Notes under the pieces: generated by a model
What the model was told of the DNA's origin: nothing
The model's database searches: none
What the model saw: only the letters and a program-made list of their open reading frames with translations
Position numbers and translations under genes: made by a program
IMG/VR virus record: IMGVR_UViG_3300024229_000651
From: a virus
Lineage: Duplodnaviria > Caudoviricetes
Reading direction: 5' to 3' (one strand)
Length of the DNA: 64,000 nt
Shown: positions 1 through 64,000 of the stretch, one piece after another
How positions within the stretch are numbered: position 1 is the stretch's first letter
How the letters are laid out: every line of letters begins with the position of its first letter

Positions 1-1080
1 GTTGGTCGAATGCATAACAAAAAAGTATACTCGGCAGCTTCTGGAAAAGTATTCCAATTGTCTTACAGTAGTACAAATTTAAATGTGGTCAAGCATTATG
101 GTAGTTCTTCGCATACTGCAAAAATAGGAAAAAGTTTTACACAAAATACTCTTAGTAGTAACCTCGAGGATGTGTATTTCAAATGGCAGCACAATGTAGA
201 CAACAGTGTTAGAATAGATCCTAGTATCAGTAATGTACAGGAACTGTTTGTATTAACAGAAACTTATTATAATGAAGTTTTAACTTACCTAAACGTTCCT
301 GGGACTCCATGGCCAACTGAACCTACAACGACACAACTTGCAACAGAATTTCAAAATCTAGAAGATATTAAAGCGGCAAGTGATCAGTTAATATTTAGAA
401 GCGGAAGATTTAAACTGTTGTTCGGCGACGATGCCGCGTCTGAATTGCAAGCAACATTTAAAGTTGTTAGATTAGCAGGATCTACATTAAGTGATAACGA
501 GATTAAATCCAAAGTAATCAGTTCTATCAATGCATATTTTGATATTAGCAATTGGGAATTCGGCGACACATTTTATTTTACAGAGTTAAGTAGCTTTATA
601 CACCAGCAAGTAGGTAACGCTATTGGCAGTATTGTTATTGTGCCTAGGAAAGCGGGTAGTGTGTTCGGCGATCTTTTCCAAGTTAAGGCAGACCCAGACG
701 AACTGTTTATTAGTACTGCCGCTGTTGATGATATTCAAATTGTAGATAAGATAACGAAGTCAAATCTTAAAAGTCCTCTAGCACAAGGAACATTCTCTAC
801 TTACGAAAATCCCGGTGCTGATGTTGGTCCATATGCTATTAATGGATATTATCCGCTGTATTCAACTACAACGGCAGCTGAATTTTATGGTAGTGGAACA
901 TACCATACACATGAATTTTTTGGAAAAACATTTTATATGCCAGACGGCATAGAAAACTTCCACGGAAATTATGTGGTTGAAGTTGGCGTAGCAGGCTCAG
1001 GCACAACTACTAAACAAAATGTTACCAATAACACTATACCAAATAGTGCAACAAATAACTCAAGCGGTGGAACGTATTAA
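1..1080 (+). CDS. Baseplate wedge-like virion protein, C-terminal part (5'-truncated by window edge)
   Basis: Frame is open from base 1 (GTT GGT CGA ATG...) to TAA at 1078-1080. The segment ATFKVV...SDNEIKSKVISSINAYF...W.FGDTFYFTELSSFIH...IGSIVIVP resembles the C-terminus of myophage baseplate wedge (T4 gp6-like) proteins. It lies directly upstream of other structural genes. Confidence 0.6.
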   Translation, partial: VGRMHNKKVYSAASGKVFQLSYSSTNLNVVKHYGSSSHTAKIGKSFTQNTLSSNLEDVYFKWQHNVDNSVRIDPSISNVQELFVLTETYYNEVLTYLNVPGTPWPTEPTTTQLATEFQNLEDIKAASDQLIFRSGRFKLLFGDDAASELQATFKVVRLAGSTLSDNEIKSKVISSINAYFDISNWEFGDTFYFTELSSFIHQQVGNAIGSIVIVPRKAGSVFGDLFQVKADPDELFISTAAVDDIQIVDKITKSNLKSPLAQGTFSTYENPGADVGPYAINGYYPLYSTTTAAEFYGSGTYHTHEFFGKTFYMPDGIENFHGNYVVEVGVAGSGTTTKQNVTNNTIPNSATNNSSGGTY

Positions 1081-4000
1081 TGGCCGATAAAAAATATACT
1101 AAATTACCAGGAGTACACCAAACTCCTGTAATCAAGAATTTCTTTGAAACTACAGTTGAGCAATTATTTTCAAAATCGAAAATAGATTCAATATCAGGTT
1201 ATGTTGGGCGTAAGGATGTATCTTTATACGAATTTAAAGATACATATATTACCCAGCCAGACGCAGCCAGAGATAAGTTCAGTTTAGAACCAGTTGTAAA
1301 TACACTGGAGCCTGTAACTGGCGCAACCACTAATAGGGTGTTCTGGAGTGACTTTGTAAATATTTTAAAGAGCTACGGAGTGGACACAACAAATCAAAAT
1401 CCTATTTTTGATTCTACTTTCTATTCTTTCCTGCCGCCTATAAACATCGATAAGTTTATCAACTATCAGGAGTATTTTTGGAGTCCGCAAGGTCCTACAG
1501 CTATACTAATCGAAGGTACTGGCGAAAACTTTATCAATGTTGATAAGGATATAATTGGTAAAAAAACTTATACCTCACCATCAGGCGTTGTATTTAGAAA
1601 CGGCATGGTTGTTTCTTTTGTGGGAGACTTTGTAATACCCCAAACACGCATTAATGCGAGATATGTTATCGAGGGCGTAGGCTCCAATATTATTTTACAT
1701 GACAAAGATCAGAACTATGCTACATCATTTAGTACAGAAGATTTTATACCGTTCGACCAAACAATTATTGACTCAACAGATGAGCTCATAGCTACAACCA
1801 CAGACCCTGCAGATACAAGATTTTTAAGTGGCGGGTTGATAGGTGTAAACAACTACCGTTATTATGCTTCAAACGGACAAGAATTTTTGTTTAGTAGTTT
1901 GGATCAAACTGATGCAGATACTGGCGGATTCATGTGGTCCGATTTTGTTGCGCCAGCCGGCTCACCATTAATATACACTGTTGGCGGCGAAGGAGCATTT
2001 GACGTAGATCCTTACGATAGTGGTAATACGCAAACTGTACCCGACTATATAATGATGCAACGTGGTGCGATAGACAACAATGTCTGGTCCAGAATTAACT
2101 TTTGGCACCATAGACAAAACTTTATCGACGCTGGCGACTTGCTACCAGAAAAAGAGAATAGAGCTATACGTCCTATTATCGAATTCGACAGAAACATAGA
2201 ATTATATAATTTTGGTAAATCGGGTATAACATCGGTAGAGATTGCTGCATTTGATACTACTTTACAGGAAGTATTAGGCAGACCAATTGGCGCATCTGTT
2301 GATAGTGTGTCTATGTCAGTAGGCGCTAGGATGATATTCCCTAATGCAGATGAAGACATATCTCCGTATATCTACGAAGTAGTAGAAAGTACACAATCTA
2401 CAATAGCACAATCAGTAACGAATACAAATATAATTGAACTATCTGAAGAAAATCCTGATGTATATATAGGCGCAAAAGTAACTTCAGTAGACCCTAACTC
2501 TCCAATTTCATCAACAACTGTGGAAAGCATAGACGGTACTACTATCACACTAGATAACAATGTTACTGTAAGCCTAGGCACAGAATTAATATTCTCAGAC
2601 AGAGTTATACTAAAAAGAATTTCCGATCCTAGAAGTACAGTAGTATTACTGGAAGGTGCTCCCGACTTTGCACCATACACCCCACAAAACTTTGATATTA
2701 TCAGTGTTAAATTTGGATCTAAAAAGCAAGGTGCTGAATATTACTGGCAAAATGATTCCATGTCTTGGGTACAAGGACAAGGCAAAAACAAGGTTAACAC
2801 ACCTATAAACTTTAATGTTTATGATCAAAACAAAAACAGTTTAAGTGACCAATTAATATACCCCGGCACAAGTTGTAACGGTAATAACATATTTGGATAC
2901 ACTACAGCTGGTAGTAATTTAGTTGTTGACCCAGTATTAGGGTTCACGATGCAATATGAGAACTTTAACAATTTTAGCGAAATATCATATACCAACTTTT
3001 TAGATAATAGTACTATAAGCTATATTCCGTTTGGATCAAACGAGACCGCATACGTTAGTGGTTACAAATATTACAAAAAAATAGATAGTGATGGCAATAT
3101 ACTTTTTGATACCATGTGGAGACAGCAGGATAAAAAACATGCCTTGCGTGTCGAAGATAGACATATCGTTAATGAGACTGATGTATCTTCTAATAGGGTT
3201 TTTGTAAAGATATCTGCAAAGCCTAAAAATGCAGAACAAAGCATGCGTGTTTATGTCAATGGAAGCCGAACTACAAACTTTTCTTACGAAGCTGATACAA
3301 ATTCTGTTGTTTTTGTAAACTACGAGTTTAAATTAAACGACATTATAGATGTGTACACACATACATCTAGCGGCATATTGCAAGAAGAAACACTAAACGG
3401 CATGTACGATATTCCATTAAGTTGGCACAGTAATTTTCTTAATAATGATATCGTAACTATTTCGAGCCCACAGTTTACAGAGCATTTTTATAATTTAATT
3501 AAAGATCAGGAAGACTTTTCCGGAGATGCGTTTGGTTCAAGCAACATTAACGAATTAAATGTTGACACATATTGGGCACAGAAGATTGTACAAACAGACG
3601 AGGATTTAGCAACGGCTGCGTTCTTGTTCAGTAACGACTCATTTAACTTAAAAGATGCGATGGAATATTCCGGAGACGAATATGTTAAGTTTAAAAACCG
3701 ATTAACAACAGAAATAGAAAAATTTATTAATGATAACGATGTGTCGGACTTATCGATCGGTGAATGCTTAGAATTTGTTTTAGACGGTACAAGCCTGTAC
3801 AGTCAAGGAAAGAATGTTTTTGCCGATACATATATGTTGGCACACGGTGATAAGAAAATTAGAGAACAAATTACTGTTAATAACGTGTTAAGAAAAGAAT
3901 ATGTATTAAACGGCTTTGTTGATATTACTAAAATAGAAAATACAGTATACGTGTACGATGCATCTAGTACTAGTAAAGACACGCTATTGATCGCTGACAA

Positions 4001-7000
4001 AGATTACAAAATAACTTCAGCTGGCGGCATAATAACTGTAACATTTACAGACGATTATGTTTTAACATTAGGCAACACTCTTACGTTTGATATTTACGAC
4101 AATGTTAGAGATACAGTTAATATACCTCCAACGCCTAGTACACTAGGGATATATCCAGTTTACGAACCTGCTGTTATAACAGACAACACGTTCCAAACAC
4201 CGATGACTTTTATAGTTGGCCATGATGGGAGCAAAACCCTAGCAACGAATGATGTATACGATCAAATATTGATGGAGTTTGAGATTCGTGTTTATAACAA
4301 CATAATGCAAACTTACAGAGATCGTATAAGTGATTTAGAATTAAACTTTACAGAAATAACAGATGGATATTTTAGAAAGATAGGACGCCCACGTGAGCGA
4401 ATCTATAATTTGCTAAGACCTAGTTTTAATAAATTTGTAAACACTAACAATTTAGATTATTTTGCAAACGATTTCTATGATTCAGACAACGAGTTGACAT
4501 GGAACTATGATCAAGGAAATGAGAATCCAGGACATTGGAGAGGGTTGTTTGCATATTTGTACGATACGGAAACCCCACATACAACACCGTGGGAGATGCT
4601 AGGTTTCACGTCCAAGCCAAGTTGGTGGGAATCCGAGTACGGAGTTGATTATAATTTAACTAATATTTTGCTATGGGAAGACTTAGAGAACGGGATCATT
4701 CGTCAAGGTGATAGAGAAAATATAACAAACAACAAATACTTAAAAACCGATAATAGTTATAGAAGAATAGGACTATCTAATGTTTATCCTATATCCGAGA
4801 CCGGAGAATTATTATCACCATTTAAAATACTTTCAACTAAAAATACAAATAAAGTATTAGAATGGGTCAATACTACAACAGGCACAGCCTCACTAGGCAT
4901 AGGAGATTCATTTAGTTCCGATGCAGCTGGTTTGGGTGTTGCAGAATATACTGGCGTAGATACAGCACTAAACATATCATCGCAGGGTATAATTAATCAT
5001 GCAGTTGGTGAATTTCCTAATAGTCACAATAATAACCAGATAGAAATTAGACCTAGATTCTATACAATACCAGTATATACTGGAACAACAACGCAATTAG
5101 GTAATGCAGCACAGCGAGCATCGCATTTTACTAGTGCTACATCCATCGGCACCGGCGCAATAGGTGTTGCAGTAAATGGTGCAGTAATAACGTCACCAGA
5201 TTACAATTTACCGCATGAATTGGATACATCGCTTCATTATAATTCAGGATATTCAAATAGACAGGGCAGAGATAGTGCAAATGGGTGCCCTGATAGTAAC
5301 GGCACTTACGGATATATTCAACCTGACTCTGCTGTAACAGGTCCGCAGTCTGCAGACGAGCACTCGCCAATAGTGGGCTGGGCGTTTGATGGACTGCCAA
5401 TTTACGGACCTTACGGATATCATGACCGTCTGAACAATAACAGTGATATTAGGCGATTAACAACTAGTTACATGCTAAAGCAAGGTACCAGAGACAGTGT
5501 TGTTGGCGGCATATACAGCGGCGAGTTCCTAGAAGATTACGAATATGTGGATAGTGAAGGCGACCTAGACCAATTCAACGGAAGATGGGGCAAAACTCCA
5601 GAGTTTCCTAACGGCACTTATTACTATGTTGCAACAGTCGATGATGCCGGTCAGCCGCAATATCCGTATACTATAGGTCCTAAATTCGCACAACAGCCGC
5701 TCGAGCTAGGTATGAATAGATTGGGAATTGCTACTTCAGATACAGTTAATACTCCGGTATATAGAGTAACTAGTGAGAAGACAGCAACATTTAAAATATT
5801 AAATGAAACTGATTTATCAAGTGGTTGGAGGTTCGGAGACGGTGCTCCTGTCGAACAAGCATGGAAAATGACTTCTGCTTATCCGTTTGCAGTAGCACAA
5901 GCATTGCTTCTTTCTAAGCCTGGTAAATTTGTGTCTGCGTTCAGCAAGCCGCAAAATATTACAATTGCGCAAGCAAATACCAAGCAGGTAATAGACAAAG
6001 ATACAAATAGACGTTTCAAGATACAGTCAACCTCTATACATGGTAATAGAGACGACAACGGCAAATTAATAACAGCAACCGGTTTTACACAATTTATCGA
6101 TTGCTATCTAAAGTTTCGTGGCTTATCCACAGCAAAAGAATTTGTCCCAGCATTCAGAACAATTAACAGTAAGCTCGGACACAAGTTTGCAGGATTTGTC
6201 GATAAAGATACTATGACCGTATATAGTGATAGCTATAGTACAACTGGCAATAGTTCTAGTTTAATACTACCTCAAGAAGATGTGGAAATTGACATACATC
6301 AAAGTCCATACTCTAGTACAAACGATTATACTGGTGTGTATATTACGTTAACAGATCGGAAAACATATAAGGTATCCGGTTATAATAACATTAAGCGATT
6401 TTTTGAGATAGAAGAAAGTAACACGTCAGGTCCTAGGCAAGACGTTAGTGTCGCTGGAGCTCCGGCTGAATCTACTAACTACGAATCTGCTAACTTTTAT
6501 TCTGCTAATGTTATAGTAAAATCTGGTTACAATTTTTATAGGTCAAAGACAGCTGCGCCAAAAGGCAGCAGTATCACAGACACAACAATTTGGCAAAGAT
6601 TACCAGCATTACCAACAGTTGGTGGTGCAGAAGCAACACTGTATTTGCAAGGCACAGGAAAAATACTACAAGTAGAATACGATACAGAGTTTACAACAGA
6701 AGCAGAACTGTATGACTTTTTAATTAGCCTAGGCCGAAGACAAAAAGCACTAGGATTTAGTTTTGGCGAATTCAACGTTGAAATAAACGATTTGAACGAT
6801 TGGGCATATTCTGCAAAACAGTTTTTGTTTTGGAGTGCAGGTAAGTGGGCAACAGGTAATACATTAAGTTTGAGCCCATCTGCGACACGTATATTCTTTA
6901 AAGCACAGACAGGCAGAGTTAGTAAAATCTTTGATGTAGACCAAGGTCAATACAGCATAGTTGACCAAGAAGGTAAGTCTATACGTGCAGAACAGTGCGA

Positions 7001-10000
7001 GATTATTAGAGACGGTGACACAATCGAAATTGCAGCTCTAGACGATAGACAGATTTTTGGTATTATATTGTACACCGACGAAATAGAACATGTGTTGTTG
7101 ATATCTAACAAAACTACATTTGGTGATACAATTTATTCGGATGTGTACAACCAACGCCAAGACAGATTAAAAATTAGAGGCAAACGAACAAGTGACTGGA
7201 ACGGCACATTGTCCTCATCCGGTTATATTATTAACAATGATAGCTTGTTAGCAAACTTTGATACCCTAGCATCAGACATGGCCAAATACAACGAAATCGG
7301 TCATGTTCCTGTTGACAAAACTCTATATGACCTGACACGTAGACAGTACGGGTACGATGAAAGAAAGTATTTGCGTGAATTTGAAATGACTTTCGATGAC
7401 CAGTACGATTTTTATGCAGGTATGATCAGAAATAAAGGAACTAAAAACAGTTTAGAAATATTGCTGAACAGTGAAAAAGTGTTTATCCCAGGCAACGTAA
7501 GTATTTACGATGAGTGGGCATTAAAATCTGGCGACTTCGGTGATGTAGACAACTATCAAACTGTTGATTTAAAAATAGACAAAGATGAAATACGAAACGA
7601 AAAACAGCTAGTTTCGATTTCGTATCCAGAAGACACTGTTAGTGAAGTTACTAACGTAGAAGTACTAGCGCCTACAACAAAGTTTTTTAGTAGGCCTACA
7701 CTGGAAATTGAACCACCACCCGCAGACATACCTGGCAGCTTTGTATACGGCGGCGGCACAACAGCAACAGCTATAGTTAACTTAGGAGCCGATGGCACTA
7801 TCACAAGTGTCGATGTTACTGATCCAGGTTACGGCTACACGATTAATCCAGCAGTAACAGTAGTAGCAGCAGAACTATTAACAGCAAATATTACTACAGC
7901 ATTTACTTTACCGTGGGCTATGTCAACTAGTTATGTTGCAAATAATGGTGATGTAACAGGAATTTCTAATGTTACAATAACAGATCATTTTGCTAATTCT
8001 GCCTATGCAGACAGCGTAGTAGACTTATCTACGGCAACAACTGTTGCCGATGTAGAAGCAGCATTTAAAGATACAATCTCGCAGATAATATTAGACGACA
8101 GTTTAGGATTTTCAGGGACATCTACACTTACTGTATCATCTTCCAGAATTGCTACAGATGCCGGAGAGGAATTTTTAATTACACTGAGAGGTAATGACTT
8201 TTCTCTAAGCGATAATGTTAATAACGATCTAGTAGACATTCTCAAACTAGAATCAAAGCGATACCAGCCAAGACAGCGTTATAGTTTTGAAACTGCTAAC
8301 AGCACAGTATATACAGATGTTTCTCTTTCTGTTGATAGTGTTGGGTTATCGGGGAATATTGTCGGGTCAACTGGAGACCATTTATGGGAATTCGATGCCG
8401 GCAGTAGAACAACAATTAATCATATTGGCGGAAGAAAGACCTCCGGCAGTGTGTCATATACATTCGCACCAGTTAGTCCAAATGGAGAATTAACAGATAC
8501 TATAGCCGCAGATAACTTGCAGATCATCAACGGTGAATACCCACACGTTGACGTATTCATTAATGGAAGTAAACTTCCTGGAAATGAGCAAACACTGTTT
8601 TCTATCACAGGCGACTCAACAACAAACACAATAACTTTACTGGACATTGCGTCTTTACCAGGCGGAGAATTAAAAGCAGATGCAAAGATAGAAGTTGTTG
8701 AATATGCAACCATAGACTTTGTAGATGCATATCAAGGAGACCTCCCTGGCAGAACATTGAATATAAAAGTATTTGCAAACGATGCACTGGCAGCAAGGCT
8801 AAGAAGTATCCGAACTTACGAGATATATCCTGATAACAAGGCCGATGCAACTATTATGATAGACGTTGATGACGCAGACAGGCTAGTAACAAGGCCTACA
8901 GATTTATCAACAAACGGCTTATGGCCCACAACTACAGCAGTAGACTATTCGGGTATTACAGACAAAGCATATAAAAAATTACCAAACTCCGGTTATATCT
9001 CAAAGTATACAGTGGACCACCAAGCATGGAATATATACGACTTCGAGACCCTGTTTGAAACAACAGGAAAACTAGCATCTCAAATTCCAGACACAGATAG
9101 TACTGTGCATTTTGCAAACAGTGAGCATGGCGATTTTGATGTGTATAATATATCTCTCCTGGAAGGTAATTCATATATTAAATGGCAACCTAACGCAGGA
9201 ACAACATACTTGTATACAGATTTTAGTCTTATTTCTGATGCTGGGATATTAGACGGCAATAATACTGACAGTCCCGCAGACCACACAGAATATTTTGATC
9301 GAGTTCTTGTGTTAAAAGGTCTTACAGCTATAGACGATTACCAAGGATCACTAGTTTACGAAAATGGCGAATTAATATATTCTCCTAGAATACTTTCTAT
9401 TAATACACCTGTTACTAGATTCAGCGAAGAGAAACTAATCAACGAGCAAGCAGTCGTTATGTCTAACATTCAGTTCGCTGCTCCCACAACAACATTAATA
9501 TCTAGTATAGTACCTGAAGTTAGTGCAAGTATATCTTACGTAGAACCTGCTTATACTGGCGTTGTGGGAAGCCTAGAAATCCCAGCATCTGCAGACATAG
9601 AGCAAGAATTTAACACATATAGTATTTTAAGACGAGCAGAAATAAAAACAACGTCAGCGCCATTTAATGGATCGATGACTTTCTCACTAGGGAAAGGACA
9701 ACTGGACGGATTACAGATTAACGATTGCATATGGATAGAGTCAGATCACCCTACAGCAGCAAATATTTCTTCCAATATGTACCGTGTTGCATCTATAGAT
9801 TCTAACAATGTTAGACTATATGCAAACTTAGCTACACTATCAGGTGTTGCAGATAGTATACCTAGAGCAAATGTGCAATTTGTCAATTATGGACAATATA
9901 ATTTCGAAGGGAATGCAAATGCTGATGGGTACAGTGTACAGGTATATTCCAAAGACCATGGTTATAGCACAGGCGATACTGTGTTATTCAATGTTAATAA

Positions 10001-13000
10001 CATTGCAGGCGAAGCCGGTGATGAGTTTAAAATAAAGAATGCTACTCCGAATACATTCAGAGTTGAGTCTGGAATATATCTAGGTGACAGCCAAAAGGAT
10101 TTATTAACAAACAGCGGCACTGTAAACAATACAGATAAGGAAGTAATAATATCCGCCACAATGGATCCTTCGACAGATACATCAGTACAAAAATATTTAG
10201 TACCTGGTGGGTTTGTGACATTTACTGATGCATCGGGAACATCGATTGACGGTAATACATACCAAATTTTAGATGTAGATAAGACTGTTCAGATAGGAAA
10301 TCCAGATGGACAAAATGAATTAGGTGACTTTATTGTAACACACGCTGATGTTTATAGCGATACCGTAAATAGTATTAACGGTAAGACAATAACACTGACT
10401 AATGGAGTTGCAGAGCAAGTACAGCCCGGGATGTATGTCGAAACAGATATTGCTCCTACTCGTGTAGAAGAAGTAAATTACAAATCTGACGTAACAGCAA
10501 GTAGAAGAATGTTTGTCCAAGCATTTGTTGATTTTGCAAGTGACGATTACTCCGGTGTTACACAACAACAATATGCTGTACTAGCACAAGAGTTTCAAGA
10601 GCTGTCGATAGGAATAGATTCAGCTACGTTTGTACTCAATGAACTTTTACCAACAGACATTGTTATAGGTGATCCTGTTGAAATTCCAGGAATTGCATCA
10701 TTCGACGACGGATTAACTGTTGTAGGCATTAACGGCACTACTATTACACTAAGCAGTCCAGTATTAGTTAAGCACGACACGGATGTATTCTTTAAACATG
10801 CATACCCGCTACGTATAGACACTGTGGTCTTCGAAGAGGAGCTAGATGGCTTTAACATCGGCGACAATATAATATTTGTTGAAGGCGGCTATAATGAAAG
10901 CAACCCAGGGAGCCGAGCAATAAGCACGGTATTCTCAATTGATGCTCCTAATCTAACAGCAAGTGTTGACTCTGATAATTTAACATTCAGAATAGTGAAC
11001 AGCACAAATGTTGTGCTAGAAGGCCCGACAACCGGCATATATAACGGCGATCTTGTTAAGTTAATTTCAGCAGGCTCATACAGCGGCTTCCAATCTGTTA
11101 AAGGTGTTGATCCTGTTAATAATAAATTGTTGTTCGACTTACCTTATGTTCAGCCTATTCTAATAGAAAAAACATCAGCAACAACAGTTACCGACAGCGA
11201 CATAATTAATGCAGGTGCAGATGAGTTAGATGGATTAAAGACGGGTTATCAGCTTTTATCTGATACTGCTACAATCCCAGCAGAAACTTATATATTGGGA
11301 TTTGACTTAACTGGTAACATAGAATTATCGAACGAAGTTAGTGTTTCCGCAGGAGATATTTTAACATTTAGTGACGCTAGATGGCGCTACTCCACGTTAG
11401 TTAACAGTAATATTATTATAACTACTGACGGTGAACATGATTATGATTTAGACGACAGTCAGATTCTAGGAAAAGAGATAACTGTCGCTGATTTTGCACC
11501 GGCACATTATAACTGGAGTTGGACAGTACAAGAAGTACCGACGACTACAACTATTAAAGTAACGGGTTACGGATTCAATCATCCGTACACTGTAAACAGT
11601 GAAACATACGTTAGCAAAGAGTTTTACGACAAGAGAACCACTGAAGCATTTAAAATAGACGGCAAAGATGACCGTGAATTACTGCCGTTCTTGTGGTTTA
11701 ACGATGAAGCCGATATTGTTATTAACGGCGCAGAAATATTTAAGGGTGTTTATCCGTCCTTTGGTGTCGATGAATATATTAGAGAATTAAAACGGATCAA
11801 AGAAGCAAAAGAAGGCAGTGTTTACAAACGCGGATCGTTCGGAATGGTCATGCCCGCCTTGGATGGATTCGGCAACTTTAGTGGATTAGACAACGCTACA
11901 AAGAATCTAATTTCTAGCGGAATAGGAACAGGGCACATACCTGTCAACCCTAATATTGGCGGACCAGTCGGCACTCGCGGTGGCCGTGGAGGCAGAGGCG
12001 GCTATGGAGCTCCTGGCAGAGGCGGTGGCTTTACCCCAAACCCCACAGTTCCTTCACCGGGAACAGGTACACCTGTTACAATCCCGGCAACACCCGGTGT
12101 GCAATTCGGGCCAATTATGCCGCCCGGGTACACTCCTCCAGGTAGCATCGCCCCAGTTGGCAACGGCGGTGGCAGTACTGCGCCACCTGCATCAGTGCTA
12201 CCACCCCAAACCGGTGATCCAAATACAAATGTTCCGGGTGGTGGATCAACTATTGTATCCCCACCAAAAACAGGTGCACAAGATCCAATACAGATGATGT
12301 ATGATCAATTAGGATCAGGGACAATGACTCCTTCGGACCAGCTGGCTATGATCACAGCATATGCTGGCTTCCAAAGCGGTATGCAAAACGCTACACTGTT
12401 ACCTAATCAAGTTTTACAAACGATGCCAAACGCAGGGTACGCTTTAGCTGCACAAGGCAAATCATTAGACGGCGGATATAGTCTCGGCGGCGCTTCGTAC
12501 AACCCAGCGAATAAAGAAACGTCATGGGGACCTGGTGCAAATCAAGGACCTGGTACACTATCAGATCTGTTACTAAACAATTTTACTAGTAATGGCTTTA
12601 AGCCATACACAGCTAACGAAGCATCACAGCAAATGGCTGCTGGATGGACAACATCTTTTTATGCAGCGGTAGGCTATGATCCTTCAACACAGAACACAAC
12701 CGGCTCACCTATTGATATGTTCAACGGTTTATTAGGCAACACACAAGCAATCCGTGGACCTGGAAAATCTAGTCTAAACAGTGGCAAAATGGCATCCTCA
12801 TCACCGTCATCAACATCGTTTAGCGGCGCAGGTGTAGTAGACGGCTTAACTTTCGGACATGTAACAGGCGGCAATCCTACAGGCGCTCAAGCAATAGGTC
12901 TTATTAATAAAAATGCTTTAATTAGTACAAGTACAGGTGGCGCAACCAATGGATTAAACATCAGTGCACTGGCACAGCAAGCTTCAGGCAGTTGTACACC

Positions 13001-16000
13001 CAGTACTGGACTACTAGCAAATGCTGAAATTGGTTATGTAGATCCGATATGCACAGACCCACCACCCCCTACATGTCCGCCTGGACAGCACTTAGAAAAT
13101 GGTGTTTGTGTCGACGATATTCCCACATGTGGCCCAGACCAATTATACAATACAACCACTGGCCAATGTGAAGATATAGTTATTCCACCTCCGCCAATAC
13201 GCACAGAAAATGTAGGAGTATATTGGGATAACCCGAATAAAGATAAGGCAACAACAACTTCCGTTACATATCAACTCACGGAAGATGACTCGCAAACATA
13301 CACAATAACTGTGATGTTTAATCATGCGGGTGCTGATGACCGAACACGAGTGTATCAACACAGTTCTCTAGGAGGTCAACGTGTTGAAGTTGGTGGCGTT
13401 AAGGCGAGCGGAACATATTCTTCACTCACTAACTTGACTAAGGCTGAAGAGTCTGCGTTCCAGGGCAGTAGAGATACAGATCTATCTGATTCTTTCAACA
13501 ACTCGAGTACCTTTAGACCCTTTGTTAAAACTGGTACAACTGGTTTCGTCAAATGGGCCGGCAAGTTTACTTTCACATATGACGCAACACAAGGAAGATT
13601 TATTACGTTTACAACGGAAAGCCAAACGTCTTCGCATGCACACGAGTGTTTTGCTGTGTTAATTGTAAATGAAAACACTCTGCCTACAGACGGCACAAAC
13701 ACTGTGCCTAGAAAACAAATCATGGGCGGCAATGCCTCAGCTGGATCATCGACGGCAGCTATTATTCCTTCACCAATCTGGACCGGATTTATTGGCATCC
13801 CTAATGTTGCTCCGGCTGGAATAAGTCAAGCTATAACAACAAATTCTAGACGTTTGTCTGGCAACCCATTTGCTACACCGTCTGCTAGTTCACTAACAGG
13901 ATATGCCAGCCGTACACCAACAAATTCAGCTGATTCAAATGGAATCGTATTTGTTGATCCTGGGACTATTGATCCTGGAACTGGTATCTACGGTAATAAG
14001 ATGAACGTAACAAATACAATTGTAGGACCAATGCCTATTACGGCATCAGTTCCGACAGTGTCAGGCATTCAACAAATTGATTATCAAAAAACTATTGCTG
14101 GAAAAGCCAAAGCAAACAACAGTGTTGTTGCAAGTAATCCGTATAGTTCCTTAAAGTCTAATCAAGCTGCATCTACTACACCGATACTGACTGTGACTGC
14201 GTTGAAAAAAGATGCAAATGGAGTAATGCAAAAAGTTGGCACATCAGACATGCCAATATGCGAACCTAAGAGTAGAATTCCGCTATGCCCGGACACGTTC
14301 TCTGCTTCCGACGATCCTAGAAGTTTATCAGACGACGGATTCTACTTTGCGGATAGCGTAACTAATGACAGACTTTATGGTGTTAGCACAGGAGATAACT
14401 TTAAAGTTAACGGTGTTGCAATTTCGATGACCGGTGTACATGACATAGAGGGTCTGATAGATGCTATTAACCTTGCTGGAGCGAGTCAGTCAACTAATCG
14501 ATTCAAGGCGCATCGCTATACAACTAATGGTGCTACGTGTGTAATGCTTTCACCGTTATCAACATATTGCGATGCACCGCCGATCTCGCTTGATAACGGC
14601 TGTGGAATATCTGGTAATTTAAAAGAAGTATTACACTATACTGTGCGTGGAGACGTAAATCATGCATATTCAGAAAGTTCGTCACTAGCAGGAACAAGCA
14701 CACGCACTTCTAGTGTTACTATTAATATGCCACCGATGACTGCGAAGACGTCAGATGATCCTCCAGAAGTTGTTGCCAATCCAGGCGATTTTGGTAGTAC
14801 GAATACAACAGCGTCCGGAACTAATTACATATATAATACTATTACTGCACAACAAAAAGCAGCGTCACATACACCTTCCACTATAACAAAAACGAATGGT
14901 GCAGGTTATCGAGTCGACGATGTAGTAACAGTTGTAGGCGGCGTGCCAGCAACTCTACAAGAAGCACTTGCTGCAGGATTGATGTCAGACCAAAATCCTT
15001 CGAACAGACCGTTTGAAGCATTGTCTTCGGTAGTAGCATTAAAAGTGGTCGCTGGCGGCACTGGGTATAACAAAGCTGGCCTCAAAATTATTGTTAACGG
15101 CGATTGTAGAAAGAAGGCAAGAGTAAACTATGCAACACTCGATGTTGATGCTACAGGAGCAATAGTTGGCTTAGCTGGCGGCAGTAGAATACTGATGCGT
15201 ACTAAAGGCTCAGGCAGTAATATTAGCCCAGATAATTCAGGATATAGTATTGAGCGTGGCGCTACTAGTGTTAGCATTATCGGTGATGGGGAAGGAGCCG
15301 AATTAATGGTAGAACATTTTACATCTTCTCCAGCATTCGATCAATCCCAGCAAAATTCACTACAGAAAATACAGCCAGCAGAATTTATTGTGACCAGTGT
15401 AGATCCATTGGGCGGAGTGCAAAGATTAAGTTTGAAAAAACGAGGGGTATACAAACAGTTCCCGAGCGATTTGGATAGTGGTCTACCTCTAATTGGTGGA
15501 AGCGGCACTGGCGGAAGAGTATTCTTAACAGCGCATGCGCTACCTGATTGCACAGTGAAGTCCGACACACTAAGCAAATTTGGAGTAGACCCAGGTGTAT
15601 ATGAAGCACCGGATCCAATCGAGCATTTCATTAACACGTTAAACGATTATGCACCAACTGATCCCAATGGTTTTCCGTTATATACTGCTGCACTGAATTT
15701 TGGACCAGGTGGTCTGCCAGAAGTTGTTGTCGAAGGCGATGACATTGACGGCATTCAATTTGATGATACATATAATCCTGGACTGATAAGAGCACTAAAC
15801 TTACCAACGGGAGCAACAACAAACGCGGTCATTCCTGAAATCGAGCCAGTAAAAGAGAAATTTAGGGAAGTATTTGTCGAAGATCCTGACGGAGGCGGCG
15901 GCCCCGGTGGCGGCGACCCAAGCGAGCGAGATTTCCTTGTTAATTTACCTAATCAAGACGGAACATCAACTCTGGGAGCTGATCCGAGAACTAACCTAGA

Positions 16001-19000
16001 TACCCTAAACAAAGGTATTAGATTCTCATACCCTCAGGCAGGTGAAGCAGCATTGTCGCAAATTCCAGTCGGTCAACGAACAAGACTAGAAAGTATGTCG
16101 ACCCCGTTATGGGCATCAACAGAAGTCGAAGGCGACATATACGAATACAAGCTCACTAATTTAGACGGACAGTCAAGTATTATTCCTACTAATACCAAAG
16201 ACAGACAGCGTGTAGATGTACATGCGCTGGAGAGTATGCGGCATGCTACAGAAAGTAATTTAGACCTTGCAAATATTTCTCATGCATGGATCGATAATTA
16301 CGATGGTAAGGGTTGGGCATATTTGCAGAACGGCAATGTCATAAGAAAACAAGAACCGTTAGTCGATACAAAATTAATACGGGATGTATTTACATTTGAT
16401 GAAATAAGTGCAGAAAAAGAATTTGATGTTAACTTATTCGATCCGTTCAAGGGAATAATACCCGGATATATAGAAAAAGAAATTGACTATACTACCAAGT
16501 CTGATCCTGTTGTGTACGACATGGCGAGAAGTGCATGGGGCAAGAAACAGATAGGAAGAAGATGGTGGAATACGAATTTAGTACGATACACTTGGTATGA
16601 ACAGGGTGAAGGAACATATGGTCCTACGGGCTACAACAACACTGAACGTGCTGCATCATGGGGTGAACATTTCCCGGGTAGTGTTATTAGAATTTACGAG
16701 TGGGTAGAAAGTATAACCCCACCTGAAGCATACACCGGTGGCGGCTTCCCTATTGAAACAGGCGAGTTTATACAGCAGCAATTTTACAATAAAACTAGCG
16801 GCAAAGCAACCGTTTATTACTATTTCTGGGTATACGGTAAGGAAACAGTGGGTAATACTGCTAGATATAATTTACAAAAAGAAAGATCTACAGTTGAAAT
16901 AGAGCGGTTGCTTTCAGATATTAACGGAGAAAGAGTTAGCTACGCAGGCTACATTTCACCAGATAGTATAGTCGTTAACCAACTCGCTCCACTGATCAAA
17001 ACTGATGGAAGTATTTTTAGCACACAGTTCTTGAGAAGAATGGAAGGTGACACTGAAAAGCATACATCGTGGACATTGTCAGCTGAAGGTGATCCTAACT
17101 CTAAGGTTCCTGATGTACTGTCTGTTAAGTTAATAGACAGTTTAGCCAGCATGGATGCGCTGGGCCAGACTGTTCCTGGAGAAGGACTGAGTGCATTCGA
17201 ACGGTACGGTAGCAAGTTTAGACCAAGACAAACGATGTTTAAAGATCTAAGTAAAGCTAGAAAGCAAATGTACGATGTACTAAACTCAATATTTAAAGAA
17301 TTGAAAATGAATACAACGTTTGTAGATTGGCAAACACAACTACCATCGGATCTTACATATTTACAACAAGTCGACTGGTATGAAAAATTAAGAGTTAATA
17401 AAATCGACAACTCAGACGTATTTTATGATGATACATATAGACCTCTACGTAAAGTGACAGACAATACTAAGTTTGCTTTGATCAAAAATTTAGTAGATCT
17501 CAGTATCATACAAGTACAAAAAGACAGTAACTCACCATATAGTTTGTATGAGTATGCTAAGAAAACAAATAGTTTCAAACTAATTGCTATTGAAAATGAA
17601 ACTGTAGAGTGGAAAGCAAGCATATATACTGATGCTAATTCAACTAAAATGGGTAAAGAGATACGTGAAGTATTGAGTATACTTTACAGCAGTGTGTTTA
17701 TAAACACATTTGAAATTTATTGGAACAAGTTCTTTTATGAGATGATGAAATATGCATACTCAGAGCAAGGAGAACTTGACTGGGCGTTCAAAACAACTTA
17801 CTTGAACATTATCAAGGAAGAAACTGATCTAGTGCCTACTAAAGGCTTTAAAGTAGATAATTTTGATAAAGCATTACAATATTTTAATGATGTTAAACCC
17901 TACAGTAGTAAGATTAGAAACTACTTAGATATTAAAAAAGCTCCAGTGGAAATATTAGCTGGTAGTACAACAGACTTCGATAGACCTCCTTATTATGATG
18001 AGGAATCGAAAGAAGTTAGGATACTAGATACTGCAAACGAATTTGATGTCGACATACTCAATACAGCTAGTGAGTATGCAGGCTTTGTGAGCAGTAATGC
18101 ACAAGTGCGTAAAACAAGCACACAAATTGTATTTGACCGTGTTAAAGGTGCATTGTACGAGAATGCAACAGGTGGAAAAATTGAAACATTCCGAGCAGAT
18201 GGCATCTCAAGCGGATTTAGCTTTAACACACTAGTAGAAGATGTTACTAGATTGCAAGTGAAAGTTGATGGTGATTTAGTACCACCGACAGCATTTGATA
18301 ATGAGCTTATTAGCAATGTGGTTGGCACAGTCGAAACTGTCGTAACTGACGCTGAAGCAAACGTATTTAGAAACGAAGGATCGTTTACAAATCTCGTAGC
18401 AAGATCAGACTTTGGTACATCTATAATTGTTGACATCGACATTGATGCAAACGGTGCGATATCTAGCTTTAACATGACGACAACCGCACACAATCAAAAC
18501 GTAGGCGACAAGTTTGTACTTAGAGATGAGCAGATGAGTAATATCATTGTTGCAAATACATCTTGGGATTTGAATCCATGGGACACTGATCCAAATAATC
18601 CTAGTAACACTGCGCCAGGTGTGTGGGATGAAGAAATTGGACAGTCCATTGCACCAGACATTGAATTCACAACAACAGAATTGTCTAATGTGTCAATTAT
18701 TACTGATAGAACATCTGCTATTAATAGCAACAGTACTATAGAGTTCACAGACGGCCCTATAGTGTCGCTGTACGGGCAAACGTATTTTGTGGATATAAAT
18801 GAAAGCGATACAGCTACTATTATTGCACCAGGGCATAGTATGCCAATTGGAGTACAGGGCGTTAAATTAGTTAATGTTATTTCTAACGGTGTCAACATAG
18901 GTAATACAAATATTACTATTAACAAAACCACTAGCGAACAAATTGTTGTGGATTTCGATGATATAAAAAGTTTTGTAAACTCCCAGGCTGTTCCTACTAC

Positions 19001-20699
19001 TTCAACTGTATTAGACTCAGTTGACTTGTCTACTATAACAAGTGGCAAGGTAATTTATACAACGCCTTTAGGTGAAGAAACCGAAGCAGTCATTACATCA
19101 ATAAGATATAACGAATACAATGACACAAAGGTTTATGCAGACGCTGAAAAGACAACAACAGTAAATGTGACACGTAATATAGATTACAGAAATGTAAGTG
19201 GAACATTCGGCCAAATTACTAGCATAGACCCAACAATCAACTACACGATTAACACTGCAGATAGTTTCCTTTCCTTTACTAATGACGCGAATGTTAACAA
19301 CAGAATAGGTATACCTCAAAACGGGGCATTGATCGAATTAACATATTTCGAAGGATATGATCCTACAATGGAAACTATTAACGTTAGCATAGCGAAAAAC
19401 CTTGTAAATGTAGAGTCTAACAGTATTGCAAATATTTCAAATGTTGAGCAAGTTTGGACAGCACCGGAGCGTGTTTATAAATTCAATCCTGAGATTCGAC
19501 AGGAAATAACAAAAGCATACGAGACAGAATATGGATCGGGTGCAGCAGTAGATGCAAACATTATACAAAATGTCAGCATTGTTACTAGCATGATAGACTC
19601 AGGAAAATTAGACACTGTTCTTAGTATGGTAAGAAATGCAGTTGGCGGATCATTGAATGCAGAACTAGTTGACGGCGCAACGTTCTTAGATATAGTTCCT
19701 GGGCAACACCCATCCTATGTGTACAATGACGCACTAGGGTTTGATGTGTATGGATGGGATACTGATATATGGGATAAGGATGTTGATGTAAACAACTTTG
19801 TTGGTATATTCGATGAAGGCACACAAGGCAATGTTAATTACAGAATTGACAACGAAACTGTATACGGATTCGATGGCACTACATTCCTCAAACACAGAAC
19901 GGGCCCAGATCGTCCAGAAGAGTTAATAGTTGTAGAACCTCTAGAAACACTTGTAATGGATATTACAACATTGGGTAATACTGAAATTAGCGCAACAAGT
20001 AGTGATGTTAGATTCCTACTAGTTATGGATCTATTTGGTAGAACTGATTATTATAGACGATCGATGAATCCATTGACAACTGTTGCACAGCAAGTAAATA
20101 ATTGGGAAGACAAAATACACTTAAATGATATTACTAATCTTCCATTTGCATCTGCAACACGACCAGCAAGTGTGTGGCTATCAGGCGAGTTAATAAGTTA
20201 CACAACAATAAATGTCCTAGATAAAAGTATTTCTGGGATTACAAGAGGTGTCCGCGGAACTACTATTAATTTATTAGTGCAAGTGGGTGCTGAACTGTAT
20301 AACGGAGAAGAAACAGAAAACATAGCTCTTAGAAACGGAAAAGGAGAGGCACTGAGAGACCCAGAAGACTTCAATTGGTTGAAACCAGTAGAGGTGTTCT
20401 CGATATCAGTACCGCTTGATAATTCGTGGGACGGCTCGGGCTCACTAAGTGCAGCAGGACTAACATATGATTCGGGCAACGTATCGGTTGGTTTAGACAG
20501 TGCTTGGGACGGTACCGGAGACAATGTTATTGAGTTTACTGGTAGTGGACATACATTGACATACGATATTGATGAAGAAAACGGATGGGATGCAGCAACA
20601 GAAGACTTTAAGAAAGCAACAAGTTTAACAGACCGAGGAGATGTATTGAAGTCAAATGACAGTATAGTTGACTTCTTACACAACTTTGACAGTAATTAA
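1080..20699 (+). CDS. Giant (6539 aa) virion structural protein, probably baseplate/tail associated, multi-domain
   Basis: Uninterrupted 19.6 kb ORF joined to the upstream gene by a TAATG overlap. Contains beta-rich repeats (G.GY...P.V.V; HGYSTGDTVLF), a YHYH-like domain, a P/G/S/T-rich region and Cys repeats. The ORF is certain; the function is inferred from context. Confidence 0.75.
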   Translation: MADKKYTKLPGVHQTPVIKNFFETTVEQLFSKSKIDSISGYVGRKDVSLYEFKDTYITQPDAARDKFSLEPVVNTLEPVTGATTNRVFWSDFVNILKSYGVDTTNQNPIFDSTFYSFLPPINIDKFINYQEYFWSPQGPTAILIEGTGENFINVDKDIIGKKTYTSPSGVVFRNGMVVSFVGDFVIPQTRINARYVIEGVGSNIILHDKDQNYATSFSTEDFIPFDQTIIDSTDELIATTTDPADTRFLSGGLIGVNNYRYYASNGQEFLFSSLDQTDADTGGFMWSDFVAPAGSPLIYTVGGEGAFDVDPYDSGNTQTVPDYIMMQRGAIDNNVWSRINFWHHRQNFIDAGDLLPEKENRAIRPIIEFDRNIELYNFGKSGITSVEIAAFDTTLQEVLGRPIGASVDSVSMSVGARMIFPNADEDISPYIYEVVESTQSTIAQSVTNTNIIELSEENPDVYIGAKVTSVDPNSPISSTTVESIDGTTITLDNNVTVSLGTELIFSDRVILKRISDPRSTVVLLEGAPDFAPYTPQNFDIISVKFGSKKQGAEYYWQNDSMSWVQGQGKNKVNTPINFNVYDQNKNSLSDQLIYPGTSCNGNNIFGYTTAGSNLVVDPVLGFTMQYENFNNFSEISYTNFLDNSTISYIPFGSNETAYVSGYKYYKKIDSDGNILFDTMWRQQDKKHALRVEDRHIVNETDVSSNRVFVKISAKPKNAEQSMRVYVNGSRTTNFSYEADTNSVVFVNYEFKLNDIIDVYTHTSSGILQEETLNGMYDIPLSWHSNFLNNDIVTISSPQFTEHFYNLIKDQEDFSGDAFGSSNINELNVDTYWAQKIVQTDEDLATAAFLFSNDSFNLKDAMEYSGDEYVKFKNRLTTEIEKFINDNDVSDLSIGECLEFVLDGTSLYSQGKNVFADTYMLAHGDKKIREQITVNNVLRKEYVLNGFVDITKIENTVYVYDASSTSKDTLLIADKDYKITSAGGIITVTFTDDYVLTLGNTLTFDIYDNVRDTVNIPPTPSTLGIYPVYEPAVITDNTFQTPMTFIVGHDGSKTLATNDVYDQILMEFEIRVYNNIMQTYRDRISDLELNFTEITDGYFRKIGRPRERIYNLLRPSFNKFVNTNNLDYFANDFYDSDNELTWNYDQGNENPGHWRGLFAYLYDTETPHTTPWEMLGFTSKPSWWESEYGVDYNLTNILLWEDLENGIIRQGDRENITNNKYLKTDNSYRRIGLSNVYPISETGELLSPFKILSTKNTNKVLEWVNTTTGTASLGIGDSFSSDAAGLGVAEYTGVDTALNISSQGIINHAVGEFPNSHNNNQIEIRPRFYTIPVYTGTTTQLGNAAQRASHFTSATSIGTGAIGVAVNGAVITSPDYNLPHELDTSLHYNSGYSNRQGRDSANGCPDSNGTYGYIQPDSAVTGPQSADEHSPIVGWAFDGLPIYGPYGYHDRLNNNSDIRRLTTSYMLKQGTRDSVVGGIYSGEFLEDYEYVDSEGDLDQFNGRWGKTPEFPNGTYYYVATVDDAGQPQYPYTIGPKFAQQPLELGMNRLGIATSDTVNTPVYRVTSEKTATFKILNETDLSSGWRFGDGAPVEQAWKMTSAYPFAVAQALLLSKPGKFVSAFSKPQNITIAQANTKQVIDKDTNRRFKIQSTSIHGNRDDNGKLITATGFTQFIDCYLKFRGLSTAKEFVPAFRTINSKLGHKFAGFVDKDTMTVYSDSYSTTGNSSSLILPQEDVEIDIHQSPYSSTNDYTGVYITLTDRKTYKVSGYNNIKRFFEIEESNTSGPRQDVSVAGAPAESTNYESANFYSANVIVKSGYNFYRSKTAAPKGSSITDTTIWQRLPALPTVGGAEATLYLQGTGKILQVEYDTEFTTEAELYDFLISLGRRQKALGFSFGEFNVEINDLNDWAYSAKQFLFWSAGKWATGNTLSLSPSATRIFFKAQTGRVSKIFDVDQGQYSIVDQEGKSIRAEQCEIIRDGDTIEIAALDDRQIFGIILYTDEIEHVLLISNKTTFGDTIYSDVYNQRQDRLKIRGKRTSDWNGTLSSSGYIINNDSLLANFDTLASDMAKYNEIGHVPVDKTLYDLTRRQYGYDERKYLREFEMTFDDQYDFYAGMIRNKGTKNSLEILLNSEKVFIPGNVSIYDEWALKSGDFGDVDNYQTVDLKIDKDEIRNEKQLVSISYPEDTVSEVTNVEVLAPTTKFFSRPTLEIEPPPADIPGSFVYGGGTTATAIVNLGADGTITSVDVTDPGYGYTINPAVTVVAAELLTANITTAFTLPWAMSTSYVANNGDVTGISNVTITDHFANSAYADSVVDLSTATTVADVEAAFKDTISQIILDDSLGFSGTSTLTVSSSRIATDAGEEFLITLRGNDFSLSDNVNNDLVDILKLESKRYQPRQRYSFETANSTVYTDVSLSVDSVGLSGNIVGSTGDHLWEFDAGSRTTINHIGGRKTSGSVSYTFAPVSPNGELTDTIAADNLQIINGEYPHVDVFINGSKLPGNEQTLFSITGDSTTNTITLLDIASLPGGELKADAKIEVVEYATIDFVDAYQGDLPGRTLNIKVFANDALAARLRSIRTYEIYPDNKADATIMIDVDDADRLVTRPTDLSTNGLWPTTTAVDYSGITDKAYKKLPNSGYISKYTVDHQAWNIYDFETLFETTGKLASQIPDTDSTVHFANSEHGDFDVYNISLLEGNSYIKWQPNAGTTYLYTDFSLISDAGILDGNNTDSPADHTEYFDRVLVLKGLTAIDDYQGSLVYENGELIYSPRILSINTPVTRFSEEKLINEQAVVMSNIQFAAPTTTLISSIVPEVSASISYVEPAYTGVVGSLEIPASADIEQEFNTYSILRRAEIKTTSAPFNGSMTFSLGKGQLDGLQINDCIWIESDHPTAANISSNMYRVASIDSNNVRLYANLATLSGVADSIPRANVQFVNYGQYNFEGNANADGYSVQVYSKDHGYSTGDTVLFNVNNIAGEAGDEFKIKNATPNTFRVESGIYLGDSQKDLLTNSGTVNNTDKEVIISATMDPSTDTSVQKYLVPGGFVTFTDASGTSIDGNTYQILDVDKTVQIGNPDGQNELGDFIVTHADVYSDTVNSINGKTITLTNGVAEQVQPGMYVETDIAPTRVEEVNYKSDVTASRRMFVQAFVDFASDDYSGVTQQQYAVLAQEFQELSIGIDSATFVLNELLPTDIVIGDPVEIPGIASFDDGLTVVGINGTTITLSSPVLVKHDTDVFFKHAYPLRIDTVVFEEELDGFNIGDNIIFVEGGYNESNPGSRAISTVFSIDAPNLTASVDSDNLTFRIVNSTNVVLEGPTTGIYNGDLVKLISAGSYSGFQSVKGVDPVNNKLLFDLPYVQPILIEKTSATTVTDSDIINAGADELDGLKTGYQLLSDTATIPAETYILGFDLTGNIELSNEVSVSAGDILTFSDARWRYSTLVNSNIIITTDGEHDYDLDDSQILGKEITVADFAPAHYNWSWTVQEVPTTTTIKVTGYGFNHPYTVNSETYVSKEFYDKRTTEAFKIDGKDDRELLPFLWFNDEADIVINGAEIFKGVYPSFGVDEYIRELKRIKEAKEGSVYKRGSFGMVMPALDGFGNFSGLDNATKNLISSGIGTGHIPVNPNIGGPVGTRGGRGGRGGYGAPGRGGGFTPNPTVPSPGTGTPVTIPATPGVQFGPIMPPGYTPPGSIAPVGNGGGSTAPPASVLPPQTGDPNTNVPGGGSTIVSPPKTGAQDPIQMMYDQLGSGTMTPSDQLAMITAYAGFQSGMQNATLLPNQVLQTMPNAGYALAAQGKSLDGGYSLGGASYNPANKETSWGPGANQGPGTLSDLLLNNFTSNGFKPYTANEASQQMAAGWTTSFYAAVGYDPSTQNTTGSPIDMFNGLLGNTQAIRGPGKSSLNSGKMASSSPSSTSFSGAGVVDGLTFGHVTGGNPTGAQAIGLINKNALISTSTGGATNGLNISALAQQASGSCTPSTGLLANAEIGYVDPICTDPPPPTCPPGQHLENGVCVDDIPTCGPDQLYNTTTGQCEDIVIPPPPIRTENVGVYWDNPNKDKATTTSVTYQLTEDDSQTYTITVMFNHAGADDRTRVYQHSSLGGQRVEVGGVKASGTYSSLTNLTKAEESAFQGSRDTDLSDSFNNSSTFRPFVKTGTTGFVKWAGKFTFTYDATQGRFITFTTESQTSSHAHECFAVLIVNENTLPTDGTNTVPRKQIMGGNASAGSSTAAIIPSPIWTGFIGIPNVAPAGISQAITTNSRRLSGNPFATPSASSLTGYASRTPTNSADSNGIVFVDPGTIDPGTGIYGNKMNVTNTIVGPMPITASVPTVSGIQQIDYQKTIAGKAKANNSVVASNPYSSLKSNQAASTTPILTVTALKKDANGVMQKVGTSDMPICEPKSRIPLCPDTFSASDDPRSLSDDGFYFADSVTNDRLYGVSTGDNFKVNGVAISMTGVHDIEGLIDAINLAGASQSTNRFKAHRYTTNGATCVMLSPLSTYCDAPPISLDNGCGISGNLKEVLHYTVRGDVNHAYSESSSLAGTSTRTSSVTINMPPMTAKTSDDPPEVVANPGDFGSTNTTASGTNYIYNTITAQQKAASHTPSTITKTNGAGYRVDDVVTVVGGVPATLQEALAAGLMSDQNPSNRPFEALSSVVALKVVAGGTGYNKAGLKIIVNGDCRKKARVNYATLDVDATGAIVGLAGGSRILMRTKGSGSNISPDNSGYSIERGATSVSIIGDGEGAELMVEHFTSSPAFDQSQQNSLQKIQPAEFIVTSVDPLGGVQRLSLKKRGVYKQFPSDLDSGLPLIGGSGTGGRVFLTAHALPDCTVKSDTLSKFGVDPGVYEAPDPIEHFINTLNDYAPTDPNGFPLYTAALNFGPGGLPEVVVEGDDIDGIQFDDTYNPGLIRALNLPTGATTNAVIPEIEPVKEKFREVFVEDPDGGGGPGGGDPSERDFLVNLPNQDGTSTLGADPRTNLDTLNKGIRFSYPQAGEAALSQIPVGQRTRLESMSTPLWASTEVEGDIYEYKLTNLDGQSSIIPTNTKDRQRVDVHALESMRHATESNLDLANISHAWIDNYDGKGWAYLQNGNVIRKQEPLVDTKLIRDVFTFDEISAEKEFDVNLFDPFKGIIPGYIEKEIDYTTKSDPVVYDMARSAWGKKQIGRRWWNTNLVRYTWYEQGEGTYGPTGYNNTERAASWGEHFPGSVIRIYEWVESITPPEAYTGGGFPIETGEFIQQQFYNKTSGKATVYYYFWVYGKETVGNTARYNLQKERSTVEIERLLSDINGERVSYAGYISPDSIVVNQLAPLIKTDGSIFSTQFLRRMEGDTEKHTSWTLSAEGDPNSKVPDVLSVKLIDSLASMDALGQTVPGEGLSAFERYGSKFRPRQTMFKDLSKARKQMYDVLNSIFKELKMNTTFVDWQTQLPSDLTYLQQVDWYEKLRVNKIDNSDVFYDDTYRPLRKVTDNTKFALIKNLVDLSIIQVQKDSNSPYSLYEYAKKTNSFKLIAIENETVEWKASIYTDANSTKMGKEIREVLSILYSSVFINTFEIYWNKFFYEMMKYAYSEQGELDWAFKTTYLNIIKEETDLVPTKGFKVDNFDKALQYFNDVKPYSSKIRNYLDIKKAPVEILAGSTTDFDRPPYYDEESKEVRILDTANEFDVDILNTASEYAGFVSSNAQVRKTSTQIVFDRVKGALYENATGGKIETFRADGISSGFSFNTLVEDVTRLQVKVDGDLVPPTAFDNELISNVVGTVETVVTDAEANVFRNEGSFTNLVARSDFGTSIIVDIDIDANGAISSFNMTTTAHNQNVGDKFVLRDEQMSNIIVANTSWDLNPWDTDPNNPSNTAPGVWDEEIGQSIAPDIEFTTTELSNVSIITDRTSAINSNSTIEFTDGPIVSLYGQTYFVDINESDTATIIAPGHSMPIGVQGVKLVNVISNGVNIGNTNITINKTTSEQIVVDFDDIKSFVNSQAVPTTSTVLDSVDLSTITSGKVIYTTPLGEETEAVITSIRYNEYNDTKVYADAEKTTTVNVTRNIDYRNVSGTFGQITSIDPTINYTINTADSFLSFTNDANVNNRIGIPQNGALIELTYFEGYDPTMETINVSIAKNLVNVESNSIANISNVEQVWTAPERVYKFNPEIRQEITKAYETEYGSGAAVDANIIQNVSIVTSMIDSGKLDTVLSMVRNAVGGSLNAELVDGATFLDIVPGQHPSYVYNDALGFDVYGWDTDIWDKDVDVNNFVGIFDEGTQGNVNYRIDNETVYGFDGTTFLKHRTGPDRPEELIVVEPLETLVMDITTLGNTEISATSSDVRFLLVMDLFGRTDYYRRSMNPLTTVAQQVNNWEDKIHLNDITNLPFASATRPASVWLSGELISYTTINVLDKSISGITRGVRGTTINLLVQVGAELYNGEETENIALRNGKGEALRDPEDFNWLKPVEVFSISVPLDNSWDGSGSLSAAGLTYDSGNVSVGLDSAWDGTGDNVIEFTGSGHTLTYDIDEENGWDAATEDFKKATSLTDRGDVLKSNDSIVDFLHNFDSN
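4986..5690 (+). other. YHYH-family-like domain embedded in the giant protein
   Basis: Motifs GAIGVAVNG, HSPIVGWAFDGLPIYGPYG, EDYEYV...GDLDQFNGRWGKTPEFPNGTYYYVAT and YPYTIGP match the YHYH protein family pattern as I recall it. Confidence 0.7.
11958..13200 (+). repeat. Low-complexity Gly/Pro/Ser/Thr-rich segment with RGG repeats and two short Cys repeats inside the giant protein
   Basis: RGGRGGRGGYGAPGRGGGF at 11976-12032 is followed by Pro-rich PTVPSPGTGTPVTIPATPG...PPGYTPPG. CPPGQHLENGVC and CGPDQLYNTTTGQC lie at about 13074-13169. Confidence 0.85.
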
Positions 20700-20720
20700 A
20701 ACAGTTTTTAACAATAAGTG

Positions 20721-20727
20721 ATAAATA
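20721..20727 (+). promoter_or_regulatory. Putative late-promoter core RTAAATA (ATAAATA)
   Basis: Intergenic, 5 nt before ATG 20733. Resembles the T4 late promoter TATAAATA, and the motif recurs at six other gene boundaries. Confidence 0.45.
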
Positions 20728-20732
20728 ACACT

Positions 20733-21365
20733 ATGAGCAATAGTAGCAATTTGCAGAATGAGCAGAATAAAAATATGGAAAAGAATAAATCGGCCGACGA
20801 AAATGCCGGCATCAAGATGTCTGGGCATATTTTAATCAGAGATGCAGAGACAAAAGAAGAAATTGTTAACAAAAGAAATGCTATACATTATGGTAACATG
20901 GCAAATATAATTGCCCGTGCACTAACTAATGAAGCAGGGTCCTATATTCATTTTATGGCTTTTGGTAACGGTGCTACTAGTGTTGACGGTGCTGGCAAGG
21001 TGTTATATAAAAACCCACGTGTCAGTGAGTCATTTGAAAACAGTGCGACTCTTTATAGTCGTACATACGAAAAAGTTATAAGTAACAACACATCTACTGA
21101 TAAGATTGAAATTATCACAGGGGCAAGTTATACAGATTTAAAAATGACTTGTACGTTGGGTTATAATGAACCCGCTGGACAGGATACATTCGATTCAAGT
21201 ACAACGCAGGATGGTTTATACGTTTTCGACGAATTAGGTTTACTAAGTTATGCGACAGACCCCGCAGATAGTAAAATGTTAACGCATGTGATCTTTCACC
21301 CTGTTCAAAAAAGTGCAAATAGAAGCATCGAAATTATATACACTGTGAGAGTGCAGTTAAATTAA
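20733..21365 (+). CDS. Conserved-looking phage baseplate/tail-associated protein
   Basis: The ORF track starts at GTG 20718; ATG 20733 (or a later ATG) is more likely. Motifs MAFGNG, FDELGL and LTHVIFHPVQKS.NR.IEIIYT.RV resemble tail-collar/baseplate-type proteins. Structural context. Confidence 0.55.
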   Translation: MSNSSNLQNEQNKNMEKNKSADENAGIKMSGHILIRDAETKEEIVNKRNAIHYGNMANIIARALTNEAGSYIHFMAFGNGATSVDGAGKVLYKNPRVSESFENSATLYSRTYEKVISNNTSTDKIEIITGASYTDLKMTCTLGYNEPAGQDTFDSSTTQDGLYVFDELGLLSYATDPADSKMLTHVIFHPVQKSANRSIEIIYTVRVQLN

Positions 21366-21386
21366 AGGATATTTAGAGGACATAAA

Positions 21387-23210
21387 ATGACATATTCAGT
21401 ACAAAATACAGATGGTTCTAAAACCATTAATGTAGCCGCAAGTCAAGTCAATTCCGCCTTTAGCATTGCACTGGTTGGTCGTAATGTTTCTGGCTACGGA
21501 CAATACTTTGTACAAAACGCCATAAGACATTTAGAGAACTTTGCCAGTACGTCAGCACCAAGCGACGATCAATTGCTACAAGGACAACTTTGGTACGACA
21601 AGGGAGAGGAAGTAATCCGTGTCTATGATGGCGCTTCTTGGCGAAGAGCTAGTATCACTGTTAGTGCGACAGCGCCAACAGATGGAGTAGAGTCGGGTAC
21701 ATCATACTACGATACAGTAGATGACAAATTAAAAGTTCATGACGGCACTCAGTTTATTGATGCTAGTTATGCAGGTAAAGTTACAAACGAATTTAGCAAT
21801 GATGTAAACTTGGGAAGCCCGAGTAAATACGGAACACGTCTTAGAACAATTTTTCTAGTAGATGATACTGGTGTACATAGAGCTGTATTAGGTTTAATGT
21901 ATGTGAGTGACGGTTCAGACGCAGGCTATACTGACGGCGAAAGCATTATGGCTGTATTCAGTGACCATGCGCAATTCGACATTAGTACAACTGCGCCAGC
22001 TAAAGTAGAAGGTTTAGGTGATGTAAACTTATATAATCAGTTTAATGACAGTGACGGTATCGGATCAACTATTAGACCTGGTATGAACTTGAGAAACAAG
22101 TATGCCGGCACAGCAGTATCATTAGCAAACAGTAGTATCTATGCAGATGTTTCAAATGCAATATCTACTGCGTCAGGTAACGTAGTAGGCAGTAAAGTAT
22201 TTACAGCATCTAGTACAGCACTAATACCAGACAACACTGACGTTGTTCCGATGGGTAATACAGCAAATCGATATAGTGAATTGTTTATTAACGATATTGA
22301 AATTGGTAATCCTTCATCCTCGTCAGCTAGGTACATTAAGAAATCTAGTGCTACAGTGTTACTAGATATTGGTGAGCAGTCAGCTCCAGTTGATAATTTA
22401 TATGTGGATAACATTTTTATCAAAGACGGTGGCGGCATTACTGGATTGAACATTGATACATATGGCAGTAATACTGCATTGATTGATGAAATTTGGTCAA
22501 GTGAAGTATACTTAGATGCGTCTGGTGACAAAAAGATTACCGACAACGGCGTTTACGGTTTAACAATTTACGATATAAACGGAAACCCACTAGTTGATCC
22601 TTCAGCAGGTGCGGCATCTACATTAGGCGGCGACAACACATTTTCTGGAAATAACACTTACAGCGGTGACATTCTATCAGCAGGCAACCACGATATCGGT
22701 TCTTCCTCGAGTAGATTCGGTACATTGTTTGTTGGTACATTAGATGCTACAGTGGGCGATATTAGCGGCGATTTAGATGTTGGCGGAACAGTAACAGCAA
22801 CACTATTCGATGGCGTTGCATCAAGTGCAAAATACGCTGACTTAGCTGAGAAATATACTGCTGATGAGAATTACGAAGCAGGCACTGTTGTTAAAATCGG
22901 CGGTGATGCAGAAATGACACAGACTACAGACCATAACGATTTAGACGTTTTTGGTGTTGTATCGACAACTCCTGCATACTTAATGAACAGCGAAGCAGAT
23001 GGAATAGCTATTGCTATGACCGGAAGAGTTCCTGTTCGAGTAGTAGGAAAAGTTAAGAAGGGTGAGAGATTAATTAGCTCTTCAGTACCAGGTGTTGCAT
23101 GGGCAATGAGTGACGAAGAATACGATCCAAGAGCAGTAATTGGTAGGAGCCTAGAAGATAAAAATGACGGCGATATTGGCACAGTAGAAGCAGTTATTGG
23201 CGTAAAATAG
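21387..23210 (+). CDS. Tail fibre/spike-like protein with C-terminal Peptidase_G2-like intramolecular chaperone domain
   Basis: N-terminal LVGRN.SGYG....N....LENFAS...P....GQLWYD module typical of large-phage fibres. C-terminal YADLAEKY..D..YE.GTVV.IGG..E...V.GVVST.PAYLMN...GRVPV.V.G.V.KG..L. RBS AGAGGA precedes the ATG. Confidence 0.75.
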   Translation: MTYSVQNTDGSKTINVAASQVNSAFSIALVGRNVSGYGQYFVQNAIRHLENFASTSAPSDDQLLQGQLWYDKGEEVIRVYDGASWRRASITVSATAPTDGVESGTSYYDTVDDKLKVHDGTQFIDASYAGKVTNEFSNDVNLGSPSKYGTRLRTIFLVDDTGVHRAVLGLMYVSDGSDAGYTDGESIMAVFSDHAQFDISTTAPAKVEGLGDVNLYNQFNDSDGIGSTIRPGMNLRNKYAGTAVSLANSSIYADVSNAISTASGNVVGSKVFTASSTALIPDNTDVVPMGNTANRYSELFINDIEIGNPSSSSARYIKKSSATVLLDIGEQSAPVDNLYVDNIFIKDGGGITGLNIDTYGSNTALIDEIWSSEVYLDASGDKKITDNGVYGLTIYDINGNPLVDPSAGAASTLGGDNTFSGNNTYSGDILSAGNHDIGSSSSRFGTLFVGTLDATVGDISGDLDVGGTVTATLFDGVASSAKYADLAEKYTADENYEAGTVVKIGGDAEMTQTTDHNDLDVFGVVSTTPAYLMNSEADGIAIAMTGRVPVRVVGKVKKGERLISSSVPGVAWAMSDEEYDPRAVIGRSLEDKNDGDIGTVEAVIGVK

Positions 23211-23217
23211 GTAAATA
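23211..23217 (+). promoter_or_regulatory. Putative late-promoter core RTAAATA (GTAAATA)
   Basis: Immediately after the TAG stop at 23210 and upstream of RBS AGGAGA and ATG 23247. Confidence 0.45.
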
Positions 23218-23246
23218 GTAATATTATTAATTGTAGGAGATAATCA

Positions 23247-24287
23247 ATGGCAAGCGGATCAGCACTAAGCGTATCAGGTGGCTTCACTATGACCCAGGTT
23301 GTAAGCGGGGATGTAATTGATGACGCAGATTACGATAACATGAAGAATAATGTTTATCGTCAGTTGAGTACACCAGCAGACCACACAACAGGTACATATA
23401 CAGCCAGTAGTATTTACGGCTACAACCAGTCTGTAGGCAGTTTAGATGCTGCAGCAGGTGAACTTATCCGTGCAAATAGCACAGATAACGGTTTTAAAAA
23501 TCTACAGGATGAAGTGCAAGCTATAGGATCATTCCTTGGCCTATCACTAACAGGTCCAACAGACCGTGCAGCAGGTAATACAATTACAGCAGCGCACTGG
23601 AACCAGTTAATGAACGATGCAAAAACATGTTTTGATAATCGCTTTTCAGTACCAAGCGGCAGTTTAACGACAGCGGCACATGGTGCTAGTAGCAGATCAA
23701 CTAGTTGGGGCAGCGCATCCGAGCCTGCAATTGCACATACATTTACTGTATCATTTTCAAGTGAAGCACATTGTAGAGGATTCTTTAACGCAGGTGGTAA
23801 AATATTATTCACAGGCGCAAGAAGCGGCGGCACATCAGGATCATCCGCAGGCACAATTGGTTCGCAGAACTCAAACTGGACATCACTATTAAGTTCCATG
23901 GGTACATTAACGTTTGACTTAAACAACTTAACTAGTTCAGGATCAACAGGTTCTAGTAATGGTAAGGGTTTTTACGAACTAACAACAAACCAAGTACAAC
24001 TTTATATCAAGTACGGTTCTGGTGCATACGCAAGTAACTACTACCAGATCACAGGTAAAGTAAATAGTACAAGTAACCCAACACAGTTAACATTCACTGT
24101 AACAATGAGAGATGACCACGCACTAGGTAATGGCATTGGTGCTGACGGCGTTGACGGAAATGGTGACGACACTGTTGGATATGTAGATGCCGTAGACGGT
24201 ACTACAACAAGTACAATTCAGACTAGTCGTGCTAACAACGGTATTACAGTTTCAGCTCCGACTTATGCAGCAGTAAGCAACTTGTAA
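23247..24287 (+). CDS. Virion structural protein (Gly/Ser/Thr-rich, fibre/collar-like)
   Basis: Strong RBS AGGAGA. Repeated G..I.A..(W/Y)N/D motif (GDVIDDADYDNM, GNTITAAHWNQLM). Last gene before the terminator. Confidence 0.6.
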   Translation: MASGSALSVSGGFTMTQVVSGDVIDDADYDNMKNNVYRQLSTPADHTTGTYTASSIYGYNQSVGSLDAAAGELIRANSTDNGFKNLQDEVQAIGSFLGLSLTGPTDRAAGNTITAAHWNQLMNDAKTCFDNRFSVPSGSLTTAAHGASSRSTSWGSASEPAIAHTFTVSFSSEAHCRGFFNAGGKILFTGARSGGTSGSSAGTIGSQNSNWTSLLSSMGTLTFDLNNLTSSGSTGSSNGKGFYELTTNQVQLYIKYGSGAYASNYYQITGKVNSTSNPTQLTFTVTMRDDHALGNGIGADGVDGNGDDTVGYVDAVDGTTTSTIQTSRANNGITVSAPTYAAVSNL

Positions 24288-24304
24288 AAGTTACTAAAAC
24301 TAAT

Positions 24305-24338
24305 AAAAAAGCCAGTTCACAGAAGCTGGCTTTTTTTT
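24305..24338. terminator. Rho-independent terminator, probably bidirectional
   Basis: AAAAAA-GCCAGTT-cacaga-AGCTGGC-TTTTTTTT: a 7-bp stem with one G-U pair, flanked by A and T runs, 18 nt after the stop of the 346-aa gene. Confidence 0.85.
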
Positions 24339-24343
24339 GACTG

Positions 24344-24350
24344 GTAAATA
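24344..24350 (+). promoter_or_regulatory. Putative late-promoter core RTAAATA (GTAAATA) heading the modification locus
   Basis: Directly after the terminator and 5 nt before ATG 24356. Confidence 0.5.
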
Positions 24351-24355
24351 TAGCT

Positions 24356-24712
24356 ATGAGTAATAAACTAACAAAAGCACTAGAATTTGCAAACTACAGA
24401 TCGTCGTTAAATATACAGCATAATAATATGAAGGCCAGAGTGCAGACTCTGCTCAGTTATAGCACTAACGGCGGAACATTTATCATATCGCACGAGCTAA
24501 TATCATTTGTAAAATTACTAGTAGATAGGGAAATGCCTGATGCAGTGTTACTTGACGTTTACAACAACCCTATCCAAATCGAAAACCTGGACACTTTTTT
24601 AGAAGAATTAATAAGCAGATATTTCGAAGCAACAAACGAATACTTTGCAGACTATTCTAAACTTAAAAAAAGCAGAAAGGTCCACAAACTAATAGACATA
24701 GACGATGACTAA
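24356..24712 (+). CDS. Hypothetical protein (118 aa)
   Basis: Fills the gap after the terminator and overlaps the next gene by 8 nt (ATGACTAA). Confidence 0.75.
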   Translation: MSNKLTKALEFANYRSSLNIQHNNMKARVQTLLSYSTNGGTFIISHELISFVKLLVDREMPDAVLLDVYNNPIQIENLDTFLEELISRYFEATNEYFADYSKLKKSRKVHKLIDIDDD

Positions 24713-25592
24713 AGGATTCTTAATCTTTGCTCATAACAATGAGGAAATTGATTATTTAAAACTAGCCGCTGTTAACGCAAGATTAATAAAACAAAATTGC
24801 AGCATCTCTGATGTTACAGTAGTTACAAATCATCATAGTTACGATTATACCTGCGCCACTATGGGAGAAGAGTTTGTAACCGACAGTTTTTCTAATATAG
24901 TATTTGTAGAAAAAGACAAAACCTTCAAGAGAAGTAATGTTAGGACATATAAAGATACTAGTCATACTGCAAAATCTTTACCATTTTACAATTTAGACAG
25001 ATGCGATGCATACGATTTAAGTCCGTACGATGAAACAATTTTAATAGATGCTGACTATCTAATACTTAGTGATGTGTTAAACAGTTGCTGGAATCATGAT
25101 AACGAATTTATGATGAATTGGTCATATCAAGATATAATGGTTGAGCGAGATGATCCTACGTTACGTAGACTGCACCCTAGCGGCATAACTATGTATTGGG
25201 CAACAGTAGTATACTTTAAAAAGTGCAATTTCTCAGAACAATTTTTTAAGACAGTGAAGCATGTGCGGGACAACCGACAGTATTATCAAGATGTATATAA
25301 ATGGCCAGGCAACCTATATAGAAACGACTACAGCTTTAGTGTCGCAGCTCATATGCTAGGTGGCTTTCAAGAAAGGGGAATACCCCAATTGCCACTGCCT
25401 GCATTATACAAAACATTTGATACTGACGACATACATTCTATTCCGTGTAAAAACGAAATAATTTTTTATTTAGAAAAACCCAAAGCTCTAGGCGACTTCG
25501 TGTTAACAAGATGGAAAAATTTAGATGTTCACGTAATGAATAAATGGGCTATAAACAGGATTAGTTCTGAACTAATGAATTATATAGAATAA
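24705..25592 (+). CDS. GT-A fold nucleotide-diphospho-sugar transferase-like protein
   Basis: YDLSPYDETILIDADY contains a DxD motif in an SP(Y/F)DE..(I/L)D.D context. Paralogue of 25904-26782. Confidence 0.65.
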   Translation: MTKGFLIFAHNNEEIDYLKLAAVNARLIKQNCSISDVTVVTNHHSYDYTCATMGEEFVTDSFSNIVFVEKDKTFKRSNVRTYKDTSHTAKSLPFYNLDRCDAYDLSPYDETILIDADYLILSDVLNSCWNHDNEFMMNWSYQDIMVERDDPTLRRLHPSGITMYWATVVYFKKCNFSEQFFKTVKHVRDNRQYYQDVYKWPGNLYRNDYSFSVAAHMLGGFQERGIPQLPLPALYKTFDTDDIHSIPCKNEIIFYLEKPKALGDFVLTRWKNLDVHVMNKWAINRISSELMNYIE

Positions 25593-25609
25593 TAAAGAGG
25601 TAACAACAT

Positions 25610-25750
25610 ATGACACAGTCGCAAAAACATCAAAGTGATAAATTAAAGTTTCAAAAGAAATCTATTAAAGATCAAGCAGAAGCAATTAAAGAGCAAGAAA
25701 AGAGAATAGCAGAATGGATAAAACAGCAGCAGGATCCGAGTAATGGCTAG
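25610..25750 (+). CDS. Small hypothetical protein (46 aa, Gln/Lys-rich, likely helical)
   Basis: Not in the ORF track. Hand translation gives MTQSQKHQSDKLKFQKKSIKDQAEAIKEQEKRIAEWIKQQQDPSNG*. RBS-like AGAGGT at about 25596-25601. Confidence 0.6.
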   Translation: MTQSQKHQSDKLKFQKKSIKDQAEAIKEQEKRIAEWIKQQQDPSNG

Positions 25751-25907
25751 TATAATGGAAAGAAATTGGAATAGCCTTAGCCAACTCAGAGATTACTTTG
25801 AAAAAACAAAAGAAGAAAAAGTTGTTAATTTCGACGGTGTGTCTCTAACTACTAAGAAACACGTATATACACTTATAACTCCTACGCTATATAGGAAAAG
25901 TAAATGA
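25743..25907 (+). CDS. Small hypothetical protein (54 aa)
   Basis: Not in the ORF track. Hand translation gives MASIMERNWNSLSQLRDYFEKTKEEKVVNFDGVSLTTKKHVYTLITPTLYRKSK*. Its TGA overlaps the ATG of the next gene (ATGA at 25904-25907). Confidence 0.6.
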   Translation: MASIMERNWNSLSQLRDYFEKTKEEKVVNFDGVSLTTKKHVYTLITPTLYRKSK

Positions 25908-26782
25908 GCAAAGGCTATATTGTAATCGCACAGAATTCTGGTAAGGTTGATTATCTTGCCCAAGCGTATGCATTAGCACTCAACCTTAAATTAACACAGA
26001 GCACTGTCAATAATATTGCTGTGTGCGTAGACACTTCTACAAAAAAACTTATAACAGAAAAACACAAAGCAGTTTTTGATCACATAATAGATATCCCATG
26101 GGACGATGCTGCAGACGGCAAAGACTGGAAAATAAACAACAAATGGAAGTATTATTATATGAGTCCATTTGATGAGACTGTGATATTAGATACAGACATG
26201 ATCTTCCCTGTCGATGTAAGTTTTTGGTGGGATCATTTAAGTATGAAAGATGTATGGGCTTGCACAAATGTAAAAACATACAGAAATGAACTTGTTGAAG
26301 ATTATTACTACAGATCTTTTTTTAAAAAGAATAACCTGCCTAATGTTTATACAGCATTTTTCTATTTTAAAAAGAGTGATACTGCAACAGAACTTTTTAA
26401 GATGATAGAAATTATATTCAATAATTGGGAACGATTTTATTTTAAGTATATGCCAAAAGGAAAACCAGAATGGTTAAGTGCAGATGTGGCATTTGCATTG
26501 GCTATACAATTGTTAGGCATAGAAGACGAATGCACGATGGATCATATAACAGATATGCCTACATTTATTCACATGAAGAGCTACATACAAAACATCCCTT
26601 CTAGTTTAGTAGAAGAAAACTGGAGCGATAGTATACCTTGTTACTATAAGGATTATACTGATTTTAAACTTGGAAACTTTAAGATAAACTTTCCTTTCCA
26701 TTATGTTGACAAGGATTGGATGACTAGAGATAAAATACAACAACTAGAAGTAAATTATTTTGGAAAAAGGACAACAGTATGA
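25904..26782 (+). CDS. GT-A fold glycosyltransferase-like protein (paralogue of 24705-25592)
   Basis: MSKGYIVIAQN...DYL..A parallels MTKGFLIFAHN...DYL..A. YYMSPFDETVILDTDM carries a DxD motif. Confidence 0.65.
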   Translation: MSKGYIVIAQNSGKVDYLAQAYALALNLKLTQSTVNNIAVCVDTSTKKLITEKHKAVFDHIIDIPWDDAADGKDWKINNKWKYYYMSPFDETVILDTDMIFPVDVSFWWDHLSMKDVWACTNVKTYRNELVEDYYYRSFFKKNNLPNVYTAFFYFKKSDTATELFKMIEIIFNNWERFYFKYMPKGKPEWLSADVAFALAIQLLGIEDECTMDHITDMPTFIHMKSYIQNIPSSLVEENWSDSIPCYYKDYTDFKLGNFKINFPFHYVDKDWMTRDKIQQLEVNYFGKRTTV

Positions 26783-27381
26783 CAGAATTAACAGCAGGTG
26801 AACGATTAGCTCTACTCAAGGATAAGCACGGCGGGTTGAAAAATGCTCTAAAAGAATCACAGGCTTATACGTATATGGTCTATGATACTGGTGGTACTAT
26901 ACTGTATAAAAGTATCGAACAGCCGGACATGAGCGATTTTGACGCTTGTAAGTGCTATAAATTCAATACGCCTGATACAAAAATTATCGACGAGAACGGA
27001 AAAAGTGTAGCGCAGTTCTATATAGAAGAAGACGAGCACGATGTGTGTCACATTAAACTGCGGACAACAGAAACATCAAAAATTAAAAGTGACAGAGATT
27101 TCCTACAAGAGATTGAAACCGGAGAAGATGCAGATTATTTAATATCCTACACTGACAAAAACTGGTACCTAACTATTACAGAGGGCACAAAGTCTAAGCA
27201 AAATCTAGTGGTGTATGTAACACCACACAAGGACCCGCATATGTTACTAGAAAGAGTTATGTTTAATATAGCGGATGCTGTTGACGGCCAAGTTACTACT
27301 GCTAGGAAACTTAGTAGTGACGAGGAAGCCTTTAGTATATACACACATAAGTCTGATAGCATCACATACGCTAGAAAATAA
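26779..27381 (+). CDS. Hypothetical protein (200 aa)
   Basis: ATGA overlap with the upstream gene; no recognisable motif. Confidence 0.75.
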   Translation: MTELTAGERLALLKDKHGGLKNALKESQAYTYMVYDTGGTILYKSIEQPDMSDFDACKCYKFNTPDTKIIDENGKSVAQFYIEEDEHDVCHIKLRTTETSKIKSDRDFLQEIETGEDADYLISYTDKNWYLTITEGTKSKQNLVVYVTPHKDPHMLLERVMFNIADAVDGQVTTARKLSSDEEAFSIYTHKSDSITYARK

Positions 27382-27402
27382 AACAGTTGTTTTCTGTGGA
27401 AG

Positions 27403-27409
27403 ATAAATA
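27403..27409 (+). promoter_or_regulatory. Putative late-promoter core RTAAATA (ATAAATA)
   Basis: In the 60-nt intergenic gap upstream of AGGA RBS and ATG 27442. Confidence 0.45.
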
Positions 27410-27441
27410 CTAACACTATACACTAAACACAGGACAAACAC

Positions 27442-28446
27442 ATGGCTAGAATCGATGTAACTGAACTCGATATATTCTATATCTCCTATGACGAACCTAA
27501 CTGCGAAGAACATTGGTCAGACTTATTAAATAAAGTTCCGTGGGCTAAACGTGTACATGGAGTAAAAGGGTTCGATGCAGCGCACAAAGCATGCGCTAAT
27601 CAAAGCGAAACAGACAGGTTTATCACTGTTGATGGCGATAATATTGTTATGCCAGATTTCTTTGAGCAAGTATTAGATGTTCCTGATCAGGATCATGACG
27701 GTAACAACATATCCGAAAGTATTTTTAGTTGGAATGCAAAGAACATTCTAAACGGGTTAGTGTACGGCAATGGTGGACTAAAGTGTTGGCCTACCGAATA
27801 TACTAAAAGCATTAACACACATGAAGCCGCAACAGACGGCGAGGGCATGGAGTTTTGCTGGAAGTTAAACTATATACAACTCAACGATACGTTCAGTGAA
27901 GTGCACCAAACAGCAAGTCCTTTCCAAGCCTTTAGAGCAGGGTTTAGAGAAGGTGTTAAAATGAGTTTGGACCAGGGTGCAAGAATTTCCCCAGATGAGT
28001 TTGTAGAAAAAGTTTGGTGGCAAAATTATAATCGACTTCAAACATGGTGTAACATAGGCAGTGATGTAGAGAATGGATTATGGGCTATCTACGGCGCCCG
28101 GTTAGGCTGCGAAATGACTGTGCTTACTGATTGGGACACTAACTTAATTTCGGATTACGAATGGTTCAAAGAATTTTTCAATAGCCAAGTAGCACCAAAC
28201 TTCTCCGGCATGAACGATCAGCAATGCCGATATACCAAATTGGAATGGGACAGTAATATGCTGCAAAAAGAAATTTGTAGTTTGGGAAGAAAGTTAAACA
28301 CAGATATTAATGAGATGATGCTGTTTGATCCAGCACCGGAAATGTGCAAGTTCTTCAAACAAACATATGTTAATCCAAGACGATGGGGTGTAATGATTCG
28401 TGAAAAACAAATACAGGACTTACTTGAGAAAGGCCTCATACAGTAG
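27442..28446 (+). CDS. GT-A-like putative glycosyltransferase (single-module homologue of the 1953-aa protein C-terminus)
   Basis: IFYISY.E, V.GVKG.DAAHKA, FITVDGD (DxD), YGNGGLK.W and AFR.GFREGVK align with the last module of 55427-61288. Confidence 0.6.
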   Translation: MARIDVTELDIFYISYDEPNCEEHWSDLLNKVPWAKRVHGVKGFDAAHKACANQSETDRFITVDGDNIVMPDFFEQVLDVPDQDHDGNNISESIFSWNAKNILNGLVYGNGGLKCWPTEYTKSINTHEAATDGEGMEFCWKLNYIQLNDTFSEVHQTASPFQAFRAGFREGVKMSLDQGARISPDEFVEKVWWQNYNRLQTWCNIGSDVENGLWAIYGARLGCEMTVLTDWDTNLISDYEWFKEFFNSQVAPNFSGMNDQQCRYTKLEWDSNMLQKEICSLGRKLNTDINEMMLFDPAPEMCKFFKQTYVNPRRWGVMIREKQIQDLLEKGLIQ

Positions 28447-30080
28447 TGAGCATATACGACCAAGCCGCCGATAAGGCTAAAAAACAGCTAGATACAATCA
28501 GCCCATCAATGTGTTATGCAAAGTGGAGCCAAGTATCTATGCACCTAACAAATGGTACAACGCATAGTTGTTATCATCCACCTACACACAAAATTCCATT
28601 AAAAGAGTTAGATAACAACATAACAGCACTACATAACACAGAAGAAAAGAAAGAACAGCGTAGGCAAATGTTAAAAGGCGAGCGGCCTGAAGGCTGCAGT
28701 TATTGTTGGAGCATTGAGGATACAGGTGCTAGAAGTGATCGAGTGTATCGTAGCGGCGAGTATTGGGCACAAGAAAGTAAAGAAGATATCATGGACGCCG
28801 GCGCAAGTGGCAACATCAATCCACGATATGTAGAAGTAAATTTTAACCAGGCATGCAATTTTAAATGCAGTTATTGCTCACCGCATCTAAGCACAGCATG
28901 GCAAGAAGAGATTGAAGAGTTCGGTGAGTATCCGACAACATCACCGCACAACAATATAGATAGTTTACGTAATAAAGGACTAATGCCCTTAAAAGTCAGC
29001 CAAGAAGATAATCCATATGTTACAGCATTTTGGAAATGGTGGCCTGAAATGTATAAAACTTTAAGAGTATTTAGAATGACAGGCGGTGAGCCGCTGATGG
29101 ATAAAAATACATTCCAGGTGCTAGACTACGTGCACGAGAATCCTAATAAAGATCTAGAGTTAAGCATAACATCTAACATGTGCCCTGTCAACGATGCATT
29201 GTTTGTAAAATTTTTAACAAGTGTAAAAAAATTAGATGATGTACCGCATGGTGCAGAAGTATATGTTAAAGATCCACTCGACGGCACTGACTGGCAAACA
29301 TGGCAACATTATATAATAGGGGAAGATGCAAAACGCTATCACGACAGTGAGTTGCCAGTTATAGAACGACATGACATACCTCAAACATTTTTAGAAATAG
29401 GCCAATGCGAAGAGCACGACAACAATAGCTTTACATATCTATATGAATATAGAGATAAAGCATACCATAATTTCAGTGTGTTTGTAAGTCTAGACGGTTG
29501 GGGAGAACAGGCAGAATATATGCGTAGTGGTATGGATTTTGAGCAGTTGTGGAATAACTGCCATAGATTCCTAGACGAAACTAGATTCACTAGTATAAAT
29601 TTTATTAACACATTTAACTGTTTGAGTGTAACTACATTTAAAGATTTTCTACAAGGAATATTAGAGCTTAGGGAAAAATGGAGTAAGGAGAATCAATATG
29701 CAATGGGATGGGAAGTCCCAGAACAACGTATATGGTTTGATATACCTGTACTGAGAAATCCAGCTTGGCAAAATATACAAGTATTGCCAGGAACTTATCA
29801 AGAATACATGACAGACGCAATCGAGTTTATGGAAGCAAATCGAGCAAACGAAGAATATGTTGACTATAAAGGTTTCAAGGATTTTGAGATAGCAAAAGCA
29901 AAACGTAATTTAGAATTAATGAAGCAGGACATTTCTATAGATAATCTACAGCGTAACCGTACAGATTTTTATAAATTTTTCACAGAACACGATATACGAC
30001 GAGACACAAACTTTTTAGGTACATTTCCTGAAATGGCAGATTTTTGGTTTTTATGCGAGGAGGCGGATGCATTACAATGA
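28446..30080 (+). CDS. Radical SAM enzyme #1 with N-terminal twitch/SPASM-like Cys domain
   Basis: GTG start overlapping the TAG. CNFKCSYC, TGGEP and N-terminal CYAKW...SCYH...CSYCW. Confidence 0.9.
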   Translation: MSIYDQAADKAKKQLDTISPSMCYAKWSQVSMHLTNGTTHSCYHPPTHKIPLKELDNNITALHNTEEKKEQRRQMLKGERPEGCSYCWSIEDTGARSDRVYRSGEYWAQESKEDIMDAGASGNINPRYVEVNFNQACNFKCSYCSPHLSTAWQEEIEEFGEYPTTSPHNNIDSLRNKGLMPLKVSQEDNPYVTAFWKWWPEMYKTLRVFRMTGGEPLMDKNTFQVLDYVHENPNKDLELSITSNMCPVNDALFVKFLTSVKKLDDVPHGAEVYVKDPLDGTDWQTWQHYIIGEDAKRYHDSELPVIERHDIPQTFLEIGQCEEHDNNSFTYLYEYRDKAYHNFSVFVSLDGWGEQAEYMRSGMDFEQLWNNCHRFLDETRFTSINFINTFNCLSVTTFKDFLQGILELREKWSKENQYAMGWEVPEQRIWFDIPVLRNPAWQNIQVLPGTYQEYMTDAIEFMEANRANEEYVDYKGFKDFEIAKAKRNLELMKQDISIDNLQRNRTDFYKFFTEHDIRRDTNFLGTFPEMADFWFLCEEADALQ

Positions 30081-30334
30081 AAGATAGAGAAAAATTCTCA
30101 TCAGCAATATTAGCAGGTGTAGTAACAGTAGAGTTTAGAAAACTAGGCACAAATGAATTACGTGTGATGCCATGCACACTTAATGAAGAAGTAAGTGATG
30201 GCAATGCGAAAATAAGCAAGTTCGACTCAGGCTCAGACCATTTTGCGGTGTGGTGCTTGGATAAAAAGGCATGGAGAAGTTTCCGTGTAAACACAGTAGA
30301 GAAGTGGTACGAAGGTTACCCAGAAGAGGTTTAA
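30077..30334 (+). CDS. Small SH3/Sm-like beta-barrel protein (WYL_2/DUF2693-like)
   Basis: Real start is probably ATG 30077 (ATGA overlap) rather than 30044. Pattern V.F.K....R.M.CTL...V...D...WRSFR. Confidence 0.65.
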   Translation: MKDREKFSSAILAGVVTVEFRKLGTNELRVMPCTLNEEVSDGNAKISKFDSGSDHFAVWCLDKKAWRSFRVNTVEKWYEGYPEEV

Positions 30335-30655
30335 ATGAATTTTGAAAACGTAGCAACAACACTGCAAGAAAATTTTAATCCTGAGATAGCAGCCGACATA
30401 AACATTGATATCAATGTTACTGTACTAGGCGCATCAGATGGAAAATTTTCTGTTAGTGTGCACACGGGTGCATGCGAAATAAAACAAGGTCACTTGGAAA
30501 AATCTGACATCATAGTTGGTTTTACAGACAATGAAACTATGCTTGAAATGTTCACGCAAGGTGTAAACCCTATGGGATTAGTTATGGGTGGAAAGATGAC
30601 AATCAATGGTGATTTAAAAAAGGGCAGAGAAATCAAAGGACTCTTTGTAAAATAA
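30335..30655 (+). CDS. SCP2 sterol/lipid-binding domain protein
   Basis: F.V.V..G.CEI..G....D...........M...G.NPM..VM.GKM.I.GD pattern of SCP2 domains; 106 aa. Confidence 0.75.
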   Translation: MNFENVATTLQENFNPEIAADINIDINVTVLGASDGKFSVSVHTGACEIKQGHLEKSDIIVGFTDNETMLEMFTQGVNPMGLVMGGKMTINGDLKKGREIKGLFVK

Positions 30656-30687
30656 ACAGATCTTAGACAACAAACACAGGAAAAAAT

Positions 30688-31788
30688 ATGATATATGAAT
30701 TCACTAGTGAAAGTGTAAGTGAAGGCCATCCAGATAAAATAGCAGATTTAATATCAGACAGAGTCGCTACATATCTGCTAGATGGCAACTTATCTCACAG
30801 AGCAGCAATTGAGACTCTGGTCACAACTAACATGGTAACAATAGCCGGCGAATACAAAAGCGATAAGTTCAATAAGATGGCGATTGAACGTATTGTGCGT
30901 GATACAGTGAAAGAGATTGGATACGAACAAGACGGGTTCCACTGGGCGACACTAAAAGTATACAATGAGTTACACGGACAATCTCCTGATATAGCTCTAG
31001 GCACAGATGACTTCGGAGCAGGCGATCAGGGCATTATGTTTGGATATGCATGCAATGAAACCCCTACGTATATGCCTAGTGCAATATATTACAGTCACGA
31101 GATACTAAAATATCTAGCTGATTCTAGACGTATAGGAAGCGACTGGCTTGGCCCCGATAGTAAAAGTCAAGTTACCTTAGAATACAGCAGTGTAGGTAAA
31201 CCGTTGAGAGTAAGCCGAGTTGTCTGCAGCAGTCAACACACAGACGAGTTTCCGTTAGATCATACTAGGGATGCAATAAAGCAATTAGTGGTTAAAGCAT
31301 TGATTGAGTGCAATGCACCAATTGACGATGATACAGAATATTTAATTAACCCTACAGGCAAATTTGTAATTGGAGGACCGGATGGAGATACTGGGCTTAC
31401 TGGACGTAAAATTATTGTCGATACTTATGGCGGGTATGCTCCACATGGCGGCGGTGCATTTAGCGGTAAGGACTGTACTAAAGTCGACAGATCAGCCGCA
31501 TATATGGCTCGCTACTTGGCAAAGAACATTGTAGCATCAGGAAAAGCAGACAACTGTACAGTACAACTCAGTTACGCTATTGGCGTCAAAGAACCAACTA
31601 GTGTATACGTTTATGCTGATGGAAAAGTTAGAGCAGATTTAGCAGAAGAGCTAAAACAACATGTTGATTTAACACCGTTAGGTATAATTAACAAGTTTAA
31701 TTTGTTCTCTATAGATCTTAGCCGTACAACAAACTACGGGCACTTCGGTAAAAAATCTTTACCGTGGGAAAGCGAAGATTTGTACTAA
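30688..31788 (+). CDS. metK: S-adenosylmethionine synthetase (methionine adenosyltransferase)
   Basis: FTSESVSEGHPDK, GAGDQG, GGP.GD.GLTGRKIIVDTYGG, GGGAFSGKD.TKVDRSAAYMAR and YGHFG. Confidence 0.97.
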   Translation: MIYEFTSESVSEGHPDKIADLISDRVATYLLDGNLSHRAAIETLVTTNMVTIAGEYKSDKFNKMAIERIVRDTVKEIGYEQDGFHWATLKVYNELHGQSPDIALGTDDFGAGDQGIMFGYACNETPTYMPSAIYYSHEILKYLADSRRIGSDWLGPDSKSQVTLEYSSVGKPLRVSRVVCSSQHTDEFPLDHTRDAIKQLVVKALIECNAPIDDDTEYLINPTGKFVIGGPDGDTGLTGRKIIVDTYGGYAPHGGGAFSGKDCTKVDRSAAYMARYLAKNIVASGKADNCTVQLSYAIGVKEPTSVYVYADGKVRADLAEELKQHVDLTPLGIINKFNLFSIDLSRTTNYGHFGKKSLPWESEDLY

Positions 31789-31804
31789 GCCGTAACAAAA
31801 CAGA

Positions 31805-31811
31805 GTAAATA
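31805..31811 (+). promoter_or_regulatory. Putative late-promoter core RTAAATA (GTAAATA)
   Basis: Intergenic, 5 nt before ATG 31817. Confidence 0.45.
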
Positions 31812-31816
31812 CTGGT

Positions 31817-32410
31817 ATGCATATAAAACGTGTAGCAATAACGGGTCACACAAGAGGTATAGGAAAAGCCTTGTGGGATCGACTAGAAGAGCGTGGCTTG
31901 GAACTTAGAGGCTACAGTAAATCGAATGGATATAACTTACAGCGTGTAAGCACATGCAAAAAAGTTGTACAAGATGTTGTTGACTGGAATGCAGATGTTT
32001 TTATAAATAATGCATATGTACCAGATAACCAAGTTCGGTTGCTGTATTTGCTTTATGAACAGTGGGAACACAAGCCTAGACTTGTAGTTAACTGTGGTGC
32101 AACGAGCAGCGATAGTATAACAAACTTTAGTCAAATGGGTTACAATGAAAATTGGACACCATACGTAAGTGATAAGGCAAGATTAGATTGGGCCAGTTTG
32201 CAACTAGCGAATATGTTCAAACAGGGAAAGTGTAGAGTCAGTCTAATAAAGCCTGGGTTTGTTGACACTGATAGCACAGCAGTGTTCAAAGACTTTGCTG
32301 AGGATTACATGATGACAGCTGACAGCGTAGCTGAACAGCTTGAATGGTTGATTGATCTTCCTAAACATGTACAAGTAAGAAATTTAAGTTTTGATGTGGG
32401 AAATTTTTAA
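31817..32410 (+). CDS. Short-chain dehydrogenase/reductase (SDR) family protein
   Basis: AITGHTRGIG Rossmann motif, FINNA, Y...K (YVSDK) and I.PG.VDT. Confidence 0.85.
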   Translation: MHIKRVAITGHTRGIGKALWDRLEERGLELRGYSKSNGYNLQRVSTCKKVVQDVVDWNADVFINNAYVPDNQVRLLYLLYEQWEHKPRLVVNCGATSSDSITNFSQMGYNENWTPYVSDKARLDWASLQLANMFKQGKCRVSLIKPGFVDTDSTAVFKDFAEDYMMTADSVAEQLEWLIDLPKHVQVRNLSFDVGNF

Positions 32411-34089
32411 TGGTTAGAAAAGTAGACGAAAGTCATAGAGAATTTAAAGCAAGAATGATCGACCCTGTGTCGGAATCGTTCTGTGGCGCTAAATGGTACA
32501 ATGCTACTATATGGTTAGGACACGGCGGAACTACAAGTTGCCATCACCCACCGGCGCATCAAATTGATTTAGAAGACATCAAAGAAAATCCTAGTGCTAT
32601 TCATAACAGTAGACACAAAAAGAAAATGCGTCAAATGATGCAGGAAGGTACTAGGCCTAAAGAATGTGAGTACTGTTGGAAGATAGAAGACATGGGCCAA
32701 GACGCAGATGGCAACGAGCCTGTGTCTGATAGAGTATATAAAACAGTTATATATGAGGATAGGGATTTAGAGCATATTGCAGTATTAGATCCTAATGCTG
32801 ATGTTAATCTAAAGACATGCGAAGTAGCATTTGACCGAACATGCCAGTTAGCATGTAGTTACTGTAATCCAGCATTTAGCAGCACATGGGTTAAGGATAT
32901 CAGAACTAATGGCGGCTACCAAGGCATTAAGAGTGATGCTAGAGGACACTTCATAGACGATGCACCATATGCAGAGCCTTTTGATCAAGGAGAGGACAAT
33001 CCTTATGTGGATGCATTTTGGCGTTGGTGGCCCGAACTAAGCAAAGAGCTAGAAGAGATCAGAGTTACTGGTGGCGAGCCATTGATGACTCCTAGCATAT
33101 ACAAACTGTTCGACTGGTTCAAGGAAACAGATGAGCCGAATGCAGAGAACATGCGATTAGCTATTAATAGTAACTTAATGGCTAAGCCGGGGTTGTTGGA
33201 TAAGTTTATCGATGCGACTCAACACATAAATCATTTCCATGTATACACAAGTTGCGAGGCGTTCGGAGCTCAAGCTGAGTATATTAGGGATGGATTAGAT
33301 TGGGAAATATGGACTAGCCAATTCGAGCGTTTTGCTACAGAAGCAAGATACGAAGGTGTACACATGATGATGACTATCAATGCATTATGCTTAGATACTA
33401 TAACACAATTTTTAGATTGGACATTAAGTATGAAGCGTAAATACGGACATCATGTGCCCGGTATTAGTGTAAATATTTTACGTTTTCCCAGCTTCCAAAG
33501 CCCACTTACACTGCCAGACGACTTGCGTAAAATGTATCATGACGAACTTAGTGAATGGCTAGACGAAGTACGCAGTAAAGGTGAAAGAGACATGCATGGT
33601 GTAGAATTGCTCCAGGCATGGGAACAAGATCAAATTAGCAGATTAATAGAATACTTAGACGTTGTAAAAACTCCTCACAGAAATACAGCAGAGCAACACT
33701 TACTGCATCATGACTTCAAGGTGTTTTATGAACAGTACGACTCTCGACGTGGATTTGATTTTAGAAAAACATTCCCTAGATTAGCAAACTGGTACGACGG
33801 TGTCACTGTGTTAGACATAAGCGATGACCATGACATACAGGCTCCTGATAGCGTAGGCGTAACCAATACAATGTACGCTAAACGTATTGTAACAGAAGAC
33901 GGCGAAGTCAAAGTTGTAGAAATGAAAGTGCGTGGAAGACAAACTGGCGAGAGCCAAGATGACTACGACGATGACAAGTATGCTGATGAGATACAAGGAG
34001 TTAATCCTAATATTAAAAAACGGGCAGGTAGTAGCATCGGCTGGGATCCTGAGACTGACGGTCTCGGTGGAGTAGCTGTTGACGAATAA
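32410..34089 (+). CDS. Radical SAM enzyme #2 (paralogue of #1) with acidic C-terminal extension
   Basis: CQLACSYC, TGGEP and N-terminal CGAKW...SCHH...CEYCW. TAATG coupling at both ends. Confidence 0.9.
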   Translation: MVRKVDESHREFKARMIDPVSESFCGAKWYNATIWLGHGGTTSCHHPPAHQIDLEDIKENPSAIHNSRHKKKMRQMMQEGTRPKECEYCWKIEDMGQDADGNEPVSDRVYKTVIYEDRDLEHIAVLDPNADVNLKTCEVAFDRTCQLACSYCNPAFSSTWVKDIRTNGGYQGIKSDARGHFIDDAPYAEPFDQGEDNPYVDAFWRWWPELSKELEEIRVTGGEPLMTPSIYKLFDWFKETDEPNAENMRLAINSNLMAKPGLLDKFIDATQHINHFHVYTSCEAFGAQAEYIRDGLDWEIWTSQFERFATEARYEGVHMMMTINALCLDTITQFLDWTLSMKRKYGHHVPGISVNILRFPSFQSPLTLPDDLRKMYHDELSEWLDEVRSKGERDMHGVELLQAWEQDQISRLIEYLDVVKTPHRNTAEQHLLHHDFKVFYEQYDSRRGFDFRKTFPRLANWYDGVTVLDISDDHDIQAPDSVGVTNTMYAKRIVTEDGEVKVVEMKVRGRQTGESQDDYDDDKYADEIQGVNPNIKKRAGSSIGWDPETDGLGGVAVDE

Positions 34090-35039
34090 TGTACTATCAT
34101 ATATATTTGAGTGATCGACAAACTGGTTCCGTTGATCATAACGGAACTAATACTATACTAGGGAATGATACTAAGACAAGCAATGTAAAACTGACATGGA
34201 AGCTCTTAGAAAACGATACTGCAAAAGATTTTGCTAACATAACAAAATTAGTGTCTAATTCTACATCTAGAGTATTAGATTGGAATCATTATCATACAGG
34301 CGGCAGTCAGACTTTACCTACATTAGTAGATCAGCTCAATATTGATATAGATTCTTATCCGTTGCATGAAGATTTTAAAATTAATTTATTGTCTAGCAAA
34401 GAAGACCTGTACGATAAAACAAATAAAATTCATTATGCATTTGAAAAACTATTAGTAGAATCCGACCCCACCGCTCTCCAAAAAGAAATTTTAGAAAGAT
34501 TAAACAAGTTAGTGCACGAAATAGAGCATAATATAAGTAACTATTTCGACAATACATCTGACGATGAGCATTTTATTGTGTGTCGACACACATGTGATCA
34601 ATCGTCGACAATGTATAAAAAATTAACTGACGACGATTATAATAGATTTAAATTTCAAAATGAAACAGGAGACTTGTTCCTAGATTTTTTCACAGTGGGC
34701 AAAGATTTGGGGCATGCATTTATGTCCAACGATTTAGATCTAGTCAAAAATAAAGAAATTAAACAGCAAGAGTATATCACCGCAAGTGTGCAAATAAGCG
34801 TACTCAACGAAGATAGCCTTGGTACATACAACCCTGAAATAGAAAATCAACAACAACTTCTCTTTGAAGACTGGTGTACTAAAAATAATGTAGAGTCTTA
34901 CGGGTATAACTATAAAGAACCTAAATATAATTTAGGACGATGTCAGTTGGGCAGTCTTGTAAACGAAACTTATGATAGTTTTAGAAGCAAGCTGCATAGG
35001 TACCCTTATATAACTAATGTCGAACTGACTGAAACATAA
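34089..35039 (+). CDS. Hypothetical protein (316 aa)
   Basis: TAATG coupling; long ORF with no recognised motif. Confidence 0.75.
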   Translation: MYYHIYLSDRQTGSVDHNGTNTILGNDTKTSNVKLTWKLLENDTAKDFANITKLVSNSTSRVLDWNHYHTGGSQTLPTLVDQLNIDIDSYPLHEDFKINLLSSKEDLYDKTNKIHYAFEKLLVESDPTALQKEILERLNKLVHEIEHNISNYFDNTSDDEHFIVCRHTCDQSSTMYKKLTDDDYNRFKFQNETGDLFLDFFTVGKDLGHAFMSNDLDLVKNKEIKQQEYITASVQISVLNEDSLGTYNPEIENQQQLLFEDWCTKNNVESYGYNYKEPKYNLGRCQLGSLVNETYDSFRSKLHRYPYITNVELTET

Positions 35040-35042
35040 ATA
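35036..35042 (+). promoter_or_regulatory. Putative late-promoter core RTAAATA (ATAAATA)
   Basis: Overlaps the stop of the 34089 gene and precedes GGAG RBS and ATG 35070. Weaker evidence because it includes the TAA. Confidence 0.3.
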
Positions 35043-35069
35043 ATTTATAAAGCGCATTACGGAGAAACA

Positions 35070-36476
35070 ATGTCTAACAAAATAAAACCTATATGGGAGC
35101 ATGGTGCAGTCAGTGTAGACTCACCGAATAAAGTTTTTTGTACAGCGCCTTGGACACATACTTATATAAGTCCACAAAGCGAAAGGCGCATGTGCTGCGC
35201 TAGTAGGGAAGAACACCAATTCCAAAAGCAATATATTGATGCTAGTAATGACGAGCGAACAGGTAAATTCAAAGAGTCAGGCACAATTGACGATTATAAA
35301 CCAGTTAGTTTAAAAGAACACTGGAATAGTCCTTACATGATGGATATACGAAAGAAACTAATGGCCGGCGAAGCTATACCCCAGTGTGATGTTTGCAACA
35401 ATAGCGTACTGAGTCAAAGCACATATAGACAATGGTTTACTGGATTTCTATTTCAAAATAAAATAGATCAGTGTTTCGACGAAACAAATGATGACGGATA
35501 TACAACTATGGACCCTATCAGTTTTGATTATAGGGTTAGCAATCTGTGTAACTTTAAGTGTCGTATGTGCGGCGAACAACTTAGTTCAGCGTGGGAAACA
35601 GAGAAGAGACAAAATGATCATTGGACTCCTGAGAGCCAGCCTTTCATGGTTCCAGAGAATAAAGAAATAATACAGAAGTTTCAAAAGGATGTAGTAGAGG
35701 AAGAATTTTGGGAAGCGATTAAGTCGGGCACTGTAGAAGAAATATACTGGGTCGGCGGCGAGCCATTGATGTACGATATACATTGGAAAAGCATGGCTAG
35801 GCTCGCTGAAGATGACACATTAAAACTTGTACATTTACGTTATAACAGTAATTTAAGCAGAGTAAGATTTGGTAAACATTATCTGTACGATTGGTTGCCA
35901 CAAGCAAAAGACTGGACTATGTGTGCAAGTATAGACGCTATCGGCAAGATAGGAGAACATATACGCACAGGACTAGACTGGGAGCAATGGGATAAAAACT
36001 TTAGAGAAGGGGTAGCACTACCCGGTGGCAACAACAAGATGCTATTAGACTTAACACTAACCGGTCCCGGATTATTTGGACTTCGAGACTACGTTAATTA
36101 CGCACTAGAGCTTGACGTTAAGATAGAAACTAAAAAAATGTTTGCATTCCATCCGGATATTGTGTTCAGCATGATGTCCTGGCCAAAACATATATTACAT
36201 AGGATAGTTAACAAGTTACTAGATGACTTGCGTCCTATTGTAACAGAAAAACAACAGACTGTGATACGAGAACTAGAAAGTATGCTACAGATGGAAACGT
36301 TTCAAGAGTCTTTCCCAGATATAGCAGAACAGCAATTCTTTAATGGCAGACAGTGGCAACGCACTATAGCAGGTATCAGAAATGACGGCGAGCAAGGCGA
36401 AGCAATAACTGTAGAAGAAATATACTCTGCTGATAAGGAGTTATACGAATGGTATACCAGGGAGGAACATTCGTGA
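35070..36476 (+). CDS. Radical SAM enzyme #3
   Basis: CNFKCRMC, VGGEP and N-terminal CTAPW...MCC...CDVC. Confidence 0.9.
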   Translation: MSNKIKPIWEHGAVSVDSPNKVFCTAPWTHTYISPQSERRMCCASREEHQFQKQYIDASNDERTGKFKESGTIDDYKPVSLKEHWNSPYMMDIRKKLMAGEAIPQCDVCNNSVLSQSTYRQWFTGFLFQNKIDQCFDETNDDGYTTMDPISFDYRVSNLCNFKCRMCGEQLSSAWETEKRQNDHWTPESQPFMVPENKEIIQKFQKDVVEEEFWEAIKSGTVEEIYWVGGEPLMYDIHWKSMARLAEDDTLKLVHLRYNSNLSRVRFGKHYLYDWLPQAKDWTMCASIDAIGKIGEHIRTGLDWEQWDKNFREGVALPGGNNKMLLDLTLTGPGLFGLRDYVNYALELDVKIETKKMFAFHPDIVFSMMSWPKHILHRIVNKLLDDLRPIVTEKQQTVIRELESMLQMETFQESFPDIAEQQFFNGRQWQRTIAGIRNDGEQGEAITVEEIYSADKELYEWYTREEHS

Positions 36477-37786
36477 ATGTAACAGCTCCTGACGGTTCCC
36501 ACTCACACTATCCGGTACACAGCCTCCCAGACCAATTTCTGTATAAGGCATCACAGACCGGGCATGTTGCTGTAGAACTACGTACAGAAACAAATGTAGA
36601 TCAATTTGTTTTAGTGCCCCACACAGGATTATTGAGAGCTATGTTAAACACATTCTCGGAAACTCCCCTGGTTCTCTCTTACAACAACTTTGAAGACATG
36701 GAAGAAGCCCTTGATAATCTACTTGATAATCCTCTCTGGGAGAACACAACTAAGATTAGAATAGTATTTGGATTGCCTGTTGTGTCCAGTGGGGATAACA
36801 ATCATTCAACGTTGAAATTAATTGTTAATAACATGATAACTTCTAGACATAAAAGCATATTACAGATAGGCTTTGTACAGGGTTGGGATATGTATAACAA
36901 TGATGTCAACTTTGCAAATGCTTACAAAGACACATTGGCTGAATTGTCTCCGGACGATTGTTACTTTTATTTGTGCAATACAGAATCATTACAGCAATTT
37001 CAAAAAGCAATACCAAGGAGCCACTGTGAATACTATTCTATATATCCTAGTAGAATAAACATTCTGCAAGTAGCGGAAACCCACCCTAAGTTCTTTAATC
37101 AGAGTAATAGAAATATTAACAAACGCAGAACAAGAAAAACTATGTGTTTGAATAATTCAAATAAGAGCCACAGAGAGAAAATTGTAAACATATTAAATGA
37201 TTACAACACAAACGATCATTACGTAACAATGCGGGAGAAACAACTATATCTGAAACCAGAAAGGATTCTAGGTGCACAGCCAGGAGGGGTTCACAGTCAT
37301 AATTTCTTAGCTCTCCAACAGGATTGTCCGCCATTAAGGTATATGGTCGATACATATACATATATTGCTACAGAAACATATAATGACAAAGAGCAAATAT
37401 CAGGATTAGCATGGCAAATAGGAGAAGCAGCAGGACAGCATTGGGAAGAATTGTTGACAGTAGCCGACTTCAGTGGCTGGTGGACTGAAAAAACATTTAA
37501 AGCAATATATTATGAATTACCGTTTATGGTTGTAGGAGTGCCTGACACTCTAAAAGGATTAAAATCCTTGGGGTTCGAGACCTTTCCTGAATTATTTGAT
37601 GAACGTTACGATAGTCCGAATACTATAGAAGTCAGGGATGGTATATACGAACGTAATATAGAAAAGATTATGTCCATGAGCCACAGTGAATTACACGACA
37701 TGTATTATAGCGATGCTATACAAGAAAAACTTAAACACAATAAACAACTATTTTATGGCTTGATTGAAAACGACCCGTTCAACTAA
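36473..37786 (+). CDS. Glycosyltransferase-like protein (GT10/GT-B-like C-terminus)
   Basis: Likely GTG start at 36473 (GTGA overlap, RBS GGAGG at 36461). C-terminal YIATET...TEKTFKAI...PFMVVG...LGFETFPELFDE.YD resembles the GT10 donor-binding motif (FEN...Y.TEK...A...P...G). Confidence 0.5.
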   Translation: MNVTAPDGSHSHYPVHSLPDQFLYKASQTGHVAVELRTETNVDQFVLVPHTGLLRAMLNTFSETPLVLSYNNFEDMEEALDNLLDNPLWENTTKIRIVFGLPVVSSGDNNHSTLKLIVNNMITSRHKSILQIGFVQGWDMYNNDVNFANAYKDTLAELSPDDCYFYLCNTESLQQFQKAIPRSHCEYYSIYPSRINILQVAETHPKFFNQSNRNINKRRTRKTMCLNNSNKSHREKIVNILNDYNTNDHYVTMREKQLYLKPERILGAQPGGVHSHNFLALQQDCPPLRYMVDTYTYIATETYNDKEQISGLAWQIGEAAGQHWEELLTVADFSGWWTEKTFKAIYYELPFMVVGVPDTLKGLKSLGFETFPELFDERYDSPNTIEVRDGIYERNIEKIMSMSHSELHDMYYSDAIQEKLKHNKQLFYGLIENDPFN

Positions 37787-37801
37787 AATAGAGATATCTA
37801 T

Positions 37802-39127
37802 ATGGAACAAACTCGCCTAATAATATTACATGATGACTCCAATAACTTCTCTGTGCATTCACGTGAAAGTAATTCTAGTCTTTTGTTGCGCAACGATGAT
37901 CACCTTTACGTAAGAAATATAGGACACTCTGGGTATAAATTTTCCTTTAATATTATATCAGTAAACGATATTGACTCGTTAAAAAAAATAATGATTAATA
38001 ATACGACTGTTGAAAACACACCTTTTTATATTAATTACATAATGGATTTAGGATTTCGTACATTTCCCGAATTTGACTGCGGTAGTGATGACTTGCTTAA
38101 CCTCACCGAACAACTAAAAGATACTCCTGGTTTCGAACGTTTAAAATGGAGATTCTCAAACAGTTGGGATATATACGGGCACAGAGAGCAACAAAGATCA
38201 CAGTGGTTCTTGAAACAAATAGTACATATATCACAGCAAAACATTATAATGGATCTTGCGAATTTTGACGTTGTAGACTTTTATAAAACGCTATTACCAA
38301 ATTCGCAAGTAAACTTTCATACATGCTTTGATGTTAGATGGCTGAGTGAAAATCTCAGCAGCGAGCCGTACATCAATAATAATGAAAATAAAACTAAACA
38401 TTTTCTCTGTTTGAACAGACTGTGGAAACCCCATCGAACAGACATATGGCACTACATAAATGAGCAGTCCTTAATGGATAAATTTCATTACAGCTATATA
38501 ACAGCAGGGATCTTTTTAGAAGAAGAGACAGAGAAACTATCTGCAGAAATTGATGCAGCCGGCTATTATCTCCCCATGTCTACTCAAGATACCCCGCCAC
38601 GTAATATAATTAATAACTGCTATGCATTTTTAAATACAGAAACATTTTTTTATAAGTATGACATAGACGCCCCTAAGTGGGGAGAAGGTGCTGTAGCAGG
38701 TATTGATCCTCCAGAAGGCTGGTTGTCTGATACTATGTTTGATCATGCTTATATAACGGAAAAATCATTTAAATCTGCTTATTGCGAATTGCCTATGTTA
38801 GTAGTAGGACTTCCTAATACACTAACAACATGGAAGCGTATGGGATTCGAGTCCTTTCCTGAATTTTTCGACGAGTCATATGATTCGGAGAATGACGACA
38901 ACAAACGTATGCAAATGGTACAGGATGAAATAGAAAAATTTTGTAATACAGACATAAAGGATATACACACACTATATTACTCGGATGCTGTACAACAAAA
39001 GTTGAAGCGAAATAAAAACAACTTGTATAGGATGATCAGAGAAAACCGCTCGTGGGAATGGGCAAAATTTAAATATTCGAAAGGCGTGAATCCACAAGTG
39101 GATGAAGTTTTCAATTCTGAATTTTGA
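37802..39127 (+). CDS. Glycosyltransferase-like protein, paralogue of 36473-37786
   Basis: FLCLNR..K.HR, FLNTET, YITEKSFKSAY.ELP..VVG and GFESFPEFFDESYD. Confidence 0.5.
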   Translation: MEQTRLIILHDDSNNFSVHSRESNSSLLLRNDDHLYVRNIGHSGYKFSFNIISVNDIDSLKKIMINNTTVENTPFYINYIMDLGFRTFPEFDCGSDDLLNLTEQLKDTPGFERLKWRFSNSWDIYGHREQQRSQWFLKQIVHISQQNIIMDLANFDVVDFYKTLLPNSQVNFHTCFDVRWLSENLSSEPYINNNENKTKHFLCLNRLWKPHRTDIWHYINEQSLMDKFHYSYITAGIFLEEETEKLSAEIDAAGYYLPMSTQDTPPRNIINNCYAFLNTETFFYKYDIDAPKWGEGAVAGIDPPEGWLSDTMFDHAYITEKSFKSAYCELPMLVVGLPNTLTTWKRMGFESFPEFFDESYDSENDDNKRMQMVQDEIEKFCNTDIKDIHTLYYSDAVQQKLKRNKNNLYRMIRENRSWEWAKFKYSKGVNPQVDEVFNSEF

Positions 39128-39147
39128 ATACAAGGAAAAATAGAAGG

Positions 39148-39154
39148 ATAAATA
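39148..39154 (+). promoter_or_regulatory. Putative late-promoter core RTAAATA (ATAAATA)
   Basis: In the 70-nt intergenic gap upstream of AGGAGA RBS and ATG 39198/39201. Confidence 0.45.
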
Positions 39155-39197
39155 CAACGTAGATTACACTACAATACATACAAAAAATTAGGAGATA

Positions 39198-40490
39198 ATG
39201 ATGGCCTCAATCGGATTTATTGGCGTTGGTAAGTTAGGACAAGCCTGCGCTGAAATGGTCGCCGAGGTCCATGATGTTGTCGGGTATGATGTTAACCCAG
39301 TAGAGCCTGAAAACTTTACAATGGTTAATGAAATGGAAGATGCTGTAAAAGGACAAGACATTGTTTTTATTGCAGTACCTACTCCACATGACCCGCAGTA
39401 TGATGGAAAGGCACCTACCAGCCATTTACCAAATAAGGACTTTGATTATACAATAGTTAAAGACATTCTTAGTAAAGTAAATGCTGTCGCGACTCAAGAA
39501 CAATTAATAGTCCTTATATCAACAGTACTGCCTGGTACTGTAAGAAGAGAATTTGTTCCGTTAATAACAAATACGCGGTTTGTTTATAACCCCTATCTCA
39601 TTGCCATGGGCACTGTGAAGTGGGATATGGTAAACCCGGAAATGGTTATGATAGGAACAGAAGACGGAAGTGAAACTGGTGACGCTAAACAGTTACGTGA
39701 GTTTTACCAAACTATCATGCAAAATAATCCCAATTATATTATAGGTACATGGGATGAAGTCGAATGCATTAAAGTATTTTACAATACGTTTATTAGTGCC
39801 AAAGTCAGTCTAGTAAACATGATACAAGACGTTGCAGAAAAACAAGGTAACATAAACGCAGAAGTTGTTTGTGATGCGTTAGCTAATTCAGATAGACGCA
39901 TTATGGGACCTGGTTATATGAAGCCGGGTATGGGAGACGGAGGTGCTTGTCACCCACGTGATAACATTGCCTTACGTTGGATGGCTGAAGAACTTAACTT
40001 AGGTTATGACTTGTTTGATGCTGTAATGCTTAGTAGGGAAAAGCAAGCCGAGAATATGGCCAAACGATTGCTGGAGTTAGCCAGTGATCAACTGCCTATA
40101 ATTATTGTCGGTAAAGCATATAAACCGCTTGTCCCTTATGAAGCAGGATCGAGTAGTATGCTCGTTGGTCACTATATTGAAAATACCGATACAGCATTAT
40201 ATTACTACGACGAGCAGACAGGAGATATACCTCCGGCCGGTGTACTAGATTTGCCAGCTGTATATTTGTTAGCACATAATCCTAGTATTACATATGGTGA
40301 CCAATTAGACACAGTACCAAATTGGTATGGGGAACACACTACAACAGGCGAAGAGGCTAGTTTTATAACAACTGGTAACGGTTCTGAACTTAGTTTCGCT
40401 AAAGGCAGTGTTGTAGTAGACCCATGGCGTAAAACACCCGACCTTCCGGGGATACATGTTATACATTATGGTAATACCAGAGGCTGTTAA
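39198..40490 (+). CDS. UDP-glucose/GDP-mannose dehydrogenase family protein
   Basis: IGFIGVGKLG, FIAVPTP, STVLPGT, E..K...N.F...K.S..N and catalytic G.G.GGAC.P(R)D. Confidence 0.92.
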   Translation: MMASIGFIGVGKLGQACAEMVAEVHDVVGYDVNPVEPENFTMVNEMEDAVKGQDIVFIAVPTPHDPQYDGKAPTSHLPNKDFDYTIVKDILSKVNAVATQEQLIVLISTVLPGTVRREFVPLITNTRFVYNPYLIAMGTVKWDMVNPEMVMIGTEDGSETGDAKQLREFYQTIMQNNPNYIIGTWDEVECIKVFYNTFISAKVSLVNMIQDVAEKQGNINAEVVCDALANSDRRIMGPGYMKPGMGDGGACHPRDNIALRWMAEELNLGYDLFDAVMLSREKQAENMAKRLLELASDQLPIIIVGKAYKPLVPYEAGSSSMLVGHYIENTDTALYYYDEQTGDIPPAGVLDLPAVYLLAHNPSITYGDQLDTVPNWYGEHTTTGEEASFITTGNGSELSFAKGSVVVDPWRKTPDLPGIHVIHYGNTRGC

Positions 40491-40492
40491 CT

Positions 40493-41197
40493 ATGGATAA
40501 AATCCATTCAGATAACTGGGCTAACTATGTGAAGTTTGTATCCAAATTAGTAGATCCTATAGACATGAACGGCAAAGTTTTGTTAGAGATCGCTCCTGGA
40601 GAATGCTCGTATTTCCGATTGTTTGCAGACAGCGGGCTTGCAAAATATATAGGTGTTGAACCTAATAACAGCTGGCTTCTGACTGCAAAGAAACGATTGG
40701 AATACGTTAATGCGGCCACGGAATACGAATTTGTTAATAGTACATACGAAGACTATAAACAAACGTGTCCTGTTGATATTATATACAGCAGTGGCCTAAT
40801 TTATCATCTTGCAAGCCCGTTACATTATTTGGAATACATAGCTAACTGTAATGCAGAGTATATAGTAATAGAGCACACGGGGAATATAGAAGAGGATTAT
40901 CCCCATGTGTTCGACGAGGCCGGCAACTTTAATAATGGGCACATAGGAACAGTGGTTGGCGAACGTGTTAATAATCCAGGCATGCGTTTAAGTGAAGCAC
41001 TAGACGATCCGAACCCAGACAATACTGCAATTGCTAGTAAAAAGGCTATCCCGTTAAATATGCATATTTCATGTCATATGATTGTATGGTGTATGGGGAA
41101 GTTGGGTTATAGGTTAGAAGCATATAGTAACATAGAGACAGGAGAGCGATCTAAAAGTGAAAACTGCGCTATGAGATTTAAACTGGAAAATATATGA
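40493..41197 (+). CDS. Class I SAM-dependent methyltransferase
   Basis: LLEIAPG (motif I), YIGVEP and DII...GLIYHL.SPL. Confidence 0.75.
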   Translation: MDKIHSDNWANYVKFVSKLVDPIDMNGKVLLEIAPGECSYFRLFADSGLAKYIGVEPNNSWLLTAKKRLEYVNAATEYEFVNSTYEDYKQTCPVDIIYSSGLIYHLASPLHYLEYIANCNAEYIVIEHTGNIEEDYPHVFDEAGNFNNGHIGTVVGERVNNPGMRLSEALDDPNPDNTAIASKKAIPLNMHISCHMIVWCMGKLGYRLEAYSNIETGERSKSENCAMRFKLENI

Positions 41198-41976
41198 ATA
41201 TAGATCAGCAAATATTAGATTATATAAACGCTACTTGGGGTGGCGATGAAAAAATGCGAGAGCTAAATGATCAGTATCGCTATACACCTCCTTACCCTAC
41301 ATTAGCACTTAATGATTTTGTACCCAAAGACGTGTCTCAAAAACTGTATGAAGAAAGTATGACTATTCCTGATGAAGACTGGACTACGTTTACTAGAGCT
41401 AACAGTTACATGGAAGAGTGTAAAACATTACGTAATGCGCCAGTAGCTAGGCAACTAGTTAGTGCTTTACACAGCGAGGAGTTTTTACTTTGGTTAAGAA
41501 AGGTATGTGATGTTCCGCATTTACTACCCGATCCTTATTTAACTGGAGCTGGGTATATGAAAAGTTATAAAGGCGACTCTTTAAAAATACACTCAGACTT
41601 TAACTGGAACGAGGAGTGCCAAACACACAGAGCATTAAGTTTAATACTTTATTTTACACCAGAATGGGATGAAAGCTGGCACGGTGATTTACAATTTTGG
41701 GATTTTGAAAAGAAAGGAAAAATTGTTAGTTATCCACCTAAGATGGGAAATGCAGTAATATGGAAATATCACAAACGTGGCTTCCATGGACACCCTAACC
41801 CAATTGAATGCCCCGAAGACAAATTTAGAGTAGGATTTAGAGTATTTTATTATATAGCAGATAGTAAGCATGACTGGCGTGATCCTCCGCACAAAAGTTT
41901 ATATTGGTACGACAATGATAAGAATCAACCTTATCATATAGAAACAGAATACGGCCACGGCAAGGTAAAAAAATAA
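41194..41976 (+). CDS. 2OG-Fe(II) oxygenase (prolyl-4-hydroxylase-like)
   Basis: G..LKIHSD (HxD), RALSLILY...W....GDL.FW, distal HGH and a downstream Arg (FRV). Confidence 0.85.
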   Translation: MNIDQQILDYINATWGGDEKMRELNDQYRYTPPYPTLALNDFVPKDVSQKLYEESMTIPDEDWTTFTRANSYMEECKTLRNAPVARQLVSALHSEEFLLWLRKVCDVPHLLPDPYLTGAGYMKSYKGDSLKIHSDFNWNEECQTHRALSLILYFTPEWDESWHGDLQFWDFEKKGKIVSYPPKMGNAVIWKYHKRGFHGHPNPIECPEDKFRVGFRVFYYIADSKHDWRDPPHKSLYWYDNDKNQPYHIETEYGHGKVKK

Positions 41977-42962
41977 TGACAGAACCAACTAACTGGACGT
42001 TAGACAACGACTTTAAGCTCCCCGGCGTAGAACCTCATGAAGTAAAGGGTGGGTTTGCCATACAGGATCCTACTGTAACAGCAGCACTGAGCGAGCATTT
42101 ACAAGGCTATGATTGGGCAAAATTTTTAAAAAACGATGGCCGATTAGACGAACTGCAAAAAACTTACATCAACACTTTTACAAATTGGATAGAATCATCT
42201 GTAAATAATAATGTATTGTTAGGGGAGTTCAAACACGCAACAATAACAAACGGTACAAGCGAATCCTTCCAGATGTTTATGCAGAGACATAATCATCGAA
42301 CATTTAAGTTGAGGCGGGGAGAGTTTATGATGCATAAAATTACTGCAAATAACATGAATTTAGATTGGGCTTACCTTTGGGAAACTGAAGAGCAGGAAGG
42401 AATAATGCGTGAGCTTACTCCACACGATGCTGTAATACTAAGTTTGCCTTATAGTAACACCTGCAGTCTAGAATCGATGTATTCAGCAAAACAAATATTA
42501 ACTTGTTGTAATAACCTAAATATCCCAGTGTTGTTAGACCTAGCATATTTCGGAACAACAACAGACATTGAGTTAGACTTAAATGATCCTATTTACAACT
42601 GTGTAGAAGATGTTGTTTTCAGTTTAGGAAAAACGTTTCCGTTGATAGGGGCAAGACCGGGAATCAGGTTTCAGCGGACTGTTACTGATGATGCTGTTTA
42701 TTTTGCTAATCAACATGGCATTGTTAATAACTTTGCATGTGTTGCCGGGGTCTATGCTATGAATAATTTTTCAGCTGATTACACATATAACAAATATGCA
42801 AGCACTGCTGAAGCAGTAGCAAACGCATTAGATGCAACATTGTCTAAGAGTGTGTTGTTCGCAACTAGTCTTATGCCTAGATATGACAGTATAAAACGTG
42901 TAGAGCATGAACCCACGAGACTCTGCATAAGCAATTTAATTACAAGGATACAGAATGACTGA
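41976..42962 (+). CDS. PLP-dependent fold-type-I enzyme (aminotransferase-like)
   Basis: TITNGTSESF, VILSLP, PVLLDLAYF and FSLGK (PLP lysine) followed by ..R.G.R. Confidence 0.7.
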   Translation: MTEPTNWTLDNDFKLPGVEPHEVKGGFAIQDPTVTAALSEHLQGYDWAKFLKNDGRLDELQKTYINTFTNWIESSVNNNVLLGEFKHATITNGTSESFQMFMQRHNHRTFKLRRGEFMMHKITANNMNLDWAYLWETEEQEGIMRELTPHDAVILSLPYSNTCSLESMYSAKQILTCCNNLNIPVLLDLAYFGTTTDIELDLNDPIYNCVEDVVFSLGKTFPLIGARPGIRFQRTVTDDAVYFANQHGIVNNFACVAGVYAMNNFSADYTYNKYASTAEAVANALDATLSKSVLFATSLMPRYDSIKRVEHEPTRLCISNLITRIQND

Positions 42963-44409
42963 CGATACAAACAACGGATCTAATGACGAAAAGCGTCAAC
43001 AGAATATGTTCGGCTACACTTATTGGGATTACGAGTACACAGACTTATTTACTACAGACTATCCTGAATGTGCGCTAATGTGGTCTCATATGAGCAACGA
43101 GCCGGGTGGCACTGTGCGGTCATGTTGCATTGCTACAAATCGTGTTATGGATGATCTAAATAGAGATTTTAATCTAGGTACAACTAATCCTGTAGAAATT
43201 TTAAGATCAAACAACATGGCACAGATGAGAAACAAACTACGCAGTAATCAATTAATTAAAAACTGTGAAACATGTTGGATTGACGAAGCTAACGGTAAAG
43301 AATCTAAACGTCAGAAATATAATCAATATTATAAAAATTGGTATGGTGACAACGGCATAGCATGGCCCGAAGAAGGCACAGAGTATGTAAAGTTGTTAGA
43401 TATGCAATTGATATTTGATAATACATGCAATTTAAAATGTAGAAGTTGTAATGCAAACTACAGTAGTAAGTGGGTTGAAGAAGCAAATGACAGAAAGGTT
43501 CCTTACTGGAAGACTGAGTCTGACATTGACATGATGGATATGGAAAACTCTAAGTTTTGGACAGAGTTTGACATATGGACAAAAGACTTGCAACGTCTAG
43601 AGATCATGGGCGGCGAACCTTTCTATGTAAAAGAGTTTAAAAACTTTGTGGACAAACTTGTAGAGTCCGGGAAGTCACGTGATATTGATTTATCTTTAAG
43701 TACTAACGGAACTATTGTAGATGAAATATTTTTAGATAAGATCGTACAAAACTTTAAACGTGTTTCGTTTAGTATTAGTATAGATGGCATAGGGAAAAGA
43801 TTTGAATATTTAAGGCACCCTGGCAATTGGGATTCAGTGAAGGAAAACTTAGACTATTTTTATAAATTGCATAATAGTGACTACCCTGTTACAATACAAA
43901 TAACACACACAGTAACTTCGCTGAATGTGATGTACATGCCAGAGTTTTACGATTTTTTCGATAAGACGTATCCCACATTTAAAATATGGAATAACATAGC
44001 ACACTTTCCGAAGTGGATAACTGCTAGTGTTCTTCCTGCATTTGCTAAAAAACAAATAACACAATTATTATCAGAACATGATTTTAAATCCTACGCTCAA
44101 GAAATAAATGCGGTAGTGAACTATATGAACACGCCTTTATACGATGAAGGAAGCAGTGTAGATGACAGCCTTAAAAGCAAATTTACACAAGATAAATTAG
44201 ATTTTTTCGATCAACGCAGTATAGAAAAGAAATGGGAAATACATAAAAACCAAATTGTGAGTGGAGATATATACAGAGATGAGAACTTTATTGACACATT
44301 CCCTGAGCTGTATGGCTTAGTTAAAGATTCGTTTGACTACGAAGCAGAGCTTAACGAAGTAAAAGAAAACGGCTGGAAAGTACACAGCACCAGAGACCTT
44401 GTTCAGTGA
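42955..44409 (+). CDS. Radical SAM enzyme #4
   Basis: CNLKCRSC, MGGEP and N-terminal C..MW...SCC...CETCW. Confidence 0.9.
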   Translation: MTDDTNNGSNDEKRQQNMFGYTYWDYEYTDLFTTDYPECALMWSHMSNEPGGTVRSCCIATNRVMDDLNRDFNLGTTNPVEILRSNNMAQMRNKLRSNQLIKNCETCWIDEANGKESKRQKYNQYYKNWYGDNGIAWPEEGTEYVKLLDMQLIFDNTCNLKCRSCNANYSSKWVEEANDRKVPYWKTESDIDMMDMENSKFWTEFDIWTKDLQRLEIMGGEPFYVKEFKNFVDKLVESGKSRDIDLSLSTNGTIVDEIFLDKIVQNFKRVSFSISIDGIGKRFEYLRHPGNWDSVKENLDYFYKLHNSDYPVTIQITHTVTSLNVMYMPEFYDFFDKTYPTFKIWNNIAHFPKWITASVLPAFAKKQITQLLSEHDFKSYAQEINAVVNYMNTPLYDEGSSVDDSLKSKFTQDKLDFFDQRSIEKKWEIHKNQIVSGDIYRDENFIDTFPELYGLVKDSFDYEAELNEVKENGWKVHSTRDLVQ

Positions 44410-45728
44410 GCGAAACAGGCACCGATAAGTTATGCGGTTTACTGTGGGGATCGTTGTGTAACGAACCAGGCGGCACAGTGAGGTCGTGTTGTATCTCAAG
44501 AGAAAAGTTACATGATGCCAACAATAAAAACTTTAATCTTGCGACAACAAATCCACTGAATGTTTTAAAATCTACACAAGCTAAATGGTTAAGGAAAGAA
44601 CTGCTGGCAGGAAGAAAACCACCACAGTGCGATACATGCTGGATCGACGAAGCAAATGGCAAAGAATCCAAAAGACAAATGTACAACGGATTCTTTGATC
44701 AGTGGTATAAGAATCAAGGAACAGTTTGGTCAAACAATATACAAGAAGACGATATAAAACTAATCGATATCCAATTAATATTCGGCAACACATGCAATCT
44801 AAAATGCAGAAGTTGTAATCCTAACTATAGTAGTAAGTGGGTTGAGGAAGCTGCTGATAGGAATTTTGCAGAGCAGTTTGGCATTGACCGTGATGTAATA
44901 GACATGAATGATCCTGAGAATTCTAAATTTTGGACAGAGTTTGACGAATGGACTGCACACTTAGGCCGAATAGAAATAATGGGCGGTGAGCCTTTTTATG
45001 TAAAAGAATTTAGAAATTTCATAAACAAGCTAATAGATTCTGATAGGGCTCGGCATATTGAGCTTTCTTTAAGCACCAACGGCACAATACTTGACAAAGA
45101 ATTTTTAAATAAGATAATTAACAATTTTAAAGAAGTTGCGTTTAGTGTTAGCATTGACGGCATACATAGCAAGTTCGAGTACTTACGTAATCCTGCAAAG
45201 TGGAGTGAAGTAAAAGATAATCTAGATTACTTTTATAAAATACACACAGACGAAAATTACCCTGTAGTTATACAAATCACACATACTGTAACGGCACTGA
45301 ATATAATGAGCCTAGGAGAGTTCCATAATTATTTCGAGACACATTACCCTGAGTTCCACATATGGGATAATGTTGCACACTATCCTAAATGGTTAACACC
45401 TAGTGTGTTACCTAATTATGTTAAAAAACATATAACAGACAGTCTAGGAAAAACTAATTTTAATAATGCATCGGAGATTCAATCGATAATTAATTATATG
45501 AACACTGAATTATACACAGGCGAGACAGCACCACACGAAACTGTAGAAGTAAAATGGCAAACATTTAAAGATCAGACTGTTAGTGCAGATAAGTATAGAG
45601 GAGAAGATTTTAGAAATGTTTTCCCAGACTTGTGGGACTTAATACAACATGAATTCGATTACTCTGCAATACTTTCGAGTATAAACAATAACGGGTACCA
45701 TAGCTATGGCCCAGGGGAATTTTCATAA
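44406..45728 (+). CDS. Radical SAM enzyme #5 (close tandem paralogue of #4)
   Basis: GTG start (GTGA overlap) and CNLKCRSC. Shares GGTVRSCCI, CWIDEANGKESKRQ and EIMGGEPFYVKEF exactly with #4. Confidence 0.9.
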   Translation: MSETGTDKLCGLLWGSLCNEPGGTVRSCCISREKLHDANNKNFNLATTNPLNVLKSTQAKWLRKELLAGRKPPQCDTCWIDEANGKESKRQMYNGFFDQWYKNQGTVWSNNIQEDDIKLIDIQLIFGNTCNLKCRSCNPNYSSKWVEEAADRNFAEQFGIDRDVIDMNDPENSKFWTEFDEWTAHLGRIEIMGGEPFYVKEFRNFINKLIDSDRARHIELSLSTNGTILDKEFLNKIINNFKEVAFSVSIDGIHSKFEYLRNPAKWSEVKDNLDYFYKIHTDENYPVVIQITHTVTALNIMSLGEFHNYFETHYPEFHIWDNVAHYPKWLTPSVLPNYVKKHITDSLGKTNFNNASEIQSIINYMNTELYTGETAPHETVEVKWQTFKDQTVSADKYRGEDFRNVFPDLWDLIQHEFDYSAILSSINNNGYHSYGPGEFS

Positions 45729-46972
45729 TGACAGACACATATTGCCCTTTACCTTGGCAGCATTTGGCAACACATCCTCATGGTGGAGTAACACTGTGCT
45801 GTATAAGCGATCATACAGATGGCTTAAACAGAGCAAGGAATTTTAAACAAGACTACGACGAGTTTTTAGATTTAAACAAGCAAGATATTAATAGCTTGAT
45901 GAACAGCGACTACTATAAAGAAGTTCGCACACAAATGTTAAATAATGAAAAGCCTAAAGCATGCATGAGATGTTATGATGAAGAAGCTAAGGGCATAAAG
46001 AGTAAGAGACAACATGAGAAAACAATATTTCCATCGTACGACAGCAATTATGCATCCAAACTTACTAATGCGGATGGGAGCATACCTATGGACCTTCGTT
46101 TTGTTGAGCTTCGTCTTGGCAACGTATGTAACGTTCGGTGCCGTACATGCAATCCTGCAAGCAGTAGTAAATGGCTTGAAGACTATAAAGACATTGTGGA
46201 GAAAGCTGACTTTGTCAACAAAGGTTACTTAGGACTTGACTTCCCTGGAGATTTTAAGTGGGCCGAAGACGATAACTTTTATGACGACTTATATGACTCT
46301 GCGCCTAATCTAGAAGTAATTTATATCAACGGCGGCGAGCCTACATTAATAAAACAGCATTGGACATATTTAAAAAAATTAGTTGCAAGTGGCAGAAGCA
46401 AGGATATTATACTATGGTATAACATTAACTGTACTATGCTTCCTCCTATAGCATTAGAACTTTGGCCTCACTTTAAAGAAGCAAGAATATGTTTAAGCAT
46501 TGATGACTTAGATGATAGGAATGCGTTTATAAGAACGAATACAAATTGGAACGCTGTATTAAAAACTATAGATACATTATTACCACTACAGGATAAATTA
46601 ACATTACGAATTACACAAACAGTGAGTGCTTATAATTATGCTACATTGCCTGAGTTTTTTAAATGGGCAGATAGCATTGGGGTAGAAGTTGATATGAACT
46701 TCGTGTATGATCCCGATTACCTAAGTCCTGGAGTTATACCTCCTAAGGCAAGAGAGTTGATACATACAGAATTTAGACAAGCATTAGGCAATGATCATAA
46801 ATTAAGCACGTTACTTAGTATGTTTAATAACGAAGACTGGGATGAATTAAAGTGGGAACAGTTTTGCCGCTTTAACGATTTACTAGACAATAACGATAAC
46901 AGCGAATGGAGAAGTACATTTACAAAGTTAGTAGATGTAGTAGATGCAAGTGGATATACTAGCATTTACTAG
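45728..46972 (+). CDS. Radical SAM enzyme #6
   Basis: CNVRCRTC, NGGEP and N-terminal CPLPW...LCC...CMRC. Confidence 0.9.
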   Translation: MTDTYCPLPWQHLATHPHGGVTLCCISDHTDGLNRARNFKQDYDEFLDLNKQDINSLMNSDYYKEVRTQMLNNEKPKACMRCYDEEAKGIKSKRQHEKTIFPSYDSNYASKLTNADGSIPMDLRFVELRLGNVCNVRCRTCNPASSSKWLEDYKDIVEKADFVNKGYLGLDFPGDFKWAEDDNFYDDLYDSAPNLEVIYINGGEPTLIKQHWTYLKKLVASGRSKDIILWYNINCTMLPPIALELWPHFKEARICLSIDDLDDRNAFIRTNTNWNAVLKTIDTLLPLQDKLTLRITQTVSAYNYATLPEFFKWADSIGVEVDMNFVYDPDYLSPGVIPPKARELIHTEFRQALGNDHKLSTLLSMFNNEDWDELKWEQFCRFNDLLDNNDNSEWRSTFTKLVDVVDASGYTSIY

Positions 46973-47714
46973 ACCCAAGTTAGTACTATTAAGATGTCTG
47001 ATGCACATCGGATTAGCTACGGCATTAGTTATTGGTCCAACTAATTATTTGTGGGTAAGTCTCGCTGTGTACGTTTGGTTTGCAAGTATAGGAAATAGTA
47101 TAGGGCAACATAGATACTTTGCGCACAAAACTTTTACGACAAGCAAGTTTTGGGAAAATATTCTATTAATAAGTGCAACATTAGCCAGCGTTAGTAGTGT
47201 GTTCGGATACATTGTTACACATAGGGAACACCATAAGTACACAGATGAAAACAAAGACCCGCATAGCCCGCACCACATGACATTGTGGCAAAGCTGGACT
47301 TTGGATTTAACAGACACAGGAAGATGGGACTTAAGAAATGCAAAGGATTGGATCAGGCACAACGGTGTAATGAATACTCATAAATATTTCTTTGCTTATA
47401 TATTGACCTATGTTATAATACTTGCTGTAATAGATCCCTTGTTAATAATCTATGCATATCTAGTTCCGGCAAGTCTGTGCGTGTTTGCAACCGGAGCATT
47501 TAATACATGGGGACACGGAAAAGGCTTAAAGTTTTTAGGCTATAGAACATGGAGCACAAACGACAAGAGCGTTAATCATCATTTAGTTAATCTCATAACA
47601 CTAGGAGAAGGATGGCACAATAACCATCATTCGAAACCAGGCAATTGGTACCAGGGTGAAAAGTGGTGGGAGTGGGATTTTAACGGACGGGTAATACAAT
47701 TAATAAAACACTGA
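46944..47714 (+). CDS. Membrane acyl-lipid/acyl-CoA desaturase (Delta-9-like)
   Basis: Three His boxes HRYFAH, HREHH...DPHSP and GEGWHNNHH, with hydrophobic transmembrane-like stretches. Confidence 0.92.
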   Translation: MQVDILAFTRPKLVLLRCLMHIGLATALVIGPTNYLWVSLAVYVWFASIGNSIGQHRYFAHKTFTTSKFWENILLISATLASVSSVFGYIVTHREHHKYTDENKDPHSPHHMTLWQSWTLDLTDTGRWDLRNAKDWIRHNGVMNTHKYFFAYILTYVIILAVIDPLLIIYAYLVPASLCVFATGAFNTWGHGKGLKFLGYRTWSTNDKSVNHHLVNLITLGEGWHNNHHSKPGNWYQGEKWWEWDFNGRVIQLIKH

Positions 47715-47722
47715 AATACAAT

Positions 47723-48916
47723 TTGAAAAGAAAGTTTACAGTTCATTTTGAATTAACTAGCACTTGTCAAGCCGCATGTCCTAACTGTGCAAGAAATGTA
47801 GGCGGGGTCGAGTTACCTTGGTTGGGGAAAACAGAACTAAGATTACCTGATGTCAAAAAAATACTACAAGGTACACAACTAGTAAAACAAAGCGATATAC
47901 TATACTGTGGTACACACGGTGACCCGGCTGCTGCTAAAGACCTATTGCCGATAATTGAATGGATACAAGATCAGCCGTACGAAGCAGGAAATAAAAGACG
48001 ACAACAGATTAATACAAACGGCGGTCTGCGTGATAAAGATTTTTGGAATAGATTAGGAAAACATTTTAATAAACAGCACGACCGCGGACACGTTGTATTC
48101 AGTATAGACGGATTAGAAGATACAAATCATATATACAGAAAAGGAGTCAGCTGGTCTCGTGTGTGGGAAAATTTAAATGCATACGTTAATGCAGGCGGCG
48201 AAGCAGTTTGGGACTATCTCGTGTTTGGTCATAACAAACATCAAGTCGATGAAGCTGAACGTATTGCTAAAAGCATGGGTATAACATTTGTAAAAAAAAG
48301 ACCGCACGGTTTCGATCAAACAGCAGGACAACTAGATAGCGAACAACATATGCACACATACGATACGAATGGAAACTATGAGTACAGTATTTCTAAGGAT
48401 ACTGATGTGGTATACTTTGAAGAAGAAGAAAACAGTAAGCCCGGTGCTAATTTGAGTCGTGTGCAGAATAGTGGTATAACACTTACAGAAAAAGAAAACA
48501 ACTATAGCAAAGAATCGAAAATACGATGTAAGAGTTTAAGTAGAGGAACAGACCGAACAGTTTTTAGTCAGGATATTTATGTCAAAAGTGACGGACATTT
48601 GTTGCCCTGTTGTCACATGGATGTGGTTACAACAACAAACTCTTATAATTTTGGCCATCAACAAATGAAAGATACTGTCGCCGGCATATATAACATGTTA
48701 GATGTAGTTAACAACGATATAGACAAGATGATCGAAAGCGATACATTTAAAAAAACATTTTTCGATACACAAATTTTAGAATCTGCCGAGGAAGGCAAAC
48801 CTATGTTTTGTGTTGATACTTGCGGCGGCAACACGCCAAGGGATATGTTATTCACGGCACATCAAGACAGTAACAATGCCACAGCAACTAAACTATCAAA
48901 ATTATTAGGATTATAA
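47723..48916 (+). CDS. Radical SAM enzyme #7 with conventional C-terminal twitch/SPASM domain
   Basis: TTG start, CQAACPNC near the N-terminus, GDP motif, and C-terminal C...IYV..DG.LLPCC...C..TC. Confidence 0.85.
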   Translation: MKRKFTVHFELTSTCQAACPNCARNVGGVELPWLGKTELRLPDVKKILQGTQLVKQSDILYCGTHGDPAAAKDLLPIIEWIQDQPYEAGNKRRQQINTNGGLRDKDFWNRLGKHFNKQHDRGHVVFSIDGLEDTNHIYRKGVSWSRVWENLNAYVNAGGEAVWDYLVFGHNKHQVDEAERIAKSMGITFVKKRPHGFDQTAGQLDSEQHMHTYDTNGNYEYSISKDTDVVYFEEEENSKPGANLSRVQNSGITLTEKENNYSKESKIRCKSLSRGTDRTVFSQDIYVKSDGHLLPCCHMDVVTTTNSYNFGHQQMKDTVAGIYNMLDVVNNDIDKMIESDTFKKTFFDTQILESAEEGKPMFCVDTCGGNTPRDMLFTAHQDSNNATATKLSKLLGL

Positions 48917-48917
48917 C

Positions 48918-50216
48918 ATGAGCGAAACAAACATAACACTACAGGAAATTAAGGAGCTAGCCGAAGGAGAAGCGTTCTGCATATTACCTTGGATACACAT
49001 GCATCCGTGGCCAGATGGTAGAGTATTCACTTGTTGTTTAAGCGAACACGATTCCCCGATTGGTAACCTAAATGAAATGGATCTCGACGAGTGTTATAAT
49101 AGCGACACTATGAAGCAGTTTAGATTAGACATGTTAAATAATAAGAAGGTGTCCAATTGTAACAGGTGTTACGAGTTAGAAGAGCTGGGACACGATACAT
49201 TGCGAAAAAGAAGCAATGGCGAGTTCGTACAGGAACGCTATAATCTACATGAGTCTAAAGCAGACGTTGTACAGCAAACAAACGAAGACGGCAGTGTAGA
49301 CAAAGTTAACCTCACATATGTAGATATTCGTTTTAGTAATATATGTAATATGCGATGCAGAACATGCGGACCAGACCTAAGCAGTCAGTGGTTCGAAGAT
49401 GCTGTTGACAGTAAGTATAATAGAACCCCAGAGCAAAAAATCCTACAAATACGGAAAGGTAATACAGCATTTATGGAGCAGTTCGACCCGTACTTGGATA
49501 CTGTTGAAAAAATATATTGGGCTGGCGGCGAACCACTCATAATGGATGAACACTGGTACATAATGAACAAACTTGTGGAGTTAGGCAAAGGTACTGCTGG
49601 AAGCCCGTTGAGAATTTTTTATAATACAAACTTTAGCAAATTAACATACAAAGACTTCGATGCTATAGAATTATGGAAGAATTTTGATAATCTCAGTATC
49701 GGTGCTAGTTTAGATGCGTCAGGCAAAAAAGCAGAATACTTGCGCAAGGGTACTAAATGGTCCGAGACTCTTGACAATAGATGGCGTGTTAGAGATGAAC
49801 TAAAACAACACGACTTCAATATCAGTTGTACAGTAAGTATGTTTAACGTGTTAGACGTATGTGATTTTTATAGAGAGATGTGTGACATAGGCTTTATAGA
49901 GCCTAAAGACTTTGGTGTAAACATTTTATTGGGTAAATCCATACACAGAGCAACTGTGTTACCTAAGCACATGAGAGAAGAAGCACAACGGCGAATAGAA
50001 GAAACCCTCGACTGGATTGACGGACAGGATCCTGTAGGTCGAGTGACAGATACATTTAAGAGTTTACATCAGTTCCTGGACGGCGATGATAGTGACAAGT
50101 TAGCAGACAGTATGGCCGAAGCAAAAGAAATGGATCGATTCAGAGACGAAACATTGTTTGACGTTTTTCCTGAGTTAGAAGAACTACGTCCTATTTACGA
50201 GGCAGCAGATGAGTAA
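48918..50216 (+). CDS. Radical SAM enzyme #8
   Basis: CNMRCRTC, AGGEP and N-terminal CILPW...DG....CC...CNRC. Confidence 0.9.
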   Translation: MSETNITLQEIKELAEGEAFCILPWIHMHPWPDGRVFTCCLSEHDSPIGNLNEMDLDECYNSDTMKQFRLDMLNNKKVSNCNRCYELEELGHDTLRKRSNGEFVQERYNLHESKADVVQQTNEDGSVDKVNLTYVDIRFSNICNMRCRTCGPDLSSQWFEDAVDSKYNRTPEQKILQIRKGNTAFMEQFDPYLDTVEKIYWAGGEPLIMDEHWYIMNKLVELGKGTAGSPLRIFYNTNFSKLTYKDFDAIELWKNFDNLSIGASLDASGKKAEYLRKGTKWSETLDNRWRVRDELKQHDFNISCTVSMFNVLDVCDFYREMCDIGFIEPKDFGVNILLGKSIHRATVLPKHMREEAQRRIEETLDWIDGQDPVGRVTDTFKSLHQFLDGDDSDKLADSMAEAKEMDRFRDETLFDVFPELEELRPIYEAADE

Positions 50217-51375
50217 CCTACCAGAACATTTTTGCATATTACCTTGGATCAATCAAGAAGCACGAACTAACGGAGAAATTGGTGTGTGCTGTGTTATGCA
50301 AGAGACTGTACCCGATATGAACTTAGCGGACGGAGCCACACTAAAGGACGCTTGGGATAGTAAGTGGTTAGCAGATTTAAAAGAAGACTTCTTAGCAGGA
50401 GAGAAACCTTCAGCATGTTACAACTGTTGGAACGAAGAGAAGGCTGGAATTGACAGTAAGCGTTTACGAGAGTTACGGAAGTTCCCACATCACTTAGAAG
50501 ATTTAGATCATCTTAAACCAAAGAGCATGGATTTAAAACTAGGTAATATATGTAACACCAAGTGCAGAATATGCACAGGGTTTGCAAGTAGTCAATGGGT
50601 TCCAGAAGAAATCGAACGTGACGGAGAAACAAATCAATTTGCACAACTTATGGGACGTCTAGGTCGTTGGCCAGAACTCAATGAGCAGTTTTGGGATGAT
50701 CTAGAAAGTCAGATCGAAGAAGTAGAAAGTCTAGAGTTTTTCGGAGGCGAGCCGTTTTTAATTAAACGACACTTCGAGATATTGCAAACACTTGCAGACA
50801 AAGGCAGAGCCAAAGACATTAGTTTAAGTTACAATACAAACGGTTCTATATTCCCTGAACAGCACATAGATCTGTTATCACAGTTCAAAGATGTGCAAGT
50901 GTTTTTCAGTATAGACGGTGTAGGCGAAAGATTTAATTACATACGCCACCCAGGCAAATTTGAAGATGTAATGGAAAACTATTATAAGTTTAGATCAGTG
51001 CCTAAGATACGAACAAACATTTTTTATACTGTAAGTTTGTTTAACATAATGTATATGGATGAATTATTAGAATACCAAAAAGAAAATGATATAGAAACAG
51101 AGATACATTTTAATATGGTATACGTACCACATCATATCAGTCCTAAAGCATTACCCGAAACTGCAAAAAAAGCTATAACAGAAAAATTTAAAGATCACAC
51201 AGATCATAGAATACAAAGCACACTAAATTTTATGAATCAAGAAGATTATGATGGGTACTTAGACGAACTAGTTAGACAGGTGCAATTCAGCGATAAGTAT
51301 AGAGATGAAAGCATAGCAAAAACGTTCCCTGAGCTTTATCAATATCTTAAGCCTTGGTTCGAGCCTAAACAATAA
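50209..51375 (+). CDS. Radical SAM enzyme #9
   Basis: CNTKCRIC, FGGEP and N-terminal CILPW...VCC...CYNC. Confidence 0.9.
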   Translation: MSNLPEHFCILPWINQEARTNGEIGVCCVMQETVPDMNLADGATLKDAWDSKWLADLKEDFLAGEKPSACYNCWNEEKAGIDSKRLRELRKFPHHLEDLDHLKPKSMDLKLGNICNTKCRICTGFASSQWVPEEIERDGETNQFAQLMGRLGRWPELNEQFWDDLESQIEEVESLEFFGGEPFLIKRHFEILQTLADKGRAKDISLSYNTNGSIFPEQHIDLLSQFKDVQVFFSIDGVGERFNYIRHPGKFEDVMENYYKFRSVPKIRTNIFYTVSLFNIMYMDELLEYQKENDIETEIHFNMVYVPHHISPKALPETAKKAITEKFKDHTDHRIQSTLNFMNQEDYDGYLDELVRQVQFSDKYRDESIAKTFPELYQYLKPWFEPKQ

Positions 51376-51399
51376 GTAGTAGCACACAAGGAGAAATAA

Positions 51400-52701
51400 A
51401 TGTCTTACAGTAAAACATTCTGTCCATACCCCTGGATACATGTGATGACACAACCTAGTAGTACAGTAAATTTTTGCTGTGTAGCGCAAGGGCAAATCAA
51501 GCGGGACGACGGAAGAGTATTCTACATGAAGTATGTAGATAAACTTGAAGATGTTTGGAACAATAATCATTACAGAATGATTAGAAGACAGATGATAGAA
51601 GGCGAAGAGGTCGAAGGCTGTAAACCTTGTTACGATTTAGAAAAAGTTGGAATACCAAGTTATAGAGAAAACTACATTAGGGACTGGATGGGCTTCCACC
51701 CAAAAGCAGACGAAGTAAAAGCTCGCATTGAAAAAAGTATAGACCAAGATTACTATGTAGACGAACCACCAATGTATTTAGATTTTAGACTAGGAACATT
51801 ATGTAACCTACGTTGTAGAATGTGCCAGAGTCAAAACAGTAGCGCAATATATAAAGAGATGCTAGACGAAGATATCTACGATGAAGACGAAAAACAATTT
51901 ATTATTGACCAAACACATTGGGGAGACTTTAGTGATTATACATTTAATTGGTACGACAGTCCTAGGTTCCTAGATGCCGTTGAACAATGGTTGCCACATG
52001 TTAACAAACTTTATTTTACAGGCGGTGAACCTACAATCATTCAACGTGTATATTGGATTATGGAAAAGTGTGTAGAGTTAGACATAGCAAAAGATATCGA
52101 GCTAGTGTTCAACAGTAACATGACAAACATACAACCAAAATTCTTAGAGATCTGTGGCAAGTTTAAACATGTACTAATGTGTATAAGCGTAGACGGTTTT
52201 GCTGAAACAAACGAGTACATCAGAGGCGGCAGTACATGGAGTGTTGTGGACAAGCATATCAGAGAATACTCAACGTCAGAAGTTGTAGGTAATATACTGT
52301 TTAGTCCCGTAGTACAAATATACAACCTGTTTCAAATAACAGACCTAGTAGACTACGCTGAGGAAATCACAAAAGAAAGCGGCAGACGAGTTAACTTGAG
52401 TTTCATTGTTAACAACTACCCAGAGTGCTTAGACATCAGAAACTTGCCTAAGTCAGCAAGATTAGCCGCACAGGAATATTTAATGTCATGGATGAACGAG
52501 AGCGAGTTTATTAAAGGTGACCCTGATGCTCTCAACACTGTAGTAGGACTGATTAACAGTTTAGACGATGAACATGTAAAGGACAATGCAGAAGAGCAAA
52601 TGGAAATATTCCAAAAATACACAGACTTATTAGATGACAAGCGTGATCAAGACATCAGTCAAGTGTCGCCCGAACTATGGAAACATATCAAATGGCGCTA
52701 G
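51400..52701 (+). CDS. Radical SAM enzyme #10
   Basis: AGGAG RBS, CNLRCRMC, TGGEP and N-terminal CPYPW...FCC...CKPC. Confidence 0.9.
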   Translation: MSYSKTFCPYPWIHVMTQPSSTVNFCCVAQGQIKRDDGRVFYMKYVDKLEDVWNNNHYRMIRRQMIEGEEVEGCKPCYDLEKVGIPSYRENYIRDWMGFHPKADEVKARIEKSIDQDYYVDEPPMYLDFRLGTLCNLRCRMCQSQNSSAIYKEMLDEDIYDEDEKQFIIDQTHWGDFSDYTFNWYDSPRFLDAVEQWLPHVNKLYFTGGEPTIIQRVYWIMEKCVELDIAKDIELVFNSNMTNIQPKFLEICGKFKHVLMCISVDGFAETNEYIRGGSTWSVVDKHIREYSTSEVVGNILFSPVVQIYNLFQITDLVDYAEEITKESGRRVNLSFIVNNYPECLDIRNLPKSARLAAQEYLMSWMNESEFIKGDPDALNTVVGLINSLDDEHVKDNAEEQMEIFQKYTDLLDDKRDQDISQVSPELWKHIKWR

Positions 52702-53414
52702 AAGATAAAAAATATCTATATGCAGTAGGGTGTTCCCATTTTGCTGGAAGCGAGATTGACGGACCAGAGCAGTCTACACGAACGGCAAACAGTTTAAACA
52801 AAGCTATACCGGGTAGATTGGCAAAACATTTTAACCTTAACTATATAAACGTAGCAAAGCCTGCGGGCAGTAACGGGTTTATTTACAGGACTGTTATAGA
52901 AATTGTACAAGAGTGGATACACAAAGGACGAGACCCCTCGGAGCTATTTTTTGTGTTGGGATGGAGTACTGACGAGAGATATGAATTTACTTGGGAAGGC
53001 GAGCACTGGCATTGGGCAAACGGCAAAGATTCCTCTCTGATACACAAAGGTGGTATTGGCCCAGACTTTACTAATTGGTTCAAGGCACTGCAATTGTACA
53101 ATACCGACTTTATGTTCGGAGCACATAAAAAGTTACTAAATATAATAACATTGCACGAGTACCTCTCTAGTAGAAATATTCAATATGTGCAACTTGCAAG
53201 TTGCGGGAAAATAGATCCTTCAACGTGGGAAGACAATGAGTGTATATTACATGATTTTCCTTACCACACATATTTTGAGCCTACTGATAGTTTTATAGAT
53301 CAGTACTTAGATATGGAAGCTGAACATTTTACGCCGTGGCTACATGCAGATGCATACTTGCACAACAAGCATGCAGAGAAATTGATAAATTTTATCGAGA
53401 CTAATTATGAATAA
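52677..53414 (+). CDS. SGNH/GDSL-like hydrolase or acyltransferase
   Basis: N-terminal AVGCS (block-I-like Ser), A..GSN (block II/III-like) and C-terminal H......H..A. The start may be ATG 52692. Confidence 0.5.
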   Translation: METYQMALEDKKYLYAVGCSHFAGSEIDGPEQSTRTANSLNKAIPGRLAKHFNLNYINVAKPAGSNGFIYRTVIEIVQEWIHKGRDPSELFFVLGWSTDERYEFTWEGEHWHWANGKDSSLIHKGGIGPDFTNWFKALQLYNTDFMFGAHKKLLNIITLHEYLSSRNIQYVQLASCGKIDPSTWEDNECILHDFPYHTYFEPTDSFIDQYLDMEAEHFTPWLHADAYLHNKHAEKLINFIETNYE

Positions 53415-53613
53415 AGATGACATGGGCGAATTAGGTCCAGCTGAAAAAGTTGTTGATATGGGTGACTTACACGGTAATCCAATACCAGAAGAAAAGCCTG
53501 GCACAGTACAAAAAATCACACAAGCAGACTTGGAACTTTCAGATGAAGAAGAAGAGATGCTTAAAAAGAAACTTGAACGAATTAGAAAATCGGATCCATT
53601 TATATACAGATGA
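53407..53613 (+). CDS. Small hypothetical protein ending in KKL..IRK.DPFIY
   Basis: Overlaps both neighbours (8 nt and ATGA). Acidic then basic C-terminal helix. Confidence 0.7.
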   Translation: MNKDDMGELGPAEKVVDMGDLHGNPIPEEKPGTVQKITQADLELSDEEEEMLKKKLERIRKSDPFIYR

Positions 53614-55172
53614 GAATATTAGGAATAAGTTGTATGTTTCACGACGCTAGTGCATGCGTCATAGAAGACGGCCATATCATGTTTGCCGGTCACAGTGAGA
53701 GATACAGCAGAGACAAGAATGATCCTTTTTTAAATAAAGGCCTTATCCGTGATGCACTTAAACACGGTTTACCAGATGTTATTGTTCTGCATGAAAGTAC
53801 TAAGCTAAAAAACAAACGCAGACTGAAACAAATGAATTGGAGCAGTATAAAAGCTGCCTTAAGCGAGCCATCCGCTGAAGAATGGATAGAAAAGTTTTAC
53901 CCTGAACTTGCGGGAATTCCAGTTACTAACTGTCTACACCATGAAAGCCATGCTGCGGCAGGAGTATTTACTACTCCTGATGATTGGAGTGACGCAACTG
54001 TCATGACAATCGATGCTATTGGAGAATTCCAAACAGCAACAATATACAGATGGGAAACACACCGGGGAGGTGATACTAAATTAGATCTGATGCATGAGGT
54101 GTCTTATCCTAATAGTTTGGGGCTTTTTTATTCTGCTGTTACTGCTAAAGTCGGTCTAAAGCCTATGGAAGATGAATACATCTTAATGGGTATGGCTGCT
54201 TACGGTAAACCTCTATACAAAGACAAGATGAACAAAGAACTGTTTGCTATAGAAGATCCTTTTAGCTCGCCTAGAAGAGCATTAGAAACTATAGACATGA
54301 GCAAAGGACTACCCAAAAAGTTTATGCCTGTTGATATAATGCAGGACGAGTTAGAGCAAGTTAGATTTGATCTTGCAGCTAGTGCACAAGCTGTGTGCGA
54401 AGATCGAATATTAGCATACGCAACTCTAGCAAAAGAGTACTCACCTTTAAGCAAGCGGTTAGTGTTTATGGGTGGGTGCGCATTAAATTGTGTAGCGAAC
54501 AGTAGACTATATGAGCTGTTCGAAGATATACACATCATGCCTAATCCAGGCGATGCTGGTAGTAGTTTAGGTGCGGCGGCTATGTATTACTACTCCGTTA
54601 CAAAACAAAAAGTGAAGTGGGAAGGACCGTACCTAGGTTATAACATCGAAGGATCTTGGCCTAAAGAAAAGTTTTTAGAGAGCATGCGTAAAGGAGAGAT
54701 ATTCGGTATTGCTAATGGTAAAGCGGAATATGGTCCTCGGGCACTGGGCAACAGAAGTTTACTAGCTGACCCACGTGGCGATACTATCAAGGATAGAGTA
54801 AACGAAATAAAGCGTAGACAAAAGTTTAGACCATTTGCGCCAATCGTATTGGAAGAGCATGCAAACGATTGGTTCGAAATGCCTGGGGACAAACCTTCAA
54901 GTCCATACATGCAGTTTGTTGCAAAATGTAAAAGACCAGATGAAGTTCCTGCTATTGTGCATGGCGACGGCACTAGTCGAGTACAAACTGTTAACAGACA
55001 CGACCATCCAGAACTTTATCATGCAATGAGGCTTTGGCATACTGAATCAGGTTGCCCTATTGTATTAAACACTAGTTTGAACATTAAAGGTCAGCCAATA
55101 GTAAACACAGAGAAAGACGCAGAGGAATTCCAGAAGCACTACGGAGTTCCTGTGCATATAAGAGATGACTGA
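53610..55172 (+). CDS. O-carbamoyltransferase (NodU/CmcH/TobZ family)
   Basis: ERYSR.K, HH.SHAA, TIDAIGE, SLG.FY, MGMAAYG, GGCALN..AN, GDAG...GAA, EYGPRALGNRS, FRPFAP, H.DGT.RVQTV and LNTSLN..G.PIV. Confidence 0.95.
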   Translation: MRILGISCMFHDASACVIEDGHIMFAGHSERYSRDKNDPFLNKGLIRDALKHGLPDVIVLHESTKLKNKRRLKQMNWSSIKAALSEPSAEEWIEKFYPELAGIPVTNCLHHESHAAAGVFTTPDDWSDATVMTIDAIGEFQTATIYRWETHRGGDTKLDLMHEVSYPNSLGLFYSAVTAKVGLKPMEDEYILMGMAAYGKPLYKDKMNKELFAIEDPFSSPRRALETIDMSKGLPKKFMPVDIMQDELEQVRFDLAASAQAVCEDRILAYATLAKEYSPLSKRLVFMGGCALNCVANSRLYELFEDIHIMPNPGDAGSSLGAAAMYYYSVTKQKVKWEGPYLGYNIEGSWPKEKFLESMRKGEIFGIANGKAEYGPRALGNRSLLADPRGDTIKDRVNEIKRRQKFRPFAPIVLEEHANDWFEMPGDKPSSPYMQFVAKCKRPDEVPAIVHGDGTSRVQTVNRHDHPELYHAMRLWHTESGCPIVLNTSLNIKGQPIVNTEKDAEEFQKHYGVPVHIRDD

Positions 55173-55434
55173 TTCTGATCGCAGTGCGGCTGATGATCTA
55201 GATGATCTAATGTACATATCTCTTAATCCGTGGCTGTATGATGATGCACTCACTAAAGAAGAATGTATGATGTGGAAACTAAAAAACACATGTCATGTGT
55301 GTGGTATATCAGTAAAATACCACAGAGACGATTGTGCTTTCAGTGCACCTCAGCTAAGTTTTGCAGCTATTAAAGCAGGCAATTACACTTTAGACACACG
55401 CAATTACACACTAACGAAAAATAAAAATGTATGA
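55165..55434 (+). CDS. Small hypothetical protein (89 aa, Cys/His-containing)
   Basis: 8-nt overlaps on both sides. Contains C....CHVC.....H..DC. Confidence 0.6.
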   Translation: MTDSDRSAADDLDDLMYISLNPWLYDDALTKEECMMWKLKNTCHVCGISVKYHRDDCAFSAPQLSFAAIKAGNYTLDTRNYTLTKNKNV

Positions 55435-58400
55435 TATTTTTTATATTGGCAACAATACAGAACTAAAAGAAAAATACCCTTTTAGTAAACAGATAGATAA
55501 TGCGGATCGTATTAAATCTAATACAGCACTGTATTGGTTAGTAGAAAGTAATACGTCTATTACTGATTGGGAAATATTTGAATTCAAGCCTGATCAGTAC
55601 ACAGTAACATATGAACACAAATGGAAATGGAATGATGAGAATTACGGCGGGGTAGTTCTCGTTCCTAAAACAGGCGGGGCTGATACTGTTTTCCATAATA
55701 AGATTGTATGCAAAAAACAGTTTGATATTTTACTGCAAGAGACACCAGGGGAATACTTTGAGGACAACCCACACTCCAGCCACGTATGGTGTGTAGATCC
55801 TCAATATGTTTTAGGCGATGATATAAATTGGGCACCGGGGAATTTTGAACCAGACTTTATTCATAGCTTTCATTTACGTGGGCAACTTGAATTCAAGTAT
55901 CCAGAACTTGAAGGGGGAATCAAGTTGTACCCACGTGAGTGGTCTTCAGCACAATTTAAATACCATAAGTTCTTAGACACAACACTCGACTATCCTATTA
56001 TGTATGTAGCAGATGTCGACGACTATGCACAACGTGATATTCATAAAGACGATTACGTTTGGTTAATTGATAAAGAACATTGTATAAACCAGACAACAGT
56101 GGACTGGGTTCCCAATCCGTTTGAAAAAGAATTCGTGCACTGTTTTAAAATGCATTACCAGCTAAAAGAAAAATACCCTATGGCCATGGGCGGCATCAAG
56201 TTAGTTCCTACAAATTGGAAAGATGCTGAGTTAAAAATACATCCTGCGTGTCCTATAGAGGATGAAAGTTACGATGTATTTTATATAGACGATGACGAAT
56301 TCACTAGTGATACTTATAACGAGTATGCATCAAGGAGTAAGACTGACTGGTTTTGGGTCGTCGACAGAGACTTTACATTCAACGGCAAACTATTATTTGT
56401 GCCAGCGCAACACGAACAAGAGTATATACATGTGTTTAAAGTGCCTGGACATTTAGAAGAACGTTATCCAGCTGACGTAAAGGACTCATGGGATATAAGA
56501 TGCGGCGGCGTTAGACTAGTCAATAAACATTTTGATATGACCAAGCATAAGTTTCAGGAAGACATTGTTCCAATTAGATACGATATATTTTATGTAGACG
56601 ATTTAAACGATTATGCAACACCTGCAAGAAAAAGTAGAACAAAGATGTTTTGGCTTATAGACAGCGAACATCAAATTAATGAGGAGTTTAAATATGTACC
56701 ACAACGATATGACCAAAAATACATACAGGTATTCAAGTTTCCAGGTGACTTGGAACACAAGTACCCAAGAAACATTACAAATATCAGCGACAACAGAGCA
56801 GGAGGTATCAAACTTGTTCCTATCAATGGGAATGGCGAATCCAAATTCATCGACCAAAACCCAGTCGGCGGCAAAACGTACCCCATCCGATTTACTGACG
56901 ATGCAGATGAATCACTTACAGAAGATACTTGGATAGTACCTACAGCGTTTGAAGATGTTATTAGTAGTATACCATGGCAACCCAGTGTGTTTGAAAAGAA
57001 TACACAACACGTATTTGCTCATGGATTGTTACGCTGGATGCCTCTAGACTGGAACGGAGAAATTAGGGAACACGATTTTAGTCCAGTTATAATAGACATC
57101 ACATACGAAAAATTTAGTAGTTACCAAGAAGGACTAGAGCATAGCAAGTTTAACTGGTTTTGGGTAGTTAGTCCTCATGTCAGTGTACTAGAAGATTTCG
57201 ATTGGAACTTCCAACCTAATGTATTTGATGAAGGCAAAGCTCATGTCTGGCAAAAGCTAAACCCTATAACAAAAAAACAATACGACTATGGTGGTGTTGA
57301 GCTAAGGCACAAGCACGAAAAACGTGGGCGTCCTAAGTATGTTAGAGAACATGCATGTACACAAAACGTCTATCCTATATATGTATTAACAGCAAACGAT
57401 TATGCAAACGGATTAAAGTACGCATACGAACAACTGGCAAGCAAAACAGAAACAAATATGTTTTGGGTAGTCGACGCATTTGTAGATATAGATCAGCAGT
57501 TTGACTTCAGTTACTATCCTACGCAATATGATACTAGCGTGGTGCATGCTTGGCAACATGCTAGTACAAATAGATCAAGCGGTGTACGATTGCTACCGGT
57601 TGATATAGAAATTATTAACGACAAACAGATTGTAGAAAACAGTTTTGAAAAAATAAAGTTACTACCCGAAGTAGCAACAAAAGATCAAGTGTGGAGTGTG
57701 GTACATCTGACCAGTAACACTGTAGACGAAATTAACTCAGTACTTGATAAACATAGCGGTTACGTATGGACAGTTGATCCAGGTACTAACGTAGATCAAG
57801 ATACTATTGATAAAAGTTTTATACCACATGTAGATAATATACCATTTGTACACGTTTGGAAAGATGCTGACGGAGGATACGGTTCTTTAAAACTGTGGCC
57901 GACAAACTACGACACTAGTAGTTTAACAGATGAGCAAGTGTCTACTTCCAGCATAACAGACCAAGTTATAGTGGACACAGTAGCCGCACAACAAACGCAA
58001 TATCCAATATACTACTTGGATACATTAGACACATCAACGGGCTTACGTGACGTTTACGAGCGTCTAGCGAGCGATACTAGCAGTAGAATGTTCTGGGTAG
58101 TAGATGCACACACAACGGTCATGGATACGTTTGACTTTACGTTTAAGCCTTCGCAGTTTGATATGGACACAGTCCATGTCTGGCAACATGCAGGTGAGAC
58201 GAGAAATAGTGCTGTAAGATTATTACCTACCGCTACTGTGTTTAAAAACAACAAGCAAATTATCGACAACAGCTTCACAAAACTAAAACAAGTACCCCAG
58301 GTAGCGTCAAGAGATCCTGTATGGCCCGTAGTTAAACTAGAAGAGTTAACAACAAAAGAAATTACACATGTATTAAAACATGCAGAAACAAACTATGTAT

Positions 58401-61288
58401 GGACTGTTGAACCAGGGATAGAGTTAGACAGTGCATTAGTTGAACGCAGTTATGTGCCTGAATACTATCATAAAGATGCGGTTCATGTTTGGAAAAACAA
58501 AGGCACGGACGGTTACGGTGGGTTGCGTTTATGGCCTAGCGATTTTGACACAAGCAACCTGACAGACAAGAAGGTAGCAACGTGTAGTATACCTGGACAG
58601 TTTATATTGGACAGTGAAGCTGGTTCTCAAAAGCAATTCCCCGTGTACTACTTAACTAACAACGACTACGACAGAAGTTTAGTTGCTGTGTACAAAGAGC
58701 TTGCAGAAAATACAGACACACGAATGTTTTGGGTAGTTGAACCAAATGTACAAGTAAACGACGATTTCGATTTTAATTTTATGCCTTCCCAATTTGATAT
58801 GGATGTTGTACATGTTTGGGAACATTCAGGTAGCACACTCACTTCAGGTGTTAAACTAATTCCAACTAATATCGAATTCAAACATGATAAACAAATATTA
58901 GAGAATAACTACAACAAATTAAAAACAATTAACAGCACGGCATCACACGACGATAAGTGGCCGATAGTTACACTTAGTAAATTAAATGTAGACGAAGTGA
59001 TGTCAGCATTGTCTAAGAACAATAGCAGTGCATATGTGTGGACGCATGATGTTAACATTGATTTAGATCAATCTGTAATCGACGACAGTTACATACCTGA
59101 CTTCGCAAACAGAAACAATGTACATGTTTGGAAAAATAACGATACAGAAGGCTATGGCGGATTACGACTATGGCCTACAAATTATAATGTAAGCAGTCTT
59201 TCCGATGAGCAAGTACTCACATGTAGTATACCAGATCAGTTTATTCTAGACAGTACTGCTGGCTCACAAAAACTATATCCGGTATACCGTTTAACATCAC
59301 AAGACATTAAAAACGGTTTAAAGGAAACATACCAGCGTCTATCTGATCAAACAGAAACTAGAATGTTTTGGGTAGTAGATGCATTTGTAAACGTAAACGA
59401 GGACTTTGATTTTACATATGCTCCTTCACAGTTTGATACAGATGTTGTTCATGTATGGAAACATGCAAGTACAAGTAGACAAACAGGAGTGAGATTGATG
59501 CCAACAGATCTCCAATACGATTCTGATTTACAGATTAACGATAATAGTTTTGCTAAATTGAAAAAAATAGCAACTATAGCATCGCACGATCCTGTATGGC
59601 CTATAGAGAAATTTGAAACTGTGGATGTTGAAAACTTACGCAGTATGTTGGAAAAGCACAACTCTGCAGACTTTATATGGACCGTTGATCCTGATATCGA
59701 GTTAGACGAAACGATTGTGCATCAAAGTATTATTCCTCACTTGAATAATATAAATGTTGTTCACGTGTGGAAACGCACTGATAGCGAAGGGCTTGTTGTA
59801 GGACATGGCGGACTTAGACTGTGGCCTACGTGGTTCGATACAAGCAGTATAACAGATGATCAATTGATCACAAGCAGTGTACCAGACCAATTAATCTTGG
59901 ACAGCGTAGCAGGACCACAAAAACAATTCCCAATACTAGAACTAAACACTAGTACTGATGTAATAGAACAGATCAAACAGTTTGAAGAACAATGCGACAG
60001 TACAATGTATTGGTGCGTTGATCCAAATGTCACGTATGTAGACGATTGGAGTTTTGATTATATACCAACCAAGTGGGAAGAACATGTAGTTCACGTGTTC
60101 TTAGACAGCACAGACGAGCCTCGCAGTGTGAGACTGATACCGACTGGCACAGTAACGTCAGGGAATATAACAGTTAAACACATGGTTAATAACAGTTTTG
60201 ATGATCTAAAGGTAGTATATAGGCACGCCACACGCCCCACTGTATTGCCCGTGTACGGCTTTAATATAGAAAGTAGTATCAACACAGCGAGTACTAAGAG
60301 TTTAAAACAACAATTAGAACTGTTTTCTGAGCTTGCAGAAGGCAAGCCATTCTTCACACTCGATGACGATATCACTGTGATCGATGACTTTGACTATGCA
60401 CACACTGCACAGCTAGACAGTGTGGATAAAACGCATGTGTGGCAACGATTAAATCCACGTACTGGTAACACACACAGTTACGGAGGAATAAGACAGTGGC
60501 CCAATCCTCCTACATTAGCACTAAAAGAACTGACAACTGATCGTATCAAAATGAACAGAATGGATGGCCGAAAGCTACAGTACGTGAAACAGCCTGGTTG
60601 CAGTTTTAAAGAGTATTGTATTGTGATGTTGAGCTACCAAGAAGACATTGACCTTGTGGAACAGCGCATACAACGCATACAACAACAGACTGGTAGTGAC
60701 GTTATACATGTACGTGGTATCGAAGGCATATTCAATGCACACAAAGCTGCTGCAAGCAAAGTAAACAGCAGTATGTTTTGGGTTGTTGATGCTGATGCAC
60801 ACATTAAAGATGACTTCGACTTCAGCTATATACCTGATGCATATGATCACGAAGTAGTACATGTGTGGGCCAGTGAGAATCCAATCACAGGAATGGAATA
60901 CGGTTATGGTGGTGTTAAACTGTTTAACACACAACAGGTATTAGACGCTACCAGCTGGGGGCTTGACTTTACCACAGGACTTAGCAGTCGATTCAAAGCA
61001 ATGCCAGAAGTAAGTTGTGTCACACAGTTCAACACAGATGCACACAGCACATGGCGTAGTGCATTCCGTGAGTGTGTGAAGCTGTCAATGAACACTGATG
61101 ACGAAAGCAAGAAGAGATTAGAAGGATGGCTACACCCTGTGCCAAATGCTGACTTTAGACATTATGCTAAACTGGGTGCAGAACAAGGTGTAGCACATGC
61201 CAAACAGCATGCCAATAACAGTGCACAGTTAGCAAATATAAATGATTTCAATTGGCTATGGGAGAAGTATAACCGTGGCAGCGAATAG
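55427..61288 (+). CDS. 1953-aa protein made of about 18 tandem GT-A-like modules; only the last looks catalytically complete
   Basis: Recurrent W-x-V-D...F-D-F-x-Y-x-P...VHVW...GG(V/I/L)-x-L-x-P. The terminal module has MFWVVDAD and matches the 27442 protein. Confidence 0.8.
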   Translation: MYDIFYIGNNTELKEKYPFSKQIDNADRIKSNTALYWLVESNTSITDWEIFEFKPDQYTVTYEHKWKWNDENYGGVVLVPKTGGADTVFHNKIVCKKQFDILLQETPGEYFEDNPHSSHVWCVDPQYVLGDDINWAPGNFEPDFIHSFHLRGQLEFKYPELEGGIKLYPREWSSAQFKYHKFLDTTLDYPIMYVADVDDYAQRDIHKDDYVWLIDKEHCINQTTVDWVPNPFEKEFVHCFKMHYQLKEKYPMAMGGIKLVPTNWKDAELKIHPACPIEDESYDVFYIDDDEFTSDTYNEYASRSKTDWFWVVDRDFTFNGKLLFVPAQHEQEYIHVFKVPGHLEERYPADVKDSWDIRCGGVRLVNKHFDMTKHKFQEDIVPIRYDIFYVDDLNDYATPARKSRTKMFWLIDSEHQINEEFKYVPQRYDQKYIQVFKFPGDLEHKYPRNITNISDNRAGGIKLVPINGNGESKFIDQNPVGGKTYPIRFTDDADESLTEDTWIVPTAFEDVISSIPWQPSVFEKNTQHVFAHGLLRWMPLDWNGEIREHDFSPVIIDITYEKFSSYQEGLEHSKFNWFWVVSPHVSVLEDFDWNFQPNVFDEGKAHVWQKLNPITKKQYDYGGVELRHKHEKRGRPKYVREHACTQNVYPIYVLTANDYANGLKYAYEQLASKTETNMFWVVDAFVDIDQQFDFSYYPTQYDTSVVHAWQHASTNRSSGVRLLPVDIEIINDKQIVENSFEKIKLLPEVATKDQVWSVVHLTSNTVDEINSVLDKHSGYVWTVDPGTNVDQDTIDKSFIPHVDNIPFVHVWKDADGGYGSLKLWPTNYDTSSLTDEQVSTSSITDQVIVDTVAAQQTQYPIYYLDTLDTSTGLRDVYERLASDTSSRMFWVVDAHTTVMDTFDFTFKPSQFDMDTVHVWQHAGETRNSAVRLLPTATVFKNNKQIIDNSFTKLKQVPQVASRDPVWPVVKLEELTTKEITHVLKHAETNYVWTVEPGIELDSALVERSYVPEYYHKDAVHVWKNKGTDGYGGLRLWPSDFDTSNLTDKKVATCSIPGQFILDSEAGSQKQFPVYYLTNNDYDRSLVAVYKELAENTDTRMFWVVEPNVQVNDDFDFNFMPSQFDMDVVHVWEHSGSTLTSGVKLIPTNIEFKHDKQILENNYNKLKTINSTASHDDKWPIVTLSKLNVDEVMSALSKNNSSAYVWTHDVNIDLDQSVIDDSYIPDFANRNNVHVWKNNDTEGYGGLRLWPTNYNVSSLSDEQVLTCSIPDQFILDSTAGSQKLYPVYRLTSQDIKNGLKETYQRLSDQTETRMFWVVDAFVNVNEDFDFTYAPSQFDTDVVHVWKHASTSRQTGVRLMPTDLQYDSDLQINDNSFAKLKKIATIASHDPVWPIEKFETVDVENLRSMLEKHNSADFIWTVDPDIELDETIVHQSIIPHLNNINVVHVWKRTDSEGLVVGHGGLRLWPTWFDTSSITDDQLITSSVPDQLILDSVAGPQKQFPILELNTSTDVIEQIKQFEEQCDSTMYWCVDPNVTYVDDWSFDYIPTKWEEHVVHVFLDSTDEPRSVRLIPTGTVTSGNITVKHMVNNSFDDLKVVYRHATRPTVLPVYGFNIESSINTASTKSLKQQLELFSELAEGKPFFTLDDDITVIDDFDYAHTAQLDSVDKTHVWQRLNPRTGNTHSYGGIRQWPNPPTLALKELTTDRIKMNRMDGRKLQYVKQPGCSFKEYCIVMLSYQEDIDLVEQRIQRIQQQTGSDVIHVRGIEGIFNAHKAAASKVNSSMFWVVDADAHIKDDFDFSYIPDAYDHEVVHVWASENPITGMEYGYGGVKLFNTQQVLDATSWGLDFTTGLSSRFKAMPEVSCVTQFNTDAHSTWRSAFRECVKLSMNTDDESKKRLEGWLHPVPNADFRHYAKLGAEQGVAHAKQHANNSAQLANINDFNWLWEKYNRGSE
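57458..60200 (+). repeat. Four and a half copies of a two-module (A+B) repeat, period 630-642 nt, within the 1953-aa ORF
   Basis: ATG of the M(F/Y)W.V motif at 57458, 58088, 58724, 59363 and 60005, each of the first four followed by a (Y/F)(V/I)WT(V/H)(D/E)...GYG.L.LWP module. Confidence 0.9.
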
Positions 61289-61949
61289 TTCACATGTACA
61301 GTTTGAAGACTGGAACAGTGTGTCGGATTGGTGTGATGAACTGATGTGCCTCACGCCCAGCTATGTGGACAGAATAAACAGCAGACTGTATCCCAAGGAT
61401 GCATTCACAATGGGGCAAATGGTCAGCAAAGCATGGATGGTGAACGTACTGAGTGCATTGCAATTACCACCAGCACAAGTAATAGCCATAGTGGGATGTT
61501 GGATAGGCAGTGCTGTGCCGCACCTCAGTCAGTTTGCCACACAACGCATATACGGCATAGACTGTGATGCAGAGAGCATTGAACTCAGTGAACAGTTTAA
61601 TCAGAGGTTGGTACAGGATAATTGGCGTTATAAGGGTGTGGTGTTGGACATTGATCACCAACAGACAAATGATCTACAGTTTGAAACAGGCGGAGAACTT
61701 ATTGATGTGAAGCCAGATTGGATTATCAATACCAGCTGTGAACACATGAGCAGTAATTGGTTTGACACTGCTGACAACAGCCAACTGATCATAATGCAGT
61801 CAAATAACAATCCACAGTATGAAGGCCATATCAACATTTGTGCAGACGTAGCAGAACTGCAACATAAATATCCATTAACACAGTGTTTATATGTGGGCAG
61901 CATAACAACTCCAGCATATACTCGTTTTATGCAGATAGGATACAAATAA
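61275..61949 (+). CDS. Class I SAM-dependent methyltransferase-like protein
   Basis: Probable GTG start at 61275 after GGAG (the track starts at 61242). Motifs AIVGCWIG, YGID.D, DWIINTSCEHM and QSNN. Confidence 0.6.
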   Translation: MAANSSHVQFEDWNSVSDWCDELMCLTPSYVDRINSRLYPKDAFTMGQMVSKAWMVNVLSALQLPPAQVIAIVGCWIGSAVPHLSQFATQRIYGIDCDAESIELSEQFNQRLVQDNWRYKGVVLDIDHQQTNDLQFETGGELIDVKPDWIINTSCEHMSSNWFDTADNSQLIIMQSNNNPQYEGHINICADVAELQHKYPLTQCLYVGSITTPAYTRFMQIGYK

Positions 61950-62881
61950 TGAAAACCATAGTTGTTGTTTGCCAAACAAACACAGAAGGACAAGAGAATC
62001 GAATCTATGACGGTGGAGCACATGGCCCAACCAACGTTCGTTCAACAAAAGCAAAGGTGTTACCAGGCAAGAGTGACACGTATGATCATACTCACATAAA
62101 CAGAATGAAAGCCATGCTGGATCACGTGGGTGCTGAATACGACAGATTTCTGGCCATCACAAATGCCAACATACGAAAGATAGACACCAGCATTGAAGTG
62201 CTACCACTGCCCGAGGGTGATGAATACCTTGGTTGGTGGAGCAAGATGTACATGTACAATCCCAACCTCCGACTTAACGGCACAGTGATGTACATTGACC
62301 TAGACATGATGCCTGGCGAACTGTTCAACAACCTGTGGAGCGAATCACCTGAATATGATGTGCTGTGCCGCAGGGCTCCACACAAAGACGGCATGCGCAG
62401 AGAAAACTTCTTGCCCGGAGTTAATCGAGAAGGTGAACAGTGGGATTACCTCAGCTGGATATACAACACCAGTGTGATTAGATTCTGTCCTGATAAAATG
62501 AGCAGCTTGTGGCTGTGGTACCAACACAACATCCAACACAAAATGGACTTGGGTTTGAAAGGAGATGAACTGTTTGTGGCCAAGTGGCTGATAGACAACA
62601 GTGACTGGGTCAAACACGGAGAGTTTGATGTGCGCTACATGCCCAGTTACCCCAATTTGATACTGCGTCACTTCAGCGGCAACCCACTGTATGATCCACT
62701 GAACAAATCAGGAATTATGAATCCGCTGCCCATACACAAACGCACAGAAGTCACCACCAGTGAGAACATCATACCATGGCACAGACTCACAGCAGTCACA
62801 ATGGGCGGCGCATGGAAACCCTGGACCATAGCAGTCAACGACACGCACATTGCTGAACGCTATTACGGCGAAGAACTATAA
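61949..62881 (+). CDS. GT8-like / GT-A glycosyltransferase
   Basis: Probable ATG at 61949 (TAATG overlap; the track starts at 61883). Motifs GWWSK, VMYIDLD (DxD), NTSVIRF and GDE.F. Confidence 0.7.
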   Translation: MKTIVVVCQTNTEGQENRIYDGGAHGPTNVRSTKAKVLPGKSDTYDHTHINRMKAMLDHVGAEYDRFLAITNANIRKIDTSIEVLPLPEGDEYLGWWSKMYMYNPNLRLNGTVMYIDLDMMPGELFNNLWSESPEYDVLCRRAPHKDGMRRENFLPGVNREGEQWDYLSWIYNTSVIRFCPDKMSSLWLWYQHNIQHKMDLGLKGDELFVAKWLIDNSDWVKHGEFDVRYMPSYPNLILRHFSGNPLYDPLNKSGIMNPLPIHKRTEVTTSENIIPWHRLTAVTMGGAWKPWTIAVNDTHIAERYYGEEL

Positions 62882-62883
62882 CA

Positions 62884-63369
62884 ATGACTCCGTTGGTGTT
62901 GAGCAAACGTTTTGTGAAGCAGTTGGGCATGGTCACAGCCAACTTGCCCAGCACAGGACACACCAGTACTGGCGTTCACCCAATGAACTGGCACAGTACC
63001 AGTTATGATATACCCAGCAGTTTGTTGTATGCCATGCCCGCAGTAGCCCCGCAGAAACTGTGTTTGAGAAGCAACTTCACAGTGAGTGTGTACAGTTTGG
63101 CACCACAACACAGCAGTCACAAACAGTGCAGCAGTGAACACAGTCAGTATTGGTTAAACACCAGCGACAGAGAAATAACAGTGCAGTACACAGATCCCAG
63201 AACAATAACAGAACACACCATACTGTGGCAACCCTACACCAGCTTTATACTCAGCAGTGAACACCCACACAGTGTGTTGAATCACAACGATACTGGTGTG
63301 AATTGGTTGTGTGTGCACACTGGAATGAGCTGGCAGGACACAGCAAAGCATTATCAGCATCAGTGGTAG
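62884..63369 (+). CDS. Hypothetical protein, degenerate cupin-like
   Basis: ATG 2 nt after the upstream stop. QPYTSFILSSEHPHSV resembles the distal-His strand of cupin oxygenases. Confidence 0.5.
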   Translation: MTPLVLSKRFVKQLGMVTANLPSTGHTSTGVHPMNWHSTSYDIPSSLLYAMPAVAPQKLCLRSNFTVSVYSLAPQHSSHKQCSSEHSQYWLNTSDREITVQYTDPRTITEHTILWQPYTSFILSSEHPHSVLNHNDTGVNWLCVHTGMSWQDTAKHYQHQW

Positions 63370-63423
63370 GAGGGGGCCCACTTCAGAGCGAAGCGACCCG
63401 CGGCGCAAAACGCAAAAATTTTA
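63365..63423. other. GC-rich convergence region with G-run, GCGAAGC minihairpin, CGCAAAA tandem and AAAAATTTTT palindrome
   Basis: GGTAGGAGGGGGCCC; GCGAAGC at 63388-63394; CGCAAAA twice at 63404-63417; AAAAATTTTT at 63414-63423. Confidence 0.5.
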
Positions 63424-63879
63424 TATCAACTGTAATGCACCACAGTAGTCAGGATATGTCCTATACGTGTCAACACATATCAGTCTGTGAGGAGGTTCAC
63501 ACACTGCACCGTGACGAGTTTGACTGTTCAATAAGAACCAATGATGAGGCTGCAACACTAGTTCTACACCATCCACACTCACAGTTATAGGCTTTGATTC
63601 ACAGTTTAACACACAGTGGCTTAAACGCATTCTATCGCCAACATCATTGAAAACGTCCCTATGCGTGGGTAACACAGTTCTAGTAACAGTTTCCACAGTG
63701 ACCTTAACATCAGACTGAACAGCATAATAACTGCAAAATGCATCAGTGAGTGTGCTGTTGTAATGCACAGTGTGATACATGTTTAACCTGAGATGTGGTG
63801 AGTTCAGTTCACACCATGCTAATATACTCTGACATTCTGCTTGCAGGTGTGAGGGAATACTGTATTGAGTTAAGTGCAT
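63421..63879 (-). CDS. Cupin / 2OG-Fe(II) hydroxylase-like protein (Asp/Asn beta-hydroxylase-like)
   Basis: LPTHRD (HxD) and W.LLNSQ..HG (distal His). The only plausible minus-strand gene in the window. Confidence 0.55.
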   Translation of the reverse strand: MHLTQYSIPSHLQAECQSILAWCELNSPHLRLNMYHTVHYNSTLTDAFCSYYAVQSDVKVTVETVTRTVLPTHRDVFNDVGDRMRLSHCVLNCESKPITVSVDGVELVLQPHHWFLLNSQTRHGAVCEPPHRLICVDTYRTYPDYCGALQLI

Positions 63880-64000
63880 ACAGTTACTTATGTGAAAGGT
63901 GTATACAAACTACAAAAAAATTGTGCGTAAAAATTTTTCAAATGGGGGTAGGGTGGTGGCTGGAACTATATGTATACTAGAGGAGGTATACAGTGACAGA

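What the first reader, a model, noticed from the sequence alone, without database searches (positions are those of the whole stretch)
28446..52701. Permuted radical SAM architecture: twitch/SPASM-like Cys domain sits N-terminal to the CxxxCxxC core in 9 of 10 copies
SEEN: #1-6 and #8-10 start with C-x3-W...C(C/Y/H)...C-x2-C (e.g. FCILPW..CC..CNRC, YCPLPW..CC..CMRC) well before the CxxxCxxC motif. Only #7 (47723) has the auxiliary Cys domain at the C-terminus. KNOWN: characterised SPASM/twitch enzymes (anSME, BtrN, MoaA, PqqE) carry the auxiliary [4Fe-4S] domain C-terminally. INFERENCE: this is a permuted, phage-expanded radical SAM family. #1 and #2 form a sub-type in which the CC pair becomes CYH or CHH, suggesting different cluster ligation.
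Basis: partly seen in the sequence, partly recalled or inferred. Interest (0 to 1): 0.72.

Follow-up and report, generated by a model that had tools for sequence, protein, structure and literature searches.

The report
Phage radical SAM enzymes, N-terminal twitch
Nine of ten radical-SAM enzyme genes in this marine giant-phage region carry their extra iron-sulfur domain in front of the catalytic core instead of behind it, which is real but already a catalogued (NCBIfam NF033640), very large and still uncharacterised family, so the open question is its chemistry, not its layout.

Summary
Nine of the ten radical SAM ORFs share an N-terminal Cys block (C-x3-W ... CC ... C-x2-C) about 50-60 residues before the CxxxCxxC motif. 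It is kept although the paralogs are only 18-32% identical (one pair 54%). Three tests tie this block to the twitch/SPASM auxiliary-cluster domain. A profile of it hits only BtrN's twitch domain in the whole PDB, with the four ligand Cys aligned. Pfam SPASM matches 85 of 90 isolated N-terminal domains. A confident model of the isolated domain matches only the auxiliary domains of BtrN and anSME, at low Z.

The layout is not new. All nine copies score 291-368 bits on NCBIfam NF033640, "N_Twi_rSAM" (cut-off 170). The family has over 7,000 clusters at 50% identity, and database entries already carry the name. I found no solved structure, assay or paper on it. This scan already reported the same kind of array in another phage (e1-5367861).

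New here:
- A conserved cassette beside tail-fibre genes: three GT-A-like genes, five N_Twi enzymes, then a carbamoyltransferase.
- The #1/#2 sub-type (single Cys followed by YH or HH) is conserved across dozens of phage contigs.
- Members occur in cultured phages, including Ralstonia phage RsoM2USA and Vibrio phage K566.

Glycan tailoring is the likeliest function but is only inferred.

The parts
28446..30080 (+). Copy #1, N_Twi_rSAM, 544 aa. Twitch Cys block at nt 28512-28706 (C23, C42, C84, C87; single Cys followed by YH). Core CxxxCxxC at nt 28854-28877. Has a large insertion inside the core.
   Evidence: NF033640 at 322.7 bits, cut-off 170; alignment; Cys map; the CYH motif is conserved in 8 of 8 orthologs.
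32410..34089 (+). Copy #2, N_Twi_rSAM, 559 aa. Twitch Cys block at nt 32482-32676 (C25, C44, C86, C89; single Cys followed by HH). Core motif at nt 32842-32865.
   Evidence: NF033640 at 315.6 bits; the CHH motif is conserved in 59 of 60 orthologs; an ortholog of about 50% identity is present in 80 of 80 related loci.
35070..36476 (+). Copy #3, N_Twi_rSAM, 468 aa. Twitch Cys block at nt 35139-35396 (C24, C42/C43, C106, C109). Core motif at nt 35547-35570.
   Evidence: NF033640 at 295.5 bits; Pfam SPASM on residues 24-110; part of the conserved cassette core.
42955..44409 (+). Copy #4, N_Twi_rSAM, 484 aa. Twitch Cys block at nt 43069-43275. Core motif at nt 43426-43449. 54% identical to #5.
   Evidence: NF033640 at 291.3 bits; Pfam SPASM on residues 39-108; identity matrix.
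44406..45728 (+). Copy #5, N_Twi_rSAM, 440 aa. Twitch Cys block at nt 44433-44639. Core motif at nt 44793-44816.
   Evidence: NF033640 at 306.8 bits.
45728..46972 (+). Copy #6, N_Twi_rSAM, 414 aa. Twitch Cys block at nt 45743-45973. Core motif at nt 46127-46150.
   Evidence: NF033640 at 346.9 bits; Pfam SPASM on residues 6-83.
47723..48916 (+). Copy #7, a different radical SAM enzyme, 397 aa. CxxxCxxC starts at residue 15. It has a C-terminal twitch/SPASM-like Cys domain (C269, C296/C297, C363, C367). It is not a family member.
   Evidence: NF033640 at only 40 bits, over the core; Pfam SPASM on residues 282-347 at 18.7 bits, below the cut-off; weak hhalign match to the N-terminal twitch profile.
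48918..50216 (+). Copy #8, N_Twi_rSAM, 432 aa, the copy that was modelled. Twitch Cys block at nt 48978-49169 (C21, C39/C40, C81, C84). Core motif at nt 49344-49367.
   Evidence: NF033640 at 367.9 bits; AlphaFold2 model with pLDDT 95.5 and pTM 0.91; core matches anSME, BlsE, CteB and SkfB at Z 12-13; the isolated N-terminal domain matches BtrN and anSME auxiliary domains.
50209..51375 (+). Copy #9, N_Twi_rSAM, 388 aa. Twitch Cys block at nt 50233-50427. Core motif at nt 50551-50574.
   Evidence: NF033640 at 345.6 bits; part of the conserved cassette core.
51400..52701 (+). Copy #10, N_Twi_rSAM, 433 aa. Twitch Cys block at nt 51421-51630. Core motif at nt 51802-51825.
   Evidence: NF033640 at 328 bits; Pfam SPASM on residues 8-78.
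24705..28446 (+).
   Evidence: Homologs lie within 10 kb of a family member in 48, 50 and 59 of 80 viral loci, in fixed order. X27's atlas clusters are auto-named 'Glycosyltransferase 2-like' and are 85-96% viral; Pfam GT2 matches only at E 0.13.
53610..55172 (+). NodU/CmcH-type carbamoyltransferase, the conserved downstream end of the cassette.
   Evidence: Pfam Carbam_trans_N and Carbam_trans_C; present in 46 of 80 loci after the R3-type copy; also three genes after the family member in cultured Ralstonia phage RsoM2USA.
30688..31788 (+). Phage-encoded SAM synthetase (MetK) inside the array. It probably supplies the co-substrate. It is specific to this expanded version of the cassette.
   Evidence: Three S-AdoMet synthetase Pfam domains; a homolog in only 1 of 80 loci.

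Best explanation
The nine ORFs are members of NCBIfam NF033640 (N_Twi_rSAM). This is a very large, catalogued but biochemically uncharacterised branch of the SPASM/twitch radical SAM enzymes. In it the auxiliary-cluster (twitch) domain comes before the partial TIM-barrel core instead of after it.

Shown here: family membership, homology of the N-terminal block to BtrN's twitch domain, an intact CxxxCxxC and GGEP core, and strong expansion in phages.

Inferred mechanism: the core [4Fe-4S] cluster binds and cleaves SAM to give a 5'-deoxyadenosyl radical that abstracts a substrate hydrogen. A second [4Fe-4S] cluster is held by four Cys of the N-terminal domain (C21, C39 or C40, C81, C84 in copy #8). 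It sits at the barrel opening and takes or returns the electron, as in BtrN.

Inferred role, at roughly 40-45%: the deeply diverged paralogs are separate tailoring steps on a sugar or glycan made by the adjacent glycosyltransferase-like genes and finished by the carbamoyltransferase, within the host-recognition (tail-fibre) region of this roughly 340-kb marine T4-like phage.
For: - Membership: nine copies score 291-368 bits on NF033640, cut-off 170.
- Conservation: the N-terminal Cys and core motifs are invariant at 18-32% paralog identity and across 102 family members.
- Sequence homology: the N-terminal profile hits only BtrN in the PDB (E 7e-4, chain residues 165-239), aligning with C169, C187, C232 and C235. 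The Cys spacing is 18/42/3 against BtrN's 18/45/3.
- Pfam SPASM matches 85 of 90 isolated N-terminal domains.
- Models: the full model has pLDDT 95.5 and pTM 0.91; the isolated domain has pLDDT 92.
- Domain fold: Foldseek's top hit is BtrN (probability 0.99, 67 columns, 1.9 A). BtrN is the only one of 48,161 chains with Z >= 2 (Z 4.0). anSME's SPASM domain gives Z 4.6 and BtrN 4m7t gives Z 3.6 at 2.6 A over 79 residues.
- Core fold: matches anSME, BlsE, viperin, CteB and SkfB at Z 12-13.4.
- Family size: 7,431 clusters at E <= 1e-30. Full-length look-alikes in AlphaFold DB reach TM 0.83-0.84.
- Sugar link: a conserved order GTa-GTb-X27-R1-R2-R8-R9-R3-carbamoyltransferase; a fusion to a GT2 domain and an array interleaved with GT2 genes; NeuB, UDP-glucose dehydrogenase and carbamoyltransferase inside another array; a fusion to TylF-type methyltransferase domains; UDP-glucose dehydrogenase, aminotransferase and carbamoyltransferase in the window.
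Against: - No iron-sulfur content, activity or substrate is known for any member.
- The structural match of the isolated domain is weak in absolute terms (Z 3.6-4.6).
- I could not obtain model coordinates, so it is not shown that the N-terminal domain sits where BtrN's twitch sits in space.
- Most characterised SPASM/twitch enzymes act on peptides or proteins.
- TPR fusions are the commonest fusions to a domain of another kind, and these suggest protein partners.
- Later checks of similar 'radical-tailored glycan' readings elsewhere in this scan priced them at only 10-30%.
- Most sugar and lipid genes in the window are not conserved across related cassettes.
Confidence: 0.75

Rival explanations
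1. The enzymes are protein or peptide maturases. They would install cross-links, epimerisations or similar changes on a phage structural protein, such as the tail fibres or the 6539-aa baseplate protein encoded just upstream, or on an unrecognised precursor, rather than on a sugar.
For: Most characterised SPASM/twitch enzymes modify peptides or proteins. The core's best Foldseek hits include CteB, SkfB, anSME and SuiB. About 14 of 36 longer homologs are TPR fusions, a protein-binding module. The array lies directly after virion genes. Later checks of similar arrays elsewhere favoured peptide targets.
Against: No RRE or other leader-binding domain appears in any copy. No short Cys-, Ser- or Thr-rich precursor-like ORF was found in the cassette across 80 loci. 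GT2 fusions and interleaving occur. The twitch domain's only sequence match in the PDB is the sugar-type enzyme BtrN.
Confidence: 0.25
2. The N-terminal Cys block is not an iron-sulfur twitch domain. It would be a structural zinc-binding module or a disulfide-stabilised cap, with no redox role.
For: Four-Cys sites with a CxxC pair are typical of zinc ribbons. The fold match is weak (Z about 4). No metal analysis exists.
Against: There is specific sequence homology to BtrN's twitch domain with all four ligand positions aligned. Pfam SPASM matches 85 of 90 domains. Every structural hit above noise falls on the auxiliary-cluster domain of a radical SAM enzyme.
Confidence: 0.06
3. The enzymes tailor a lipid, for example a glycolipid acyl chain, together with the SCP2 carrier, desaturase and short-chain dehydrogenase found in the window.
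For: SCP2, fatty-acid desaturase and SDR genes lie inside the window's array. The core gives weak matches to the lipid enzyme GDGT-MAS/Tes.
Against: Among 80 related cassettes the SCP2 and SDR genes have no homolog and the desaturase has one, so they are local additions. The matches to lipid radical SAM enzymes are no better than those to many other subfamilies.
Confidence: 0.05

Closest known systems
NCBIfam NF033640, N_Twi_rSAM (twitch domain-containing radical SAM protein)
   Same: All nine copies match the model end to end at 291-368 bits against a cut-off of 170. They have the same N-terminal Cys block, CxxxCxxC, GGEP and C-terminal helical region.
   Different: Nothing structural differs. 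The family has no known reaction, structure or paper. The window adds an unusually large array of nine copies, and its #1/#2 sub-type has one Cys where the rest have a CC pair.
BtrN (butirosin 2-deoxy-scyllo-inosamine dehydrogenase; PDB 4M7S/4M7T), the founding twitch enzyme
   Same: The N-terminal domain is homologous to BtrN's twitch domain. The four cluster ligands align, the spacing is alike (18/42/3 against 18/45/3), and there is a beta-hairpin flanked by Cys followed by a CxxC helix. The radical SAM core is of the same general type.
   Different: In BtrN the twitch domain follows the core (residues 165-250); here it precedes it. The cores are no closer to BtrN than to anSME, BlsE or viperin. 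Most copies have a fifth conserved Cys (the CC pair), and there is an extra C-terminal helical region of about 90 residues. These are not orthologs of BtrN.
anSME and other SPASM enzymes (CteB, SuiB, PqqE)
   Same: They give the best full-model matches over the core (Z 12-13.4). anSME's SPASM domain (residues 246-349) aligns with the isolated N-terminal domain at Z 4.6. Pfam SPASM matches the domain.
   Different: SPASM domains bind two auxiliary clusters with seven or eight Cys and lie C-terminal to the core. Here only four or five Cys are conserved, enough for one cluster, and the domain is N-terminal. There is no RRE domain.
Radical SAM cassettes in the host recognition cluster of marine T4-like myophages (Zaragoza-Solas et al. 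2020, PMC7029224; Nishimura et al. 2017, PMC5332604)
   Same: The genomic setting is the same: a variable region after the giant baseplate protein and tail fibres, rich in glycosyltransferases, with radical SAM gene cassettes. One T4-like environmental genome with 12 radical SAM genes is on record.
   Different: Those papers mention the genes only in passing. They describe neither the family, its N-terminal twitch layout, nor the conserved gene order.

Membership tests
NCBIfam NF033640 (N_Twi_rSAM) | Full-length HMM score above the curated cut-off of 170 bits | tested here: met
   Nine copies score 291.3-367.9 bits, covering profile positions 1-398 in most. Copy #7 scores only 40 bits and is not a member.
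NCBIfam NF033640 (N_Twi_rSAM) | Twitch-type Cys domain N-terminal to the CxxxCxxC radical SAM core | tested here: met
   The Cys block ends 51-59 residues before the core motif in all nine copies. Pfam SPASM matches the N-terminus.
SPASM/twitch radical SAM subgroup (SFLD subgroup 17; Grell, Goldman and Drennan 2015) | Radical SAM partial TIM-barrel core with CxxxCxxC | tested here: met
   The motif is invariant. Model residues about 131-390 match anSME, BlsE, CteB, SkfB and MoaA at Z 12-13.4.
SPASM/twitch radical SAM subgroup (SFLD subgroup 17; Grell, Goldman and Drennan 2015) | Auxiliary-cluster domain with a beta-hairpin flanked by Cys and a downstream CxxC, homologous to the BtrN or anSME auxiliary domains | tested here: met
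   HMM E 7e-4 to BtrN 165-239 with the ligands aligned. Foldseek probability 0.99 at 1.9 A over 67 columns. BtrN is the only PDB representative with Z >= 2. anSME 246-349 gives Z 4.6. All of this rests on predicted structure, and the Z values are low.
SPASM/twitch radical SAM subgroup (SFLD subgroup 17; Grell, Goldman and Drennan 2015) | Auxiliary domain located C-terminal to the barrel | tested here: not met
   The domain is N-terminal in nine copies. Only copy #7 has the canonical order.
SPASM/twitch radical SAM subgroup (SFLD subgroup 17; Grell, Goldman and Drennan 2015) | The auxiliary domain binds a [4Fe-4S] cluster close to the active site | not testable with these tools
   This needs Fe/S analysis, EPR, or model coordinates, which the tools do not return. 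A pTM of 0.91 shows only that the domain is confidently docked on the core.
BtrN orthologs (2-deoxy-scyllo-inosamine dehydrogenase) | Full-length similarity to BtrN and an aminoglycoside biosynthetic context | tested here: not met
   The full-length profile does not list BtrN among its PDB hits. Only the twitch domain matches. The context is a phage tail-fibre region.
RiPP radical SAM maturases (SkfB, CteB, SuiB type) | RRE or leader-binding domain and a neighbouring precursor peptide | tested here: inconclusive
   No RRE family appears in the Pfam or NCBIfam hits. No precursor-like short ORF was seen in 80 cassettes, but only ORFs of 90 aa or more were called.

The most novel reading that the evidence does not exclude
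The conserved phage cassette (three GT-A-like genes, five anciently diverged N-terminal-twitch radical SAM enzymes, and a carbamoyltransferase, expanded here to nine such enzymes plus a phage SAM synthetase) builds a glycan carrying several different radical-installed edits. The glycan would sit on the virion fibres or the infected cell surface as part of host recognition. The CC copies versus the single-Cys-plus-His copies (#1 and #2) would mark two different chemistries at the auxiliary site.
Probability: 0.3. Interest if true: 0.75.

Novelty: new member of a known kind. Interest (0 to 1): 0.4.

Why it matters
The permuted layout itself is not a discovery, because curators have already named it. 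What matters is that one of the largest unstudied branches of the radical SAM superfamily is concentrated in big marine phages, at 8-16 copies per genome. It has more than 7,000 clusters at 50% identity and no known reaction or structure. The copies sit in a fixed cassette beside the tail fibres. That is a heavy investment in unknown radical chemistry at the host-recognition locus. Members in cultured phages (Ralstonia phage RsoM2USA, Vibrio phage K566) make the chemistry directly testable. A natural N-terminal twitch domain would also show how an auxiliary cluster can be supplied from either open edge of the partial barrel.

Tried and rejected
- Megablast of 8.8 kb of the array against 50,697 phage records found nothing. 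A protein search found only three distant cultured carriers.
- No whole genome is held for the window.
- Scans of GTDB genome contigs with alignments A2 and A1 failed because no stretch was conserved enough. So the distribution in cellular genomes was not measured. Only AlphaFold DB look-alikes with hidden organism names and 14 control genomes with no hit above the cut-off bear on it.
- The full-length profile against PDB sequences matched only radical SAM cores. The full model against the PDB also matched only the core, as expected for sequential aligners on a permuted protein.
- Foldseek on the isolated domain gave no hit at E <= 0.001 (best 0.27, BtrN). I rely on the agreement of three weak but specific results, not on any single one.
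So I could not superpose the model on BtrN or measure the distance between the clusters, and I could not decide whether C39 or C40 is the ligand.
- Searches for 'N-terminal twitch', 'N-terminal SPASM' and 'NF033640' found no paper using those terms. Searches for the cassette found only passing mentions.
- I looked for a RiPP-type precursor among the unlabelled cassette ORFs. They are a roughly 350-aa and a roughly 110-aa conserved protein of unknown function, not Cys-rich peptides.
- The lipid reading was rejected because the SCP2, SDR and desaturase genes are not conserved with the array.
- The hhalign comparison of the N-terminal profile with copy #7's C-terminus is only suggestive (probability 11%).

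Full report
WHAT IS THERE. Between 28446 and 52701 the + strand carries ten radical SAM ORFs, interspersed with other enzyme genes. Nine of them (#1-6 and #8-10) align end to end. In that alignment C21, W25, C40, C81 and C84 (numbering of copy #8) are invariant, as are the core C143-x3-C147-x2-C150 and the GGEP motif. The copies are only 18-32% identical to one another, apart from #4/#5 at 54%. In every copy the Cys block ends 51-59 residues before the CxxxCxxC motif. Copy #7 differs: its CxxxCxxC starts at residue 15 and its extra Cys are C-terminal (C269, C296/C297, C363, C367).

WHAT THE N-TERMINAL BLOCK IS. Three independent tests agree.
- Sequence. Pfam SPASM (PF13186) matches the N-terminus of five window copies above its threshold and 85 of 90 isolated N-terminal domains from across the family. 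A profile of those 90 domains, searched against every PDB sequence at E up to 10, returns only BtrN (E 7e-4). The match falls on BtrN's C-terminal twitch domain (residues 165-239) and aligns the family's Cys with BtrN C169, C187, C232 and C235. The spacing also agrees: 18/42/3 in copy #8 against 18/45/3 in BtrN.
- Fold. With a 102-sequence alignment, AlphaFold2 gives copy #8 a mean pLDDT of 95.5 and pTM of 0.91. The domain alone (residues 1-126) gives pLDDT 92. For the isolated domain, Foldseek's top hit is BtrN 4M7S (probability 0.99, 67 columns at 1.9 A), and most of the remaining rows are other SPASM/twitch enzymes.
- Exhaustive structural alignment. Against 48,161 PDB representatives, exactly one chain reaches Z >= 2: BtrN, at Z 4.0, model residues 16-107 on chain residues 164-249. 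A second look adds anSME's SPASM domain (Z 4.6, chain 246-349) and BtrN 4M7T (Z 3.6, 2.6 A over 79 residues).
The Z values are low, as expected for an 80-residue domain. However, every hit falls on the auxiliary-cluster domain of a radical SAM enzyme. The rest of the protein (model residues about 131-390) is a standard radical SAM core closest to the SPASM/twitch subgroup: anSME, BlsE, viperin, CteB and SkfB at Z 12-13.4. No solved structure shares the whole architecture.

What I could not show is that it occupies the same position in space as BtrN's twitch domain. The tools return no coordinates, and sequential aligners cannot align a permuted protein.

IS IT NEW? No. All nine copies score 291-368 bits on NCBIfam NF033640, whose short name is N_Twi_rSAM and whose product name is 'twitch domain-containing radical SAM protein' (cut-off 170). 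NCBI, UniProt and atlas entries already carry that name. The RadicalSAM.org paper states that some members of the SPASM/twitch megacluster have their conserved extra Cys N-terminal to the barrel, and that no structures exist for them (PMC9477430). The family is very large. A profile of the nine copies finds 34,633 cluster representatives (50% identity) at E <= 1e-3 and 7,431 at E <= 1e-30. These include proteins with two or three units in tandem. On the other hand, I found no paper using 'N-terminal twitch', 'N-terminal SPASM' or the accession, no solved structure and no assigned reaction. This scan had already reported the same kind of array, with 13 radical SAM genes of which 12 have an N-terminal twitch, in another phage of about 350 kb (e1-5367861).

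PHAGE EXPANSION AND CONTEXT. Earlier notes and PHROG hits identify the window as part of an uncultured marine T4-like phage of about 340 kb. Five related phage records, three of them estimated at least 90% complete, hold 8-16 places above the family cut-off each. None of 14 control cellular genomes has one. The 100 nearest atlas clusters are almost all viral; those listed are 93-100% Viruses. At least 588 IMG/VR stretches encode relatives.

I compared 35 window proteins with 80 of these loci. Several genes travel with the family:
- #1-like and #2-like copies of about 50% identity in 79-80 loci;
- X27 (27442-28446) in 59 loci;
- the carbamoyltransferase (53610) in 46 loci.
They occur in a fixed order: tail-fibre-like, GTa, GTb, small ORF, X27, R1, R2, R8-like, R9-like, R3, unknown ORF, carbamoyltransferase. 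The window is an expanded version of this cassette. It has extra copies #4, #5, #6 and #10, the unrelated #7, and local additions. The additions are MetK, SCP2, SDR, UDP-glucose dehydrogenase, a methyltransferase, a 2OG oxygenase, an aminotransferase and a desaturase. Most of these have few or no homologs in other cassettes. The literature describes this region of marine T4-like myophages as a 'host recognition cluster' rich in glycosyltransferases, with radical SAM cassettes mentioned in passing (PMC7029224). One environmental T4-like genome with 12 radical SAM genes is on record (PMC5332604).

THE #1/#2 SUB-TYPE. Of 102 family members, only window copies #1 and #2 lack one Cys of the CC pair. 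Their variants, G-x4-C-Y-H and G-x4-C-H-H, are conserved in 8 of 8 and 59 of 60 orthologs in other phage contigs. These two are also the most conserved members of the cassette. MAFFT aligns their single Cys with C40. The SPASM G-x4-C register, and the BtrN alignment of the CC copies, instead identify the first Cys (C39) as the canonical ligand. On the second reading, #1 and #2 have exactly BtrN's four ligands, and the other copies carry one extra Cys of unknown role. One possibility, drawn from my general knowledge of radical SAM epimerases and not tested here, is a hydrogen-atom donor. 'Different cluster ligation' is thus possible but not indicated.

FUNCTION. Nothing here shows a substrate. 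Several observations point to sugar chemistry:
- the conserved GT-like partners and the NodU/CmcH-type carbamoyltransferase;
- a natural fusion of a family unit to a GT2 domain, in a contig where eight further radical SAM-type genes are interleaved with four GT2 genes or domains;
- an array containing NeuB, UDP-glucose dehydrogenase and a carbamoyltransferase;
- a fusion to TylF-type methyltransferase domains;
- the same pairing of family member and carbamoyltransferase in cultured Ralstonia phage RsoM2USA;
- the twitch domain's only PDB sequence relative is the aminoglycoside enzyme BtrN.
Other observations point to a protein target:
- most characterised SPASM/twitch enzymes act on peptides or proteins;
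- TPR fusions are frequent;
- virion genes are adjacent;
- later checks of comparable 'radical-tailored glycan' readings in this scan gave low odds.
No RRE domain and no precursor-like ORF was found, although only ORFs of 90 aa or more were examined. I put glycan or nucleotide-sugar tailoring at about 40-45%, protein modification at about 25%, and lipid at about 5%. Lipid is low because the lipid-type genes are local additions.

VERDICT. The remaining interest lies in the unknown chemistry of a conserved phage cassette. That chemistry is now testable in cultured phages: RsoM2USA gp202 scores 305 bits, and K566 gp303 and gp306 score 202 and 193 bits on NF033640.

Noticed in passing
window 1080-20699: A single 6539-aa ORF lies directly after a baseplate-wedge-like gene. 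It may correspond to the giant VrlC-type baseplate protein that delimits the 'host recognition cluster' in marine T4-like myophages (PMC7029224), but I did not test that.
   Followed up: no
window 36449-37786 and 37802-39127: Two paralogous proteins of about 440 aa have no Pfam family. Their relatives recur, often in several copies and on either strand, inside or at the edge of the radical SAM cassette in many of the 80 viral loci.
   Followed up: partly
L043:13698-14819, L050:14616-15656 and 17 other loci: A conserved protein of about 350 aa and unknown function sits between the R3-type copy and the carbamoyltransferase in 19 loci. It has no homolog among the 35 window proteins compared.
   Followed up: partly
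window 28446-30080 (copy #1): Copy #1 carries an insertion of roughly 70 residues inside the radical SAM core that none of the other eight copies has (alignment columns 330-410).
   Followed up: no
P0121-P0147 and P0270-P0285 (homologs from metagenomes): Many family members are natural tandem fusions of two, and occasionally three, complete twitch-plus-core units in one protein of 800-1200 aa. This fits units that work together, and it offers a possible route by which the domain order could have been permuted.
   Followed up: partly
L082:9935-14696 (Ralstonia phage RsoM2USA, gp202 to gp199): A cultured soil jumbo phage has a bona fide family member (305 bits) three genes upstream of a NodU-like carbamoyltransferase. 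Both are annotated only as hypothetical proteins.
   Followed up: partly
window 30688-31788: A phage-encoded SAM synthetase lies inside the array. A homolog occurs in only 1 of 80 related cassettes.
   Followed up: partly
window 47723-48916 (copy #7): The one canonical-order radical SAM enzyme also has a G-x4-CC hairpin motif in its C-terminal domain. That motif aligns weakly with the CC motif of the N-terminal twitch profile, so both domain orders may be present side by side in one locus.
   Followed up: partly
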